A stretch of DNA of 64,000 nucleotides from Bacteroidota bacterium (GTDB lineage: Bacteria; Bacteroidota; Bacteroidia; Bacteroidales; VadinHA17): positions 199,027 to 263,026 of the forward strand of contig JADKBL010000003.1 of NCBI GenBank assembly GCA_016718875.1, in the 5' to 3' direction. The notes below the pieces were generated by a model. The model searched no databases. It worked only from the letters and a program-made list of their open reading frames with translations, and had not been told where the DNA came from. Numbering within the stretch: position 1 is the first letter of the stretch; every line of letters begins with the position of its first letter. This document shows positions 1 through 64,000 of this stretch, in pieces. The translations under genes were made by a program, and so were the position numbers.

Positions 1-171
1 AACCTCTCCAACCTGCTTCTTCTGTAGGAACAGGATGATCCTTTTACCTATCAGCAATGAGATAATAAGCGAAGTAATTACAGCCATGGCCGCACGGAAG
101 GAAATGAACTGAAATACTCCGGCTCCCGGAATATTAAGTGTATCAAGATATTTGAATAAGTAAACCAGCAT
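1..171 (-). CDS. mraY: Phospho-N-acetylmuramoyl-pentapeptide transferase MraY, N-terminal 57 codons (gene runs off the window start)
   Basis: Reverse-strand ATG at 169-171 opens a frame reading MLVYLFKYLDTLNIPGAGVFQFISFRAAMAVITSLIISLLIGKRIILFLQKKQVGEV, a typical MraY N-terminus. It lies 6 nt downstream of murE in the dcw cluster. Confidence 0.8.
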   Translation of the reverse strand, partial: MLVYLFKYLDTLNIPGAGVFQFISFRAAMAVITSLIISLLIGKRIILFLQKKQVGEV

Positions 172-177
172 TATCTT

Positions 178-1635
178 CTATTTTGTTTCAAAAGCTATTT
201 TCAGTTCTTCCCTGTCATCAAAATGGTGTTTCACACCTTTTATCTCCTGGTAATTCTCATGACCTTTACCTGCAATAAGAATCACATCTCCAGGTGCTGC
301 AAGCATTACCGCTGTCCTGATGGCCTCCCTCCTGTCAGCAATCCTGAGTCTCTTTCTTCTTTGATCCGGGCTTATACCCTCCTCCATATCATCCAGGATT
401 TTTTCAGGATCTTCGCTTCTCGGATTATCTGATGTAAGGATCACTTTGCTGCTTCCTTCTGCAGATATTGCAGCCATTTTAGGTCTCTTTGTCTTATCGC
501 GGTCACCGCCGGCGCCAACCACAGTAATCAGCTGTACGCTTCCCTGCCTGATCTTATTTATCGTCTCGATAACATTCAATAGTGCATCGGGTGTATGCGC
601 ATAATCAACAATGCCAGATATACCTTCCGGTGACTTAATAACCTCGAGGCGTCCGGCAACCGGATTAAGGTCACTCAGTATTGTTAGTATTTCTCCCTTG
701 TCAGCACCAAGCAAAGAGGAAGCTCCATAAACTGCCAGCAGGTTTGATGCATTATAGTCACCAATAAATCTTGTCCATAACTCTTCGCCCTGAATCTTCA
801 TTCCCATGCCGGTGAATCCCTGTTCAAGGATTGAACATCTGAAATCAGCCATCGATCTGACAGAAAATGTATTGTGTGAAGCTTTGCAGTTCTGTAGCAT
901 CACCCGGCCGTTCCTGTCATCAATGTTGACCAGTGCAAAAGCAGTTGGTTCAAGAGAATCGAAAAAGCTTTTCTTGGCTGCGAGGTAATTATCGAATGTC
1001 TTGTGATAATCAAGATGATCGTGTGTGAGGTTAGTGAAAATTCCTCCCGCAAATTTTAACCCTGCAATTCTCTTCTGATCAGCGGAATGTGAACTTACCT
1101 CCATAAAAGCATAGTCGCACCCGGCCGTAACCATTTCAGCAAGAAGCATATTGAGCTGGATCGGGTCAGGGGTGGTATGTGTTGCCGGCAATTCCTTACC
1201 ATTGATATAATTGCATACTGTTGAGAAAAGTCCGCATTTATAACCAAGTCTCATAAACATGTTATAGAGCAGGGTTGCAATGGTTGTCTTCCCGTTTGTT
1301 CCGGTGACGCCAACCAGTTTCATTGATCGTGAAGGGTTTACGTAGAAATTGGATGCAGAGAGACCGAGTGCTTTAGCTGTATCGGATGTTCTGATCCAGC
1401 TTACACCATTGTCCGGCTTATCAGGAAGAGTTTCACAGACTATTGCAGAAGCGCCCGAAGCCACTGCCTGAGAAATAAAATTATGACCATCGGTACTGAC
1501 GCCTCTGACTGCGACAAAGAGAGATCCGGGAATGACTTTCCTCGAATCAAATTCCACAGCAGCAATTTCCAATGAAGAATCGCCTGTGAAAGAAATCACA
1601 TCAATACCCTCCAGTATGTTTTCCAGTTTCATCAT
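178..1635 (-). CDS. murE: UDP-N-acetylmuramoyl-L-alanyl-D-glutamate--2,6-diaminopimelate ligase
   Basis: 485-aa ORF with the Mur ligase P-loop GVTGTNGKTT and the DAP-type DNPRSEDP motif. Position in the dcw cluster supports the call. Confidence 0.93.
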   Translation of the reverse strand: MMKLENILEGIDVISFTGDSSLEIAAVEFDSRKVIPGSLFVAVRGVSTDGHNFISQAVASGASAIVCETLPDKPDNGVSWIRTSDTAKALGLSASNFYVNPSRSMKLVGVTGTNGKTTIATLLYNMFMRLGYKCGLFSTVCNYINGKELPATHTTPDPIQLNMLLAEMVTAGCDYAFMEVSSHSADQKRIAGLKFAGGIFTNLTHDHLDYHKTFDNYLAAKKSFFDSLEPTAFALVNIDDRNGRVMLQNCKASHNTFSVRSMADFRCSILEQGFTGMGMKIQGEELWTRFIGDYNASNLLAVYGASSLLGADKGEILTILSDLNPVAGRLEVIKSPEGISGIVDYAHTPDALLNVIETINKIRQGSVQLITVVGAGGDRDKTKRPKMAAISAEGSSKVILTSDNPRSEDPEKILDDMEEGISPDQRRKRLRIADRREAIRTAVMLAAPGDVILIAGKGHENYQEIKGVKHHFDDREELKIAFETK

Positions 1636-1636
1636 A

Positions 1637-3751
1637 TCACATATTCATTTCAAGCGACACCGTTGTTCCTTCAAAATACCTTGAACCGTGTTCCGGTGAC
1701 TGTCTTAAAACCCGGCCCTTACCACTATATCTGACTTTCAGTCCTGCATTTTCAAGAAGAAAAACTGCATCTCTGAGACTCATTCCGCGAACATCCGGGA
1801 TAAGGCCATCCTGCAATTTCACAGATGCCAGCCGGATAGTATCTCCGCTTTCCCTGGTTGCAACCCAGTCTTCCGAAGAGGTTCTTTTATATCTTACATC
1901 AAATTCACCCAGTACTTCATCAATATCATCACGGTATCCATTGCCTGCTTCCGGGGCTACCTGCTTAAGATCCTTTTTGTTTTCAGTGATGTAATCGCGG
2001 TAGAACCTTGTTGCATATACCCTGTCGGAAATCTCCCTGAACACTGAACCTGCAACGATATTGCCGTAATAAACTCCGTTCGAAGGTGCGTTTACCACAA
2101 CTATGCACGAATACAGAGGATTTTCTGCCGGGAAATAACCTACAAAGGAGGCCTGATATGAAATCCTTGCACCCTGCCTGTAACCCCTGTTGCCCTTTGC
2201 AATCTGTGCTGTACCTGTCTTACCTGCGATCTTATAATTAGAATTTTTAAGGTTAATTGCTGTTCCGTATTCCACAACTCCCTCCATCATACTCTTTGCC
2301 TTTTTTATTGTTGACCGGGAGGCAATTGAGTTGACAATAACCTCAGGTTCAAATTTCCTTATAACAGAACCATTGCGCAGGACTTCAGTAACAAATCTTG
2401 GCTTCATCATCTTCCCGTCATTTGCAACAGCGTTATAGAAAGTAAGTACCTGCAAAGGCGTCATCTGCACCTCATATCCGTGTGACATCATCGGCAATGA
2501 CAGTCCCGACCAGAGCTTATCCCCGGGATATCTGATAAGAGGAGCTCCCTCACCCTGCAGCTGAAGATCAAGTTTCTGATTGAGCCTCATTGCATAGAGC
2601 CTGTCAACAAAAGCCTTAGGATTGTCTTTATAATGATCATAGATAATTTTCGATGTGCCTACATTGGAAGATTTTTCAAAAACCTGCTTTACGCTTATCT
2701 TGCCATTACCCCCCTCTTTAGTATCGTGGATAATCTTATTGTAATATTTGACTGTACCGGTTCCGGTATCTACTATATCGCTTGTGTCGATAACTCCATC
2801 TTCCAGGGCTGCCATTAAAGCCGGAAGTTTAAACGTAGAACCGGGTTCAGTGCTTTCCCCGATTGCATAATTGTATGTCTCGTGATATGCACCATCACCT
2901 CCAACTTCCAGGTTTGCAATTGCTTTTATATCGCCTGTTTTAACCTCCATAAGAACAGCACAACCGTGATGTGCATTGTGTTTCCTGAGCTGGTTCATTA
3001 AAGCTGTTGTTGCCACATCCTGAAGGTCGACAACAAGAGTTGTGACAACATCATTTCCATCCTTTGAGTCAACAGAGCTGGCATCTTCAACAATGATCCA
3101 GTCGCCGCCAATGAGCCTTTGCCTTACTGCGACGCCATTTTTTCCGGCAAGATCACCGTCAAATGCGCCTTCAACACCAACTTCATTCCCCTCACTGCCA
3201 AGATTCAGATAACCTATTGTCCTTGCAGCCAGATCATTATTAGGAAGGATCCTTCTGTTTTCAGCCTGTGCAACCATGCCTCCCTTGAATTGCCCCTCTC
3301 TGAAAATCGGAAGTTCCTTGAGTTTCTTAAGAGTTTCGTAATCTACCTTGCGCTTTATCAGAAAATAGCGGTCGCCCCTTCTTCTGGCTTCTGTTATCAC
3401 AGTTTTCCATCCGGCAGGTGAGCGTTCACCAACAAGCCGGGAAAGGCCGGCACATAAACCGTTAATCCCGTTCGACCATGTTGAACCCGTCATACCGGAG
3501 CTGCGGGTGTCCATATAGATTGTGTAATAAGGAACTGAGCTGGCCAGCAAACGTCCGTTAGCAGCAAGAATATCACCCCTGTTTGCCTGCACTTCAGTAG
3601 TTTTGAAAACATACTTTTCGCTCATGTCGGCCCACTTGTTATGCTGCACAAACTGGAGGATAAGGATGCGTATAAGGACAGCAACAGCCAGCAGGACTAT
3701 TCCCACATAGACCACACCGCTCCTCCATACTATTTCGTCCCTTACTGCCAT
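1637..3751 (-). CDS. ftsI: Cell-division penicillin-binding protein (FtsI/PBP3-like transpeptidase) with C-terminal PASTA-like domain
   Basis: 704 aa with an N-terminal TM helix and the SxxK (STFK), SSN and KTGT transpeptidase motifs. It lies between the ftsL-like gene and murE. Confidence 0.9.
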   Translation of the reverse strand: MAVRDEIVWRSGVVYVGIVLLAVAVLIRILILQFVQHNKWADMSEKYVFKTTEVQANRGDILAANGRLLASSVPYYTIYMDTRSSGMTGSTWSNGINGLCAGLSRLVGERSPAGWKTVITEARRRGDRYFLIKRKVDYETLKKLKELPIFREGQFKGGMVAQAENRRILPNNDLAARTIGYLNLGSEGNEVGVEGAFDGDLAGKNGVAVRQRLIGGDWIIVEDASSVDSKDGNDVVTTLVVDLQDVATTALMNQLRKHNAHHGCAVLMEVKTGDIKAIANLEVGGDGAYHETYNYAIGESTEPGSTFKLPALMAALEDGVIDTSDIVDTGTGTVKYYNKIIHDTKEGGNGKISVKQVFEKSSNVGTSKIIYDHYKDNPKAFVDRLYAMRLNQKLDLQLQGEGAPLIRYPGDKLWSGLSLPMMSHGYEVQMTPLQVLTFYNAVANDGKMMKPRFVTEVLRNGSVIRKFEPEVIVNSIASRSTIKKAKSMMEGVVEYGTAINLKNSNYKIAGKTGTAQIAKGNRGYRQGARISYQASFVGYFPAENPLYSCIVVVNAPSNGVYYGNIVAGSVFREISDRVYATRFYRDYITENKKDLKQVAPEAGNGYRDDIDEVLGEFDVRYKRTSSEDWVATRESGDTIRLASVKLQDGLIPDVRGMSLRDAVFLLENAGLKVRYSGKGRVLRQSPEHGSRYFEGTTVSLEMNM

Positions 3752-3754
3752 ATT

Positions 3755-4114
3755 CTATTTCTTGTTAACAAGCAACTTATAGGGAGGAGTCTTAAGCTCC
3801 TCAAGGTTTAGTCCCTTCTCCCTTATCAGACTGTATACCTGCGACTGTCGGCTTACAAACATCAGGTCTGCTGATGTTGAAAGCGACTCTGCCCGCAGGT
3901 CTTTTACTTCGCGCTGCAGCCTTGACGTCTCCCGGGTTATCTTTTCTGCATGAAACCTGTTTGCGATGTAGACGGCAGCCAGGAATGTGACCATGGAGAT
4001 ATATCCCAGGTTTTTAAGGATTATTTTCTCCGAAACCATCGATCCGCTAAGGAGTTCCTTTAAAAAGGCACCCGCCTTAGGCTGCTTTACGCTATTTTCT
4101 TTTTTCTCTGCCAT
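3755..4114 (-). CDS. FtsL-like small bitopic cell-division protein
   Basis: 119 aa with a single TM helix followed by a coiled-coil-like segment. It occupies the conserved slot between rsmH and ftsI. I saw no diagnostic motif. Confidence 0.6.
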   Translation of the reverse strand: MAEKKENSVKQPKAGAFLKELLSGSMVSEKIILKNLGYISMVTFLAAVYIANRFHAEKITRETSRLQREVKDLRAESLSTSADLMFVSRQSQVYSLIREKGLNLEELKTPPYKLLVNKK

Positions 4115-4115
4115 G

Positions 4116-5012
4116 TCAGATCTTCTCAGCTATTCTCAGCCGGGCACTCCTCGACCTGTTGTTTGAACTTATCTCGTCCTCCCCCGGAGTGATCCCCTTT
4201 TTTGTGATCATTCTGAAAGGAGTTTCGACATTCCCGTAAAAATCCTTTTTCTCTTCCCCCGCAAAATTCCCCGAGCGCATAAAGTTTTTTACAAGCCTGT
4301 CCTCGAGTGAGTGATATGTTATCACTACCAGCCTGCCTCCGGTATTCAGCATTGTAAGCGACTGTTCAAGCATCTCCTGCAGGTAATCGATCTCGTGATT
4401 TACGGCAATTCGCAGCGACTGGAAGATCCTGGCATAAAACTTATGCTCCTGTCTGAAGGGGGCCAGTTTCCCTATCGCCTGAATTATATCATTCACAGAC
4501 TTAAAAGGTTTTGTCTCCCTTGCAGCAACTATTTCCCTGGCTATCCTTCGGGAGTTTGTGAACTCCCCGTAGTTATAAAAAATATCGGCAAGGGATTCTT
4601 CATCAGATGTATTGAGAAGAATTGCAGCTGTGACCTTTCCGTTCTTATTCATCCTCATGTCAAGTGGTGCATCCTGTCTGAAAGTGAATCCACGTTCAGC
4701 TTCATCAAACTGATGGAATGAGACACCCAGGTCTGCAATTAATCCGTCAACTGAGCTGATGTTGTTGAAGAGAAGATTGTTTTTTAGAAATCTGAAGTTC
4801 TGATCAAGGAAAAGGATTCTTTTATCATCGGGGACGTTCAGCTTTGCATCATCGTCCTGGTCAAATGCTATAAGCCTTCCGGTTGTCAGTCTTTTCAGAA
4901 TCTCCATTGAATGTCCTCCTCCACCGAATGTTACATCGACATAAATCCCGTCGGGCTTTATATTCAGCCCATCAATACTCTCTGTGAGCAGTGCGGGAAT
5001 ATGATACACCAT
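4116..5012 (-). CDS. rsmH: 16S rRNA (cytosine1402-N4)-methyltransferase
   Basis: 298 aa with the SAM-binding motif TFGGGGHS and HSLEDR. It sits in the mraZ-rsmH pair. Confidence 0.93.
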   Translation of the reverse strand: MVYHIPALLTESIDGLNIKPDGIYVDVTFGGGGHSMEILKRLTTGRLIAFDQDDDAKLNVPDDKRILFLDQNFRFLKNNLLFNNISSVDGLIADLGVSFHQFDEAERGFTFRQDAPLDMRMNKNGKVTAAILLNTSDEESLADIFYNYGEFTNSRRIAREIVAARETKPFKSVNDIIQAIGKLAPFRQEHKFYARIFQSLRIAVNHEIDYLQEMLEQSLTMLNTGGRLVVITYHSLEDRLVKNFMRSGNFAGEEKKDFYGNVETPFRMITKKGITPGEDEISSNNRSRSARLRIAEKI

Positions 5013-5014
5013 TG

Positions 5015-5479
5015 CTATTGAGACTCATTTAAACTACCACCCATGAGTTTTTCAGCCAGGTTGGCGAAATCTTCAGCAGGCATATCGATCTTATCATAAA
5101 CTGCTGCGGCCCAAATTTCAATTCTTCCATCCTGGCCTGCCAGCACAACATCTCTTTCTGCTCCGATCAGATCCATAAGCCTTTTCGGTATAAGGAGACG
5201 GTTGCTGTTATCAAGTGAGAGCTCTGCGGTCCCTTTGAAAAAATTCCTAAGGAACATATTGTGCTCTCGGTTGTATGGATTCATGCGTTTTCTGATCTTC
5301 TCGAGCTGGCGGTTCCAGTCTTCAATTGAATAGAGTACAAGGCAATTCTCGAAAATATCTTTCCTGACCACAAAATGATCCTGTGCATCAGCAGGCATCT
5401 GCTTTTTGAATGCCATCGGGAGGATTATCCTCCCCTTAACATCCACTTTACACGTGTAATCACCGATAAATGTGGCCAT
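5015..5479 (-). CDS. mraZ: Transcriptional regulator MraZ
   Basis: 154 aa with duplicated SpoVT/AbrB-like halves (DVKGRIILP and DNSNRLLIP). It is the first gene of the dcw cluster. Confidence 0.93.
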   Translation of the reverse strand: MATFIGDYTCKVDVKGRIILPMAFKKQMPADAQDHFVVRKDIFENCLVLYSIEDWNRQLEKIRKRMNPYNREHNMFLRNFFKGTAELSLDNSNRLLIPKRLMDLIGAERDVVLAGQDGRIEIWAAAVYDKIDMPAEDFANLAEKLMGGSLNESQ

Positions 5480-5520
5480 TCCCGCTTTTTCCAGTAAAAC
5501 CGCTAAAATAAATAATTTTT

Positions 5521-5549
5521 ACCCACTTTGCTCCACTTTGCCCCACTTT
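5521..5549 (-). promoter_or_regulatory. Putative MraZ operator: three direct GTGG[GA] boxes with 10-nt periodicity
   Basis: The minus strand reads AAAGTGGGGC AAAGTGGAGC AAAGTGGGT, 42-70 nt upstream of the mraZ ATG. This matches the published MraZ box pattern of phased GTGGG / AAAGTG repeats. Confidence 0.55.
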
Positions 5550-5651
5550 TTTACATTTTTGTTAATAACTTTTATGATCTGTTTTCAGTATGATTCTCGC
5601 ATTTTGGGGATTTCTGCAATTATTTTAGGAATATTTGAAAATTAAAATCCA

Positions 5652-5756
5652 TTAACCACAGAGATCACTAAGAATAAACACAGAGGTCACAAAGAAATAA
5701 TATTCAGGGCTTTACCTTTGTGTCCTCAGTGTAAACTCAGTGTCCTCTGTGGTTAA
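5652..5756. repeat. Palindromic intergenic element built of CACAGAG / CACAAAG words (two inverted ~42-nt arms)
   Basis: Left arm 5652-5694 reads TTAACCACAGAGATCACTAAGAATAAACACAGAGGTCACAAAG. The reverse complement of right arm 5716-5756 reads TTAACCACAGAGGACACTGAGTTTACACTGAGGACACAAAG. A third copy of the unit is at 44099-44142. Confidence 0.8.
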
Positions 5757-5829
5757 AATATACTATTTCAACATCCTCGGTTTTTTTGTATTTTCGAAAC
5801 TGCATTTCAGTTAACTGCTACAGCCAGGT

Positions 5830-6681
5830 ATGGAAACCCAAAACGGTAAATCAGAACCGATAAAAATTGACGTTGAGAAGGTACTGACTTCCAAGAATCC
5901 GGCTTTAGGTAAGATGATACCCGGGTTCTTTATCCGGTATCTTAAAAAGATTGTTCATCAGGATGAGCTGAATTATTTCCTTGCCAACAACAGTCACCTG
6001 AAAAATCAGGAACTGATAGCATCATTTCTGAAATTTCTGAAAATTAAATACACTGTTACGGGAACAGAAAGCATTCCCTCCGGGGGCAGGTACATTTTTG
6101 TATCAAATCATCCTCTTGGAGGGCTCGACGGAATAGTTTTCATAAATGAGCTTTCAAAGCACTATCCAGACATCAAATTTCCTGTAAATGACATTCTTAC
6201 ATACATTGGAAATCTCTCGGGCATCTTTCTTCCTGTAAACAAACACGGCAGCCAGGAAAAAGAGGCGGCAAAACTTCTGGAAACAGCTTATGCTTCGGAC
6301 AATCAGATCCTGTACTTTCCTGCCGGGCTATGCTCCAGGAAGAAGAAGGGACAAATAAAGGATCTTCAATGGCACAAAAGCTTTATTACCAAGGCTATAC
6401 AACATAAAAGAGACATAATTCCTGCTTACTTTTCAGGAAGGAATTCTGACTTTTTTTATAATCTTTCCAACATCAGAAAGAGTATCGGGGTGAAAGCCAA
6501 CATTGAGATGCTCTACCTTGCTGATGAAATGTTCCTGCAGAAAGACAAGGAGATAAGTCTTGTATTCGGTGAAAAAATTCCATGGCAGACATTTGACAAG
6601 TCGAAGACTCCGCCTGAATGGGCAGAGTGGGTAAAATCAAAATGCTATGAACTGTCAGTGAGAATTCCTCATATGGAATGA
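5830..6681 (+). CDS. PlsC-family lysolipid O-acyltransferase (GlsA/OlsA-like)
   Basis: 283 aa with the acyltransferase HX4D box as SNHPLGGLDG. It lies immediately upstream of a GNAT-type N-acyltransferase, the arrangement of the Bacteroides glycine-lipid glsA/glsB pair. Confidence 0.7.
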   Translation: METQNGKSEPIKIDVEKVLTSKNPALGKMIPGFFIRYLKKIVHQDELNYFLANNSHLKNQELIASFLKFLKIKYTVTGTESIPSGGRYIFVSNHPLGGLDGIVFINELSKHYPDIKFPVNDILTYIGNLSGIFLPVNKHGSQEKEAAKLLETAYASDNQILYFPAGLCSRKKKGQIKDLQWHKSFITKAIQHKRDIIPAYFSGRNSDFFYNLSNIRKSIGVKANIEMLYLADEMFLQKDKEISLVFGEKIPWQTFDKSKTPPEWAEWVKSKCYELSVRIPHME

Positions 6682-6721
6682 ACAAAATTTACTAAATTGC
6701 ATTCTATATAAAAAGATCTGA

Positions 6722-7684
6722 ATGAAACCCGTTGTCGGACAGCTTCCCAAGGAGCAGATTATTGCAGAACTAACGCCTGACAGACTGTTGCGCAAGACTA
6801 ACAATGGCAACAATGAGGTATATATCTTCGATAATAACACCTCTCCTGTCCTTATGCATGAAGTTGGCCGGGTAAGGGAATTGACATTCCGACATGCCGG
6901 AGGAGGAACAGGTCATGAGATTGATATAGATGATTTTGATACTGCACAGGTAGATCCCCAGAGACAGCTAATAGTCTGGGATCCTGAAAACAAGGAGATG
7001 ATTGGAGGATACAGGTTTTATTTTCCTCCTAAAAACTGCAGTAACTGTGACATTTCAAAGCTTGCCTCATCTTCGTATTTTCATTTCTCTGATAAATTTC
7101 TCAGAAAGTATTATCCGCACCTGATGGAACTTGGAAGGTCTTTTGTACATCCCGATTACCAGTCGCGGGCGATGGGCAGGAGAAGTCTCTTTGCACTGGA
7201 TAATCTCTGGGATGGGCTTGGTGCGCTGATGCTCGACAACCATCATCTGAAATATCTGTTTGGCAAGGTAACAATGTATCCTCACTTTAACCAGAAAGCC
7301 AGGAACATGATCCTCTATTTCCTTAATAAGCATTTTCATGATCCTGACAGGCTTGTAGTACCTAAAGAACCTGCCAATATTGAGATCCATTCTGATGAGA
7401 TGAAAAAACTCTTCAATAAATGGCGATATAAGGATAATTACAAAATCCTGTCACGGGAAGTAAGAAACCTTGGTGAAAACATCCCTCCGCTTATAAATGC
7501 CTACATGAACCTGTCACCCACAATGAGGACGTTTGGTACTTTTATAAATCACAAATTCGGAGATGTTGAGGAGACCGGGATAATGATTACAATGAGAGAT
7601 ATGTATGTTGAGAAGATCAACAGGCATATGGCTTCCTACAAAAATGACTTTATGATCACCTGGTTCTCGCATGAGAATCAGTAA
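6722..7684 (+). CDS. GNAT-family N-acyl amino acid synthase (GlsB/OlsB/hemolysin-like)
   Basis: 320 aa. Its length and pairing with the PlsC-like gene resemble N-acyl glycine/ornithine lipid synthases. The family call comes from overall sequence resemblance, not a single motif. Confidence 0.6.
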   Translation: MKPVVGQLPKEQIIAELTPDRLLRKTNNGNNEVYIFDNNTSPVLMHEVGRVRELTFRHAGGGTGHEIDIDDFDTAQVDPQRQLIVWDPENKEMIGGYRFYFPPKNCSNCDISKLASSSYFHFSDKFLRKYYPHLMELGRSFVHPDYQSRAMGRRSLFALDNLWDGLGALMLDNHHLKYLFGKVTMYPHFNQKARNMILYFLNKHFHDPDRLVVPKEPANIEIHSDEMKKLFNKWRYKDNYKILSREVRNLGENIPPLINAYMNLSPTMRTFGTFINHKFGDVEETGIMITMRDMYVEKINRHMASYKNDFMITWFSHENQ

Positions 7685-9579
7685 GCCCTCACATTCCTGC
7701 CCTCTATATAGTTTATAAATGACTGGTTTACAACCTTGTTTCCTCCGGGAGTCGGGTAATTGCCTGTAAAGTACCAGTCGCCGAGATGATCGGGACATGC
7801 CTGGTGAAGTCCTTCAATTGACTGGAATACTATTTCAACCTCGGACTTAATTTCATCGGACCTGAGCATTGAAGATATCTTTGCCGAGATCTCCTCAGAG
7901 GTAAAGGGTTTATATATCTGCTTAACAACATTTATCATTTCATCAACAGGCTTCTGAAGCTCCTGAATGGCTTCCTGATATATTGTCTGGATAAGTGCAT
8001 CACGGCCATTATCCTTAAGAAGTTCAACAGCAGCCTTAAAGGCAATGAAGTCACCAAGCTTTGCCATGTCGATGCCATAACAATCGGGGTACCGGATCTG
8101 TGGTGAGGACGAGACGATAACAATTTTGCGCGGATCGAGCTTGTCGAGAATACGGATAATACTCTTTTTAAGTGTTGTGCCCCTTACAATTGAATCATCA
8201 ATTGCAACAAGGTTATCTACACCCCTCCTTATAACTCCGTATGTAACATCATATACGTGTCCGACAAGATCATCGCGACCTTTATCTTCAGTTATAAAAG
8301 TGCGGAGTTTAGCATCCTTCACAGCTATTTTTTCAACCCGCGGACGCTGCCTTATTATTTTCTCAAGCTCCTCCCTCGTAAGGTTATTGCCTTTGGATGC
8401 GATCGTATCAATTTTCGACTGGTTGAGATAATCCTCTACTCCTTTTATTAGTCCGTAAAATGCACTTTCGGCAGTATTCGGAATATATGAAAATACAGTG
8501 TTGTCCAGATCAAAATTTACAGCCTTAAGCACTGGCAATGTAAGAAGCTCACCAAGCTTTTTTCTCTCCCTGTATATTGTCTTGTCAGTTCCTCTGGAGA
8601 AGTAGATCCTCTCAAAAGAGCATTTTCTTTGTTCGTTCTCTTCCCTGAGTTTAACAACAGAGGTTTCTCCCGATGCCTTGATAATAACTGCACTTGCAGG
8701 CGGTATCTCCTTCACAAAATCTGTCCTGACATTGAATATAGTCTGTATAACAGGCCTTTCTGAAGCCACAACAACAACCTCATCGTCAATATAATAATAT
8801 GCTGGCCTTATTCCTGCCGGATCTCTCATCACAAATGCATCCCCGTGTCCTACCATTCCTGCCATTGCATATCCGCCATCCCAGTTGCGGCTTGCCTTTT
8901 GAAGAATCAGAGCCAGATCAAGATTTTTTTCAATCAGAGGGGAAATATCCTTTTTTGAATAGCCTTTCTCCTTGAACTGCCAGTAAAGACGTTCATTTTC
9001 CTCATCGAGTCTGTGACCAACATTTTCAAGAATTGTTACAGTATCGGAAAAATCGACAGGATTCTGGCCAAGCCTTACCAGGCTGCTGAAGACCTCACCA
9101 ACATTAGTAAGGTTGAAATTGCCTGCCATTACAAGATTCCTCGACCTCCAGTTATTCTCACGGCTCACGGGATGCACATAATCGATATTGTAATTTCCAT
9201 AGGTTCCGTAGCGTAAATGGCCAAGATAAACATCACATGCAAAAGGAACTTTATCCCTTACAAAACCCGGATTTCTGAAGTCATTCCCATTTATATTCAA
9301 CAATGCATCAATATCATCATATATCATTCCGAAGATCTCCTTGATAGGATTTGCCTGGTTTGATCTCTGTCTGAAAATATATCTGTTCCCGGGAGGCATA
9401 TTGAGTTTGATCCCTGCAAGCCCTGCTCCGTCCTGCCCCCTGTTGTGCTGCTTTTCCATCATGAGGTACATCTTCTGCAGACCATAGTTCCATGTTCCGT
9501 ATTTTTCAATATAATACTCCATCGGCTTTCGCAATCTTAACATTGCAATGCCGCATTCATGCTTGATCCTGTCACTCAT
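7678..9579 (-). CDS. purF: Amidophosphoribosyltransferase (long Bacteroidota-type PurF)
   Basis: 633 aa with an N-terminal Ntn-amidotransferase start (KHECGIAML) and a C-terminal PRTase-type fold (DDSIVRGTT). Confidence 0.85.
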   Translation of the reverse strand: MSDRIKHECGIAMLRLRKPMEYYIEKYGTWNYGLQKMYLMMEKQHNRGQDGAGLAGIKLNMPPGNRYIFRQRSNQANPIKEIFGMIYDDIDALLNINGNDFRNPGFVRDKVPFACDVYLGHLRYGTYGNYNIDYVHPVSRENNWRSRNLVMAGNFNLTNVGEVFSSLVRLGQNPVDFSDTVTILENVGHRLDEENERLYWQFKEKGYSKKDISPLIEKNLDLALILQKASRNWDGGYAMAGMVGHGDAFVMRDPAGIRPAYYYIDDEVVVVASERPVIQTIFNVRTDFVKEIPPASAVIIKASGETSVVKLREENEQRKCSFERIYFSRGTDKTIYRERKKLGELLTLPVLKAVNFDLDNTVFSYIPNTAESAFYGLIKGVEDYLNQSKIDTIASKGNNLTREELEKIIRQRPRVEKIAVKDAKLRTFITEDKGRDDLVGHVYDVTYGVIRRGVDNLVAIDDSIVRGTTLKKSIIRILDKLDPRKIVIVSSSPQIRYPDCYGIDMAKLGDFIAFKAAVELLKDNGRDALIQTIYQEAIQELQKPVDEMINVVKQIYKPFTSEEISAKISSMLRSDEIKSEVEIVFQSIEGLHQACPDHLGDWYFTGNYPTPGGNKVVNQSFINYIEGRNVRAY

Positions 9580-9581
9580 AA

Positions 9582-10067
9582 CTATTTAATATTCAGGTCA
9601 GGGAAATTAATAACATCCGGAACGATGTAGGCACCGGGGAACTCCTTGCTTATCAGCTGGAAAAGCTTATATGCTTCAGTTCTGGTTCTGAAATCACCTA
9701 CTCTCACTTTGAAATATCCGGGTTCAGCATATAAAGGATAAGAAACAATATCAGGAAACTTGCTCATAAATTCAGCCCTGGCTTTGTTTGATTCTTCTCT
9801 TGCATTACGGTTGCTGCTTGCATAAATCTGTATTCTGCAACCCTCCATTCCGTAATGGTTATTCACTTTGAAGAGATTTTTGTTAGCCTGTATATGCCTG
9901 CTGATCAGGGTATCGAGAGGAAGTTCCTGGGTAATGGCCAGTTGACCCATCTGTTTGCCCTGGTTATCTCTCTGGAAAAGATCTGAAGTTCTTATTACAG
10001 GCTGGGCTGACAGAACCCCTGCAATCAGAAGCAGGAAGAAAACTACCGGAATTTCTTTTCTGATCAT
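9582..10067 (-). CDS. SPOR domain-containing secreted protein
   Basis: 161 aa with a signal peptide. The C-terminal segment RIQIYASSNRNAREESNKARAEF...FKVRVGDFRTRTEAYKL is typical of SPOR repeats. Confidence 0.75.
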   Translation of the reverse strand: MIRKEIPVVFFLLLIAGVLSAQPVIRTSDLFQRDNQGKQMGQLAITQELPLDTLISRHIQANKNLFKVNNHYGMEGCRIQIYASSNRNAREESNKARAEFMSKFPDIVSYPLYAEPGYFKVRVGDFRTRTEAYKLFQLISKEFPGAYIVPDVINFPDLNIK

Positions 10068-10111
10068 GCGGCAAAAGTAATATTTCGCTGCGATATTAAA
10101 AAGACTTTTTA

Positions 10112-11203
10112 CTATTTCACAGCTTTGACAGCAAGGTAGAAACTACCCCCAAGAGAACCGGCGAGAATAAAATCATTATTGAAGTCGATATCGAAATCAT
10201 ATCCGAAAGCATCTGTGGTATTTGGATCGCATACATCGAACATTCTCAATCTTCCTCCGTCGGCCCCATTGGAAGGATCTATAAGATTAATTATAAAACA
10301 ATTTGTATTGAGCAAAACAACCTCCCCTGCAGAATTCATCAGTATTCCTGTTCCGGAATTGGAGTTTTCAGGATATTTCTTCCAGCTGAGTGATCCGTTT
10401 TTAGTTACTGAGGCAATGAACGAATTGTTAATAAGGTCTCCGCCCTCTTTAGGAAGTTCGGTTCTTCCGGAAACATATACTCCTCCGGAACCATCATTGG
10501 CGACTGAGAGTGCTGCTGCTCCGTAAGCAGGGTTGTTTGAAAGCTCTAATTCCCATAATCGCTGAAAACTGCTGTTGAATTTAGCAACTGTTGCCTTTGG
10601 TTCGGCTAGTGCTTCTTTGCGTGTGAGTGCGAGGTAAATATTGTCGAAATTATCAATTGAAGCATCATATGAGGCAACATAAAGCCCGCCTGTATATTCA
10701 AGTTCATTAATGACCTGTCCTGTAGAATCGAAGCTGATAAAAAGCAATCCGGTCTGAAGGTCATAGGTTGTATCCGGACTTTCAGATCCTATGGCAATGA
10801 AATTACCATTACTCAGATGCAGCAGCTGTGTCTGTGCTATATTGAATCCGGGATCGGCAACTTTATCCCATATTTTTCTGCCTGTGATGCTGTGTCGCAT
10901 CAGAAGCATCCTGCCATTTGTGCTGCCTGCTGTAATATAACCGGATGTATCATACCATGCTGAGGTAAAGACTCCATTAACATCTGCTGTTAAATGGACA
11001 ATTTCAGTTTTATTTTCATCGAGCCTCAAGAGGTATGGCTGATTATCTGATATGCCGCATGCTATCAGTCCTGAATCTGAGGTCACCCTGATATACCTGG
11101 CCTCCCCTCTTCCATAAGTGCGTTCCCAGGCAAAGTTGCTTTTTTCTTTTTTACATCCTGAAAGCAGAATAAGAATCAGGAGAACAGTGATTAACCTTGC
11201 CAT
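10112..11203 (-). CDS. Hypothetical lipoprotein (repetitive beta-rich, possibly propeller-like)
   Basis: 363 aa with a lipobox (LLSGC). I recognised no catalytic motif. Confidence 0.55.
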   Translation of the reverse strand: MARLITVLLILILLSGCKKEKSNFAWERTYGRGEARYIRVTSDSGLIACGISDNQPYLLRLDENKTEIVHLTADVNGVFTSAWYDTSGYITAGSTNGRMLLMRHSITGRKIWDKVADPGFNIAQTQLLHLSNGNFIAIGSESPDTTYDLQTGLLFISFDSTGQVINELEYTGGLYVASYDASIDNFDNIYLALTRKEALAEPKATVAKFNSSFQRLWELELSNNPAYGAAALSVANDGSGGVYVSGRTELPKEGGDLINNSFIASVTKNGSLSWKKYPENSNSGTGILMNSAGEVVLLNTNCFIINLIDPSNGADGGRLRMFDVCDPNTTDAFGYDFDIDFNNDFILAGSLGGSFYLAVKAVK

Positions 11204-11228
11204 AGTATTAGTTATTTATGAGAAAACT

Positions 11229-11972
11229 CTAGTCGAGAGCTGCTGCAAGTTCATCAGTCATTTCAAGATTGTGATAGACAAATTGAATGTCATCATCATC
11301 TTCAAGTGTTTCGATGAACCTTAAAACCCTCTTTGCTGAATCAACATCCAGCTTTTTAGTATCATTTGGTATTCTCTTCAGCCCTGCCTCCTCAGTATCG
11401 ATCTCAAGTTCCGTCAGTTTTTTGTTTACACTCCCGAAATCTTCCATGGCACATGATATAGTAACAGTATCTCCGTCAACATCGATACTTTGTGCCCCTG
11501 CCTCGATCATTTCAAGCTCAAGGTCCTCAATTGATAAACCTTCGTTTTTCAGGGTAAAGATCCCCTTTCTCTCAAAGAGGAAGCTGAGAGAACCGTTTGT
11601 CCCAAGGTTTCCGCCATACTTATTGAAGGATGATCTTACCGCTGCAACCGTCCTGTTATTATTATCTGTCAGGCATTCGATAAAGATAGCAACACCGCCG
11701 GATGCATAGCCTTCAAATGTTGTTTCAATATAGCTTGCAGCATCGGCCCCTGTTGCCTTTTTTATTGCTCTCTCAATATTGTCCTTGGGCATATTGGCCC
11801 CTTTGGCATTCTGAACAGCAAGCCTTAGTCGTGCATTGGTATCAGCATCAGCTCCGCCCTCCTTTGCAGCTATAATAATTTCCTTAATTATTTTAGTGAA
11901 TATCTTTCCTCTCTTTGCATCGATGGCACCCTTCTTTCTCTTAATGGTTGACCATTTACTGTGACCTGACAT
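11229..11972 (-). CDS. YebC/PmpR-family DNA-binding regulator
   Basis: 247 aa. The N-terminus MSGHSKWSTIKRKKGAIDAKRGKIFTK is the family hallmark. Confidence 0.93.
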   Translation of the reverse strand: MSGHSKWSTIKRKKGAIDAKRGKIFTKIIKEIIIAAKEGGADADTNARLRLAVQNAKGANMPKDNIERAIKKATGADAASYIETTFEGYASGGVAIFIECLTDNNNRTVAAVRSSFNKYGGNLGTNGSLSFLFERKGIFTLKNEGLSIEDLELEMIEAGAQSIDVDGDTVTISCAMEDFGSVNKKLTELEIDTEEAGLKRIPNDTKKLDVDSAKRVLRFIETLEDDDDIQFVYHNLEMTDELAAALD

Positions 11973-11999
11973 AAAATCTGAGATTTATTTTTTATCAGG

Positions 12000-12007
12000 C
12001 AAATTTA
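12000..12007 (-). promoter_or_regulatory. Candidate Bacteroidota -7 promoter box (TAAATTTG) for the YebC-family gene
   Basis: Exact match to the TAnnTTTG consensus on the minus strand, 28 nt upstream of the ATG at 11972. Confidence 0.4.
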
Positions 12008-12059
12008 AATAATTCTTTCATACCTTGATAAGAGTTCATAGATTTGTGACCTATTGAAT

Positions 12060-12153
12060 GGCACAAAGGCGCAGTGGCACAAGGGCGCAAAGGTAATAGA
12101 AATACAAAGGATAATACTTCCATTGAGCCATTGTGCCGTTGTGCCGTTGAGCC
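12060..12153. repeat. Inverted pair of GGCNCAAN octamer arrays
   Basis: 12060-12093 reads GGCACAAA GGCGCAGT GGCACAAG GGCGCAAA GG. The reverse complement of 12120-12153 reads GGCTCAAC GGCACAAC GGCACAAT GGCTCAAT GG. The arms match at 26 of 34 positions. A related array is at 47863-47910. Confidence 0.8.
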
Positions 12154-12171
12154 TATCTATAAAAATATACA

Positions 12172-13494
12172 ATGAGTAAAAAACTATACATCGAAACCTA
12201 CGGCTGTCAAATGAACGTCGCTGACAGTGAAGTCGTTGCATCTATACTGAAAGACTCCGGATTTACAACAACCGAAGATATTAAAGAAGCCGGACTGATA
12301 CTGATCAATACCTGTTCAATAAGGGATAATGCAGAGCAGCGTATCTGGGGAAGGCTAAGGGAAATGGGGCATCTGAAAAAAAGAAATAAAGAGCTGAGAA
12401 TTGGCATAATAGGATGCATGGCTGAGAGGCTGAAAGAAAAGCTGCTTGAGACGGAAAAGCTGGTTGATTTGGTTGTAGGACCGGATGCTTATCGTGAATT
12501 GCCAGCACTTGTAGCTGAAGCTGAGGAGGGACATAAAGCAGTAAATGTTCTGCTTTCACGTGAAGAGACTTATGCAGACATCTCCCCGGTTCGCATGGAT
12601 AAGAACGGTGTTTCTTCATTTGTATCCATAATGCGCGGGTGCAATAATATGTGTGCATACTGTGTCGTCCCTTATGTCAGAGGGGCTGAAAGAAGCAGGG
12701 ATCCCGAATCAATCCTCAGGGAGGTAAATGAGCTGTTTGCCAATGGTTACAGGGAAGTAACCCTGCTCGGACAAAATGTTGATTCCTATTCGTGGAAACA
12801 GGAAGGAGAGGAAACAGGTTTCCCTCAGCTGCTTAAGAGGGTGGCAGCAGTCAGCCCTCTGCTGAGAGTACGATTTTCAACCTCGCATCCGAAGGACATT
12901 TCAGATGAGCTTCTTCATACAATTACACGGCATGAAAACATCTGCAGGCATATTCACCTTCCTGCACAGAGCGGAAGCAGCCGGATACTTAAACTGATGA
13001 ACAGGGAATATACCAGGGAGTGGTACATGGACAGGGTAAGTGCAATTAAAAGAATCATTCCGGGGTGCTCAATATCAACTGATATGATTGCAGGATTCTG
13101 CACTGAAACTGACGAGGATCACAAAGAATCCCTGTCACTAATGGAATGGGTGGTTTATGATTTTGCCTATATGTTCAAGTACAGCGAGAGACCGGGGACA
13201 AAGGCGGCAAGAAAATTAAAAGATGATGTTTCTGAGGAGCTTAAGTCAGAACGGCTTACAGAAATGATTGCACTTCAGAACAAACTTTCAGCAAAATCAA
13301 AGAAGCAGGATGTTGGAAAAGTCTTTGAAGTGCTTATTGAAGGCTCCTCAAAACGATCCCCTGAAAACCTTTCCGGACGAACCTCCCAGAACAAAGTAGT
13401 TGTTTTCCCCGGTAAAGGGCATAAGAAAGGTGACTATGTAAAAGTTAAGATTGAAAGATGTACTTCGGCCACTCTCCTAGGCGAAATCATCTGA
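12172..13494 (+). CDS. miaB: tRNA-2-methylthio-N6-dimethylallyladenosine synthase
   Basis: 440 aa with the N-terminal UPF0004 cluster (TYGCQMN), the radical-SAM motif CNNMCAYC and a C-terminal TRAM domain. Confidence 0.92.
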
Positions 13495-13505
13495 CTTTTC
13501 ATCAT

Positions 13506-13603
13506 GGCACCGATTGCAAATCGGCGCCAGCAAAGAACGACGTCCGTTAGCGCGGTCCCGATAATTCACGATAGCTGCTAGCGCGGATTTGTAATCCGTG
13601 CTA
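13506..13603. repeat. Two GC-rich hairpins (GGCRCNGATT...AATCNGYGCC types) in a convergent intergenic region
   Basis: 13506-13528 reads GGCACCGATTGCAAATCGGCGCC. 13579-13603 reads TAGCGCGGATTTGTAATCCGTGCTA and is followed by A8. Both types recur at 62613-62676. Confidence 0.8.
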
Positions 13604-13624
13604 AAAAAAAGCGCTGGCAGATTT

Positions 13625-15379
13625 CTATTTCTTCTGACCAGTAGTGATCTGCAGCTCCTTCAATTGCTTCTCAGAAATATGTGACGGAGTATCAAGCATC
13701 ACATCACGCCCTGAATTGTTCTTCGGGAAAGCAATAAAATCCCTTATAGAATCCTGACCTCCGAACATTGCAACCCACCTGTCGAAACCGAATGCGACAC
13801 CACCATGAGGCGGAGCACCGTATTTGAAGGCATTCAGAAGGAATCCGAACTGTTCTTCTGCTTCTTCGGGTGTGAAACCTAATACTTTGAACATCAGCTT
13901 CTGTATTGTGGCATCATGTATCCTGATAGAACCACCTCCAATCTCAACACCATTTATCACAAGGTCATAGGCATTCGCCCTTACCTTTCCGGGATCACTT
14001 TCCATCAGTTTAAGATCCTCAGGCACAGGAGATGTGAAAGGGTGATGCATGGCAAAAAATCTCTTTTCCTCCTCATCCCATTCAACAAGAGGAAAATCAA
14101 CAACCCATAGCGGAACATAAACGTCACTTTTTCTCAGACCCAGGCGGTTCCCCATTTCAAGTCTAAGTTCTGAAAGTGCGGAAAGGGTCTTTTTCTTTAC
14201 ACCTGCGAGAACCAGGATCAGATCGCCGGGTTTTGCATTCATCAGATCAGCCCATTTTTGCAGATCTTCAGGCGAATAAAATTTGTCTACTGATGATTTA
14301 ACGCTGCCATCGGAATTAACCCTGGCATATATCATTCCTGAAGCACCTATCTGTGGGCGTCTGACAAATTCGGTAAGCTCATCGATCTGTTTTCTTGTAT
14401 ATTCGGCACATCCTTCAGCACATATTGCCCCGACATATTCTGCAGAATCAAAGATGGAGAATCCGTGTCCCTTAACAAGATCTGTCATTTCTCCAAACCT
14501 CATTCCGAAGCGAAGGTCAGGCTTGTCGGAACCATAGAATTTCATGGCATCTGAATAAGCGAGCCTCTGAAATGGTTCACTGAACTCAATGTTCTTCACT
14601 GATCTGAAGAGTTGTTTAGCAAGGCCTTCGAAAGTATTCAGTATATCTTCCCTTTCTACAAATGACATCTCGCAATCGATCTGAGTAAATTCAGGCTGGC
14701 GGTCGGCTCTCAGGTCCTCATCCCTGAAGCATTTTACAATCTGAAAATAACGGTCAAATCCGGCAACCATCAGAAGCTGTTTAAGTGTCTGAGGGGACTG
14801 CGGCAGGGCGTAAAATGTTCCCGGCTGCATCCTTGAGGGAACGACAAAATCGCGTGCTCCTTCAGGTGTGGACTTAATAAGGACCGGCGTTTCAACCTCC
14901 ACAAATCCTATGGAATCCATATACTTACGTACTTCCTGTGCAACACGGTGACGGAGTATAATATTGTTTTTGACAGGGGCTCTCCTAAGGTCAAGATACC
15001 TGTATTTCATTCTGAGTTCATCTCCACCGTCTGTTTCTTCCTCAATGGTGAAAGGAGGCAGTTCACTTGAATTAAGTATTTTAAGATCGCTGACCACGAT
15101 TTCAATTTCGCCGGTAGGCATTTTCAGGTTTTTATTGCTGCGTTCCATAACTTCACCAGAAGCCTGAATCACATATTCACGCCCCAGTTTGCGTGCCTGT
15201 TCACAAAGCTCCTTATTGGTTTCCATATTGAAAACAAGCTGTGTCAATCCGTATCTGTCGCGCAGGTCGACAAACGTCATACCCCCAAGGTCTCTCGATT
15301 TCTGAACCCAGCCGCATAAAGTAACTTTCTGTCCGGCATAACTTATATTCAGTTCGCCGCATGTATGTGTTCTGTACAT
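13625..15379 (-). CDS. aspS: Aspartate--tRNA ligase
   Basis: 584 aa with class II motifs including [18 protein letters not shown], and an N-terminal OB anticodon-binding domain. Confidence 0.95.
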
Positions 15380-15395
15380 ATTGTAAAAATTTCAG

Positions 15396-15403
15396 CAAAA
15401 GTA
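15396..15403 (-). promoter_or_regulatory. Candidate -7 promoter box (TACTTTTG) for aspS
   Basis: Exact TAnnTTTG match on the minus strand, 17 nt upstream of the aspS ATG. A TTG lies 19 nt further upstream. Confidence 0.45.
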
Positions 15404-15430
15404 AGAAATTACCTTCAACCTGCAAGATTA

Positions 15431-15462
15431 AACATCCCCCTGGCCCACTTCAAAGGGGGAAT
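15431..15462. repeat. Hairpin element AACATCCCCCTG...CACTTCAAAGGGGGAAT
   Basis: A 7-bp TCCCCCT/AGGGGGA stem. The same 12-nt and 17-nt flanks recur at 45345-45399 around a longer insert. Confidence 0.75.
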
Positions 15463-15531
15463 TCAAAACCTGGAACATGGAACAATAGAACCTTGTAATT
15501 TAATTTCTATTTTTACAGAAACATTGCTACG

Positions 15532-15972
15532 ATGGTAAGGAGTCTGAAGGAAAAATTCATGAAAGCTGCTCTGGATGAAGCAGAGAGAGCTTATGAAAAG
15601 CAGGAAGTGCCGGTTGGTGCGGTGGTGGTATATAAAGAGAGTATCATTGCCAGGGCTCATAACCTTACCGAGACATTGAGGGATCCGACAGCACATGCCG
15701 AGATGCAGGCAATAACATCTGCAACATCCTACCTTGGTGGCAAATACCTTACAGATTGCACTATTTATGTGACTCTTGAGCCGTGTGCCATGTGTGCAGG
15801 AGCCATTGGCTGGAGCCAGGCCGCAGGAGTGGTTTATGGAGCATCTGATGAAAAGAAGGGATTCTCAAAGGTTAAAGGAGATCTGCTTCATCCTAAAACT
15901 ATTGTAGAGAAAGGAATACTTGAGGAAGAGTGCAGGGAGTTATTAAAAAGATTTTTTAAAAGCAAAAGGTAA
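15532..15972 (+). CDS. tadA: tRNA adenosine(34) deaminase
   Basis: 146 aa with the CDA zinc motifs HAEMQAI and PCAMCAGA. An alternative start is at 15559. Confidence 0.88.
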   Translation: MVRSLKEKFMKAALDEAERAYEKQEVPVGAVVVYKESIIARAHNLTETLRDPTAHAEMQAITSATSYLGGKYLTDCTIYVTLEPCAMCAGAIGWSQAAGVVYGASDEKKGFSKVKGDLLHPKTIVEKGILEEECRELLKRFFKSKR

Positions 15973-16001
15973 AAACCGTACTTTTATAAAAAAATCTGAT
16001 C

Positions 16002-16484
16002 ATGAAGCTAGACAACAGCAAAGCCATCATCAGTTTCAGGATAAGACTATTCACTGTTACTGTACTGTATCTGGGATACATTATATTATCTTACGTCGCA
16101 AAGGCTTTTAAGCTTAACCTTTTTGGTATCAGTGATACTGCATGGACAATTATTTTTGCAGCAATATGGTTATTTATTGCTCTTCTTCCCATGATTCTTA
16201 ATTATCAGTACATCACCTATTCAGACGATGGGGATGCGATAGTCTTCAGATATTTCACTTCAGGCCTTGTAGGAGGCAGGAAGAACTCTGTTGAGATTAA
16301 TAAAACATCCTATGCAGGATACAAGACGGAGACTAAACTCTTCGGCCTCATCAGCAGCATAACACTTTATCAGAATTTCAGGGAGGGAGTGGCAAAATAT
16401 CCTCCTATATATATCAGTGCTTTGAATAAGGAGGAGAAATCAAAGGTTTTCAGGTCGCTTAACCTTTATACACCAAAAGCGTGA
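16002..16484 (+). CDS. Hypothetical membrane protein
   Basis: 160 aa with two predicted N-terminal TM helices. No recognisable motif. Confidence 0.5.
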   Translation: MKLDNSKAIISFRIRLFTVTVLYLGYIILSYVAKAFKLNLFGISDTAWTIIFAAIWLFIALLPMILNYQYITYSDDGDAIVFRYFTSGLVGGRKNSVEINKTSYAGYKTETKLFGLISSITLYQNFREGVAKYPPIYISALNKEEKSKVFRSLNLYTPKA

Positions 16485-16587
16485 AGGTTATCATCTGATA
16501 ACATGAGTTTTATCATTTTTATAATCTTTTAACACTCTCATTTTTGAGTTATCAAATTTGACCTATTAATAATTAAATAATATCGGT

Positions 16588-17925
16588 ATGAATGTAGATA
16601 AAATCATGAACAACCTCGAGAAGAAGCATCCCGGGGAAGTTGAATATTTACAGGCTGTTAGGGAAGTCCTGGAGTCAATTGAAGAGGTATATAACGAGAA
16701 CCCTCAGTTCGAATCAGCAAATATCATCGAGAGGGTTATTGAACCCGACCGTGTTATAACTTTTAAGGTACCATGGGTTGATGATGAGGGCAACGTAAAG
16801 GTAAACCTCGGATACCGTATTCAGTTTAACAATGCAATAGGACCATACAAAGGAGGACTTCGCTTCCACCCGAGTGTTAACCTTTCAATATTGAAATTCC
16901 TTGGGTTTGAACAGATCTTCAAGAATGCTCTTACAACCCTGCCTATGGGCGGAGGAAAAGGCGGTTCTGATTTTGATCCCAAAGGTAAATCAAATGCCGA
17001 GGTAATGCGTTTCTGCCAGTCTTTCATGCTTGAGTTGTGGAAGTATATTGGTCCCGAGACTGATGTTCCGGCAGGTGATATAGGTGTTGGAGGCCGCGAG
17101 ATCGGATTCCTCTATGGAATGTACAAACGTCTTGCAGGTGACCATACGGGAGTTCTGACCGGTAAGGGAAGCAACTGGGGAGGTTCCCTTGTACGTCCTG
17201 AGGCTACAGGCTTTGGTTGTGTATACTTCGCTAAAGAGATGCTCGCAACCCGTGGTCTGTCATTCGAAGGAAAAAGAGTTGCAATAAGCGGATTTGGCAA
17301 CGTGGCATGGGGTGCTGCCCTCAAGGCAACAGAACTTGGCGGAACAGTTGTAACTATTTCCGGACCTGATGGTTATGTTTATGATCCGAATGGAATATCA
17401 GGAAAGAAAATTGAATATATGCTCGAACTCCGTGCTTCAAATGAAGATATTGTAAAACCTTATGCAACAGTATTTGAAGGTTCTGAGTTCCACAGCGGGA
17501 AACGTCCGTGGGAAGTTAAAGTTGATATTGCTCTTCCCTGTGCAACACAGAATGAACTTGGCAAGGAAGATGCGGCAACACTGATCAAAAACGGATGCAT
17601 CTGCGTATGTGAAGGCGCCAATATGCCCAGCACTCCGGAAGCAATTGAGCTGTTCCACAAAAATGGACTTCTGTTTGCCCCGGGCAAAGCTTCAAACGCA
17701 GGTGGTGTAGCAACATCAGGACTTGAAATGACACAGAACTCGATGAAGCTTCGCTGGAACCGTCAGGAGGTTGATGACCGGCTGCATGAGATCATGTGTA
17801 ATATTCACAGCCAGTGCCTTAAATACGGAAAGAAAGAAGATGGCTACGTTGATTATGTTAAGGGTGCAAATATTGCAGGTTTCCTGAAAGTAGCCAACTC
17901 GATGTTGGATATGGGAGTAATCTGA
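16588..17925 (+). CDS. gdhA: NADP-specific glutamate dehydrogenase
   Basis: 445 aa with the KGGLRFHP and PMGGGKGG motifs and a GFGNVAW Rossmann motif. Confidence 0.95.
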   Translation: MNVDKIMNNLEKKHPGEVEYLQAVREVLESIEEVYNENPQFESANIIERVIEPDRVITFKVPWVDDEGNVKVNLGYRIQFNNAIGPYKGGLRFHPSVNLSILKFLGFEQIFKNALTTLPMGGGKGGSDFDPKGKSNAEVMRFCQSFMLELWKYIGPETDVPAGDIGVGGREIGFLYGMYKRLAGDHTGVLTGKGSNWGGSLVRPEATGFGCVYFAKEMLATRGLSFEGKRVAISGFGNVAWGAALKATELGGTVVTISGPDGYVYDPNGISGKKIEYMLELRASNEDIVKPYATVFEGSEFHSGKRPWEVKVDIALPCATQNELGKEDAATLIKNGCICVCEGANMPSTPEAIELFHKNGLLFAPGKASNAGGVATSGLEMTQNSMKLRWNRQEVDDRLHEIMCNIHSQCLKYGKKEDGYVDYVKGANIAGFLKVANSMLDMGVI

Positions 17926-17929
17926 GAGC

Positions 17930-20165
17930 AGGGCTTAAAAACATTAAACCTGCTGTGCTGCGAACAACAGAAACCAGCAAAAGCTGTGAGTCCTGCACCG
18001 ATGAAAACCACCATTCCATTCGATCCTGAATGCACTCACTTACGAAAGGTAAGGAAGAATGCATACCATCTTTGTAAATGAAGAGAGTAACGAATGATTC
18101 AATCATGACCCAAAACTTTACGAATCCCTTTGCGGTCTCCGGAAAGCCGCCAAACAAACCTAAACAAGAGATAAGAATAGCGAGGCCTGCAAAATATTTG
18201 GATAAGATGGAAACCAGCTTCACCCAAACAAAACGATAATCAAGGATTGAACCAGACTGTGGGCATACCCCGCTCTTTACCCGCTTCAATTTTAATCATG
18301 ATATTAGGTGCATTAGGTTGCATCCAGAAAAATGCAGGTTTTATTTGTTCATGGAAGGATTCAAAATTGAAATCATTCACAACACCAACAATTTGCATTC
18401 TTCCAAGTTTAACCTTTCCATGGGATGGTAGCCCATAATTTAATGCCCTTCGTTAAAGATGATACCGATGAATCGGCAAAGTTTTTCGAGAATGACCGAC
18501 CTTCTTTTATGGAGATTCCAAGCAGCTCAATTAATCCATAGTTTGCTGGCATGTTTTCAAATTCAGTTTTGTTTTCCGGATTTTTCGCCATTCAAACCAT
18601 AAGCTATGTCCTGTCAATTGAGGCGCCACCCCGCACCTTTGGATTATATAAAAGTTTTTTCCTTTCATTTATTACCTTCACTACTGATATTATCCTTACA
18701 ACCGGTTTTGGTTTGAATGATTGATGTTATTCACCACCCCAAACATGAGAATTGAATGTGAATTGAAATATCACCAATCCCTTTTTTGCCCATACTTCAC
18801 CTAAGAAGTTGTTCAGCCTCCCCTTAAGTACAGTAACAGGCTTGAACTTTGAAAGATAGAATGCAGGATAACTTCCAGCGATTAATCCCGAGAGAAGAAC
18901 AATGCCAAGTAAGCCAACAGTAAAATTTAGATCAAAGTGTAAAGTCATATTTTTGCCAACAATGGTATTGAATTAAAGGAGGAACAAAACCACCAGCAGA
19001 ATTGCAATAAGACGACAGAGACAGATAGTTGACCCGGATTGACCGCGCACCACAGCTTTTCTCACTTGGAGGCGGCTGTGGAGAGGCAGAAATTAAGCAG
19101 CGATGAGAACAATGAAGAGAGCAATGATGGAAAAAGCGCCCCACCGGTTTGCTTTCCATTCCCTACAGATAGGCATCTGAGTACCGGGCAATGAATGGCG
19201 TACGATGATTTGCCTGACCTTCGGTCTTTGTTCGTACAAGGTCAGCTATTTTTTTATTGAATTGTTCAATGTCCGTTCCTTCCTTTAGCAGAACAAAAGT
19301 TTGTGGAGCTGTATTAAACCAATTCAAGGCCCAATCATTATCCTCCTTAAATGCTTCAAATGTTAAAATGAAATCGAACTTTACGGATGAAAGTGCAGGA
19401 AGGTCTTGAAGAACGCCTGATACCTGATATTGTTTTTTGTGTTGCCATTCAACTGTCTTACCAACAATGTTTTCTGTTGTTCCAAACAATCTTTTAGCCA
19501 GGTCTTCTGTAATTACAATTGATTTTTTATCTGAAAGCACCTGATTTTTGTTGCCCTGAATCAATTCAAATGAAAATAGTTTGAAGAAATCAGCACTTGC
19601 GTATAACCCATCTGCTTTATGTCATGCCTTAATTGAGAGTACCGGAAGATACGACAAATGTTTTGCACGGCATATAACTTTGGCTCTTGCAAAGCTTCAG
19701 CGGTAGGACCTGCTGTTGTGAGGCGGGTAATTATATCTCCATCCTGTTCTACATTTTCTTTCACCTGGTATAGCCGATCATTATTTGTATGAAACTTGTC
19801 GACATGCAATTCGTCATTTACCCATAAATAAATGAGCATGGCACAGGCAAGTCCGGATGAGAGTCCTATGAGATTAATGAAGAAAGAACTTTTATAGCGT
19901 AAAAAATTACGATAGGCGATCAATAAATTATGGCGAAACATATCACGTGTTAGTGTGGTAATGTATCTAAGTGATTTGATAAATTCTAACCGGAAATGTT
20001 TTAAAACATTCCAGGTAAACTTTCTAATAGCCAGTTTCGGAGAAGCTTCATAGTCTTTTCTGTAAATTCCAAACTATTTCGCGACAAAACCAGCGAAGAA
20101 ATTGAAGGGCTCTTTTTGGAGGAAGCGCTTTCATCAGCCAAACGATATTTTGGGTATCTGTTTGT
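17930..20165 (-). pseudogene. Degraded FtsX/MacB-type ABC transporter permease (multiple frameshifts, in-frame stops, truncated 3' end)
   Basis: Fragments lie in different frames. 19561-19941 reads MFRHNLLIAYRNFLRYKSSFFINLIGLS. 19163-19564 is a MacB_PCD-like fragment. 18727-18948 is an FtsX TM region. 18409-18591 and 17858-18289 are further fragments. 18950-19160 reads LLNFCLSTAASK*EKLW, where intact homologs have the conserved loop. A permease-prefix-like stretch with a stop lies at 19950-20160. Confidence 0.75.
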
Positions 20166-20177
20166 AGATGCTGCTTC

Positions 20178-20418
20178 TCATTCAAACTGTGAATCGAGCA
20201 TTCTCTTTCCAATGTCAGTGATTACATAAATTTTCCTTTCTGTTTTCCAACCGGGATTTACAACCTTTTTTCACAAGGCCAATGACGGCACTTATGTTCA
20301 TTCTTTCCAACTTCTCTTCAAGGCCCTCCAAAATGGTTACGCCATAAGCTTCATCATGCTGGGCGGCTACCATGAGCAGTACCAGTTCTTCAAATTCACC
20401 GAGAGTATGTTGTTTCAT
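20178..20418 (-). pseudogene. Frameshifted PadR-family transcriptional regulator
   Basis: The N-terminus MKQHTLGEFEELVLLMVAAQHDEAYGVTILEGLEEKL is PadR-like. The frame breaks near 20245. A typical C-terminus (KTERKIYVITDIGKRMLDSQFE*) continues in another frame to a stop at 20178-20180. Confidence 0.7.
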
Positions 20419-20537
20419 CGGGCAGTTATTTACTTAACGAATGTAAAAGTAATATATATTTTTCATATATGTTAAGTAAATGGAAATAAATTTATGGCTT
20501 TGACAAAACCCACCTCGGATTCAGGGGTAAAATATAT

Positions 20538-20571
20538 CAGGAACATGCTATGGCATGTTCCTGTTTTTTTT
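20538..20571 (+). terminator. Hairpin plus T8 tract (rho-independent terminator-like) just upstream of dprA
   Basis: CAGGAACATGC-TATG-GCATGTTCCTG is followed by TTTTTTTT. The stem is a variant of the hairpin at 58347-58368. Confidence 0.5.
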
Positions 20572-20599
20572 ATCTTTAAATGTCTCAATTTCTCGTGCT

Positions 20600-21706
20600 A
20601 TGTCAGAAGTATCTCTTAAGCATAAAATTGCTCTGGGGCTCATTCCGCGTATCGGTGATATAAATGCCCGCAAGCTTGTTTCTCATTTTGGAAGTGTTGA
20701 AGCAATATTCAGTGAACCTTACAGAAATGTAATTAAAATCCCTGGCATAGGTGCAGGTCTTGCCAGCTATATCTGTGAAAGGTCATACCTTGAGATAGCC
20801 GAAAAGGAGGCAGAGTGGGTAACTAAAAACGGTATCCGTACATACTTCTATCTCGACAGTGATTATCCTTACAGGTTAAGACAATGTGATGATTCACCGG
20901 TTGTTTTCTTTTTCAGGGGAGAATGCGATCTTGACTCTCCTAAATTATTAAGTGTTGTTGGTACACGTAATTCTACAGCTAGAGGCAAAGAGCTGTGTGA
21001 AAAGATTATCGGAGGTCTTGCTGAGGGGCATCCTGATCTTATAATCGTAAGCGGACTGGCATATGGCATTGACATTGCCGCTCACAAGGCAGCACTTGCC
21101 AGCAACATCAGGACAATCGGGGTACTGGCACACGGTCTTAAAACAACCTATCCTTCCCTGCACTCATCAACTGCAAAAACAATGATTTCCAACGGAGGTC
21201 TGCTCACTGATTTTCTCTCAGATGCACTTCCTGAACGTAATAATTTTCTTAAACGAAACAGGATAATTGCGGGTTTATCGGATGCCACTCTTGTAGTGGA
21301 ATCCGGAATAAAGGGAGGCGCTCTGATAACAGCTGATATTGCAGCCTCATACAACAGGGATGTTTTTGCTGTTCCGGGAAGGCCTGACGACCAGTGGTCT
21401 TCCGGATGCAACAGTCTCATCAAAACCAATAAGGCAGCTCTTGCTGAAAGCTCAGATGACATCGAGTACTTCCTTGGCTGGAAACCGGAAAAGAGCAAAC
21501 CTCCTGTTCAGCGATCACTTTTCTCCGACCTCGATGAACAGGAAAAAACGATATATGAGCTTATTTCAAAAGAAGGAGAATTGGCAATTGACTCTATTTG
21601 CCGGACTTTGGGTATTCCTGTCCATAAACTCTCATCACAGCTGTTACAGATGGAGTTCAAGGGGATTCTTAAGTGTTATCCGGGGAATATTTACAAGGCG
21701 GTTTGA
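20600..21706 (+). CDS. dprA: DNA-processing protein DprA
   Basis: The Rossmann-like core reads VVGTRNSTARGKE...SGLAYGIDIAAHKAAL...GGALITA. I place the start at the ATG at 20600 (MSEVSLKHKIAL). The ORF-track start at 20555 overlaps the terminator hairpin. Confidence 0.88.
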   Translation: MSEVSLKHKIALGLIPRIGDINARKLVSHFGSVEAIFSEPYRNVIKIPGIGAGLASYICERSYLEIAEKEAEWVTKNGIRTYFYLDSDYPYRLRQCDDSPVVFFFRGECDLDSPKLLSVVGTRNSTARGKELCEKIIGGLAEGHPDLIIVSGLAYGIDIAAHKAALASNIRTIGVLAHGLKTTYPSLHSSTAKTMISNGGLLTDFLSDALPERNNFLKRNRIIAGLSDATLVVESGIKGGALITADIAASYNRDVFAVPGRPDDQWSSGCNSLIKTNKAALAESSDDIEYFLGWKPEKSKPPVQRSLFSDLDEQEKTIYELISKEGELAIDSICRTLGIPVHKLSSQLLQMEFKGILKCYPGNIYKAV

Positions 21707-21825
21707 CCGGTAACCGGTAACCGGTTACCGGGTGCCGGGTCCTAAACTATAATCCCAATTTCCTGATATATGTATTGAATCAGTAAACTTTTATATATTT
21801 TTATGAAATATACCGGGTGCCGGGT
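21707..21825. repeat. CCGGKWR heptamer array/palindrome and a 15-nt direct repeat
   Basis: 21707-21742 reads CCGGTAA CCGGTAA CCGGTTA CCGGGTG CCGGGTC and contains the perfect palindrome CCGGTAACCGGTTACCGG. TACCGGGTGCCGGGT occurs at both 21726-21740 and 21811-21825. Confidence 0.8.
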
Positions 21826-21904
21826 AATAACAAAAACATGAAATGCGGCAGGCAGCAGTCTGATTCAGATGTTGCAGTTGTCATAATGAACTGGAAATTC
21901 AACG

Positions 21905-22672
21905 ATGCCATTTATTGATACACATACACATCTTTATCTTCCTGAATTTAATGAAGACAGGGATGAAGCAATAGAGAGGGCTGTCACTGCAGGGGTATCC
22001 AAAATGCTAATGCCTAATATTGATATACATTCTGTCGGCAGAATGCTGGAGACAGAAAACCGCTATAAAAGCGTATGTTATTCAATGATAGGTCTTCATC
22101 CCACCTCAGTTAAAGAGGATTATCTTTCACAGCTGGAAGAGCTTGAAAATATCTTTACCCGATACAAATTCATTGCAATAGGTGAAATTGGAATTGATCT
22201 TTACTGGGATAAGACTTTCCTTGCTGAACAGATTATTGCCTTCCGAAGACAGATTGCTTTCGCACTTGAACGAAATCTGCCTGTTGTGATACATGCCAGG
22301 GACTCATTCCCTGAGGTTTTTTCTGTTCTGGAGGAGTTTGCAGGACAAGGGTCAAAAGGAGTCCTTCATGCTTTCACAGGAAATAATGATGATGCAAAAA
22401 GAGGCATCGCCCTCGGGTTTAAACTTGGCATTGGAGGTATTGTAACATTTAAAAACTCAGGTCTTGACAAGGTCCTGGAAAATATTAAGCCTGAAGATAT
22501 TATCCTTGAGACAGATTCACCCTATCTTGCACCGGTACCACACAGGGGAAAACGAAATGAGAGTTCGTTTCTTTGCATTATTAATAAAAAGATTGCAGAT
22601 ATTTACGGAATGAAAGAGGAGGAATTGGAGAATATAACTTATGCCACTTCTTCAAGCCTTTTCAATCTTTGA
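21905..22672 (+). CDS. TatD-family metal-dependent hydrolase
   Basis: 255 aa with an N-terminal IDTHTHL motif and the conserved His/Asp pattern of the TatD TIM barrel. Confidence 0.9.
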   Translation: MPFIDTHTHLYLPEFNEDRDEAIERAVTAGVSKMLMPNIDIHSVGRMLETENRYKSVCYSMIGLHPTSVKEDYLSQLEELENIFTRYKFIAIGEIGIDLYWDKTFLAEQIIAFRRQIAFALERNLPVVIHARDSFPEVFSVLEEFAGQGSKGVLHAFTGNNDDAKRGIALGFKLGIGGIVTFKNSGLDKVLENIKPEDIILETDSPYLAPVPHRGKRNESSFLCIINKKIADIYGMKEEELENITYATSSSLFNL

Positions 22673-22681
22673 AAGTCCCAT

Positions 22682-23722
22682 ATGAAAAAAACAAGTAAAG
22701 AGACCTCCCTGCTGATAATCTACACAGGAGGAACCATCGGAATGGTTCATGATCCGGAAACCGGATCGCTTGTCCCGATTGACTTCAGATATATTTCGGA
22801 GCATGTCCCTGAATTAAAAAAATTCGGTTATGATCTCCATTCGGTATCATTTGATCCTGTTATTGATTCATCAAATATTGATCCGGGTGTATGGGTAAGA
22901 ATGGCAGATATCATCGAGGAGAGGTATGATGATTTTGACGGATTTGTTGTTCTGCACGGAACTGATACAATGGCCTACAGCGCCTCTGCCCTTAGCTTCA
23001 TGCTGGAAAACCTTAATAAACCTGTGATACTGACCGGATCGCAACTCCCCATTGGACTGCTCAGAACTGATGGTAAAGAGAACCTTATCAATGCAATTGA
23101 AATTGCTGCTGCAAAGGAGAACGGAGCTGCTGCAGTACCTGAAGTTTGCATCTATTTCGACAACAAACTATCACGTGGGAACCGGACAACAAAGTTGAGT
23201 GCTGAGCATTTTGATGCATTCAATTCTCCCAACTATCCCTTTATTGCAGAGGTAGGCCTGCACCTTAAATACAACAGGAATCATATTACCCTTCCTCAGA
23301 AAAACCACAAACTGATTGTGAATAAGGTTTTCAATACAAATGTTGCAATACTGAAACTCTTCCCGGGAATAACGAGGAACCTTGTGCAGGCTATTGTAAA
23401 TACCAAAGGTCTGAAAGGACTTATAATTGAGACATTCGGCTCAGGCAATGCACCTACCTATGACTGGTTCCTTGAGGAACTTCTCAGATTCATTAAGAAA
23501 GGAGGCATCATACTCAATGTAACACAATGCCATGGAGGCAGTGTTGAGATGGGACTTTATGAGACAAGCAGGCAGATGCTTTCGGCCGGCGTTGTAAGCG
23601 GGAAGGACATAACATCTGAGGCTTCGGTGACCAAGCTGATGTATCTGCTGGGAAAATACACATCGAGGGAGGATGTTATAAAAGGTCTGAACAGATCACT
23701 TGCAGGAGAAATATCCTTTTAG
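22682..23722 (+). CDS. ansA: Type I (cytoplasmic) L-asparaginase
   Basis: 346 aa with the YTGGTIGM threonine motif and HGTDTM. Confidence 0.88.
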   Translation: MKKTSKETSLLIIYTGGTIGMVHDPETGSLVPIDFRYISEHVPELKKFGYDLHSVSFDPVIDSSNIDPGVWVRMADIIEERYDDFDGFVVLHGTDTMAYSASALSFMLENLNKPVILTGSQLPIGLLRTDGKENLINAIEIAAAKENGAAAVPEVCIYFDNKLSRGNRTTKLSAEHFDAFNSPNYPFIAEVGLHLKYNRNHITLPQKNHKLIVNKVFNTNVAILKLFPGITRNLVQAIVNTKGLKGLIIETFGSGNAPTYDWFLEELLRFIKKGGIILNVTQCHGGSVEMGLYETSRQMLSAGVVSGKDITSEASVTKLMYLLGKYTSREDVIKGLNRSLAGEISF

Positions 23723-23749
23723 TAATTTTACGCCCCCAAAGTAACCATT

Positions 23750-23837
23750 GGAGAGATGCAGGAGTGGTTTAACTGGCACGCCTGGAAAGCGTGTGTTCCT
23801 CAAAAGGGAACCGGGGGTTCGAATCCCCCTCTCTCCG
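23750..23837 (+). tRNA. tRNA-Ser (anticodon GGA)
   Basis: I folded it by hand. The acceptor stem is GGAGAGA/TCTCTCC with discriminator G. The anticodon stem is CACGC/GCGTG with loop CTGGAAA. There is a long variable arm and a T arm GGGGG-TTCGAAT-CCCCC. Length is 88 nt and CCA is not encoded. Confidence 0.9.
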
Positions 23838-23851
23838 CAAAGCTTAAATGA

Positions 23852-23886
23852 AATCCTCCGCCAACAGGCGGAGGATTATTTGTTTT
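23852..23886 (+). terminator. Rho-independent terminator after tRNA-Ser
   Basis: AATCCTCCGCC-AACA-GGCGGAGGATT followed by ATTTGTTTT. Confidence 0.7.
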
Positions 23887-23927
23887 ATCAAAGACACAAG
23901 GAAAGCTCGCGTTCCGCAGTGGCAGCA

Positions 23928-23958
23928 GATAAAACAAATAAAAAACCCCGCAGGGGTT
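23928..23958 (-). terminator. Rho-independent terminator after the alpha/beta-hydrolase gene
   Basis: The minus strand reads AACCCC-TGC-GGGGTT then TTTTTATTTGTTTT, starting at the stop codon. Confidence 0.6.
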
Positions 23959-26072
23959 CATTTAAGCTTTGCAGGACGGTCCCTCCCGGGATCACCACAG
24001 GTAATCCCCCTCTCCACAACAATCTTCCTCCCGGCCAGCAATAACTCAAGATCAGGCAGATCATAGTACTTAAGCACACAGGGTACGATCACTCCAAGAT
24101 TATCAGGTGTAAAGTGTGTTCTGACTATAGTTTCCCAGGAATCCAGTGTATTCATGAGATATACTTTTGAGAAACCGCCATCTATTAAAGCTGCATGTAT
24201 AGCTGCCGGTCCGGCTTGATCCGAAGCAAAAAGTTCTGTACTACTATCTGTTTTCAGCACCGTTCGCAGGTAGTTCCTTGCAATTACCATATCTTCAGCC
24301 CTGTAGCCAAGTAATGTCTTACCTGCGTAAATGGGAAGTTTTGCCACAAAAAACTCATAATTTAACTGTGCACCGTTTTCTGGTGTCCTCAGCTCCCCTG
24401 TATTTGTCACATCCACAACCATTACGGCATAACCTTCACTTATTTTCTGAAAAATAAATTTTTGGTTTTTCGAGATCTCATTCATTTTTCCGAAACAACC
24501 TGAAATAATTATTGTCGGATTTCCTTTGATCCTGATCTTTCCAGGTTTGATTATCAGTGCCGGTAATTTTAGATTCCTGTCCCGGTTAATGAGATGCTTC
24601 TCAATCTTAAGTCCTTCCCAATTAAAGGTACCTTCATAACTGCCGCCATTAATATTGCCCGGATTTTGATATCCAATCAGTTCAGCAGCTTTCTCAGATA
24701 TCTCAGAACCTGTACTATTTTCTAAAAACTCCATTTTCTTCTTTCTGACCTGTTCCAGCATTTCAACTGCATAATCAAGGATGCTTTTTTCTCCTTTAAA
24801 ATATGACAATACCTGTCCAGTAGCAGTGACATATGTTTCCTTCAAAGGGATCAAAGGATATCTCAGAGTATCTGCATCAATAACAGACGAATCACCTTTC
24901 AGCCACCAGTTCATCCACCGCACATTTGCCTCGAGTGAAACCTGTGGCATTCCATGATCGCCCGGAGCAGCAAATTGTCTTGTTCGCTCAGCTGCACCGA
25001 GGACTTTATACATTTCATGAAGTTCAGAAGCTGCAGTCTTTGATCCTTTATATGAAAAGAAATCATCATATGTTGAAAGGATCTGAACCGGCATTGGTGC
25101 AGACATGAAAAGGAAATCCTGCTCTTCAATTCCGGCTTTTCCTTCTGAATAAAGTTGCTGGCATCCATCCTGACTTCCGATCGTGCGGAACTTTTCTTCA
25201 GTGGTTGCAATGTAACTGCTGGGGACAGATACTTTTATCCTTGGATCGAGGGGTGCAAGATAAGTTGCCTGGGTTCCTCCGCCCGACAGTCCTGTTATAC
25301 CTATTTTTGTCACATCAACCTCACTCCTGCTGCACAGATAATCAATACTTCTTATATTATCCCATGCTTCCCATGCAACCATTGTCGAGCCAAGCAGGAG
25401 TAACTTCTCATTATATAGTTCATGCTGACTTGTTGTGCTCTGACATAATGAGTTCCCAATGACATCAGGGTACTTCCCCTGTAAAATCTGACATCTCTCT
25501 CCCTGGCAGACAGGGTCAACCTGCAGTACCACATACCCGTTTAATGCAAAGTATCTTCCGATTGTCTGATAAACACCTCTCCCCTTTGCATCATATGAAT
25601 GTCCTGGCATATGCAGAACAGCGGGAAATGGTCCTTTCCCTTTTGGAAGATAGAGCAGTGCTGTAACATGATGATTTGGTCTGCTTTCAAATGCTACTTT
25701 CTCGACAACATATTTTTCATTTTCAATTTTTCCTGTTACAAGCGGATTAAGAGGTGTTTTCTCAGGAAACGGCCCCAGCAATTTTATGTATTCCGCCTTG
25801 ATTTTATCGAGATATAAGATCAGCTTCTCCCGTGATTTCAGGCTCTCTGCCACTCTTTTTCTCCTTGAATCAAATTGCTCCTTCAGTATTCCGTTCAGGA
25901 AATAATTATACTGGACCGAATCAAGCTTCCCTGAAAAAAGATACGACTCACTGAGAGGAATCAGATCGGGAATTTTTATGGGAGAAATCTGACCCTGCAA
26001 TAACTGCATCGAAACAAATGCTAAAATCAAAGCAAATGAAGATCCAGTAATTCTTTTGTTTATCTCTTTCAT
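23958..26072 (-). CDS. Secreted alpha/beta-hydrolase (acetyl-xylan-esterase/peptidase S9-like fold)
   Basis: 704 aa with a signal peptide and the nucleophile elbow GLSGGG. The region before the elbow reads PFPAVLHMPGHS. Substrate is unknown. Confidence 0.6.
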   Translation of the reverse strand: MKEINKRITGSSFALILAFVSMQLLQGQISPIKIPDLIPLSESYLFSGKLDSVQYNYFLNGILKEQFDSRRKRVAESLKSREKLILYLDKIKAEYIKLLGPFPEKTPLNPLVTGKIENEKYVVEKVAFESRPNHHVTALLYLPKGKGPFPAVLHMPGHSYDAKGRGVYQTIGRYFALNGYVVLQVDPVCQGERCQILQGKYPDVIGNSLCQSTTSQHELYNEKLLLLGSTMVAWEAWDNIRSIDYLCSRSEVDVTKIGITGLSGGGTQATYLAPLDPRIKVSVPSSYIATTEEKFRTIGSQDGCQQLYSEGKAGIEEQDFLFMSAPMPVQILSTYDDFFSYKGSKTAASELHEMYKVLGAAERTRQFAAPGDHGMPQVSLEANVRWMNWWLKGDSSVIDADTLRYPLIPLKETYVTATGQVLSYFKGEKSILDYAVEMLEQVRKKKMEFLENSTGSEISEKAAELIGYQNPGNINGGSYEGTFNWEGLKIEKHLINRDRNLKLPALIIKPGKIRIKGNPTIIISGCFGKMNEISKNQKFIFQKISEGYAVMVVDVTNTGELRTPENGAQLNYEFFVAKLPIYAGKTLLGYRAEDMVIARNYLRTVLKTDSSTELFASDQAGPAAIHAALIDGGFSKVYLMNTLDSWETIVRTHFTPDNLGVIVPCVLKYYDLPDLELLLAGRKIVVERGITCGDPGRDRPAKLK

Positions 26073-26100
26073 ACGATAGTTTCAAAATACTTTACAGCTC

Positions 26101-27951
26101 CTAATCCGATCCCCAGCCTGAACTCTTTATGTTTTCAACCGGGATAAGTGTAAGCGACCTCAGATACATCAGCCAGGAATCACTGACATCCTTTGGCCTG
26201 ATTTTCACAGTAAAATTTCCAGATGAAGTAAGTTCGGCATAACCAACAGGAAACTCCTGAAATTCAAACAACTCCCCGGTGCAGCTTACAGTTCTTTCAA
26301 ATCGCTTATCTCCTATAAATATTTCAAATTTCATCCCTTCCCATTCCCGCGGTGCCGAATAGGAAATATCTAATCTGAATTTGCCGGGCTTGTCAGCACT
26401 GACAATCCATTCTGCAAAATCTTCAGGACCCTTCCATTTTGATATATGAAACCCGCCTTTCCGGTTGAAACGTGTAACTGCATTCCCGTGAGTTATTGCA
26501 TTCAGACAGGTCAGTTCATATTTCCCGTTTTCTCCGGGTCTTACTGGTTGCGGATCAACTTCAAGAGGCCCTTCTGTCTCAAGTACAATAACAGACAAAG
26601 GATAATCCGGCGGTGCATCAGGAAGCTCAATGCTTACATTTTTCTCATTCACTTTAACTGACAGCTTTACATCTCTTTCATTCAGAGGATAAACCATAGT
26701 GATTTTATTTTTCAGACCCGTAATATTCAGAACTCCATCAGTTGGCCAATCCCGGATAAAGAGATATAGTTTATTTTCTTTAACCGTACAGTAACCCCAT
26801 GGCAATTCCCCGAACGGACTTGATTCAGTTCCGTAAATTGCCTCTCCGTTCCTCTCAATCCACGATCCTGCTTTATTTAGAATATCGACTGTTGCTGACG
26901 GAATTTCGCCACTGCCTTTTGGTCCGATATTCAGAAGAAAGTTACCCCCCCTGCTCACAATTTCCACAAGCCTCTGAATAACAGTCGCCGGACTTTTCCA
27001 GAGTGTGTCATATTTGCTGAAGCCCCATGTTGTATTTAGTGTCATAGGAGTTTCCCAGTACTCTTCAATACCACCCGCAGGCATTCCGTTGTCACTCATG
27101 CTCTGATAATCGCCTATGAACTCCTGATCATAATGACCAACTCTTCCGTTTATCAGAGTTGATGGCTGCAGATCATGAACAAGCTTTACAAACTCCAGTC
27201 CCTGTTCCGGTGTATACATTCCGCGGTCGAACCAGACAAGTCCCACAGGACCGTAAGCGGTTAGCAACTCCCTTAACTGAGGTTTGGCTTTCTCTTCAAG
27301 ATAATTATCAAATTTCTGATGATCATAAAAATCCGGGCCCCGGTCATTATCATAATCCCAGTCATTGCCATAGCCCCCCGGATGATCCCAGTCCTCACGA
27401 TGTGAATAATAAACACAGAATTTGATACCTGCTTCTTTGCAGGAAATCGACAATTCTTTCAGAGGATCCCTTTTGAAAGGAGTCCAGTCAGATATATTGT
27501 ATTCTGAAGCTTCGGAATGATACATTGCAAATCCATCGTGATGCTTTGCAGTTATAACAATGTATTTCATTCCGGCACGTTTTGCAAGACTGACAATTGA
27601 GTCTGCATTGAACATAACAGGATTAAAGCTATGGGCAAGATCACGGTATTCCTGAGCCGGGATCTTAAGTTCCTTCATGATCCATTCAGCATTTTTCCCG
27701 ACAGGCACTCTCTGTCCTTTATATTCCCCTGCCAGCTGAGAATATGGTCCCCAGTGAATGAACATCCCGAATTTCGCCTCTTTGAACCAGTCGAGGCGGT
27801 GAACATCTTCCGTTTCAGATTGACTGATATCCTTAGTGCCCGATTTATTGTCAATTAAGTTTTTACACCCGGACAGAATCATCAATTGGATACTTAAAAA
27901 GAGAAGACACAATTTAAAAAGTCTGGTCAGTGAAAAGAAGGGTTTATTCAT
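26101..27951 (-). CDS. Alpha-L-fucosidase (GH29) with C-terminal beta-sandwich domain
   Basis: 616 aa with lipobox ILSGC and the GH29 hallmarks WFKEAKFGMFIHWGPYS and KHHDGFAMYHS. Confidence 0.88.
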   Translation of the reverse strand: MNKPFFSLTRLFKLCLLFLSIQLMILSGCKNLIDNKSGTKDISQSETEDVHRLDWFKEAKFGMFIHWGPYSQLAGEYKGQRVPVGKNAEWIMKELKIPAQEYRDLAHSFNPVMFNADSIVSLAKRAGMKYIVITAKHHDGFAMYHSEASEYNISDWTPFKRDPLKELSISCKEAGIKFCVYYSHREDWDHPGGYGNDWDYDNDRGPDFYDHQKFDNYLEEKAKPQLRELLTAYGPVGLVWFDRGMYTPEQGLEFVKLVHDLQPSTLINGRVGHYDQEFIGDYQSMSDNGMPAGGIEEYWETPMTLNTTWGFSKYDTLWKSPATVIQRLVEIVSRGGNFLLNIGPKGSGEIPSATVDILNKAGSWIERNGEAIYGTESSPFGELPWGYCTVKENKLYLFIRDWPTDGVLNITGLKNKITMVYPLNERDVKLSVKVNEKNVSIELPDAPPDYPLSVIVLETEGPLEVDPQPVRPGENGKYELTCLNAITHGNAVTRFNRKGGFHISKWKGPEDFAEWIVSADKPGKFRLDISYSAPREWEGMKFEIFIGDKRFERTVSCTGELFEFQEFPVGYAELTSSGNFTVKIRPKDVSDSWLMYLRSLTLIPVENIKSSGWGSD

Positions 27952-28168
27952 ATTTCTAATATTAATGAATAAATGAATATCTAAAAACCATTAACATATA
28001 TTCAAAAATCGCTTGAAAATCAATTAAATATTTTCTTCGATTACTGATATTCATAATTTATTAAATTTAGTAATATTCAGGTAAATATTATTGCCTTATA
28101 ACACCTTCGATGAATATTTTTCTAATTTTAAATTGACTTATAATGATAAATAAAATTACAATTTGAAT

Positions 28169-29008
28169 ATGATATTAACAGACAATATTCATCTGTTACA
28201 GATTGATTTTGAAATAGCTATAAGCCCTGAGAAAAATCTTCCCCGATTTGTAAATGTAATTCTGATTTTTGGAGAAAAGATCACCCTCATTGATACAGGA
28301 GTAAAGGGTAGCCACGAAAAGATCTTTGAGTACATAAAACAAAACAACAGGGATTACAATGAAATTGAAAGAGTGATATTATCTCATTCCCACCCCGATC
28401 ATATTGGTTCTGCGTGTAAAATCAAGGAGCTGACAAATTGTAAGATCCTTGCTCATAAATATGAGGCAGAATGGATTGAAAACATTGAGATTCAGAACAT
28501 GCAAAGACCAGTTCCGGGTTTCTTTAATCTTGTCGATCAGCCGGTTAAAATTGATGTTTTATTAAAAGGCGGAGAGGAATTGAAGATCAGCAAAGATGTT
28601 ACCTTACAGATAATTAATTCGCCTGGACACTCCCGAGGATCGGTAAATATTGAGTTCATGGAAGATCATATCCTCTTTACGGCTGATTCTGTACCCCTGA
28701 AAAATGACATCCCGAATTATGACAGCTATAAGGAGCTGATGGTTTCTCTGAAAGCCATAAAAGAGAATACCCGCTGCAATACACTTCTCACATCCTGGAC
28801 ACCTCCGTTAAGATTCAGATCAGAAATTGAAAATTTAATTTCTGAAGGTGAGGAGTATATTAAGAAGATAGACCGGGCGGTTCAGGAAACATATACCGGT
28901 CAGGAATCAGAACCATTTCAATTCTGCCGGAGAACAATAGAGAAGCTGGGATTGCCGCCCTTCCTTGCCAATCACATTACAGACAGGGCATTCAGAAGTC
29001 ATATTTAA
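28169..29008 (+). CDS. MBL-fold metallo-hydrolase
   Basis: Contains the HSHPDH zinc motif. I place the start at the ATG at 28169. The ORF-track start at 28163 is a TTG. Confidence 0.8.
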   Translation: MILTDNIHLLQIDFEIAISPEKNLPRFVNVILIFGEKITLIDTGVKGSHEKIFEYIKQNNRDYNEIERVILSHSHPDHIGSACKIKELTNCKILAHKYEAEWIENIEIQNMQRPVPGFFNLVDQPVKIDVLLKGGEELKISKDVTLQIINSPGHSRGSVNIEFMEDHILFTADSVPLKNDIPNYDSYKELMVSLKAIKENTRCNTLLTSWTPPLRFRSEIENLISEGEEYIKKIDRAVQETYTGQESEPFQFCRRTIEKLGLPPFLANHITDRAFRSHI

Positions 29009-29022
29009 ATCATTTTAATACC

Positions 29023-30156
29023 ATGAAGAAGTTAATCTTTTTACTAATAAGCCTGTTTCTGATCGAAGCAGTAAGCGGCCAGGAGATGTACAGGCTGCCG
29101 GAAAATACTTCAACCAGATGGGCAAGTGCCGAGAACTGGAAAGCAGAAAAAGGCAAGGGAGGAATGAGAAACGGCGGACGGAAGGGTTCTCCATGTTATA
29201 CACTTAAAGCCGGGGCAACACAGATACTCGCTGAATCATCCGGTTCGGCCGGCATAGTAAGAAGGATATGGATTACAATCGACAAACGTACACCAAAAAC
29301 GCTCAGAGGTATTAAGCTCGAAATGTTCTGGGATGAAGCCAAAACTCCTGCCGTTTCTGTTCCGCTGGGTGATTTCTTCGGACAGGGACTTGGTGAGATG
29401 AAAGCTTTTGAAAATGACTTTTTCTCAAGTCCTGAAGGGAGAAGCTTCAACTGCTTTATCCCGATGCCTTTCAGAAAAAGCATGAAAATACAGGTCACAA
29501 ATATCAGCGATGAAAATATTGTGATGTTCTATGATGTAGATTATACCCTGGGCGACAAGCTTGATAAGGATGTCCTCTATTTTCATGCCTTCTTCAATCA
29601 TCAGGAAAAGACAATTCCCCGATCTGACTATGAAATTATTCCGAAACTAAACGGAAGGGGCCGTTTTCTGGGAGTGAACTTCAGTGTGATAGCAAATATG
29701 AATAATTATCTGACAACCTGGTGGGGAGAAGGTGAAGTAAAAATGTATGTTGACGGCGACACAGATTACCCTTCACTCAGCGGAACAGGGACTGAAGATT
29801 ATATTGGAACAGGATACGGACTGGGTGAATACTGTCACCGCTACCAGGGTTGTACTTTTGCTGATCATAAGGGCATGCGATTTGCTTTTTACCGCTACCA
29901 TGTTCCCGATCCCGTAATATTTTACAGTGATCTGAAAGTTACAATCCAGCAGATCGGTTTTACAACAGACAAGAAAGTTATGGAACAACTATCCGGACTG
30001 GGTAAGCCAATAATAGCCACAGGTGAAAAACCGGAACCAATCGACTTTTCAGTCCCCCATAATTATATAATGTTTGAGAGAAGTGATGACTATGCAAGCT
30101 GCGCCTATTTCTATCTTTCTGAACCGGAGAATAAACTTGTAAGGCAGCCATTCTGA
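29023..30156 (+). CDS. DUF2961 / GH172-like glycoside hydrolase
   Basis: 377 aa with a signal peptide and a double jelly-roll-like sequence containing GTGTEDYIGTGYG, as in DUF2961 proteins. Confidence 0.7.
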   Translation: MKKLIFLLISLFLIEAVSGQEMYRLPENTSTRWASAENWKAEKGKGGMRNGGRKGSPCYTLKAGATQILAESSGSAGIVRRIWITIDKRTPKTLRGIKLEMFWDEAKTPAVSVPLGDFFGQGLGEMKAFENDFFSSPEGRSFNCFIPMPFRKSMKIQVTNISDENIVMFYDVDYTLGDKLDKDVLYFHAFFNHQEKTIPRSDYEIIPKLNGRGRFLGVNFSVIANMNNYLTTWWGEGEVKMYVDGDTDYPSLSGTGTEDYIGTGYGLGEYCHRYQGCTFADHKGMRFAFYRYHVPDPVIFYSDLKVTIQQIGFTTDKKVMEQLSGLGKPIIATGEKPEPIDFSVPHNYIMFERSDDYASCAYFYLSEPENKLVRQPF

Positions 30157-30179
30157 TAAAAAGGTAATCCTGAATGGGG

Positions 30180-30244
30180 ATCTGAGTTACTCCGGATTAC
30201 CAACAGGCAGATTGCTTTGTCCCGCCCCGGCGGGACAAAGCAAT
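30180..30244. repeat. 36-nt conserved core followed by a 14-bp GC-rich hairpin (copy 1)
   Basis: The core is ATCTGAGTTACTCCGGATTACCAACAGGCAGATTGC. The hairpin is ATTGCTTTGTCCCG...CGGGACAAAGCAAT. Copy 2 is at 31508-31577. Confidence 0.8.
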
Positions 30245-30599
30245 GACCTTAGCGGCATCAGGCTGCGTCTGCGCCCTCTGCTTCAGCTTTTCCGCATTTT
30301 TATTTCCCCCTTTTTTTTTCCTTCCCGTTTCTTAAATTTGTACAATTATTTTGGGGTACTATACTGAGGAGACACTTTGATGAGGCTTTGACTGCTTTGT
30401 TGGTGATGAATATTTAGGAGTTACTAATTGTAGAAATCAATAAAGGAAAATTATTTCTCTGGAATTAAGAATATGATTTTCACATCTCTCTAACTATCTT
30501 GGACGGGCTCTTTCAGTGAGATTTCAAGATAAGTACAGATACTTAGAATCCATAATTTTACACTAACTTCAGAACCTATCATTTAATCTCTAAACGTTA

Positions 30600-31275
30600 A
30601 AGTATGAGGACATGTCGAAAGGGCAAAACTTTTATGAGATGCTAGACGTCTTATACATTTTGACACTATAATGTTCATAAAATTGACCCTGAAGCTATAA
30701 AGGAGGATCCTGACTTCTTTATGGCAAATTACCAATTAGGTATGTACTTTGTTACCAGGGGATATGATAACCCTAAATTCAGAGATGAGAATGCGGTCAA
30801 GTCAAACAAATTGAGTAAGGAGGTGTACTTAAAGATTGTATGTCAAATTTATTTATCATGAGACAAAACAATGATCTTATTCGAATTGATAAGCCTGACG
30901 ACATAAAAAAGGGAGTTATAATAATGGGAAAAACTTCTTAAATTATATCCCAACGATATTAATGCTTATTTTCAATTATTTATTTTCAAAGAATTGTTTA
31001 ATGACCTTGAAGGTCAAATAATAACCTTAAATGCCGCACTTAAAATAACACAAAATCCAGCTTTTTATTATTGGAAACTTGGATATGCAAATTTGTACCT
31101 TGAGATGCTGAGCTTTGTTTTGAAGGAGGTGTGATTTAAAATGCTTAGAAAGTTTAGAATGCCAACAAAATAGATACCTTATGGAGCTATAAAAAAGCAT
31201 TAAACGCAAAAGAACTTCTATTGACAACAGTCGTGGACATTGACAGGAATGTTTACAAAACAGTTAAATGGATTA
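30600..31275 (+). pseudogene. Gene debris: TPR-like and FISUMP-like fragments with stops and frame changes
   Basis: Short plus-strand readings include KIDPEAIKEDPDFFMANYQLGMYFVTRGYD, YPNDINAYFQLFIFKE...AFYYWKLGYANLYLEM and TTVVDIDRNVYKTVKW (compare the Fibrobacter-type paralogous domain motif DIDGNVYKTVKIG). None lies in an ORF of meaningful length. Confidence 0.35.
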
Positions 31276-31507
31276 GGGGGGTAGGGACGGGGGGGGGCTC
31301 TGTGGGAGATTTTTTTATGCAGATCTCTCTTGTTAACCACTCCCCTCTGAGGTTTGTAAAAGTTCATTGGAGCATGGGAACGGTTCTGTCAAGACTTGCC
31401 TGTTCCCGGTCGCATTGGTTTACCCTTTATATTTGCGTATTCAAATTCAGAATCGCTATTAAAGGCAATTGTTTGGGAAAAGAAAGCCAGCAAATTCGTA
31501 ACTTAGT

Positions 31508-31577
31508 ATCTGAGTTACTCGCGATTACCATCAGGCAGATTGCGAGTCAGGCTTCGGCTTCGCTCAGCCTGACTCGC
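31508..31577. repeat. 36-nt conserved core followed by an 11-bp hairpin (copy 2)
   Basis: The core is ATCTGAGTTACTCGCGATTACCATCAGGCAGATTGC, matching copy 1 at 33 of 36 positions. The hairpin is GCGAGTCAGGC-TTCGGCTTCGCTCA-GCCTGACTCGC. Confidence 0.8.
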
Positions 31578-31680
31578 CTCCAAGTATGTTAAAAACCCTA
31601 AAAAAACTCCATATCCCGTTCCGGCTGTGTAATTATTCCATTATTTGTCTTTAGTTTTATATCCCGAACAAAATTCAGTA

Positions 31681-32085
31681 ATGCGAAATTACCTTATTAC
31701 ATCACATGGTTACTTTGCTGCAAAAATACTCTACAGACTTGAAATTATTGCAGGAAAAAATAAAAACATAAAAACTATTGAAGCATATACCGATGGCAAT
31801 AAGTCAATTGACGGGCAGATTGACAGTGTTATTGAAAAACTTGACAGCAGCGATGAACTCATCATCTTCACCGATCTTATGGGAGGCAGTATTACCAATC
31901 AGCTTCTCAAATACACTCTCAGGAAAAACACCTATATAGTTTCCGGCGTCAACCTGCCACTTCTGCTCGATATTACTCTTGCTGAAACAGATATTCCTGC
32001 TTCAGAAGTAATAGAAGCAGCAATTGAAAATGCCAGGGAACAGATCCTTTTCGTCAATAAACTAATACCTCCTTCAAATGATTAA
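31681..32085 (+). CDS. PTS mannose/sorbose-family EIIA component
   Basis: The N-terminus MRNYLITSHGYFA carries the phospho-His in the SHG context, and the length is that of a PTS_EIIA_4 domain. I place the start at the ATG at 31681. The ORF-track start at 31645 is a TTG. Confidence 0.85.
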   Translation: MRNYLITSHGYFAAKILYRLEIIAGKNKNIKTIEAYTDGNKSIDGQIDSVIEKLDSSDELIIFTDLMGGSITNQLLKYTLRKNTYIVSGVNLPLLLDITLAETDIPASEVIEAAIENAREQILFVNKLIPPSND

Positions 32086-32569
32086 ACTGACCAGGATAGA
32101 TGACCGTTTTGTCCATGGACAGGTCTCGTTCACCTGGGTTCCGTCCCTTGAAATCAATTGCCTCGTGGTTGCAAATGATAAAATTGCGGCTGATGAGTTT
32201 CAGAAAATGGCCTTCAATCTTGCCAAGCCACCTGCTGCAAAACTGCTGATATTCACAATAAATGAGGCCATTGCTTTTCTTAATGATCCGAAAAGTAAAA
32301 ATGCTAAAATAATGATCCTCGTAAACAGTGTCGGTGATGCCTTCAGGCTGACACAGGAGGTGAGGGAAATCCAGTCAGTAAACTTCGGGGGAATTAGAAT
32401 GAAGCCGGGAGCAAAACTTATAACCAAAGCCGTGGCTGTCGATGATAATGATATCAGTATAATTAAACTGCTTCTTGAGAGCTGTATAGAACTTGAAGTG
32501 AGGCAGGTGCCGGGCGACAAGAAACAACTGATGGCAAACTTATTGCAATTACAGGCAGACCAGATATGA
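32078..32569 (+). CDS. PTS mannose/sorbose-family EIIB component
   Basis: MIKLTRIDDRFVHGQV contains the active-site His motif RIDDRxxHGQV. It overlaps the IIA stop by 8 nt. Confidence 0.9.
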   Translation: MIKLTRIDDRFVHGQVSFTWVPSLEINCLVVANDKIAADEFQKMAFNLAKPPAAKLLIFTINEAIAFLNDPKSKNAKIMILVNSVGDAFRLTQEVREIQSVNFGGIRMKPGAKLITKAVAVDDNDISIIKLLLESCIELEVRQVPGDKKQLMANLLQLQADQI

Positions 32570-34149
32570 CAGCAGCCTTCCTTCTGATAACAGCAATTGT
32601 AATGTTCGGCCATATGGAGGATTTCCTCGGGGCCGCACTCCTCAGCAGGCCTCTCGTTCTGGGACCCCTCGTAGGTATTGTACTCGGCGATCCTGTCCAG
32701 GGGATAATCATTGGAGCTACCCTGGAACTTATCTTCATGGGAAACATAAAAGTCGGCGCGGCAATCCCTCCCGATGTAATTACCGGGGGTGTACTGGGAA
32801 CTGCATTTGCTATAATGTCAGGCAAAGGTGCTGAGATTGCCCTCGCAATTGCTGTTCCGGTGTCGATACTTGCCGAAATGGTAATCAGCGGATTGTTTGT
32901 CCTCCGGCCTGTCCTCAGCAGCAGGTTTGAAAAATATGCTGAAGAAGGAAATTACAGGGGAATTGAGATCCTGCATGTAGCATCTGGGCTTACGAAGCCT
33001 CTGCTGATGGGGATTCTCACATTTCTTGCCCTTGTTCTTGGAGACCAGGTCATGAAATCATTTCTCGATTCAATTCCTCCATGGGTGCAGTCGGGTCTGC
33101 AGGTGGCCGGTAATATGCTCCCCGCAGCAGGATTTGCCCTTCTTATGAACCTGATGTTCAACAAAAAGGTTGCCGCATACTTTTTCCTGGGATTCATCCT
33201 GGCAAGCTATCTGAAACTTCCGATGATAGCAATCGGTGGTCTTGGAGTAATACTGGCACTTATCATTACAGAGCTTTCAAATAAAACAAAAGTTACAGAC
33301 GATTATGAATTTGAGGAGGAACCTGAAGTTGCCGCAGGGGAGGTTAAAAGTCCGGTTACAAAAGGTGATATCCGTAAAGTTTTTTTCAGATCGCTGGCTC
33401 TCGAGGCCAACTTCAATTTTGAGACCTGGCAGAACACAGGTTTTGCATTCTCAATAATACCTGTCCTTAAAAAACTTTACAAAACAAAGGAACAGATGTC
33501 TGCTGCACTGAAGAGGCATTTACAGTTCTTCAACACTACTGCTCACGGATCAACGCTGATAATGGGAATAACAGCAGCTATGGAAGAACAAAATTCCCGG
33601 AAGGAGGATTTTGATACTGAATCGATAAATGCAGTAAAATCAGGACTGATGGGACCGCTTGCAGGAGTTTTCGATTCTCTCTTCTGGGGCACGCTGAAAG
33701 TGATCGCCGCAGGTGTAGGTATCTCACTTGCAATAAACGGAAATATCCTCGGCCCGATTCTCTTTATACTTGTATTCAACATACCTCATATTGCTCTCAG
33801 GTACAACCTTGCCTTTATCGGATATAATACCGGTAACAGGTTTCTGCAGAACCTCGCCAAAAGCGGAATAATGGATAAGCTGACTACCGGAGCGACAATC
33901 CTCGGACTTATGGTAATAGGCGCCATGCCGGCAACACTGATGCCGGTAAGCACCCCGATAATGATAGGCACGTCAGGATCAGAGGTCGCCCTGCAGGGAA
34001 TTCTCGATCAGCTGGTTCCCGGCCTTCTGCCGCTTGCTCTCACTTTCCTTACATTCTATTTTGTAAGGAGAAATGTAAAGACAATATGGCTCCTCCTGGG
34101 CATACTTGCCCTGGGTTTTACAGGAAGCATCCTTCATATATTTGCCTGA
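32566..34149 (+). CDS. Fused PTS mannose-family EIIC-EIID membrane component
   Basis: 527 aa. Residues 1-245 are IIC-like multi-TM sequence. An acidic linker (DDYEFEEEPEVAAGE) follows. The IID-like part reads ITKGDIRKVFFRSLALEANFNFETWQNTGFAFSIIPVLKKLY...LKRHLQFFNTTAHG. There is an ATGA overlap with IIB. Confidence 0.85.
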   Translation: MTAAFLLITAIVMFGHMEDFLGAALLSRPLVLGPLVGIVLGDPVQGIIIGATLELIFMGNIKVGAAIPPDVITGGVLGTAFAIMSGKGAEIALAIAVPVSILAEMVISGLFVLRPVLSSRFEKYAEEGNYRGIEILHVASGLTKPLLMGILTFLALVLGDQVMKSFLDSIPPWVQSGLQVAGNMLPAAGFALLMNLMFNKKVAAYFFLGFILASYLKLPMIAIGGLGVILALIITELSNKTKVTDDYEFEEEPEVAAGEVKSPVTKGDIRKVFFRSLALEANFNFETWQNTGFAFSIIPVLKKLYKTKEQMSAALKRHLQFFNTTAHGSTLIMGITAAMEEQNSRKEDFDTESINAVKSGLMGPLAGVFDSLFWGTLKVIAAGVGISLAINGNILGPILFILVFNIPHIALRYNLAFIGYNTGNRFLQNLAKSGIMDKLTTGATILGLMVIGAMPATLMPVSTPIMIGTSGSEVALQGILDQLVPGLLPLALTFLTFYFVRRNVKTIWLLLGILALGFTGSILHIFA

Positions 34150-34154
34150 TTAAC

Positions 34155-35867
34155 ATGAAAGGAACAGGCGTCTCTCCGGGTATTTCAATCGGCACTGCTT
34201 ATGTGATCAGGAAGGCTCCTGCCGTCAATGCCATTACGAATACAATTGAGGAAAAAGACAAGCCTGCTGAGATCAGTAATTTCGACAAGGCAGTAAAGGA
34301 GGCAACAGGTGAAGTAAACAGGATCATTGATCTGAACAGATCCAGATTTAAACCGGAAGATATTGCCATACTTGAGACGCAGACGGAGTTTATCGGGGAT
34401 TCACAGATAAGGTCAGATGTACAGGATAAGATCCTGAATGAAAACCTTCCCGCAGTTGTGGCTGTAAGAGAGGTTATACAATCGATGGTGCAGATGTTCG
34501 GTGAAATGGATGATGAGTACCTCCGGGCACGAAGAACTGATATTCAGGATGCAGGAAAAAGGATCATTAAGCATCTTTTAAAGGATGATAGTGAGTCAGC
34601 CAGGCGCTATACTGAAAACACAATCTTAATTGCTGAGGACATCTCCCCTACAGATGCACTTTCAATAGACACCAGTCTTATATCAGGAATAGCCACAGTT
34701 GAAGGTGGCAGAACCTCACATGCTGCCATAATTGCCCGGTCGAGAGGAATACCTGCTGTTGCCGGCTGCGGCCCAACGCTTATGGAAATTGCTGATAACG
34801 ATACAATAATTCTGGACGGATCAACGGGCGATATTTTAGTGAATCCGGATAATCATAAAATTGAAGAATACAGAAAAAAGAAGAAGATATCTGACCGGGA
34901 GAGTGAATCCCTGAAGCTGATCCGCGATAAGCCTGCAATAACTAAAGACGGAAGAAAAATCCACCTTTTGGGAAATATAAGCAGTCATACCGAGCTTGAA
35001 CATCTCTTTGAGTGCGGCGGAGAAGGTGTCGGATTGCTCCGTACCGAGCTTTTCTTCATGCAGCATGAAAAGCTTCCGTCAGAGGAAGAACAGTTTGAGT
35101 TTTACCTGCAGGTTGCCATAACGGCCGGCAAAAAGCCTGTTATAGTACGCACTCTCGATATAGGAGGTGATAAACAGGTACCGTTCCTCAGTATCCCTGC
35201 AGAGAGTAATCCATTTCTCGGATATCGTGCAATACGCATATCCCTCGACAGAACTGATATTTTCCTGACCCAGATCAGGGCAATCCTGAGAGCATCAGTA
35301 TACGGCAATCTGAAAATCATGCTTCCGATGGTATCATGCCTTGACGAACTGAAGGCAGCGAAAACGCTAATTAAAAAAGCTGAATCAGAGCTATCAGATT
35401 CAGGTATAAGGTACAACAGCAAAATTGAAACAGGGATAATGCTTGAGATTCCCAGTGCTGCACTGATGACAGGAATGCTTTCGAAAGAGTCTGATTTCTT
35501 CAGCATAGGTACAAACGACTTATGCCAGTACACAATGGCTGTTGACAGGATGAACAGAAAAGTTGCTTCCTTGTACGATCATTTTAATCCGGGTTTTCTG
35601 CGTCTGCTTAAGACAGCAATTGATCAGGCACACGAGAAAGGAAAATCTGTTGGAATGTGCGGTGAAATGTCTTCAGATCCCCTTGCAGTAATTTTGCTGC
35701 TGGGAATGGGTCTTGATGAATTTTCAATGCCTGCATCTTCAATTCCTGTTGTAAAGCAGATTATCAACAAGGTTGATTATAAGGATGCGAAAGAGATTTA
35801 CAACATAGCAATGACAATGGAAAGTTCCTCAGAAATAAGGGAGTATTTACAGGAAAAATCAAAATGA
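34155..35867 (+). CDS. ptsI: Phosphoenolpyruvate-protein phosphotransferase (PTS Enzyme I)
   Basis: Contains the phospho-His region GGRTSHAAIIARSRGIPAV and the PEP-utilising motif GTNDLCQY. I place the start at MKGTGVSPGISIG (34155). The ORF-track start at 34086 lies inside IICD in another frame. Confidence 0.93.
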   Translation: MKGTGVSPGISIGTAYVIRKAPAVNAITNTIEEKDKPAEISNFDKAVKEATGEVNRIIDLNRSRFKPEDIAILETQTEFIGDSQIRSDVQDKILNENLPAVVAVREVIQSMVQMFGEMDDEYLRARRTDIQDAGKRIIKHLLKDDSESARRYTENTILIAEDISPTDALSIDTSLISGIATVEGGRTSHAAIIARSRGIPAVAGCGPTLMEIADNDTIILDGSTGDILVNPDNHKIEEYRKKKKISDRESESLKLIRDKPAITKDGRKIHLLGNISSHTELEHLFECGGEGVGLLRTELFFMQHEKLPSEEEQFEFYLQVAITAGKKPVIVRTLDIGGDKQVPFLSIPAESNPFLGYRAIRISLDRTDIFLTQIRAILRASVYGNLKIMLPMVSCLDELKAAKTLIKKAESELSDSGIRYNSKIETGIMLEIPSAALMTGMLSKESDFFSIGTNDLCQYTMAVDRMNRKVASLYDHFNPGFLRLLKTAIDQAHEKGKSVGMCGEMSSDPLAVILLLGMGLDEFSMPASSIPVVKQIINKVDYKDAKEIYNIAMTMESSSEIREYLQEKSK

Positions 35868-36130
35868 TAAAAAGAGACTTTATAATTATCGATCCGCTTG
35901 GCATGCATGCACGTCCGGCCACAGCACTGATCAAGCTGGCACGAAACTTCAGCTCGCTTATTACAATTCAGAAGAATGGCAGGTCAGTTCCCTTAAAAAG
36001 TATGGTGAACATTCTGAGCCTGGCTATAAAGGCAGGGGAGAGTGTTACAATTATAACAGAAGGTGAAGATGAATCTGTTGCCATGGAAGCAATGGATCAC
36101 TTTTTTACGGAAGAGATGAAGAACTTTTAA
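35864..36130 (+). CDS. ptsH: Phosphocarrier protein HPr
   Basis: 88 aa with the His15 motif GMHARPA and a Ser46-type LKSMVNILSL. There is an ATGA overlap with ptsI. Confidence 0.9.
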   Translation: MIKRDFIIIDPLGMHARPATALIKLARNFSSLITIQKNGRSVPLKSMVNILSLAIKAGESVTIITEGEDESVAMEAMDHFFTEEMKNF

Positions 36131-36142
36131 TACTCAAAGACA

Positions 36143-36880
36143 ATGAAAATAACAATAACAGCCACTGAAAGGGATTTTGATATTGCTGCAGCATGGAGGA
36201 TAATCACTCAGATGCTCCTGAAATCAGACTCAGTAATAGGGTTGTCAACCGGACAGACAACTATCGGGATGCACAGAGTAGTATCAGAGATATTCAGGCA
36301 GTACCCGTTTGATGTATCACGTATCACGCTTTTCAACGTGGATGAGCTGACTAATCTGCCGCGTGAATATTCAGGCAGCTGTTATACAATGATCAAAACC
36401 CAGCTGGCTGATCCCCTTGGTATTCCTGAGGAAAATTTCATTATGCCTCCGACAATGTCTGACAATTTTGAGGCGGAATGCATATTATTTGAAAAAAGGC
36501 TTGCTGAACGCGGAGGGGCTGATCTGCAGATGCTTGGCATTGGCTCAAACGGTCATATTGGCATCAATCAGCCGGGAACTCCCTTTGAAAGTGAGACATG
36601 GGTGTCGCCAATGGATCCTGATTTCGAGGCACGTGTCCGCCGCGAAACAAATGTATTACCGGAAACAGTACTCGGGGGATTAACAAGGGGAATCAAAAAT
36701 ATCATGTACACCCGCAAGCTTATTCTTGTAGCCAAGGGAGCACATAAGGCTGAAATCATCAAAAAGGCTGTACTCGGTCCGGTAACAACAGATATTCCTG
36801 CATCAGTTGTTCAGCTTCACCCTGATTGTGAAATTTTACTTGATGCAGCTGCAGCCTCACAAATAACCGGGAAATTTTAA
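36143..36880 (+). CDS. Glucosamine/galactosamine-6-phosphate deaminase-isomerase (NagB/AgaI family)
   Basis: 245 aa containing GLSTGQTTIGMH, FNVDE and LGIGSNGHIGINQPG, as in the NagB family. Confidence 0.85.
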   Translation: MKITITATERDFDIAAAWRIITQMLLKSDSVIGLSTGQTTIGMHRVVSEIFRQYPFDVSRITLFNVDELTNLPREYSGSCYTMIKTQLADPLGIPEENFIMPPTMSDNFEAECILFEKRLAERGGADLQMLGIGSNGHIGINQPGTPFESETWVSPMDPDFEARVRRETNVLPETVLGGLTRGIKNIMYTRKLILVAKGAHKAEIIKKAVLGPVTTDIPASVVQLHPDCEILLDAAAASQITGKF

Positions 36881-36901
36881 AAGGAGTAAATAGAAATCTC
36901 C

Positions 36902-37696
36902 TCACTTCTTCTCAAAGACGTTACCTTTTTTGTCTGTTGCCACCACCCAGCGGAGAGCTGCTATTATAAGCTTATCCTGTGTTGCATCGCCAAAAACGTT
37001 TTCATCATGACCCATGTTTACATAGATCATTCTGTAATCTGTGTTCGTCCAAACTACAGGCAAATCACCGTCGGGAATAATATCTTTTAATCCAAGTGGA
37101 TAATTATCCGGTGAAAGTGATACAAGTACTTTGATATTCTTTTTTTCTCTTGGACTTGGTTTCCACTGGTACCATTCGTTGATAGGTGAAATAAACGTTT
37201 CAGGCAATCCTTTGGTTACAGGATGATTAAGATCGTCAAACGTCACCTTTGCAGGCATAGGAGGCCAGTTGTTACGGTAAAAAACTCCGCCGCCCAGAAA
37301 ATCGAGCAGCCATGGCCATTTGGTATTCTTGTCGTTATAGGCAGCAACATGAAAACCAAACCAGCCGCCACCGTTTTCCATATATTTCTGAAATGCTTCC
37401 CTCTGTGCAGGACTGTGAGGAAAATCGTTAAGCATCATAACGAGTGAATAATCCTTAAGCTTTTCATCATTCAGATCAGCCATATTGCTTGTGGTATCGA
37501 ATACAAATCCGTTACCCTTGGTCAGATCTTTAAAAAAGAAAACAGCTGCTTTTGCAAAATCAACATGGTCTTTCTCAACCCTGTTTGAATAGAATGCAAG
37601 TACTTTAAACCTTGGAAACTGTGCATTCACTGCAACGCTTAAACACAGCATCAAAACTGATAAAAATAAAAGTCTGTTAATCTTCATAATTTTCAA
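36902..37696 (-). CDS. Secreted ThuA-like domain protein (paralog 1)
   Basis: 264 aa with a signal peptide and ThuA-like blocks GGGWFGFHVAAY, HPVTKGLP, NEWYQW and LPVVWTN...YVNMGHD. Confidence 0.72.
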   Translation of the reverse strand: MKIMKINRLLFLSVLMLCLSVAVNAQFPRFKVLAFYSNRVEKDHVDFAKAAVFFFKDLTKGNGFVFDTTSNMADLNDEKLKDYSLVMMLNDFPHSPAQREAFQKYMENGGGWFGFHVAAYNDKNTKWPWLLDFLGGGVFYRNNWPPMPAKVTFDDLNHPVTKGLPETFISPINEWYQWKPSPREKKNIKVLVSLSPDNYPLGLKDIIPDGDLPVVWTNTDYRMIYVNMGHDENVFGDATQDKLIIAALRWVVATDKKGNVFEKK

Positions 37697-37717
37697 TTAA
37701 ACATTAACCATTTACCA

Positions 37718-38494
37718 TTATTCCCCCGAAGTCCACTGAATAGCATTTGAAAACATCCTTGTAAAATCTTTTGACTGAAGCAGTGATCCGTCATGACCCA
37801 TCAGGAAATATACATTCCTTGCTTTCATCTTCGGATTTACCCAAACAACAGGGTGATCGCCCATTTTTATATCTGATGGAGGATTGTAGCTTGATTCATC
37901 AACAGTTGCCAGCACTTGAACATTGGGTCGCGGACTCTTATTATAAGTGTACCATTCGTCATTATCAAGAACAAATGAGCCGGCAACACCTTTCATTACA
38001 GGATGTTTCAGGTTTTCAATAACCACTTTGCCTGATGCCTTGGCGGCAATATAATTATCGAAACGTATTCCGCCCATGAAATCGGAGAACCAGTTCCACA
38101 TCGGGTAACCATCAAACTCCCCGAGAAGGGTGGCATGATGGAAACCAACCCATCCTCCCCTTCCCTCTTCAATATATTTAACAAAGGCCGACATTGCTTT
38201 TTCGGGCCAGGTGTAAGGAGGATAGTCAAGCTGTATGAATACCTTGTAATTCTTCAGATACTCCTCATCGATCACATTTGCCTTGTTGATCACCGTAATT
38301 CCGAGGTTGTTTTCAGCAGCATATTTCCCGAGCCAGTCGAGCGCTGCAGCAGCGAAACTTTCATGCTGGCCTCCTCTCTCAGTAAGAACAAGTATTTTGA
38401 AAGCCGGCTCCTTTGCATTCATCTTTCCCGGGAGCAGAATAAAAAAGGCTGCAAGCAGAAGTGTTGTGATTGCTTTTGACAGATTGATTTTCAT
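37718..38494 (-). CDS. Secreted ThuA-like domain protein (paralog 2)
   Basis: 258 aa with a signal peptide and blocks GGWVGFHHATL, HPVMKGV, DEWYTYNKSPR and DHPVVWVN...YFLMGHD. It aligns by eye with residues ~1000-1225 of the upstream giant protein. Confidence 0.72.
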   Translation of the reverse strand: MKINLSKAITTLLLAAFFILLPGKMNAKEPAFKILVLTERGGQHESFAAAALDWLGKYAAENNLGITVINKANVIDEEYLKNYKVFIQLDYPPYTWPEKAMSAFVKYIEEGRGGWVGFHHATLLGEFDGYPMWNWFSDFMGGIRFDNYIAAKASGKVVIENLKHPVMKGVAGSFVLDNDEWYTYNKSPRPNVQVLATVDESSYNPPSDIKMGDHPVVWVNPKMKARNVYFLMGHDGSLLQSKDFTRMFSNAIQWTSGE

Positions 38495-38510
38495 TTTTAT
38501 ATCTCTTTAA

Positions 38511-41500
38511 TTACTGTTTATCCGATGACATTGCGGCAACTGCCTGAAGAAACCAGCCTGTGTGAGGAATCCACTGCTCACTCCATCTCCATTCATTGCC
38601 ATTATCTTCCATTTTAAAATCTATCCCTGTTCCGTCACCTCTTCCATCCTTACCTGTAATCCCATTGGAAATACCACCTCTGCCCGATCCGTGACCGTAC
38701 ATTGAACTCATATATGGAACATTGTTTGTGCCATAGCCGTACATCATGCATATATTGTAAGGATTGCAGCCAAGCACCCACGATACTGCACTGTTTGCAA
38801 ATTCAGCCAGATCCTGCCTGACCCCGTACGCATAATCACCCTGATATACAAGTCGTCCTCCCACTATTGCAGCAGCAGCAAGTGATCCCAGTCGGGCATC
38901 TTCGCCCTGCCACCACCAGCCACTCTCATTCTCATGAGGGATAAAAAATCCGTTCATAACCTTGTCTTTATACAGGAAGCTCTGACGGGGATAACCGAAG
39001 GGATTTGGTACCTCCTTCGTTATCTGAAGGTTATAGTCAAGAGTTTTCCGGATTGTAGTCAGAGCTGTTTCACGGAAACCCGGATCACTCTCTTTGTCGA
39101 GATATCGTGCAAGTGCTATGACCGGAAGCCCTGCATCTGCAGCATGCCAGAAAGGCCGGTTTGAATCATTGGCAATAAAATAACCCTGAGGTGATATTCT
39201 GCCGGCGAGGTTTGCTGCCCGTTTTCTTGCCTCATCCCTGTAAAGACTTTTTCCGGTAGTTATCCATAGCTCTGTAGCACCCATAAGGGCACAATAATCA
39301 TCAATTATATTCTCCTTCCCGTCATCGGCATATTTCGGGCTGTTTGCAAGCAGGTGCTCAAAAGCTTTCTCGGCACCATCGAGGTATTGTTTTGATGTGA
39401 AATCACCGCCAATGCCCCACCTTGCAATCCTTGCGAGTACGGCAACTCCCATTCCACCACCTTCCCTGAAACCGCACTGGTAATCGGAAGTGGTCTTGCT
39501 GTCAGCCAGAAGACCAACAACACGGCGTGCCTTTGGATCCCTGTTGAAATAGGTAAAAACAGTCATATAAAAATATCCCTCCGGTGAGAGTGAACGCATA
39601 ATATAATCTGCTCCGTAAATAGCCTCTTTCTTCAGATTCTCAAGTGCATTAATTGAGTCAAGCATTTTACCGGCAGTTTCAGCAGTATTGATCATCGACC
39701 ATGTTACCATCGGAGTCTGCTGGGGATTCATGAAATTGGTGTAAGCCAGGTGGGAGAAATATTTGCTGATATCGCCTGAGGCATCACACCATCCTCCCCG
39801 AAGGTCGACGGTTTTATCACTGCCAAAAAGCACAATGCTTTTATCGGCATCCAGTTCCTGTGGTGAATTAGCCCTCTGGTGAAAGAAGAAACCTGTAATA
39901 GCAGGTATTGATTTTTTCCCTAGCGCTTTATTCCCGATCTCAAAATCACAGGAGGAGTATTCCTTCCCATTATACTTTAAAGTTACCTTGTAATATCCGG
40001 ACTTCCGGAACTGTGTAAAATCTGCCTGTGAATAATAAACACCGGGAGACCACTCTTCAACCTGCATACCCTGTTTCAGGCTTCCGGAATACTCCTTCTT
40101 AAGTGTCACGGCATCGACAATGTCAAATGACAAAGATGAAGGAAATGGCTTGCTGCTTTTTACCATTGCTGTTTTTGGCCCGTTCAGGTCGTATGCCACC
40201 TGGTTAGCCAGGATTGTGATCTCCTGTTTCAATGAATTATCAATGGTCCTGATCTCTTTATCCTTTTCAGGATTGGCCGCCCACAGGATTGCATTCCGCA
40301 TAAGCTTTGTGAAGTTAGGATCAGTGCATGCCAGTGTATCATGACCGATACCGATATAGACTGCTCTTTCATATTTCTCATTGATCCATATCATAGGATG
40401 ATCGCCCATAGGTATTTCCTGCTTATAAGAAGACTCATCGGCTGTAGCCAGAACGTGAACTCCGGCTCTCGGACTCTTATTGAATTCATACCATTCATCA
40501 TAAAACCTGAAAGAAGATGGAAGGTCCTTCGTAACCGGATGGTTCCGGTCCTCAACAAGTATAGTGCCTGTCTGCTTCGCAGGATGAGGAGAATAAATTA
40601 TGTCTCCCATGAGATGCTCGAACCACATCCAGTAAGGTACACTTGTCCCTTTGAATTGAGTACCGGTGAGTCCGGCAGCGTGAACTCCCACCCAGCCGTT
40701 GCCTCTCGAAATAAAATGCTGGAGTGCGATCTGCTGATCCATTGTCATATCGAACGGAGCAAGGTGAAGCTGTACAAATACCTTGTAATTAGAAAGGTTT
40801 TCCTCATTGATGAGGGAGGCATCCCTTGTTACAACAATTTCAAAATTATTGTCGGATGCTATTTTCTCAAGAAAAGCCTTACTCTTGATTATCATCGGAT
40901 CATGATCAGGGTCCGCTGATGCGACTGCCAGTACTTTGAAGGCAGGAACCGGAACATATTTTGCAGAGTAAAGGGCCTCTCTTCCTGTTACAAAAAGACT
41001 CTTTTTATCCTTTCCCCCGAAGGCAACTGAATTCGGACGTTCAGGAATATGGATCATCCCCTTTTGTCTTCCTTCGCTGTTGAAGACGTAGATATCACCA
41101 TCAGCTATATATACATCACCATTCTTTTCAGGAACTGAGAAGAACTCCCCTTTTTCGGCAAACCGCTGCATATTTGATACATTGCCCTGATCATCAACAT
41201 CAAGCTTAACGGTCCTCTTGTCGTATTCATTACTCACATAAAGAGGCTTGCCTGGTATGGCTTCAGCAAGACCAGAAGAGCGGGCAAGATCATAGCATAC
41301 CGGGATTATTGTAACACCATCCGGAGCGACCCAGCACTCTTCGTTGCTTTTCACCACAACCTTGTCAAAATCGTGGTAATCTCTCCACCTGTTAGTTGGA
41401 TAGAGTGCCTTGTGTATTTTGCCGACCGATCCCATTTTTGCTTTTTTCAAAGGCTGAATTGTCTCGTCGGGATGGTTGGGATTTAAGGAATAGACAAGTG

Positions 41501-43943
41501 TTCCAAAACCGGAATTGCCCCACATGCTGAACGAAGTGCCTGAAGCATCGGGAGAATTTATGTATTTCTCCTGCTCCCCGTTTATCTTGTGCCCGTATTG
41601 CGGAAAATATTTGAATACAACCAGCAGGTTATCTTTTGAATCACAGCCCAGAGATAACGGTTCCCATGGAAAATCAGCCAGCAGGTCGAGACTGTTGGTC
41701 TCAACTGACCATTTGTAAATTCTTTTAAGTCTCTGCTCCGAGAAATAAATATTCCCTTTTGAATCGCTGCACATCCCTTCCGTAAACTCAAATCCCTTTG
41801 CAAGCATTTTTACAGGTTCTTCAGATGAAGAGCTGTTCTTTGGAGTTTTACCGGTTAAAAATAATCTTGCCAGCTCAACGGGTCGAACCTCCGTATTTGT
41901 ATTGATGTCATACAGCGGATTATCGGTGGTGAATTTTATCTGGCTGTAATTGTGAACATTCCGAAACTCCAGATTCTTACAATCCCAGGTTCTGACAGAA
42001 TAAGGGTATGGTGTTTTGAATCTGATCACTCTGAACATGTAGAGATTTGCGAACATCAGGTTACTGCAGTTGCTGATCTCCATAGGCTGGCAGTAAACTC
42101 CCTCCCTGCTCTCCTCCTCTAGCTGAAGGGCATACATCTTCCAGTTTGAGACTCTGTTGAACCTTACCTCATTCCTGACGTGATGCTCAACCGACATAGC
42201 ATAGATCTTTCCCGGAGTGGTTGTATTTGAAACATAAATTCCTGAATTTGCGTAGCTGCTGGCAGTCCAGATATTCTTGAATATCCCGCCACCGCCGTTT
42301 GTGACCCACATGCTCCAGTACTGAGTGTCCCATGCCGGATCGGGTCCCTGGACAGGATTCGGTTTTCTGTCCTGATTGCCATAACCGCCCCATGGCACAT
42401 ACGGACCTTTCTTCATGCCACCGTGTCCGCCAACAAACTTAACATCATCGAGCATGGATTTCTCACCGCTCATCCATTTGCAGGCAACCGCCCTGTAGTT
42501 ATATTCTCCGGTATAAAGGCCCACCCCGGTTACAATGTTTGTACCTCCCTGGGGAGATTCCATCAGCGGTACAGGAGATCCAAAGCCGCTGAATGCAGGT
42601 GTACTTTCACCTATAATAAATTGTGTTGCAATAGGATGAAGACCTATAATTACTGTCTCCGGCTTCAGTTTAATAGTCTCCGTTACCCTGTAGAGACCCT
42701 GGGGCACATATATTGTCTTGTACTTTTCTATTGCCTTTCTGATTATTTCAGTATCGTCATTTGTTCCGTCACCCTTTGCACCAAGATCTTTAAGGTTTAC
42801 CCATGTCTCCATTGGTGGAATGGCCGGAATGTCAGTTGCTGCAGGTGCCGGAAGAGTAGCAAGAACCTCAGATTCAAACACTGTCTTAAACTCCTGCTCT
42901 GCTGTAATGTCTTCCATCTGAAGACCATAGACAAAGCTCTTAATCCTGTATATTTTTGCAGGGACAGCAGTTACGGTTTTACTTTTCTTATAACTGATTA
43001 ACACCGGTACATTCTGGCAGGTAATATTTCTGAGATTTATCTGAAGAATGTCGTTGCCCTCATTTTCAAAAGATATTGCAGGACCTGAAACATTCCGGAA
43101 CTGACAATCTTCCATATAGAGCTTTTCCCAGTAGCCGGGGTCCACATCAATAACTTTAGGAACATTATTGACATTCATTCTTAAAATTGTCAGACCAGCC
43201 TGTTGGGTTTTAATTGCAGCTATCCGCTGTCCTTCAAAATATGTATCAAGCATCATGAACTGCCAGCCGGGGGAGGCTTTGGTTGTATATATTCCGTAAT
43301 CACCACCAAAGAATCGGACATCTTCCATCTCATTGCCTATGTCGAAAAGACCTGCTTTGCCTTTTCCGATATTAATATCACAATGCGCAACAAAGCTATG
43401 CTGGGCGTAATGAGTTCTGAGTGCAACCGCGGCTGGATTCCCGTCTTCAATTACTATATCAACATTTGAGAGGGCACTGTAAAATGTCCCTGCACCAGCA
43501 TCATTCACAGGCTTTCCCGGTTCAACAACACTGCTGGTGAACCAGAACATATAATTTGCTTTTCCCTTATCGGATGCTACCGGCTCCTGATAACCCGGAG
43601 TATTCTTCCTGAGAACAAAAACAGGACGTTTCTGACCATACCCTATTATCCTGATGGCAGCAGGAATATAAATTGTTTTTGAGATTACATAAGTCCCTTC
43701 CGGAATGAATATTATTCCGAAATTCTGCTCAAGCTTCATTTTATTGATAGCTCCCTGAAGGGCCTCGGTCACATCACTTTTACCGTCTGCAGTGATGTTA
43801 AAATTTCCTGATGTGAAATAAAATGCTTCAGGATCTTCAGGCTTCTGAGTGTAATAAGATTTACTTTTAGGAATGACTGCCTCTGCTGATAGAATAAAAG
43901 AAGTCCATAAGAACAGGACTAAGACAAGATTTTTACGATTCAT
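38511..43943 (-). CDS. Secreted 1810-aa chimeric protein: two beta-helix (pectate-lyase-3/GH55-like) modules, SMP-30/gluconolactonase-like propeller, ThuA-like domain, Ig-like plus GH9-like (alpha/alpha)6 domain
   Basis: Single uninterrupted ORF with a signal peptide. Residues ~40-370 and ~380-700 (nt 43826-41844) carry ADGKSDVTEALQGAI and GAKGDGTNDDTEIIRKAIEKYKTIYVPQGLYRV. Residues ~710-995 (41816-40959) carry GFEFTEGMCSDSKGNIYFSEQRLKRIYKWS. Residues ~998-1225 (40952-40269) are ThuA-like. Residues ~1240-1337 form a CelD_N-like Ig domain. Residues ~1345-1805 (39911-38529) carry RGGWCDASGDISKY (compare the GH9 motif GGWxDAGD) and a C-terminal WSEQWI. Confidence 0.7.
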   Translation of the reverse strand: MNRKNLVLVLFLWTSFILSAEAVIPKSKSYYTQKPEDPEAFYFTSGNFNITADGKSDVTEALQGAINKMKLEQNFGIIFIPEGTYVISKTIYIPAAIRIIGYGQKRPVFVLRKNTPGYQEPVASDKGKANYMFWFTSSVVEPGKPVNDAGAGTFYSALSNVDIVIEDGNPAAVALRTHYAQHSFVAHCDINIGKGKAGLFDIGNEMEDVRFFGGDYGIYTTKASPGWQFMMLDTYFEGQRIAAIKTQQAGLTILRMNVNNVPKVIDVDPGYWEKLYMEDCQFRNVSGPAISFENEGNDILQINLRNITCQNVPVLISYKKSKTVTAVPAKIYRIKSFVYGLQMEDITAEQEFKTVFESEVLATLPAPAATDIPAIPPMETWVNLKDLGAKGDGTNDDTEIIRKAIEKYKTIYVPQGLYRVTETIKLKPETVIIGLHPIATQFIIGESTPAFSGFGSPVPLMESPQGGTNIVTGVGLYTGEYNYRAVACKWMSGEKSMLDDVKFVGGHGGMKKGPYVPWGGYGNQDRKPNPVQGPDPAWDTQYWSMWVTNGGGGIFKNIWTASSYANSGIYVSNTTTPGKIYAMSVEHHVRNEVRFNRVSNWKMYALQLEEESREGVYCQPMEISNCSNLMFANLYMFRVIRFKTPYPYSVRTWDCKNLEFRNVHNYSQIKFTTDNPLYDINTNTEVRPVELARLFLTGKTPKNSSSSEEPVKMLAKGFEFTEGMCSDSKGNIYFSEQRLKRIYKWSVETNSLDLLADFPWEPLSLGCDSKDNLLVVFKYFPQYGHKINGEQEKYINSPDASGTSFSMWGNSGFGTLVYSLNPNHPDETIQPLKKAKMGSVGKIHKALYPTNRWRDYHDFDKVVVKSNEECWVAPDGVTIIPVCYDLARSSGLAEAIPGKPLYVSNEYDKRTVKLDVDDQGNVSNMQRFAEKGEFFSVPEKNGDVYIADGDIYVFNSEGRQKGMIHIPERPNSVAFGGKDKKSLFVTGREALYSAKYVPVPAFKVLAVASADPDHDPMIIKSKAFLEKIASDNNFEIVVTRDASLINEENLSNYKVFVQLHLAPFDMTMDQQIALQHFISRGNGWVGVHAAGLTGTQFKGTSVPYWMWFEHLMGDIIYSPHPAKQTGTILVEDRNHPVTKDLPSSFRFYDEWYEFNKSPRAGVHVLATADESSYKQEIPMGDHPMIWINEKYERAVYIGIGHDTLACTDPNFTKLMRNAILWAANPEKDKEIRTIDNSLKQEITILANQVAYDLNGPKTAMVKSSKPFPSSLSFDIVDAVTLKKEYSGSLKQGMQVEEWSPGVYYSQADFTQFRKSGYYKVTLKYNGKEYSSCDFEIGNKALGKKSIPAITGFFFHQRANSPQELDADKSIVLFGSDKTVDLRGGWCDASGDISKYFSHLAYTNFMNPQQTPMVTWSMINTAETAGKMLDSINALENLKKEAIYGADYIMRSLSPEGYFYMTVFTYFNRDPKARRVVGLLADSKTTSDYQCGFREGGGMGVAVLARIARWGIGGDFTSKQYLDGAEKAFEHLLANSPKYADDGKENIIDDYCALMGATELWITTGKSLYRDEARKRAANLAGRISPQGYFIANDSNRPFWHAADAGLPVIALARYLDKESDPGFRETALTTIRKTLDYNLQITKEVPNPFGYPRQSFLYKDKVMNGFFIPHENESGWWWQGEDARLGSLAAAAIVGGRLVYQGDYAYGVRQDLAEFANSAVSWVLGCNPYNICMMYGYGTNNVPYMSSMYGHGSGRGGISNGITGKDGRGDGTGIDFKMEDNGNEWRWSEQWIPHTGWFLQAVAAMSSDKQ

Positions 43944-44098
43944 GGGATTATCGGATATATGAAATAAAATTAATTACATAAATCCAAACCCAATAATATC
44001 AGGATCAAGATTATGAATTTTTAACAGAAATAAATCCTCTGCCCGTTTGGTAATTAAGGTTAAGAAAGGTCGCTAAGATGGAACTTGATTTAGTTAAA

Positions 44099-44142
44099 CT
44101 TTGTGTCCTCTGTGTTTTTAACTTTGTGCACTCTGTGGTTAA
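44099..44142. repeat. Single copy of the CACAGAG/CACAAAG word element
   Basis: The reverse complement reads TTAACCACAGAGTGCACAAAGTTAAAAACACAGAGGACACAAAG. It has the same architecture as both arms of 5652-5756. Confidence 0.8.
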
Positions 44143-44178
44143 AAAAACTTCGCGTTATCTGAAATTCACAATCTTCAG

Positions 44179-45303
44179 CTAAATGGTTTTTAACAGCTCT
44201 ACCATTTTTCTGTCGAGCTTCAATCCTTTGTAATTCTCATACTGAACATCCTTTCTCCCGCTGTCAGCAACCCCAAATGAGCCCCTGAAACACCACATCG
44301 CATAACCCCATTTGTTTTCCTTCCATATTTCAAGGTTGTCTTTCAGAAAAGCAAGTGTGACTTCATGCGGAGTCTGGTTATAAACTCCGAATTCACCCAC
44401 ATAAACTCCGATACCTCTGCCTTCAATCTCTTTCCATGGCTGGAAATGTTTTACAAGCCTGGCTTTGTCCCAGAGCTCTCCCCTGTTATCCTTCATCGGC
44501 CAGGTTGGAAAAGTATTATTGCCACTTGACCATGCCGCCTTATAATGTGTAACAACTCCGGGTGTATAGCCTCTGGCGCATTGTGCAATTTTTTGTTCCA
44601 CAAGATTTGTACTTGGTCTGAAATCGTATCCGTCAATGGCTATCAGCCTGCCGGGATCAACACTTCTTATCTCATTTACAAGGTATCTGATAACTTTATC
44701 ATGCTTCTCCTCTGTTGTACGTGTCGGTTCATTGAAAAGATTAAAACTCACCCTGCTGTTGGGAATTCCTTTATATCTCTCTGCAAAGTGCTTCCAGTGA
44801 AATGCGCATGCCCTTAGTGTTTCCTCATCGTCCCATACACTTGTCTTTTCCTTGTACTGAGGCTTGAAAACCACATCGTTAATTGTATAACCGGGTGACC
44901 TGTGGAAATTGATACAGACATGCAATCCATACTGCTTTCCCCATTCAACAGCCTGGTCAATCTCTTTCAGATGCTTCTCCTTCAGTTTATACCAGTCGTC
45001 CTCCTCACACCAGCATTTATATGACATTGGAAGTCTGACAAAGTTGAATCCCAGCTCTTTTATTGCTTCAAAATCAGACTCTCTGAACGGTTCATTTTTA
45101 GCTCCCCACTCAGGTGCGATATCCATCCATTCATCAGGCTTATGTGTAAATTTCTCCTGGAGATTAAATCCTTTCCAGAGAGGAAGTGTATTATATGAAA
45201 TATCCTTTTGCTTAAACACTGTTTCCCCGGTCATGTTGTGACCATTAATAAAGGTAAGCGCTCCGGCAGTAGCTGTTGTTTTGAGGAAGTCTCTCCTTTT
45301 CAT
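44179..45303 (-). CDS. GH5 glycoside hydrolase (cellulase-superfamily) with Tat-type signal
   Basis: 374 aa. The N-terminus is MKRRDFLKTTATAGAL. The acid/base motif is FNLFNEP and the nucleophile region is VYVGEFG. Confidence 0.85.
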   Translation of the reverse strand: MKRRDFLKTTATAGALTFINGHNMTGETVFKQKDISYNTLPLWKGFNLQEKFTHKPDEWMDIAPEWGAKNEPFRESDFEAIKELGFNFVRLPMSYKCWCEEDDWYKLKEKHLKEIDQAVEWGKQYGLHVCINFHRSPGYTINDVVFKPQYKEKTSVWDDEETLRACAFHWKHFAERYKGIPNSRVSFNLFNEPTRTTEEKHDKVIRYLVNEIRSVDPGRLIAIDGYDFRPSTNLVEQKIAQCARGYTPGVVTHYKAAWSSGNNTFPTWPMKDNRGELWDKARLVKHFQPWKEIEGRGIGVYVGEFGVYNQTPHEVTLAFLKDNLEIWKENKWGYAMWCFRGSFGVADSGRKDVQYENYKGLKLDRKMVELLKTI

Positions 45304-45344
45304 GATATTTTTATCTTGTTACTTTTGTCTTTTCCTTATTTTAA

Positions 45345-45399
45345 AACATCCCCCTGCCCCCCTTCGCTCCGCTCAGGGCAGGCACTTCAAAGGGGGAAT
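45345..45399. repeat. Expanded copy of the AACATCCCCCTG...CACTTCAAAGGGGGAAT hairpin element
   Basis: It has the same flanks as 15431-15462. The 3-nt centre is replaced by 26 nt that form a nested CCTGCCC/GGGCAGG hairpin with loop TTCGCTCCGCTCA. Confidence 0.75.
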
Positions 45400-45419
45400 C
45401 CCTGCCCATACCACATTTG

Positions 45420-46706
45420 TTATACCATCTTCTTCCTGATGTCTGAAATATCAATTATATACAACTGCCTTCCGTTACCACCATGAGGTGAATCAATGCA
45501 GACCATCTTTCCATCGGGACTGAACCTTGGATGCAGATCGCATCTCCATTCACCTTTGTACTCTGCAGGCAGGGGAAAGCTTCCGATATCGATCCTCCTG
45601 TCGGAAGGAATATGAAACAGGTATGGTATCTGGTTTCTGTCTGAGCCGCTTGCATAATTATCACACAACAGCCACTCTTTCCCATTACCCCATGGCAGGT
45701 ATGTCTGATGACCATTTACCGGCATCTTTTCCTTTCCGAACTGTGTGTACCGTCCTGTCTTGTCTTCAAGAATATAAAATCCCCAGGAATTCTCCTCAGG
45801 CTTTGTGAAAGCATTTATGTGTGAAGGATCTTCCCAAATGAAATGAGATGTGCTTCCCGATGGATCAATGCAGAAAAGATCAGTCCCGTCAGGAGAGGCT
45901 GTGAACATCCTTGTGGTAAATCCGCCAACAGCCATTGTCTGTCTGTCACTTCGCTCATGACGCCACCTGTGAAGAAAAGTAAAGCGGGTTCCATCGGTAT
46001 TGACAAGAAGATGGTTGAACCAGTGGTAATTATCCTGCACAGATGTATCATTATAAGGAATTGATGACAGATCCTTAAGAGAAAAAAGCATTATGCTTTC
46101 AGATTTCTTAAGATCTACTTTGTACAGGCCAATCTCTGAAGGAGCCTTCTTATTTTCAAATGGATCATTTATGCCCGGATAGCCATATCCCGGCCGCAGG
46201 TTCTGAATTCTTGAAAAGCTTGTGCCAATAGCCCAGCTTCCGTCAGGACTTAATGCATATACTGCTTCAGGAAGAGTACGCATTTTCCCGTTTTTAATAT
46301 TAAGTATCCTGCTCACAAAATGGTCTTTCTCACGGTCATTCCAAATGATCTCATCCTTTGATCCCGGTATCCACTGAAGCATGCATCCCTGCTGCCATCC
46401 CCATGATTTACTGGAACCCAGATCAATCCACCTGTCATTATCCTGAAGATCGACCATACCGATCCTGATTTCATCATTCGCCTCAGGGGACCGATGCTCA
46501 AAATTAACTTGCATTCCAAGAAGGTACCTGTTTGATGGATCAAACTGAAGCTTGTCATAATAACCGAACCAGTGAAAACCCGGACCTTTGGTTACAGCTC
46601 TTACAGGACTGTACGATGAGAATAAACTGCTTCCTCGACCAGTTGATCCGGCATATAAGCCGGCCGAAAGTATTGTTAATAATTTAACAGCATGTCGTCT
46701 TTCCAT
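45420..46706 (-). CDS. Secreted beta-propeller protein (TolB/oligogalacturonide-lyase-like fold, function uncertain)
   Basis: 428-aa ORF with an N-terminal signal-like segment and repeated strand-rich blocks (SPDGSW, SPDGTDLF, SPDGKMV). I saw no catalytic motif. Confidence 0.45.
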   Translation of the reverse strand: MERRHAVKLLTILSAGLYAGSTGRGSSLFSSYSPVRAVTKGPGFHWFGYYDKLQFDPSNRYLLGMQVNFEHRSPEANDEIRIGMVDLQDNDRWIDLGSSKSWGWQQGCMLQWIPGSKDEIIWNDREKDHFVSRILNIKNGKMRTLPEAVYALSPDGSWAIGTSFSRIQNLRPGYGYPGINDPFENKKAPSEIGLYKVDLKKSESIMLFSLKDLSSIPYNDTSVQDNYHWFNHLLVNTDGTRFTFLHRWRHERSDRQTMAVGGFTTRMFTASPDGTDLFCIDPSGSTSHFIWEDPSHINAFTKPEENSWGFYILEDKTGRYTQFGKEKMPVNGHQTYLPWGNGKEWLLCDNYASGSDRNQIPYLFHIPSDRRIDIGSFPLPAEYKGEWRCDLHPRFSPDGKMVCIDSPHGGNGRQLYIIDISDIRKKMV

Positions 46707-46712
46707 ATCTTG

Positions 46713-47857
46713 TCATTTTTTACCAAAATAACCTAGGTCCCATTTGTCAATCCATTCTATAACTGGCCTGTTATCAGAGAATCTTACAGGCAGCCAGATC
46801 GAAGTGCCATCAACCGGATTATCCGGTACCCACCTGTCGCCGATGAATATGAAGGCATCCTGTTTTCCCGGCACTTTCAGAATATAGGTCCCCTGTGAAT
46901 TAAGAGAGATATCGGAATCTTTACCCTTAAACGGGTTCCCAAGTTCAGTCCATGGCCCTGCTATTGATTCTGAAACAGCTGATCTCCCTGCATTCGGGGC
47001 CCAGCCGGTACAGCCTGAGTTGATCATATAATACTTTCCATCCTTTTTAAACATTGTCGGAGCTTCCATAAATCTGTTAACAAATATTCTCCAGTATCTG
47101 CCCGAAGGTGACAGATAATCCTCTGTAAGCAGGGATATGTGAAGTGTACTATTCTCTTCGGATGAGTAGATATGATATGCTTTCCCGTCATCATCAACAA
47201 ATAATGTCATATCACGTGCCATCTGGCCGCGGTGAAAATCCTTGCAAGAATGTTAAGTGAATCCGGATGCTGAGGCAGGTCCCCTCCCGAATATGCTTTC
47301 AGTGCAGATTCCTTTGGAAATTTATCTTTTAATGTACCAGCATTTACCGGCCAGAAATTTGCATTAGGTCTGAAGATCTTTATTAAAGTAAAAGGCCCTG
47401 TTGCCCTGTCACTTATTGCAACCCCTGTAAGTGCATTCTTATGACCCTGTCCCAGTATATCATGATGGAACCACATTACAAATTTCCCGGTCTTTTTGTT
47501 GTAAATCACTTTCGGACGTTCAATCTTGCATCCTTTTGCCAGGTAATGCAGCGGATCATCGAATACTTTGAGAACAACTCCCTCGTTCTTCCAGTTATAA
47601 AGATCGGAGGAGGAATAGCAGCTCACCCCTACCTGTGCATCACTGCCCATCTTACCTTTTGTCATAATCTGGCCATACCAGTAATACCTATCTTCAATAA
47701 CCAGGATGCCTCCAGCGTGTGCATTTATTGTATCTCCTGAAGTGTCAAGCCATGCCCTCCCCGGATAAAAAGCATTAATTAACTTTTGTCCTGATAAAAT
47801 ACACGAATTCAGTAAAATAATCAGTGAAAAAAGTAATATGAAAAATCTCAGTTGCAT
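46713..47857 (-). pseudogene. GH43-like glycoside hydrolase (exo-beta-1,3-galactanase-like) split by a frameshift
   Basis: Two ORFs (47207-47857 and 46713-47222) overlap by 16 nt in different frames. The N-terminal part reads DTSGDTINAHAGGILVIEDRYYWYG. The C-terminal part reads ARDMTLFVDDDGKAYHIYSSE...FMEAPTMFKKDGKYYM. The downstream frame is open back to 47252, so the shift lies within 47207-47252. A T4 run lies at 47235-47238. Confidence 0.7.
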
Positions 47858-47862
47858 TTTGC

Positions 47863-47910
47863 GTCCTGTGCCTTTTGCCTTGCGCCATTGCGCCTCTGCG
47901 CCATTGCGCC
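47863..47910. repeat. GGCGCAAN octamer array
   Basis: The minus strand reads GGCGCAAT GGCGCAGA GGCGCAAT GGCGCAAG GCAAAAGG CACAGGAC. It starts 1 nt after the stop codon at 47912-47914. Confidence 0.8.
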
Positions 47911-47911
47911 A

Positions 47912-48778
47912 TCAAATCTCAATATCATACTCCCCAAGTTTTAGTAGGATGGCATTTACATTTCCGCAACCATAATAAATTACAGGCAGGTTGTGCCGGT
48001 GGCATTCATCAATAATTTCCTTTACCCAGGGACGGAAATATTCGCGCCAGTATTCAGGATCAAAGAGCATGGAATTTTTATATGCCACATCTCCCCAAAT
48101 CACAAATCCGTCGAGAAGTCCTTCCGCCGCTTTTATCTGGGCCCTGGTACTGTCCAGATAAAACTGGCCTATCCTGTTTATAACACTGCCAAGCCGGTCC
48201 GGGTACATCCCCAGCCAGAAAAGGAAATTCTCCTGCCCGATAAGACGGGTAAGACATTCAGAACATTCAATTATACTGCCGTAAACAGGGAAATCGGGCC
48301 TAAGCTTTCTTACAGTATCTATCCATGGCTGTGAATTTCTCTCAAATCCGTCACCTACTCCTGCAATCTGGTTATCACCTGCAGAAAAAAATCTTCTCGG
48401 ATCGGCAGGATCATCAAAGACAAGATTCTCAAGTTTCTCAATTGTATCGGTATCGAAGGCAATCCACTCCGGCATGGGAAAATCAAAGCGTTTTCGTATG
48501 GTTGCCAGGAATCCTGTTTTTATCACCACCTCCTCATTGTTTTCACGTACAGTTTCAAATGGTCTGATAAAAGGATCCATATTAGGTGTGGTCACGATCC
48601 AGTCGAGATCATAATAGTTATATGGACTGGCATCTTCAGGGAGTTTAAGTTCCTCCCTCCACCTGCGGATAAAACTACCCCAGAAAAAATCACTTATCGG
48701 AACCCTGTCAGGCTCCTGGTGATTTAAAGCCTTGTTCATCCTTTCAATCTTGGCAAGACAGTTTGCAGTACGATTCAT
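47912..48778 (-). CDS. URO-D (uroporphyrinogen decarboxylase)-like TIM-barrel protein, apparently C-terminally truncated
   Basis: 288 aa. The N-terminus KALNHQEPDRVPISDFFWG is URO-D-like. The ORF ends ~15 aa after the YGCGNV strand, whereas the paralog-type gene at 55501-56757 continues ~110 aa past HSCGAV. Confidence 0.55.
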   Translation of the reverse strand: MNRTANCLAKIERMNKALNHQEPDRVPISDFFWGSFIRRWREELKLPEDASPYNYYDLDWIVTTPNMDPFIRPFETVRENNEEVVIKTGFLATIRKRFDFPMPEWIAFDTDTIEKLENLVFDDPADPRRFFSAGDNQIAGVGDGFERNSQPWIDTVRKLRPDFPVYGSIIECSECLTRLIGQENFLFWLGMYPDRLGSVINRIGQFYLDSTRAQIKAAEGLLDGFVIWGDVAYKNSMLFDPEYWREYFRPWVKEIIDECHRHNLPVIYYGCGNVNAILLKLGEYDIEI

Positions 48779-48779
48779 A

Positions 48780-51209
48780 TCAGAATGATTTTATAATAAT
48801 CTCTTCACCTTTTTTAGTATCCCTGACAATTTCACCTTCCGGTGTCACAATAGTGAGCTTATTTCCGGCCTCACTTATTATTCTCACATTTTCGATTTTG
48901 CCGTTTCTCATTCTGGCACTTATCAGGAAAGCACCGGCAGCCCTCAGGTTATGAAACTCAGCATCCTTTTCTGCGGGCCACTTCGGGAAGAGACGGATAC
49001 TCCCGTTGTAGCTCTGCATCAGGCATTCATTGATGACGACAGGAAGTGCAAAGTTTTCGAACCACACACCCATATGATCCATGAAGCCATAATTCCCGAA
49101 ATCGTTATACCTGCCATGAACCTGCATTGCCCGATCGGCTGCAGTTCCATTTGGAAGAAGCGAATAGTTTATCTGTCTCTTGAATTTTTCAAGGTCAAGC
49201 ATTCCAATCCTGGCTGCCTGCAGGTTCTTAAATACAAGATCATTGCCCCCTTCATTCTGCTGATTAAGAAATGTATTTTTCACAAGTTCAATCGTTTCCG
49301 GATCGGAATGAAGTCCATGATCCTCTCCCGGGAAAACCGATATCAGGGCATTTGGGACATTGTAAACTACCTGGTCGTGCTCACCCGGTACTGATACTAT
49401 CACCTTCCCGAATTTTGACGACTGAGCTGTGGGGTATTCCGGGAAATTGGCAAGTATATCAGTTACATCGGAAAGAAGGGAAGCCTCAGTCTCCTTAAGT
49501 TCAAGGACTTTTACCGCTTCCAGGTATGCTTTGAAGATGAATTTTATAAGAGTGAGATCGACTGTGCAATCATAGTTGTACTTAAATCCGGGCCTCAGTG
49601 CATACAGCTCAGGTGGGATTGTGGGGAATACATGGTACTTTTCATCGTTCCACTGCGGACCCCTGGCTTCCGGTCTTTTCATATAAGCTACCAGAAACTC
49701 AACAGACTCTTTTATTGGCTGATATCCCCTGTTTTTAAGATACTCCTTATCGCCCGAATAGAGATAGTGCCACCATAATCCCTGAACTGCCCACGGGGTT
49801 TCACAAATTTCCCAGCCCCAATGAGGAACAGGGTATGGATTCATTGTCATATCAACAGGATAACCGGTATGAGGAAAATATGCCCCCGGAAGGTTATAAT
49901 ACTCCTTTGCCCATCGCCGGCTAACATCCATAAGGAATTCAATAAGGCTGACATAAGAGAGATTCTTTTCAAGATGATTGCTTGAGAATGTCACCCAGAA
50001 AGGCTGCTGGGTATTGTAATTCATATGATAATCGCCATGCCATGCGGTCCCGATATTATTATAACTCCAGTTGGCAAAGAGCCCGGGAGTGGTAACACCC
50101 TCTTTAACTGCACAATTAAGGAAATAAAGATTGTTATACCAGATCCGTTCAAGGAATTCATCCTGAAGAGCAACCCCCGATTTGTTCCAATACTCTTTCC
50201 AGATCAGAGTACTCTTTTCAAGAGATGATTCAAAATCCATAACAGCAGGTTCAGGAAGATTATCCGGAACCTCCGGAAGAGAAGAATTCAATCCCTCCTC
50301 AAGAGATACATAGCCGGTAAAACCTGATTTATCAGTGATGGATGCTTCAAGTTTCCCCATGCTCTCCTGGTTACCATCCCAGTTTATCCTTGAGGTTTTA
50401 ACAAGATCTGATTTTACTTTTACTGCCAGTGAAAATGCCTTATCTTTCGGGTGGCCTTTTTTCAGGTCATACTCATCCGGTTCCTGGTAAGGAAGAACCT
50501 GTCTGAATGAAAGGGCTCCTGCAGTGAGATCTTCCATGTAACTGTAAGCAGGAAATTCCTTAGGTGTTGATGGATCTGGCATAACACGTACTCTGTCAAA
50601 AATACTTTCAGCAGGATTTCCGTTTTCGTCTGTGAGCCTCATCCAGAGTTTATCACTATTAAGGTCAGTAAACAGACGGAGTGTTAATTTCTTCTTTTCA
50701 CTTGTTAAAAGATATACTTCGCACAGACCATTGGAAATATCAAGTTTGTGCCCCAGAAGTTCAGCATTTCTCAGGTCAAATCCCAAAAGGACAGACCCAC
50801 ATGGAAATGGCCTAGGGTATGGCTTTCTGTAATTTTCGGCTGCCATTATACTGTATTCTGCATACCAGGGATCATCAGTCAGAAGTGCCAGAGTATCAGA
50901 TATTGATTTTACTTTATTGAAGACATAATCAAATGTCTTTACCTTTTCCCTGTTATCCTCAGCTACTCGTATATCCCAGACATTATTATGTCCGAAATAA
51001 ATTACAATCGCATCAGGACGGGTAGTAACAACTGCACCTATGCCTCCGTTGCCCAGCAGTGCCCCGTCGAAGAAGTCAATTGCAGGCTTGTTCAATCCTA
51101 TCGAATGCAGCCTGGCACGGTCGAAAGATGAGAAATCATCTCTGGATGAATCCTTACTGCAACCGGTAAGGAAAAGAGCAATAAGAATCGAAAGAAGAGT
51201 TTTTTTCAT
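48780..51209 (-). CDS. Lipoprotein glycoside hydrolase, GH95-like (alpha/alpha)6 fold
   Basis: 809 aa with lipobox LTGC. The N-terminal LLGNGGIGAVV and the central GDYHMNYNTQQPFW resemble the GH95 N-domain and the NxNxQMxYW catalytic-region motifs. Confidence 0.55.
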   Translation of the reverse strand: MKKTLLSILIALFLTGCSKDSSRDDFSSFDRARLHSIGLNKPAIDFFDGALLGNGGIGAVVTTRPDAIVIYFGHNNVWDIRVAEDNREKVKTFDYVFNKVKSISDTLALLTDDPWYAEYSIMAAENYRKPYPRPFPCGSVLLGFDLRNAELLGHKLDISNGLCEVYLLTSEKKKLTLRLFTDLNSDKLWMRLTDENGNPAESIFDRVRVMPDPSTPKEFPAYSYMEDLTAGALSFRQVLPYQEPDEYDLKKGHPKDKAFSLAVKVKSDLVKTSRINWDGNQESMGKLEASITDKSGFTGYVSLEEGLNSSLPEVPDNLPEPAVMDFESSLEKSTLIWKEYWNKSGVALQDEFLERIWYNNLYFLNCAVKEGVTTPGLFANWSYNNIGTAWHGDYHMNYNTQQPFWVTFSSNHLEKNLSYVSLIEFLMDVSRRWAKEYYNLPGAYFPHTGYPVDMTMNPYPVPHWGWEICETPWAVQGLWWHYLYSGDKEYLKNRGYQPIKESVEFLVAYMKRPEARGPQWNDEKYHVFPTIPPELYALRPGFKYNYDCTVDLTLIKFIFKAYLEAVKVLELKETEASLLSDVTDILANFPEYPTAQSSKFGKVIVSVPGEHDQVVYNVPNALISVFPGEDHGLHSDPETIELVKNTFLNQQNEGGNDLVFKNLQAARIGMLDLEKFKRQINYSLLPNGTAADRAMQVHGRYNDFGNYGFMDHMGVWFENFALPVVINECLMQSYNGSIRLFPKWPAEKDAEFHNLRAAGAFLISARMRNGKIENVRIISEAGNKLTIVTPEGEIVRDTKKGEEIIIKSF

Positions 51210-51382
51210 AATTAGTTTAAAGTTTTACATCGCCCATTTCATTTCCGTCAGTCTGATAATTGTCTTTTTTAAAGGAATGTGTTACTAAAACAGATGTTTT
51301 CATGCTAAATATAAAGAAATTATGTGTTAAATTTAAATGTGATAATTTTGTTTATCTGAACTACTTACCTGAAATTACAGAC

Positions 51383-52576
51383 ATGAATAAGATGAATCAT
51401 TCAAAATCACTTGGAAGAAGGGAATTCCTTCAGAAAAGTTCCATGGCAGCTTTGTCAGTTCCTATTCTGAATTTTTATAACTCTGATACCCAAAAGAAGA
51501 AAAGTCAGGAGCAGGTGAAACAGGAATGGAAAAACAAGCAGGAAGGCATGGTTTACAGGCAGCTTGGAAGGACCGGTCTTATGGTTTCAGAACTGGTTTT
51601 CGGAACCGAAAGGAATAATCCGGATAATACACGACCTGTGGAGCTTGCGTTTGAAAAAGGCATCAATTATTTCGACACTGCTCCATCATACAACAAAGGA
51701 TTGGCTGAAGCTACACTGGCAAAGGTATTTAACACCCCATCAAAAAGGGATAAAGTTTTTATTGCAACAAAGGTTACTCCATTTTATACAACCAGAAACA
51801 GACTGTACAAGGAGATATTTGATAAGCTTCAGGCCTCAGAACAGGAAAAAATTATGACTAAAGCCAAAAGGCTCCGGCTGGAAAGTGGAATTGAAAAACC
51901 TGAATACTTCATGGTCTACTGGCCGGGTCAGCAACAGCAGATGGATGGAGCTTTTATAAGTGATGCCATGAAGGAGGAATATGGCGACAGGGTTGAAAGA
52001 AGTCCCGAACTAAAAAATGCCATAGTAAAAAGCGTTGAAGAATCACTTCAGAGAGCCGGTACCGACTATTTTGATGTTCTCCATTGCCCTCATGCCGCCG
52101 CAACTTCTGAAGAGATAAGGAATCCATTGATCATTGAGACGTTTAATGAACTCAAAAAGCAGGGCAAGGTTCGTTTCCTTGGCTTCTCCTCTCATCATGG
52201 AATGGGCGAACTGATCAAAACAGCAATTGAACTTGAATATTTTGATGTGATAATGCTGGCCTATAATGTTATAAATCATGCTTTCCTTGATCATATTCTT
52301 ACTGCTGCCAGGGAAAAAGGTATCGGACTGATAGCCATGAAGGCAGCAATGGCTGTTGCAACTCCGTATGATCCCATCCAGGTCCCGGTGCCGGAATGGA
52401 GAGTCAGCAAGCTCAACAAAATAATTCCGGAAGAGATGAAGCTGCAGGTAAAAGCATTCCTGTGGGCACTTCAGAACCAGGATCTTTCTGCAGTTAATGC
52501 CGGCATGTTTACTGAAGAAATGGTCCTTGAGAACCTGACCGCTGTTGGAAGGAAAATTGAACTTAATCTGGCATAA
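51383..52576 (+). CDS. Aldo/keto reductase with twin-arginine (Tat) signal
   Basis: I place the start at MNKMNHSKSLGRREFLQKSSMAALS (ATG at 51383). The AKR core includes GINYFDTAPSY and FLGFSSH. Confidence 0.82.
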   Translation: MNKMNHSKSLGRREFLQKSSMAALSVPILNFYNSDTQKKKSQEQVKQEWKNKQEGMVYRQLGRTGLMVSELVFGTERNNPDNTRPVELAFEKGINYFDTAPSYNKGLAEATLAKVFNTPSKRDKVFIATKVTPFYTTRNRLYKEIFDKLQASEQEKIMTKAKRLRLESGIEKPEYFMVYWPGQQQQMDGAFISDAMKEEYGDRVERSPELKNAIVKSVEESLQRAGTDYFDVLHCPHAAATSEEIRNPLIIETFNELKKQGKVRFLGFSSHHGMGELIKTAIELEYFDVIMLAYNVINHAFLDHILTAAREKGIGLIAMKAAMAVATPYDPIQVPVPEWRVSKLNKIIPEEMKLQVKAFLWALQNQDLSAVNAGMFTEEMVLENLTAVGRKIELNLA

Positions 52577-52587
52577 GGTCAGTCTGA

Positions 52588-55434
52588 TCAGTTATTGGCT
52601 GACAAAGACCTTATCCGGCTTAACTCAACCTCTGTTTCAGGACTGAATTTCTGCGAATTCATATATTCAAGTATCGAACTCAAAAGCTGTTTCGAGACAA
52701 TCCTGTCTTCAGCCATGTTCTTCATATCAATGCTGCAGACAACAATTTTGCCTCCTCCCGTTTTTGCCTCAAATGCAAGTGCCAGCTTCCTGTTTTTGAA
52801 CCAGTCATCAATCGGCTGGATTATTGGTTTGACAGAAACGGGGAAACCGTCAATATTCATAGCCTGCGAATGAGCCACCGGATCCCACCATTGCCAGTTG
52901 CTGTGATATTCGGTGGGGAAACTGCCAAATGCAGGATGTTCCGGATCGCATAAAATGCCCAGTGTATGTGGTGGTTGATTGTTTGTCCAGGCTGTATTCC
53001 AGAAGATGCTTGAAAATCCGATTGCCACCTCAGCACCCTTCCCTTTTGCAACTTTTCCATAAGGTAGATACAGTACTGATCCGCCTTTCTTAAGTGCCGA
53101 TACAGCCGATTGATCAAGCTTGTCTGTTATCAGAACGGAACCGGCTTCAGGACTTTTAGCTGCAGGATATACCCAGATATCCCAGCTGTTATGATAAGGT
53201 GTATTTTCAACAGAGACATCAAATCTAAGTTTCGTTGGTTCAGTAATCTTCTCAAAACCGAATTCGAATGATCCTGTCGGAATACAATTCCCGATTCCGA
53301 TTGAAGCTATTTCTGTTTTCTGTGTTGTAATGGTGTCATTCCTGCTGCTTATCAGTCTGCAGGCTATAACAGAGTTTTCTATTGCCGATCGTCCGAAATT
53401 GGCAATCTCTATCTCCGCTCTAAATGATTCATTGTTACTGAAAACATGCTTCCTTATCCTTGCCAGAGGAACAACAGGATTGCAGAACATTCTGAATTCC
53501 CCGGGTGTAACGTATCCTTTTGATTCAAAGAAGGGATTGAGGATACCAACAAGAGCTGACCCCTGCCCGGGGAAATCGTGCAGCTGCAGAAGATGGAATC
53601 CTGCAAAACCCGGAGTTCTCAGCGCCGCCTCTATATCAGCCTTATAACATAATGCCTGCAGCTTCCCCGAGGCCATAAGAAAATCCTCAGCCTGCTCACC
53701 CATACCCTTTTCCTGAAGTGATTCTCTGAATATTTCAAAATTCCTTGCCTTAAGCACCCCTGTATATTTATCAATCTCTTTAAAATCGGGATATGCACAC
53801 CACTGTCCTATTTCATGACTTACAACCGGAATGCTATATCGTGAGATTATATCCCTGTAATCATACATTGTCTGGGGAGCCTCATGGTTGATTATGCTTT
53901 TTAGGCCTCCACCCCAGGCCTGTATCCTTGGTTCAGGTGAAAGATTGTACTCATTCTCGGGAATGAATGGCCAGCCGGCAGCTGATGTATAAAGATGCCT
54001 GTTATCCTTTGCCTTCCAGTATGTCAGCAGCTTTCCCAGGTAGTCGCTTTGTTTGCTTCCGGCAGGCTCGTTTCCATAGGCAAGCATACAAAATGAAGGA
54101 TGATTGCCGTAGGCTTTGAGAATCCTGTCACCTTCCCTGTAGATATATTCATCGATAATTCCACCTTCACCCAGTTGCGTTCCCTGGTTGGCCCATGATG
54201 AACACTCGATATGAAAGTACATCCCGAGCTTATCAGCAGCAGCAAATGCTGCTTCAGGCGGACACCACGAATGAAACCTGATGGTATTCAAACCGTAATC
54301 TTTGCAAGTCTGAAGAACCTTTTCCCATGATCCTTCATCTGTTGGCGGATAGCCTGTCAGAGGAAAGATACAACATTCAAGGGTGCCTCTCAGAAAGACA
54401 GGAAGTCCGTTTATTTCAAACCGGGTTCCGGCAGCTCTGAATTCCCTCATCCCAAAGTCGCTCTTTTTCACCTGTATCACTCTTCCTTCATGATCTCTCA
54501 GGGTAGCCTCAAGGGTGTAAAGAGATGGTGAGAATTCATCCCATGTCTGAAATTCTTTTCCCATGGGATAATGGATAACGAGCTGAAACTCGCCAGCTTC
54601 TGATACAGCCAGAACACTTTTTGCCTTTACCTTAACGGAACTATTATTACTTACTCCATTCGCTTTCAGGACTATTCTTCCGTTAAATCCTTTCCCCGAT
54701 TTATTCTGAACCGATATTATAACTTTTGCCTTCTTATTCTTAATATCAGGGTAAATAGCAATATCATCAATACAGACTGCAGGTGATGAGTTGAGGCTGA
54801 TCTTTCCTGCAATTCCATTCCAGTTCGACTGGGTATGATCGCTTACACTGTGAGAGTTGACACCGACAGGTACCACCATATCATTATTTACACGGATATT
54901 TATCCTGTTTTTCCCGGCAACAAGAAAATCAGTTATATCATAGTTGTGGGCAACAGCAAGACTGTTCTGCGTTCCTGCTTCCTTTCCATTTACAAAGACT
55001 TTTGTCTCCCAGTGGGGTCTTTCAAGAAACAAAAAAATTCTCTGGCCATTGAACTCCTGAGGTAATTCAAACTCTTTCTGGTACCAGGCAACTCCCCTGT
55101 AATATTTAACCGGCTGCAGCCAGAACGGCACCTTGAAATTTCCGGGTTGCCTGTACCTCTCATATTTCTTCTCCGTAAAGAATGACCTGTCTATTATGTC
55201 TCCTGTCCAGTTTGTTCTGAGTGATACATCATTACCCTTTCCGTTTTCAGCCATTGAGCCCGGAAGCTTAACAGTCTCATTCAATTCTGTTTCATACCAT
55301 TTCTCAGCAACTCCCTGGTCGAGTGAATCAATCCGGAATTTCCATTCTCCTGCAAGTGAGATACTATTTAATTTATCCTCCCTGCTACCGGCACATGATG
55401 TCAGTACCAGCAAAAGAAATAACAGTTTTTTCAT
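52588..55434 (-). CDS. GH2-family glycoside hydrolase
   Basis: 948 aa with lipobox LTSCAG. The sugar-binding domain reads WYQKEFELPQEFNGQRIFLFLERPHWETKVFVNGKEAG. The TIM barrel carries NTIRFHSW and the acid/base motif AYGNEP. Confidence 0.85.
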   Translation of the reverse strand: MKKLLFLLLVLTSCAGSREDKLNSISLAGEWKFRIDSLDQGVAEKWYETELNETVKLPGSMAENGKGNDVSLRTNWTGDIIDRSFFTEKKYERYRQPGNFKVPFWLQPVKYYRGVAWYQKEFELPQEFNGQRIFLFLERPHWETKVFVNGKEAGTQNSLAVAHNYDITDFLVAGKNRINIRVNNDMVVPVGVNSHSVSDHTQSNWNGIAGKISLNSSPAVCIDDIAIYPDIKNKKAKVIISVQNKSGKGFNGRIVLKANGVSNNSSVKVKAKSVLAVSEAGEFQLVIHYPMGKEFQTWDEFSPSLYTLEATLRDHEGRVIQVKKSDFGMREFRAAGTRFEINGLPVFLRGTLECCIFPLTGYPPTDEGSWEKVLQTCKDYGLNTIRFHSWCPPEAAFAAADKLGMYFHIECSSWANQGTQLGEGGIIDEYIYREGDRILKAYGNHPSFCMLAYGNEPAGSKQSDYLGKLLTYWKAKDNRHLYTSAAGWPFIPENEYNLSPEPRIQAWGGGLKSIINHEAPQTMYDYRDIISRYSIPVVSHEIGQWCAYPDFKEIDKYTGVLKARNFEIFRESLQEKGMGEQAEDFLMASGKLQALCYKADIEAALRTPGFAGFHLLQLHDFPGQGSALVGILNPFFESKGYVTPGEFRMFCNPVVPLARIRKHVFSNNESFRAEIEIANFGRSAIENSVIACRLISSRNDTITTQKTEIASIGIGNCIPTGSFEFGFEKITEPTKLRFDVSVENTPYHNSWDIWVYPAAKSPEAGSVLITDKLDQSAVSALKKGGSVLYLPYGKVAKGKGAEVAIGFSSIFWNTAWTNNQPPHTLGILCDPEHPAFGSFPTEYHSNWQWWDPVAHSQAMNIDGFPVSVKPIIQPIDDWFKNRKLALAFEAKTGGGKIVVCSIDMKNMAEDRIVSKQLLSSILEYMNSQKFSPETEVELSRIRSLSANN

Positions 55435-55452
55435 AAAAAGTATAATTTAGAT

Positions 55453-55505
55453 TCTCCGCATCTCCGCCTCACCTCTTCTCCCAGTCTCCCAGTCTCCCCC
55501 TCACC
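55453..55505. repeat. TCTCCSNN octamer array
   Basis: Reads TCTCCGCA TCTCCGCC TCACCTCT TCTCCCAG TCTCCCAG TCTCCCCC TCACC. It runs into the stop codon of the gene at 55501. Confidence 0.8.
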
Positions 55506-56757
55506 TTATCTCCCTTAGCGCTTCAAGCATCGCCACAACATTCCTGAACGGAACATTTGCCTGTACATTATGGATTGCATTGAATACAAATCCCCCGTTA
55601 TTGTTAAGGATTTCACACTGCTTTCTGACCTGTTCCCTGACCTGCTCAGGTGTACCGAAAGCAAAAGCTCCCTGTGTATCAACTCCTCCTCCCCAGAAAA
55701 CGAGCTTGTCGCCGTATTTCTTTTTAAGCACCACCGGATCCATTCCGAAGGCATTGATCTGCACGGGGTTGATGATATCGAATCCTGATTCAATGAAGTT
55801 ATTCATAAGCGATTCAACTGCTCCGCATGAGTGTTTGAATGTTTTCCAGTTTGTATTTGCATGAATCCAGTCATTTACTTTCCTGTAATATGGCAGCCAT
55901 AATCTGTCGTAGGTCTCTCCTGAACAGAAGGTGGAGTTTTGTGTCCCGAAATCAGTTCCGCAGGTGAAAACTACATCAAGCTTATCACCGATTACAGCAT
56001 GGTATCTTTTGAGGTTTTCAATTGCAATATCTGTTTGCCTGTCATAAAGTTCCCTTACAAAATCTTCCCTCATCACAGTAGAGATGTACCACTCTTCTAC
56101 TCCCCTTATACCTTTTGGGTCCTTAAGCTGCATTGCCGGTACAAGGGCTATATCACCAAGTGCTGTTCCTCCGAGAGAGGCGACAACTGCCTTGTTTGCA
56201 AAGGCTGCCTCATCGGCCTGTTTCTTCCAGTACTGAAGGTCACTTTCAGTAACATACCCGAATTCTTCAAGGTTATCCTCTACTTTAAGAGTGGAATCAT
56301 CAACCGGCTTCTGCCTGTCGAGAGCATCGAAAAAATATCCGGTCTTGGGCATCATTGCTGTTGGCGGATATAAGGTATCACCTTCCGGATAAATCAATAT
56401 ATCACCGTTATCATTGTATTTATAGTTGAAATCCCCCGGAAAAAGAACTTCCTGTCCCCAATGGGTTTTGTGTACCTTCCAGTTCTCATTGGCAATGCCG
56501 AACATGTTTTTAAGTCCGTATAATCCTATCACATCAAGATCCATTGCTTTTACAAGCTCGGCATCGATCTCACCCAGCATCTGGTAAGGTTCAATTACCT
56601 TTACCGGGCGCTTTTCAAGACCATAATAATCACGAAGCTTTTCCACAATTAGCACATGTATGCCGGTTACCGCTGTTGATCCGAAATCAACCACAACCCT
56701 GTCGGGCTGCTGGTGATTGATTGTCTTCAGAAAATTTTGTTTTGAGGATGATGACAT
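55501..56757 (-). CDS. URO-D-family TIM-barrel protein (function unknown; MtaA/CmuA/HemE superfamily)
   Basis: I place the start at MSSSSKQNFLKTINHQQPDRVVVDFG (ATG at 56757). The sequence then runs ...FKHSCGAVESLMNNFIESGFDIINPVQ... Confidence 0.72.
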   Translation of the reverse strand: MSSSSKQNFLKTINHQQPDRVVVDFGSTAVTGIHVLIVEKLRDYYGLEKRPVKVIEPYQMLGEIDAELVKAMDLDVIGLYGLKNMFGIANENWKVHKTHWGQEVLFPGDFNYKYNDNGDILIYPEGDTLYPPTAMMPKTGYFFDALDRQKPVDDSTLKVEDNLEEFGYVTESDLQYWKKQADEAAFANKAVVASLGGTALGDIALVPAMQLKDPKGIRGVEEWYISTVMREDFVRELYDRQTDIAIENLKRYHAVIGDKLDVVFTCGTDFGTQNSTFCSGETYDRLWLPYYRKVNDWIHANTNWKTFKHSCGAVESLMNNFIESGFDIINPVQINAFGMDPVVLKKKYGDKLVFWGGGVDTQGAFAFGTPEQVREQVRKQCEILNNNGGFVFNAIHNVQANVPFRNVVAMLEALREIR

Positions 56758-56858
56758 TTGATAGAATTTAAATTTACAATCCGATTTAAAGATAATCGAT
56801 TCCGAATATTTTAACATTTCTTAAAGAAGATTCTTTCCGAATGAATTTCAGTTTGTAG

Positions 56859-56866
56859 TATCTTTG
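56859..56866 (+). promoter_or_regulatory. Candidate -7 promoter box (TATCTTTG) upstream of the HlyD-family gene
   Basis: Exact TAnnTTTG match 135 nt upstream of the ATG at 57001. No clear -33 TTTG at the expected spacing. Confidence 0.3.
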
Positions 56867-57000
56867 CATAATGATTACTGATTATCAGGTACCTGAGCCG
56901 GTTGTATTTAAAACACTGAAATATTAACCCGGCTTTATAAAAAAATGTTATTGACTCTGAAGCCATCATTTGAATAATTGAAATAATAAGAAACAAGAAT

Positions 57001-58338
57001 ATGACCTTTAAGATGACCAAAACATTAAAAAGAATTGCAATAACAGCAGGAGTTGTTCTCACTGTTATCGCACTTATCGCCTTCAATAAGCTTGCATCAA
57101 CCAGGGGTAAAATAGAGGTGTATGCTGAGGCAAAAAAAGATATGTTTGAAATCTCAGTATCAAACACAGGTGAACTTATAGCTGAGAGATCGGTCGAAAT
57201 AATGGGACCGCAAATGGCCCAGGGAAGACGGAATATGGGTGGTCAGGGCGGACACAATAACATGAGGATGGTAGATCTGAAGATCCAGGATATAGTTCCC
57301 GAAGGTACACTGGTTAATGAGGGAGATTATATTGCCCAGATAGACAGGACTCAGTATGACAACAGCCTTAAGGATGCCAGGGAGAGCCTCAAAAAAGAAC
57401 TTGAAACACTTGAAATGAAGTTGCTCGATTCTGCTGTTGTTCTGACAAATTTGAGGGATGATATAAAAAATCAGACCTATACTGTTGAGGAATCGAGAAT
57501 TACACTTGATCAGTCAAAGTTCGAGCCGCCTGCCACCATACGAAAAGCCCAGATAGATCTTGACAAGCAAATAAGAACTCTTGAACAGAAAAGGAAAGCA
57601 TACTATCTACGTGTTGCACAGATACATGCTGATGTGGAACATCAGAAACTGCATGTTTCAATGGGAGAAACCACGGTTCAGGATCTCGAGGATTACCTGG
57701 CTCAGTTTACCGTAAAAGCTCCGGCAAACGGTATGGTTATTTATAAAAAGGACAGGCTTGGCACCAAACGTAAAGCAGGATCAAGCATTAATCCATGGGA
57801 CCTTGTAATAGCAACATTGCCGGATCTTTCATCAATGATTTCGAAAATATACGTTAATGAGATTGAAATAAGCCGTGTTAAGAAAGATCAGAAAACACAG
57901 ATCACTATCGATGCATTCCCTGAAAAATCATTTACAGGTTCTGTATTCAGTATAGCCAATATTGGAGAACAACTGCCGAACTCAGATGCCAAAATGTTTG
58001 AAGTTCTCATAAAAATTGAAGGATCAGATCCTGCACTCAGACCATCAATGACCACCGGTAATAAAATCGTAATTGAAACATTCAATGATGTCGTTTCCGT
58101 TCCCTCCGAGTGTGTTAATGCCGGCACTGACAGTATTCCTTTTGTCTATCTGAAAAACCATACCAAGCAGATTGTTGTCCTCGGAAAATCGAATGAAAAA
58201 TATGTTATTGTTGAGAAAGGACTTAAATCTGGATCCCAGGTATTTATTATTCCACCGGAAGATCCTGAAAATTTCAAACTTACCGGAAAAGAACTTATCC
58301 CTGAGATCAGGCAAAAAGCGATTAGCCTGAATTATTAA
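57001..58338 (+). CDS. HlyD-family efflux-transporter periplasmic adaptor subunit
   Basis: 445 aa with an N-terminal TM anchor, a long coiled-coil hairpin and beta-barrel/lipoyl-like segments (FTVKAPANGMVIY). Confidence 0.85.
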   Translation: MTFKMTKTLKRIAITAGVVLTVIALIAFNKLASTRGKIEVYAEAKKDMFEISVSNTGELIAERSVEIMGPQMAQGRRNMGGQGGHNNMRMVDLKIQDIVPEGTLVNEGDYIAQIDRTQYDNSLKDARESLKKELETLEMKLLDSAVVLTNLRDDIKNQTYTVEESRITLDQSKFEPPATIRKAQIDLDKQIRTLEQKRKAYYLRVAQIHADVEHQKLHVSMGETTVQDLEDYLAQFTVKAPANGMVIYKKDRLGTKRKAGSSINPWDLVIATLPDLSSMISKIYVNEIEISRVKKDQKTQITIDAFPEKSFTGSVFSIANIGEQLPNSDAKMFEVLIKIEGSDPALRPSMTTGNKIVIETFNDVVSVPSECVNAGTDSIPFVYLKNHTKQIVVLGKSNEKYVIVEKGLKSGSQVFIIPPEDPENFKLTGKELIPEIRQKAISLNY

Positions 58339-58346
58339 AATATAAA

Positions 58347-58368
58347 GGGACATGCCATGGCATGTCCC
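58347..58368. terminator. Perfect 22-nt palindrome between the HlyD gene and tRNA-Arg (probable bidirectional terminator)
   Basis: GGGACATGCCATGGCATGTCCC. On the minus strand it is followed by TTTATATTTT, which places it after the tRNA 3' end. Confidence 0.55.
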
Positions 58369-58374
58369 TGCAGG

Positions 58375-58447
58375 TGATCCCGGGGCGACTCGAACGCCCA
58401 ACCAACAGAACCGGAATCTGTCATTCTATCCATTGAACTACGGGACC
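58375..58447 (-). tRNA. tRNA-Arg (anticodon CCG)
   Basis: I folded it by hand. The acceptor stem is GGTCCCG/CGGGATC with discriminator A. The anticodon stem is ACAGA/TCTGT with loop TTCCGGT. The T arm is GGGCG-TTCGAGT-CGCCC. Length is 73 nt. Confidence 0.9.
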
Positions 58448-58609
58448 GTATCTTGTGCAAAAGTAACACCAATTGACCGTTTTCACAAATATTGGTTTCA
58501 ATCTTTGCGCTCTTTGCGGTTAATGGATTTAAATTTCTTCGGCATTTACCAAAGATTTTCTAATTTCGCAGGCTTACAAGCAAGACAACAACATACTTAT
58601 ATTATCACA

Positions 58610-61273
58610 ATGGATTACAACTTTCACGAGATCGAAAAAAAATGGCAAAAATACTGGGAAGACAACAAAACCTTTAAAACTCCCGAAGATTTAACCAATC
58701 CAAAAAAATGCTACGTCCTCGATATGTTCCCATACCCTTCCGGTGCAGGACTTCATGTCGGACACCCTGAAGGTTATACCGCTACCGATATTTACAGCAG
58801 GTACAAGAGAATGAAAGGATTCAACGTCCTTCATCCCATGGGCTGGGATGCATTCGGTTTGCCTGCAGAGCAGTACGCTATACAGACAGGAACGCACCCT
58901 TCTATAACAACAAAGAACAATTGCGATACTTTCAGGAGACAGATAAAGGAGCTTGGATTAAGCTATGACTGGGACAGGGAAATTAACACCACCGATCCAA
59001 AATACTTCAGGTGGACACAATGGATTTTCTTACGGCTTTATAATACATGGTTCGACAACACTCTGCAGAAAGGCCGTCCTATATCGGAATTAGAGATTCC
59101 TGAAAACATAAAGAAACTCGGGAATAAAGAAGTAACCAAATATATAGATTCGCTGCGGCTCGCTTACTATGATAACGCCCATGTATGGTGGTGCCCTAAC
59201 TGCCGCATAGTCTGTGCAAATGAAGAGGTTCTTAATGACGGGTCGCATGAGAAATGCGGAAACAGGGTAGAGAAAAAGAACCTGAAGCAGTGGATGCTCC
59301 GTATACCTCATTATGCCGAAAGACTTCTTACAGGCATTGATAAACTCGACTGGCCCGAAGGAATAAAAGACATGCAGCGTAACTGGATCGGAAGATCAAC
59401 AGGCGCTGAGGTCGATTTCAGTATCGACGGACTTGATTCAAAGCTTACCGTTTTTACAACACGCCCCGATACTCTTTTTGGTGCAACTTATATGGTAATT
59501 GCACCTGAACACCAGCTTACAGAAGCCATAACAACCGATTCCTGCAGGGATGAAGTTAACAATTACATTAAGGCTACATCACTCAAATCTGACCTTGACA
59601 GGACTGATCTTGCAAAAGATAAAACAGGTGTCTTCACAGGAAGATATGCCATTAACCCGGTAAACAATAAGCTAATACCAATCTGGGTAGCTGATTATGT
59701 TCTCACAGGTTATGGTACCGGAGCCATTATGGCGGTTCCGGCTCATGATACCCGCGATTTTGAATTTGCAAAGAAATTCAGTCTGCCAGTATTGTGTATC
59801 CAGGACCCTGATGTAACCGATCCTGATCAGAAAAAGAGAATTCTTGAAGGAGCCGAATGCTGGACAGAGGACGGAAAATATATCAATTCAGTTAACAGTT
59901 CGACAGGCGTAGACATAAACGGATTGAACAAAGAAGCCGGAATAAAGAAAATTACTGAATGGCTGGAATCTAAAAAACTTGGAAAGGCCAAGGTAAATTA
60001 TAAGCTTCGCGACTGGCTATTCAGTCGCCAGAGATACTGGGGCGAACCATTCCCGGTAATTCACTGGGATGATGGTGAAATCGCATTACTCAATGAAAAT
60101 GAACTCCCGCTTCAGCTTCCTGAACTTGAGAAATATCTTCCGGGGGAATCAGGTGAATCTCCTCTGGCAAATGCTGATAACTGGCTTCATGTTACTGACG
60201 GAAAGGGACGCAAAGGAAGACGTGAAACAAATACAATGCCTCAATGGGCAGGATCATGCTGGTACTATCTCCGGTTCATAGATCCGAAAAATGACAATCT
60301 TATTTTTGATAAGGACAAAGAAAAATACTGGATGCCTGTCGATCTTTATATCGGCGGTGCCGAACATGCTGTACTCCACCTGCTTTACAGTCGTTTCTGG
60401 CATAAAGTACTGTTTGACCTTGACATTGTTTCCACAGATGAGCCCTATCAGAAGTTGTTCAACCAGGGAATGATCCTGGCATTTGCATATGAATCCGCCA
60501 CCGGAATGAAAATTCCTGCCGACCAGGTTATTGAACGCGATGGTAAGTTCTTCCATACAGAAAACGATTCGGAACTCAGGCAGATTGTGGCTAAAATGTC
60601 GAAGTCTCTTAAAAATGTTGTCAATCCTGATGATGTGACCTCAAAATACGGAGCCGATTCACTCAGGCTGTATGAGATGTTTATGGGTCCCCTTGATGTG
60701 ACTAAACCATGGGATGACAAGGGAGTCAAAGGTGTATTCAATTTTCTGGGCAGAACATTCAGATTCTTCTCAAATCCTGAAAATATTTACAAAGGCGAAG
60801 AAGATCCTGAGATACTGAAAGGATTGCATCATCTTATAAAAAAGGTGGAAGGTGACATCGAAACCCTTCACTTCAACACCGGCATTTCAGCTATGATGAT
60901 CTTCCTCAATCTGGCCATGAAAAAGGGAAAAGTATCACTTGAAACCGCACTAACATTTTCTAAGGTACTGGCTCCATATTCCCCGCATCTGGCAGAAGAG
61001 CTGTGGCAACTCCACGGAAATCCCAAAACCCTTGCATATGAACCCTGGCCTGTTTATAATGAGGAGTATCTGAAGGAAGATAACTTTGAATATCCTGTCT
61101 CATTTAATGGGAAAATGCGCTTCAGCATAGTGCTACCTGTATCAGCAACTAAGGAAGAGATAAGCAGTGCTGTTCTGGCAGATGAAAGGGCAACAAAATG
61201 GCTTGGTGGCAAAGCTCCGGCAAATATAATAGTTGTCCCGAACAGGATAGTTAACATCGTAATAAAGGGTTAA
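58610..61273 (+). CDS. leuS: Leucine--tRNA ligase
   Basis: I place the start at [17 protein letters not shown] (ATG at 58610). It has the HIGH-type HVGHPEGY and KMSKS motifs. The ORF-track extension to 58352 runs antisense through the tRNA. Confidence 0.95.
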
Positions 61274-61280
61274 ACGGCTG

Positions 61281-62528
61281 ATGACAGGCAGAATACATTT
61301 CCGGTTTCTGATAGTTCTGCTAATTCTTTTTTATTCTTGTCAGCCATCAGGCAGAAGAGAAGCTGAAGTATCTTATTCAATAGCTGATTCTTTATCTGTA
61401 TCTCCATCTGATACAGTAACTCCCGTTTTCATGTATGGTATAAGATCTGATTCATTCGATCTTGTCCACGGGAAAATTAAGCGCAACGGATTTCTTTCCG
61501 AAATTCTTATTCAGCATGGTGTTACAATGCAGGAAATTGATCACTCAGTCAGAAATTTCAAATCGGTTTTTGATGTAAGATCTGTCAGGGCAGGTAACAC
61601 ATATGTATTGTTTTGTGATAAGGATAGTATTGCCAGGGCCAGGTATCTGGTTTATGAGCATGATCCGACCACATGCTATGTCTTCAGCTTTAATGATTCC
61701 ATTTACATTACACCATACAGGAAAGAGATAAAAAGCAAGATAAAATATGCATCAGGAATCATTGAAACCTCTCTATGGGAAGCAATGATGGCAGACAGCC
61801 TTCACCCATCTCTTGCAATTGGTCTTTCAGAGATTTTTGCCTGGACGGTTGATTTCTTCGGTCTACAAAAGGGAGACAGCTTTAAGGTTATATATGAAGA
61901 GATGTTTGTGGATGAAAAATCACTGGGGACAGGAAAAATATTCGGAGCACAGTTCAGCTGGTCGGGAGCTGTAATAACTGCTATTCCATTTATTCAGGAT
62001 GGGAGGGAATCATTTTTTGACATAGATGGAAACAGCTTGAGAAAGGCTTTTCTTAAGGCACCGCTTCAGTTTTCAAGGATCAGCTCAAGGTATTCATCGT
62101 CAAGGCTCCATCCCATTCTGAGAATCAGAAGACCACATTTTGGGGTTGATTATGCAGCACCAGTAGGCACCCCTGTTCATGCAATCGGCGACGGAAGAAT
62201 TACCTCGGCTACCCGTGAGAACGGATCAGGCTTGATGGTAAGAATTCAGCATAACAGTGTTTATTCAACCGCTTATCTGCATCTCAGCAATTTCGGGAAG
62301 GGAGTGGCAGCAGGAACCTATGTTAAACAGGGAGATATTATAGGATATGTTGGCAGCAGCGGTCTCTCAACCGGCCCCCATCTCGATTTCAGGTTTTATA
62401 TGAACGGATCACCCGTTGATCCTCTTAAAGTTGAAGCCCCTCCTGTTGAACCGGTGTCGGAGGAAAATCTGGAGAGGTTTGAGATTAATAAAGCGGTGGT
62501 TATTAGTCTGCTTGCGACTTTCAATTAA
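61281..62528 (+). CDS. M23-family metallopeptidase
   Basis: 415 aa with the HxxxD motif HFGVDYAAPVGTPV and a C-terminal GPHLDF motif. Confidence 0.88.
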   Translation: MTGRIHFRFLIVLLILFYSCQPSGRREAEVSYSIADSLSVSPSDTVTPVFMYGIRSDSFDLVHGKIKRNGFLSEILIQHGVTMQEIDHSVRNFKSVFDVRSVRAGNTYVLFCDKDSIARARYLVYEHDPTTCYVFSFNDSIYITPYRKEIKSKIKYASGIIETSLWEAMMADSLHPSLAIGLSEIFAWTVDFFGLQKGDSFKVIYEEMFVDEKSLGTGKIFGAQFSWSGAVITAIPFIQDGRESFFDIDGNSLRKAFLKAPLQFSRISSRYSSSRLHPILRIRRPHFGVDYAAPVGTPVHAIGDGRITSATRENGSGLMVRIQHNSVYSTAYLHLSNFGKGVAAGTYVKQGDIIGYVGSSGLSTGPHLDFRFYMNGSPVDPLKVEAPPVEPVSEENLERFEINKAVVISLLATFN

Positions 62529-62531
62529 AAA

Positions 62532-62718
62532 GTTGCTGGTTGCTGGTTCCTGACTCGGCGTTACGAAAACCTGGAACCTGAAACATGTAAATTGGAAGCC
62601 AGAACCTTTGCTGGCGCCAATTTGCAATTGGTGCCTTTAATTTATGGCACGGATTGCGCTGCGCTAAATCCGCGCCAGCCTAAGACCTAGTACCTACCAG
62701 AACCTAGCAACCAGCAAC
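62532..62718. repeat. 187-nt MITE-like intergenic element with ~21-nt terminal inverted repeats built of GTTGCTG heptamers and two internal hairpins
   Basis: The left end is GTTGCTGGTTGCTGGTTCCTG (62532-62552). The reverse complement of the right end is GTTGCTGGTTGCTAGGTTCTG (62698-62718). Internal hairpins lie at 62613-62635 and 62646-62676. The element fills the whole gap between two convergent stop codons. Confidence 0.75.
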
Positions 62719-62720
62719 AA

Positions 62721-63302
62721 TCAATAAAAGTCAGGTAATTTACCTACCAGTTCTTCAATCACCCTTGGGAAATGTTCATATTCCAATGCATGAATTTTTT
62801 TAGCAAGTGACTCATAATCATCAGTTGAGTCAACCCTGCACCTGGCCTGAAATATAATATCCCCTTCATCATAATTATTATTTACATAATGAATTGTAAT
62901 TCCTGATTCTGATTCATGGTTTTCAATAACTGCTTTGTGAACAACCTCACCATACATTCCCTTTCCTCCATACGATGGAAGTAAGGCAGGATGGATATTT
63001 ACAATTCTTCCTTTGAATTTATCAATTATGTTTTCGGGTACGAGCCATAGAAATCCGGCCAGGACAATAAGATCAATTTTCTTCTCAGTAAGATAATCAA
63101 GGATCTTTCCTGAGTGGTAAAAATCATGACGTTCGAAAAAAAGTGTTTCAACATTAAAGTTCTCAGCACGTTTTAATACCATAGCATGACGCTTGTTTGA
63201 AAGTACAAGAGTTACTTTTACGCCCTTTTTGGTCGAAAAGTATTTAATTATATTTTCAGCGTTAGTCCCGGAACCGGAGGCAAAAATTGCTATATTCCTC
63301 AT
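62721..63302 (-). CDS. purN: Phosphoribosylglycinamide formyltransferase
   Basis: 193 aa containing IAIFASGSGTNAE and NIHPALLP. Confidence 0.92.
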   Translation of the reverse strand: MRNIAIFASGSGTNAENIIKYFSTKKGVKVTLVLSNKRHAMVLKRAENFNVETLFFERHDFYHSGKILDYLTEKKIDLIVLAGFLWLVPENIIDKFKGRIVNIHPALLPSYGGKGMYGEVVHKAVIENHESESGITIHYVNNNYDEGDIIFQARCRVDSTDDYESLAKKIHALEYEHFPRVIEELVGKLPDFY

Positions 63303-63484
63303 ATAGTGATATTTAGCTGAATAGTGTTAAATCTGTAACAGTAACTAAATTCCATCATATAATACTGATTTTCTGTAATTTAAACTGAACGACTAATAAA
63401 AATATAGCAAATCTCTTGAAAAATATAGTACAAATATATTTCTTTGCATGGTTCAAAAATTAATATTAATTAAATTTTATAATT

Positions 63485-63721
63485 ATGTCGGACATTGCCA
63501 CAAGAGTAAAGGAAATTATAGTAGACAAACTCGGAGTTGATGTATCAGAAGTAACTCCTGAAGCAAGTTTTACTAATGATTTAGGTGCAGACTCTCTTGA
63601 CACCGTTGAGTTAATCATGGAGTTCGAGAAAGAATTCAATATTGGAATTCCCGATGACCAGGCAGAAACCATTGGCACCGTTGGTGACGCAATAAAGTAC
63701 ATTGAGGAAAATGCAAAGTAA
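63485..63721 (+). CDS. acpP: Acyl carrier protein
   Basis: 78 aa with the phosphopantetheine site [13 protein letters not shown]. Confidence 0.95.
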
Positions 63722-63744
63722 TTTGCATTTATAAAAATCAATTT

Positions 63745-64000
63745 ATGAGAAGAGTTGTAGTTACGGGGATTGGAGCATTGACTCCACTGGGTAATAATTT
63801 ACAGGAAACTTGGGAAGGTCTTAAGAATGGTGTTAGCGGTGCTAACATGATAACTTATTTCAACACAGAGAAGTTTAAGACGAAGTTTGCATGTGAATTA
63901 AAAAACTACGACTCCTCAAAGTATTTCGACAGAAAAGAGGTCAACAAGCTTGATCCTTATGCACAGTATGCATTGATAACCACTGATGAAGCAATCACTG
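63745..64000 (+). CDS. fabF: Beta-ketoacyl-ACP synthase II, N-terminal part (runs off the window end)
   Basis: The ATG at 63745 opens MRRVVVTGIGALTPLGNNLQETWEGLKNGVSG. It lies immediately downstream of acpP. Confidence 0.88.
   Translation, partial: MRRVVVTGIGALTPLGNNLQETWEGLKNGVSGANMITYFNTEKFKTKFACELKNYDSSKYFDRKEVNKLDPYAQYALITTDEAIT

Follow-up and report, generated by a model that had tools for sequence, protein, structure and literature searches.

A SusC/SusD-free PTS module, putatively for amino-sugar uptake and catabolism, within a mosaic glycan-gene region of a Bacteroidota bacterium

Among the closest known systems, the Vibrionaceae (GlcN)2 chitobiose catabolic operon links a GH9 enzyme genetically to a PTS and to amino-sugar catabolism, as does the locus described here, and the GH9 enzymes of both belong to one subgroup (VC0615, PBPRA0520, VP2484) with exo-type loops and an Asp/Asp/Glu catalytic set. 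However, the Vibrio enzymes have no export signal and are thought to be cytoplasmic, acting after the PTS has imported the disaccharide, whereas our locus has a Man-family PTS with fused IIC-IID, and two of the three C2-facing residues of its GH9 module are changed. Enterobacterial Man-family PTSs (ManXYZ/NagB; AgaBCD/AgaVWEF with AgaI) share with it the domains IIA, IIB, IIC and IID, of which IID is found in no other family, and a NagB/AgaI-family enzyme encoded after them; here, however, IIC and IID are fused, Enzyme I and HPr lie within the operon, and the NagB-like protein carries a Glu148→Gln exchange. With the polysaccharide utilization loci (PULs) of Bacteroidota (the Sus paradigm) and the SusCD-less CAZyme clusters in PULDB, the locus has in common that exported glycoside hydrolases, often lipoproteins, lie in a cluster. 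Unlike PULs, it lacks a SusC/SusD pair, an HTCS and an ECF sigma/anti-sigma pair, and inner-membrane uptake would be by group translocation rather than by an MFS permease and a kinase.

Two further likenesses concern single components. NagX is a transmembrane acetyltransferase needed for glucosamine use, as found by RB-TnSeq (Price et al. 2022, PMC9007349). A NagX-like gene (HGSNAT/DUF5009) adjoins the PTS core in 10 loci of other genera, which points to periplasmic glucosamine; however, NagX acetylates GlcN and needs NagA, a step that would be skipped if GlcN entered by the PTS and the NagB-like enzyme. GH55 exo/endo-β-1,3-glucanases (PcLam55A 3EQN, 5M5Z, 8JHH) have a double right-handed β-helix of about 700 aa, as does a giant protein of our locus, but the latter is only 13–15% identical, its second lobe is modelled with low confidence, and it is fused to a lactonase-like propeller. 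To our knowledge, such a fusion is not known in GH55.

The window, that is, the whole 64-kb stretch of DNA analysed, contains about 33 kb (23958-56817) with about 12 glycan-active genes, flanked on either side by housekeeping genes (Pfam), which is far from chance; 11 of the encoded proteins have Sec, lipoprotein or Tat N-termini as judged by eye. The cluster reported in the preliminary description is thus real. Its statements that there is no SusC/SusD pair or regulator, and that a PTS is the only transporter, also hold: in all ORFs of at least 100 aa across the window we found no TonB-dependent receptor, SusD, HTCS, ECF sigma factor or other regulator domain, the sole regulator-like genes being MraZ and YebC far upstream, and the mannose-family PTS is the sole transporter of the island. 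Neither NagA, NagX, an outer-membrane importer nor a recognizable endo-chitosanase (GH46, GH75, GH80, GH8) is present in the window. A core of about 12 kb consists of the PTS, the NagB-like protein, ThuA-like proteins and the giant protein. In this lineage the predicted trimming parts, including GH9 and the GH55-like β-helix, sit in one 1810-aa fusion.

30180..31543, no strand: AT-rich 1.3-kb non-coding spacer, 36-nt direct repeat at both ends
31588..31647, + strand: conserved upstream boxes of the PTS operon, GTTAAAAACnnTTAAAA and AyTTATTnnTTATTTr, with the same spacing in the window and 6 Bacteroidales relatives
31681-36130, + strand: PTS operon
31681..32085, + strand: PTS EIIA, Man family (Pfam EIIA-man; His motif LITSHG present)
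32078..32569, + strand: PTS EIIB, sorbose/mannose type (Pfam PTSIIB_sorb, 151 bits; RIDDRxxHGQ motif present)
32566..34149, + strand: fused PTS EIIC-EIID permease, 527 aa (Pfam EII-Sor and EIID-AGA)
34155..35867, + strand: PTS Enzyme I (Pfam PEP-utilizers N, mobile and C domains; GGRTSHAAI and GTNDLCQY motifs present)
35864..36130, + strand: HPr (Pfam PTS-HPr, PF00381, 88 bits; His15 motif GMHARPA present)
36143..36880, + strand: NagB/AgaI-like sugar-phosphate deaminase/isomerase (Pfam Glucosamine_iso)
36902..37696, − strand: exported ThuA-like protein 1 (Pfam ThuA, 138 bits)
37718..38494, − strand: exported ThuA-like protein 2 (Pfam ThuA, 147 bits)
38511-43943, − strand: giant protein, 1810 aa, with β-helix, SGL, ThuA and CelD_N+GH9 domains
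41844..43943, − strand: giant residues 1-700, signal peptide and GH55-like double β-helix (Pfam Pect-lyase_RHGA_epim, two copies)
40959..41816, − strand: giant residues ~710-995, SMP30/gluconolactonase-like β-propeller (Pfam SGL)
40278..40934, − strand: giant residues 1004-1222, third ThuA-like domain (Pfam ThuA, 153 bits; PDB 4JQS, E 5e-27)
38511..40220, − strand: giant residues 1242-1810, CelD_N and GH9 exo-β-D-glucosaminidase-type module (PDB matches)

The PTS is complete, with EIIA (start codon chosen by the conserved MRK/N start of relatives), EIIB, fused EIIC-EIID and its own Enzyme I and HPr. All its domains score above Pfam cut-offs and the phosphorylation-site motifs are intact, so that it looks functional. 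The preliminary description had rightly recognized a Man-family PTS with a deaminase-like enzyme, but had missed the dedicated Enzyme I and HPr and the EIIC-EIID fusion. We compared 92 related loci. In 80 PTS loci, all from Bacteroidota, homologues of EIIA occur in 77, EIIB in 78, EIICD in 80, EI in 79 and HPr in 74. The permease is the best-conserved PTS part, and its fusion is common to all 80 loci and the best 120 database matches. The core recurs in uncultured Bacteroidales, Mucilaginibacter, Pedobacter, Dyadobacter, Chitinophaga, Puia and Chryseolinea, where its neighbours include GH9 (51 of the 80 loci), a redoxin (36), a LuxR-type periplasmic sensor (24) and a β-helix/lactonase-like protein (18); SusC/SusD lies within 10 kb in only 3–4. 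ThuA-like paralogues occur in 43–48 loci (102 copies), with invariant His, Asp, Glu and Trp. In 14 loci the core has GH18 as a neighbour, and in 10 it has a copper amine oxidase. We found no paper on this PTS/GH9 system. Upstream of the operon, the two copies of the 36-nt repeat (30180-30215 and 31508-31543) are each followed by a GC-rich hairpin; the spacer that they bound has no Rfam match and no homologue in the related loci.

The GH9 module of the giant protein matches 3H7L, 6GDT and 5DGQ over its full length (E 1e-118 to 1e-125) and, again from end to end, shares ~50% identity with VC0615, PBPRA0520 and VP2484, which are characterised exo-β-D-glucosaminidases. It keeps the catalytic Asp/Asp/Glu (DASGD...Y and the acid Glu) and aligns nearly without gaps over the loops that block the -2 subsite and make the enzyme exo-acting. 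In VC0615 three residues face the 2-amino group; the module departs from it at two of them (Trp220→Phe, Tyr232→Leu), and another GH9 type linked to the PTS carries His/Gly/x there. All GH9 orthologues that stand alone begin with a signal peptide; GH9 of the core should therefore act before uptake, unlike its Vibrio counterpart. Other taxa encode the β-helix/lactonase-like protein, the ThuA domain and GH9 in separate neighbouring genes; in the related locus L002 the components of the giant are parted by a stop codon and a further signal peptide. From this separation elsewhere and fusion here, we infer that the exported enzymes of the core are functionally coupled.

As far as sequence can tell, the most likely function of the core is periplasmic glucosamine release, PTS uptake and deamination. 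Once exported, probably to the periplasm, a set of exo-acting enzymes, made up of the three ThuA-like domains, the GH55-like β-helix and the GH9 exo-β-glucosaminidase-type module, would trim oligosaccharides from chitosan, deacetylated chitin or fungal cell walls to the monosaccharide. The PTS would import and phosphorylate glucosamine (PEP → EI → HPr → EIIA → EIIB → fused EIIC-EIID), and the NagB-like enzyme would convert the sugar-6-phosphate to fructose-6-phosphate and ammonia. The amino-sugar assignment is suggested by the GH9 match to exo-β-glucosaminidases and from the NagX-like, GH18 and copper amine oxidase neighbours. On balance, and with somewhat better than even confidence, we read 31.6-43.9 kb as a SusC/SusD-free, Bacteroidota-wide module of amino-sugar uptake and catabolism within a mosaic zone. 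The sequences show the gene content, the complete PTS, the pattern of conservation, the mosaic make-up and the family and subfamily affinities, whereas the substrate, the cellular location, the direction of flow and any co-regulation are inferred. An amino-sugar target had been proposed before; what stands of that proposal is the part built on the PTS, the NagB-like protein and GH9, not its arguments from GH2 and GH5.

GH55 and GH9 might instead indicate a neutral hexose. Under this unlikely alternative, the PTS would import glucose or mannose released from β-glucans by an exo-β-1,3-glucanase (GH55-like), an exo-β-glucosidase (GH9) and a GH5 acting on gluco- or manno-oligosaccharides, and the NagB-like protein would have a secondary or different role. 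A PDB profile search places the GH55-like part with 3EQN (E 4e-15), and Foldseek with an AF2 model gives 3EQN, 5M5Z and 8JHH as top matches (TM ~0.55, ~820 columns); the SGL propeller finds the lactonases 8DJF, 3DR2 and 7PLB. Man-family permeases such as E. coli ManXYZ have broad specificity, the best-scoring NCBIfam models for IIB and IID are of ManX/ManZ type, and the Vibrio GH9 exo-β-D-glucosaminidases also cleave β-glucosides, including cellobiose. However, the GH55 assignment rests on fold, not on catalytic residues; the NagX-like, GH18 and amine-oxidase neighbours indicate amino sugars; and the NagB-like gene fits poorly with a glucose system, being present in 74 of the 80 loci and, at 76–89% identity, better conserved than any other gene of the cluster.

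The NagB-like protein itself is closest in the PDB to B. subtilis NagB (2BKV, E 4e-34). Its matches to the NCBIfam NagB and AgaI models are all below cut-off, and Gln replaces E. coli Glu148 in 71 of 71 orthologues (motif NGHIGINQP), so that it need not be an active deaminase. An isomerase or deglycase specialised for another or N-modified amino sugar would fit this invariant exchange and the altered GH9 residues around C2, the candidates being galactosamine (Aga-like), a Heyns/Amadori-type N-substituted glucosamine (glucoselysine-like) or an oxidised amino sugar produced by the ThuA-like and lactonase-like domains. The ThuA family has been tied to 3-keto-sugar formation in rhizobia (PMC8121099), 10 loci include a linked copper amine oxidase, the best NCBIfam matches of IIA and IIC are AgaF and AgaW, and JGI labels homologues "fructoselysine/glucoselysine PTS EIID". 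Still, such a substrate is improbable to us: the JGI names are automatic; every NCBIfam equivalog score is below cut-off, and the scores do not discriminate Man-type from Aga-type specificity; no SIS-type deglycase, tagatose-6-P kinase or aldolase is present in the window or recurs in related loci; and the catalytic machinery and overall similarity of GH9 favour plain β-GlcN.

Beyond the core, the flanks of the island carry the following features.

23750..23838, + strand: tRNA-Ser(GGA) (ARAGORN and Rfam), directly at the left edge of the variable zone
23958..26072, − strand: exported α/β-hydrolase with weak esterase/glucuronoyl-esterase-like matches (Pfam Abhydrolase_7, GCE_fung, AXE1)
26101..27951, − strand: GH29 α-L-fucosidase lipoprotein, accessory (Pfam Alpha_L_fucos, 284 bits)
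28163..29008, + strand: metallo-β-lactamase-fold (MBL) protein, no signal peptide, accessory (Pfam Lactamase_B)
29023..30156, + strand: GH172 (DUF2961), exported, accessory (Pfam DUF2961, 230 bits)
44179..45303, − strand: Tat-exported GH5, TM1752/Man5B type, accessory arm (Pfam Cellulase)
45420..46706, − strand: Tat-signal protein, no family (no match in Pfam, NCBIfam or PDB)
46713..47857, − strand: GH43 lipoprotein gene, frameshifted (two overlapping ORFs, each part of Pfam GH43; junction inspected)
47912..48778, − strand: URO-D/MtaA-like gene (Pfam URO-D) with an internal ~100-aa deletion relative to 387-/391-aa orthologues in L082/L006
48780..51209, − strand: GH95 lipoprotein, accessory arm (Pfam Glyco_hydro_95_cat, 112 bits)
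51260..52576, + strand: Tat-exported aldo/keto reductase (AKR), probable start 51383, accessory arm (Pfam Aldo_ket_red)
52588..55434, − strand: GH2 lipoprotein, GH2_20 type, accessory arm (PDB 8U01, 1027 bits)
55501..56817, − strand: second URO-D/MtaA-like protein, cytoplasmic (Pfam URO-D and NCBIfam MtaA/CmuA, both far below cut-off)

Downstream of asparaginase and tRNA-Ser(GGA) the chromosome is variable, and the region described here is a mosaic lying in this zone. The asparaginase–tRNA-Ser junction is kept in L003, L008, L013, L082 and L086, and the genes downstream differ: the arm GH2-AKR-GH95-UROD-GH5 lies there without the PTS in L082 and L086, whereas L003, L008 and L013 have the PTS core with none of the arm's glycoside hydrolases, and ~70 further loci likewise have the core without the arm. 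At least two modules, the PTS core and the arm with the α/β-hydrolase, are thus joined here and apart in relatives, and the 33 kb are therefore not one functional locus, nor organised around the PTS as had been suggested. GH95 orthologues in L082 and L086 are 80–82% identical, and both loci keep the AKR beside GH2. The α/β-hydrolase has an 81% identical orthologue in L086, where the PTS is missing, and is in none of the 80 PTS loci; GH29 shows no linkage to the PTS in relatives. A 96% identical orthologue of the Tat-signal protein adjoins GH5 in L081. The GH43-like lipoprotein gene, counted among the exported proteins in the preliminary description, is split by a frameshift, which, with the URO-D-like deletion, indicates pseudogenisation inside the arm.

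The flanking GH29, GH172, GH5, GH43, GH95, GH2 and α/β-hydrolase genes are hence separate, lineage-variable, partly decaying side-chain-trimming sets. As they belong to a different gene set, GH29, GH95, GH43, GH172 and GH2 are uninformative on the PTS substrate, and so is the earlier argument from GH29, GH43 and GH95 for a mixed or fucosylated substrate. Nor do the proposed pointers from GH2 to glucosaminidase and from GH5 to chitosanase persist. The closest PDB entry to GH2, 8U01, has been placed in GH2_20, a subfamily whose characterised members are β-galactosidases (PMC12243196), and GH5 is closest to the endoglucanase/mannanase enzymes TM1752 and Man5B (1VJZ, 7.5e-85; 3W0K, 2.3e-64) rather than to a chitosanase. 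GH2 is not of the CsxA type, GH2_16. The nearest solved structure to GH172 is the exo-α-D-arabinofuranosidase 8IC8 (E 1e-40).

One could still take all 33 kb as a single co-functional locus for one complex GlcN-containing, fucosylated glycan, with the PTS as dedicated importer: the genes are contiguous and nearly all glycan-related between housekeeping genes, GH5 stands beside the giant protein again in L083, and in L006 both GH2 and a URO-D-like gene are no more than 8 kb away from the PTS. Against the separate occurrence of arm and core, subfamilies of GH2 and GH5 unrelated to GlcN, and damage to GH43 and one URO-D-like gene, this is very unlikely, but core and arms, lying side by side, may have come under joint regulation in this organism. 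Other phyla use PTS components to regulate transcription, and the window encodes no regulator close by, but a chiefly sensory or regulatory phosphorelay in place of a nutrient importer is barely credible: the PTS includes a full membrane permease (fused IIC-IID), which is better conserved than its other parts, we found neither a PRD nor an NtrC-type partner, and no σ54-type promoter lies upstream of the operon.

The PTS has been reported absent from the host phylum, Bacteroidota (PMC2405797; PMC6671954). What we describe is a complete PTS operon conserved across a phylum said to have no such transporters.

Taken as a whole, the island (window 23958-56817) is a CAZyme cluster of an ordinary kind, in part decaying, and the interest of the region rests on the conserved PTS core within it. 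The ORF listing, combined with Pfam, NCBIfam and PDB searches, gives 23 genes, of which about 12 encode glycan-active proteins: an α/β-hydrolase, GH29, GH172, three ThuA-like units, the giant GH55-like/GH9 protein, GH5, GH43, GH95 and GH2. Eleven proteins have Sec, lipoprotein or Tat N-termini, as read by eye; a 428-aa Tat-signal protein has no match in Pfam, NCBIfam or the PDB. Across the 64-kb window, no ORF of 100 aa or more matches Plug, TonB_dep_Rec or SusD in Pfam, the only regulator-type domains among these ORFs belong to MraZ and YebC, far upstream, and only three products reach 900 aa: the giant protein, GH2 and LeuRS. Domain searches of the island found no HTCS, ECF sigma factor or any regulator domain, and it encodes no second transporter besides the PTS. 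The window therefore has neither the adjacent susC/susD pair nor the linked dedicated regulator of a Sus-like PUL, and the same searches confirm the inventory of the preliminary description, in which exported enzymes occur without SusC/SusD or a regulator and with the PTS as sole transporter. The nearest relatives of the window are uncultured Bacteroidales, in agreement with its Bacteroidetes-type FtsL gene.

Features of the window referred to in the text
5830-7684(+): Acyltransf_2 gene adjoining a GNAT-like Acetyltransf_5 gene, unrelated to the island; we take the pair to resemble Bacteroidota glycine- or ornithine-lipid synthesis pairs
17930-19980(-): decayed FtsX/MacB-type permease gene
23750-23838: tRNA-Ser(GGA), in the left, housekeeping flank with DprA, TatD and asparaginase
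30180-30215 and 31508-31543: 36-nt direct repeat
31588-31607 and 31632-31647: two conserved boxes upstream of the PTS operon
31681-32085: EIIA
34155-35867: Enzyme I
35864-36130: HPr, 88 aa
38511-43943(-): giant protein, 1810 aa
46713-47857(-): GH43 lipoprotein gene
47912-48778(-): URO-D/MtaA-like gene
55501-56817: second URO-D/methylcobamide-methyltransferase-like gene
58373-58447(-): tRNA-Arg(CCG), in the right, housekeeping flank with HlyD and LeuRS
58352-61273(+): longest LeuRS ORF; the tRNA-Arg gene overlaps its 5' end, so the true start must be further downstream

The PTS is complete, comprising EIIA, EIIB, a single 527-aa fused EIIC-EIID, Enzyme I and HPr, and its sequence indicates an apparently functional Man-family (TC 4.A.6) system. 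All Man-family domains exceed their gathering scores (PF03610 60.8, PF03830 151, PF03609 244 and PF03613 330 bits), Pfam recovers all three domains of Enzyme I, and HPr matches PF00381 at 88 bits. The phospho-acceptor motifs, as read from the sequences, are intact: SHG in IIA, RIDDRFVHGQ in IIB, GGRTSHAAI and GTNDLCQY in Enzyme I, and GMHARPA in HPr. With respect to characterised specificities (ManXYZ, AgaBCD, AgaVWEF, sorbose), every NCBIfam equivalog or subfamily score falls below its cut-off (ManZ-type 241 versus 365, AgaW 200 versus 300, AgaF 64 versus 130), and these scores do not distinguish the Man type from the Aga type. The label 'fructoselysine/glucoselysine EIID' carried by some homologues is an automatic JGI name. 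Comparative work has stated that PTS are absent from Bacteroidetes (PMC2405797), and that Bacteroides species lack the mannose PTS (PMC6671954).

With the fused EIIC-EIID as query, a scan of one genome per species identified 80 PTS loci (69-86% identity), all of them in Bacteroidota. The carriers are uncultured Bacteroidales and members of Mucilaginibacter, Pedobacter, Sphingobacterium, Hufsiella, Dyadobacter, Chryseolinea, Chitinophaga, Ferruginibacter and Puia. We defined the recurrent core by tblastn of the window proteins and by clustering 1251 ORFs from these loci; since many contigs stop within the flanks, the numbers obtained are minimum values.

Components of the PTS loci (lower-bound counts, of 80 loci)
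EIIA 77, EIIB 78, EIICD 80, Enzyme I 79, HPr 74
NagB-like enzyme: 74; 76-89% identical, the best-conserved core member
Exported GH9: 51
ThuA-like paralogues: 43, with 102 copies
Double redoxin: 36
Periplasmic sensor-regulator (Reg_prop/Y_Y_Y/LuxR): 24, Sphingobacteriales only
β-helix/lactonase-like protein: 18
DUF4468: 16
GH18: 14
NagX-like acetyltransferase: 10
Copper amine oxidase: 10
SusC/SusD within 10 kb: 3-4

The double redoxin is a thioredoxin-like, exported protein of 377 aa (for example 14349-15470 in locus L008); in many loci, those of the closest relatives included, its gene lies 3' of the NagB-like gene, and it is missing from the window.

The preliminary description treated the 33 kb as one locus organised around the PTS, a view at odds with loci in which the two parts of the island occur separately beside the same asparaginase. 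A metagenome scan with GH5 recovered two loci, L082 and L086, where the accessory arm GH2-AKR-GH95-UROD-GH5 adjoins this asparaginase, with GH5 proteins 85-86% identical to that of the window; L086 additionally has the α/β-hydrolase. The intervening ~6 kb in both loci holds unrelated genes, without PTS, NagB-like, ThuA or GH9. Conversely, three loci (L003, L008 and L013) have the PTS core downstream of the asparaginase without the glycoside hydrolases of the arm, and the asparaginase-tRNA-Ser(GGA) junction is kept in all five. With the arm found without the PTS and the core found without the arm at the same junction, it is well supported that the window is a mosaic: its variable zone beside a tRNA gene joins two or more gene sets that also occur independently of each other. 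Across the 80 PTS loci, the α/β-hydrolase, MBL, GH172, GH95, AKR, the 428-aa protein and the second URO-D-like protein have no PTS-adjacent homologue, and GH29 and GH5 have one weak PTS-adjacent match each, at 25-27% identity. In L082, a 240-aa ORF (14929-15651(-)) contains CarboxypepD_reg and Plug domains only, a truncated SusC-like N-terminus, which hints that SusC may have been lost from that version of the zone. For annotation practice the lesson is that a contiguous CAZyme 'island' can consist of independent modules that have been juxtaposed.

The enzymes of the accessory arm do not point to amino sugars. GH2, a family cited earlier for including exo-β-D-glucosaminidases, has its best PDB match in 8U01 (1027 bits, near-identical architecture), a member of the β-galactosidase-active subfamily GH2_20; the CsxA-type glucosaminidases belong to GH2_16, with a distinctive SD motif (PMC12243196), and CsxA is not among the best 60 PDB matches of the protein. 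The earlier argument that GH5 includes chitosanases fares no better, as the best matches of the GH5 protein are 1VJZ (the endoglucanase TM1752) and 3W0K (Man5B, an endomannanase/endoglucanase), with no chitosanase among the matches listed. The closest match of GH172 is an exo-α-D-arabinofuranosidase. GH2, GH5 and GH172, along with GH29, GH95 and GH43, resemble a set of enzymes that trim the side chains of plant-type or mixed glycans. These genes, including the GH29, GH43 and GH95 read earlier as signs of a mixed or fucosylated substrate, have no bearing on the substrate of the PTS.

Three genes are damaged: GH43, one URO-D-like gene and, just outside the island, the FtsX/MacB permease. In GH43 a frameshift near 47207-47222 produces two overlapping ORFs; the junction contains no homopolymer, so the gene could be a real pseudogene or the product of an assembly error. 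The URO-D/MtaA-like gene lacks about 100 internal residues relative to the 387-391-aa orthologues in L082 and L006, including the conserved FQSDHS stretch, and is probably inactive. For the permease, tblastn finds pieces of a protein of ~800 aa in several frames, and the fragments 19163-19564 and 19561-19941 match MacB_PCD. Both URO-D-like proteins are cytoplasmic types sitting among exported GH95 and GH2 genes. The 47912-48778 type is found again next to GH95 and GH5 in two loci, L082 and L086, and in L006 it lies close to GH2; our guess is that such proteins in a glycan cluster might take part in sugar O-demethylation.

Upstream of the PTS operon, two boxes are kept at fixed spacing in six Bacteroidales relatives (L002, L003, L004, L008, L009 and L013). 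The first, GTTAAAAACnnTTAAAA, is placed 93-106 nt upstream of the EIIA start codon ATG, and the second, AyTTATTnnTTATTTr, ~45 nt downstream of the first. Conservation of these boxes without a regulator gene in the window suggests control by a factor encoded elsewhere, the boxes being a candidate promoter and operator for this unlinked regulator. Sphingobacteriales loci instead have repeated GTAGTGG motifs upstream of the PTS (19 loci) and an adjacent LuxR-type sensor, a ~970-aa protein with Reg_prop, Y_Y_Y and LuxR-HTH domains that adjoins the core in L015, L028 and 22 other loci of this order; protein and motifs are likely a lineage-specific regulator and its binding sites. In the window, the copies of the 36-nt direct repeat are 92% identical, where none is expected by chance, and each is followed by its own, different GC-rich hairpin. 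They bracket a 1.3-kb stretch of ~37% GC upstream of the boxes, with no credible ORF, no Rfam match and no homologue in the 92 related loci, which may be an insertion scar or repeat element. Rfam searches of the window at the gathering threshold, and of the 1.5-kb PTS-upstream gap at E <= 1, returned only two tRNAs; a σ70 promoter and terminator scan of the gap gave nothing above shuffles; σ54 -24/-12 matches were below chance level, with none upstream of the PTS; and tblastn of the 1251 proteins from related loci detected no hidden gene in 30157-31644.

Within the core, the giant protein ends in a GH9 module of 570 residues that aligns end to end at ~50% identity with 3H7L, 6GDT (VC0615) and 5DGQ (PBPRA0520) (phmmer E-values of 1e-118 to 1e-125 across residues 4-565; Pfam CelD_N and Glyco_hydro_9). 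These Vibrionaceae GH9 enzymes are exo-acting β-D-glucosaminidases that favour (GlcN)2 over cellobiose and leave (GlcNAc)2 uncleaved (PMC6096475). The catalytic residues Asp140, Asp144 and Glu546 (VC0615 numbering; roles from PMC6096475) are kept in the window protein, and the DASGD and WRWSEQW motifs are present there and in the 47 aligned PTS-linked GH9s, with one exception due to a gap. The -2 subsite of these enzymes is closed off by extended α1-2 and α9-10 loops, which are kept as well, VC0615 residues 112-162 and 404-442 aligning with single-residue gaps only. Of the residues facing the 2-amino group, Tyr148/Trp220/Tyr232 in VC0615, two of three are replaced (Tyr/Phe/Leu in the window), and Mucilaginibacter has another PTS-linked GH9 type with His/Gly/variable at these positions. 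Whereas the Vibrio enzymes have no export signal, every Bacteroidota orthologue has a signal peptide, so hydrolysis should precede uptake. The exported enzymes of the core have SPI-type signals and no Por_Secre_tail match, and are thus probably periplasmic.

In the giant protein, GH9 is preceded in order by a GH55-like region, a lactonase-type β-propeller and a ThuA-like domain. A profile search matches residues 1-700 to the GH55 structure 3EQN (E 4e-15). Foldseek with an AlphaFold model of the N-terminal part (mean pLDDT 73.8, weak over residues 448-700) places 3EQN, 5M5Z and 8JHH on top (E 3e-18 to 1e-12, target-normalised TM 0.54-0.56), and the region is predicted to form two tandem right-handed β-helix lobes of the GH55 kind. 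In other taxa these domains are separate adjacent genes, set apart in the Bacteroidales locus L002 by a stop codon and a further signal peptide; their fusion here argues that they act together. We infer only that a GH55-like unit beside a glucosaminidase would fit the fungal cell wall, with its β-1,3-glucan and chitosan.

The three ThuA-like units of the window score 138, 147 and 153 bits against PF06283 (cut-off 33.4). Their fold resembles the CBM87 of Agd3 and a levan-binding SGBP domain, but a role as mere carbohydrate-binding modules is made less likely by the His, Asp and Glu residues that, besides Trp, are invariant across 94 paralogues, a pattern that suggests an active site. We found no biochemical function for the ThuA family in the literature.

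The NagB-like gene lies 3' of the PTS, and the best PDB match of its product is B. subtilis NagB (E 4e-34). The protein scores 61.8 against PF01182 (cut-off 27), and reaches none of the NCBIfam NagB and AgaI cut-offs (TIGR00502 141.7 versus 236.9; NF001684 189 versus 326). Of the residues that we take to form the NagB active site, Asp72, His143 and Glu148 in E. coli numbering, it keeps the Asp (NVDEL) and the His (NGH). Like the window protein, all 71 NagB-like orthologues have Gln in place of Glu148, with NGHIGINQP versus GHI(G/A)FNEP in five solved NagBs.

Together, the GH9 match, the NagB-family gene, and the NagX-like, GH18 and copper amine oxidase genes that join the PTS core in other genera point to glucosamine; NagX is needed for glucosamine use in five bacteria according to transposon fitness data (PMC9007349). 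Exported exo-enzymes would release GlcN, the Man-family PTS would import and phosphorylate it, and the NagB-like enzyme would convert the product to fructose-6-phosphate and ammonia. This is the best available account, and one that we think somewhat likelier to be right than wrong. The glucosamine link made in the preliminary description is supported in part, for the PTS, the NagB-like protein and GH9; its arguments from GH2 and GH5 fail. The window encodes no endo-chitosanase, NagA or outer-membrane importer. A bolder proposal, which we regard as improbable at present, is that the core would be a phylum-wide, SusCD-independent PTS route in environmental Bacteroidota for a substrate other than plain chitosan, such as N-modified or oxidised glucosamine from fungal or bacterial walls, employing uncharacterised enzymes: exported ThuA-like proteins, GH55-like/lactonase-like proteins, two exo-GH9 specificity variants and the Glu-to-Gln NagB-like enzyme. 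If this were true, the chemistry of the pathway would be new as well as its transporter.

All the pieces of the core belong to known families; it is their combination and the host phylum that are unusual. As a Man-family PTS amino-sugar pathway, it is distinctive in its fused IIC-IID, its own Enzyme I and HPr, the exported exo-GH9, the ThuA-like partners and the modified NagB. Full-text literature searches gave no description of a Bacteroidota PTS/GH9/ThuA cluster or 'chitosan utilisation locus', and neither the PMC9007349 supplements nor the PMC13440311 text mentions the cluster. Since annotation pipelines name the proteins, the genes are not unseen, only unstudied. Glycan use in Bacteroidota has been described almost wholly in terms of SusC/SusD loci, inner-membrane permeases and cytoplasmic kinases, and a 2026 review of glycoside transporters treats the phylum via SusCD systems; the PTS core departs from this scheme. 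Many carriers are cultured and genetically tractable, making the proposed pathway directly testable. Its confirmation would give Bacteroidota glycobiology a second logic of uptake and ThuA-like proteins a role in the PTS-core loci, and would be relevant to how chitosan and fungal necromass are turned over in soil and sludge.
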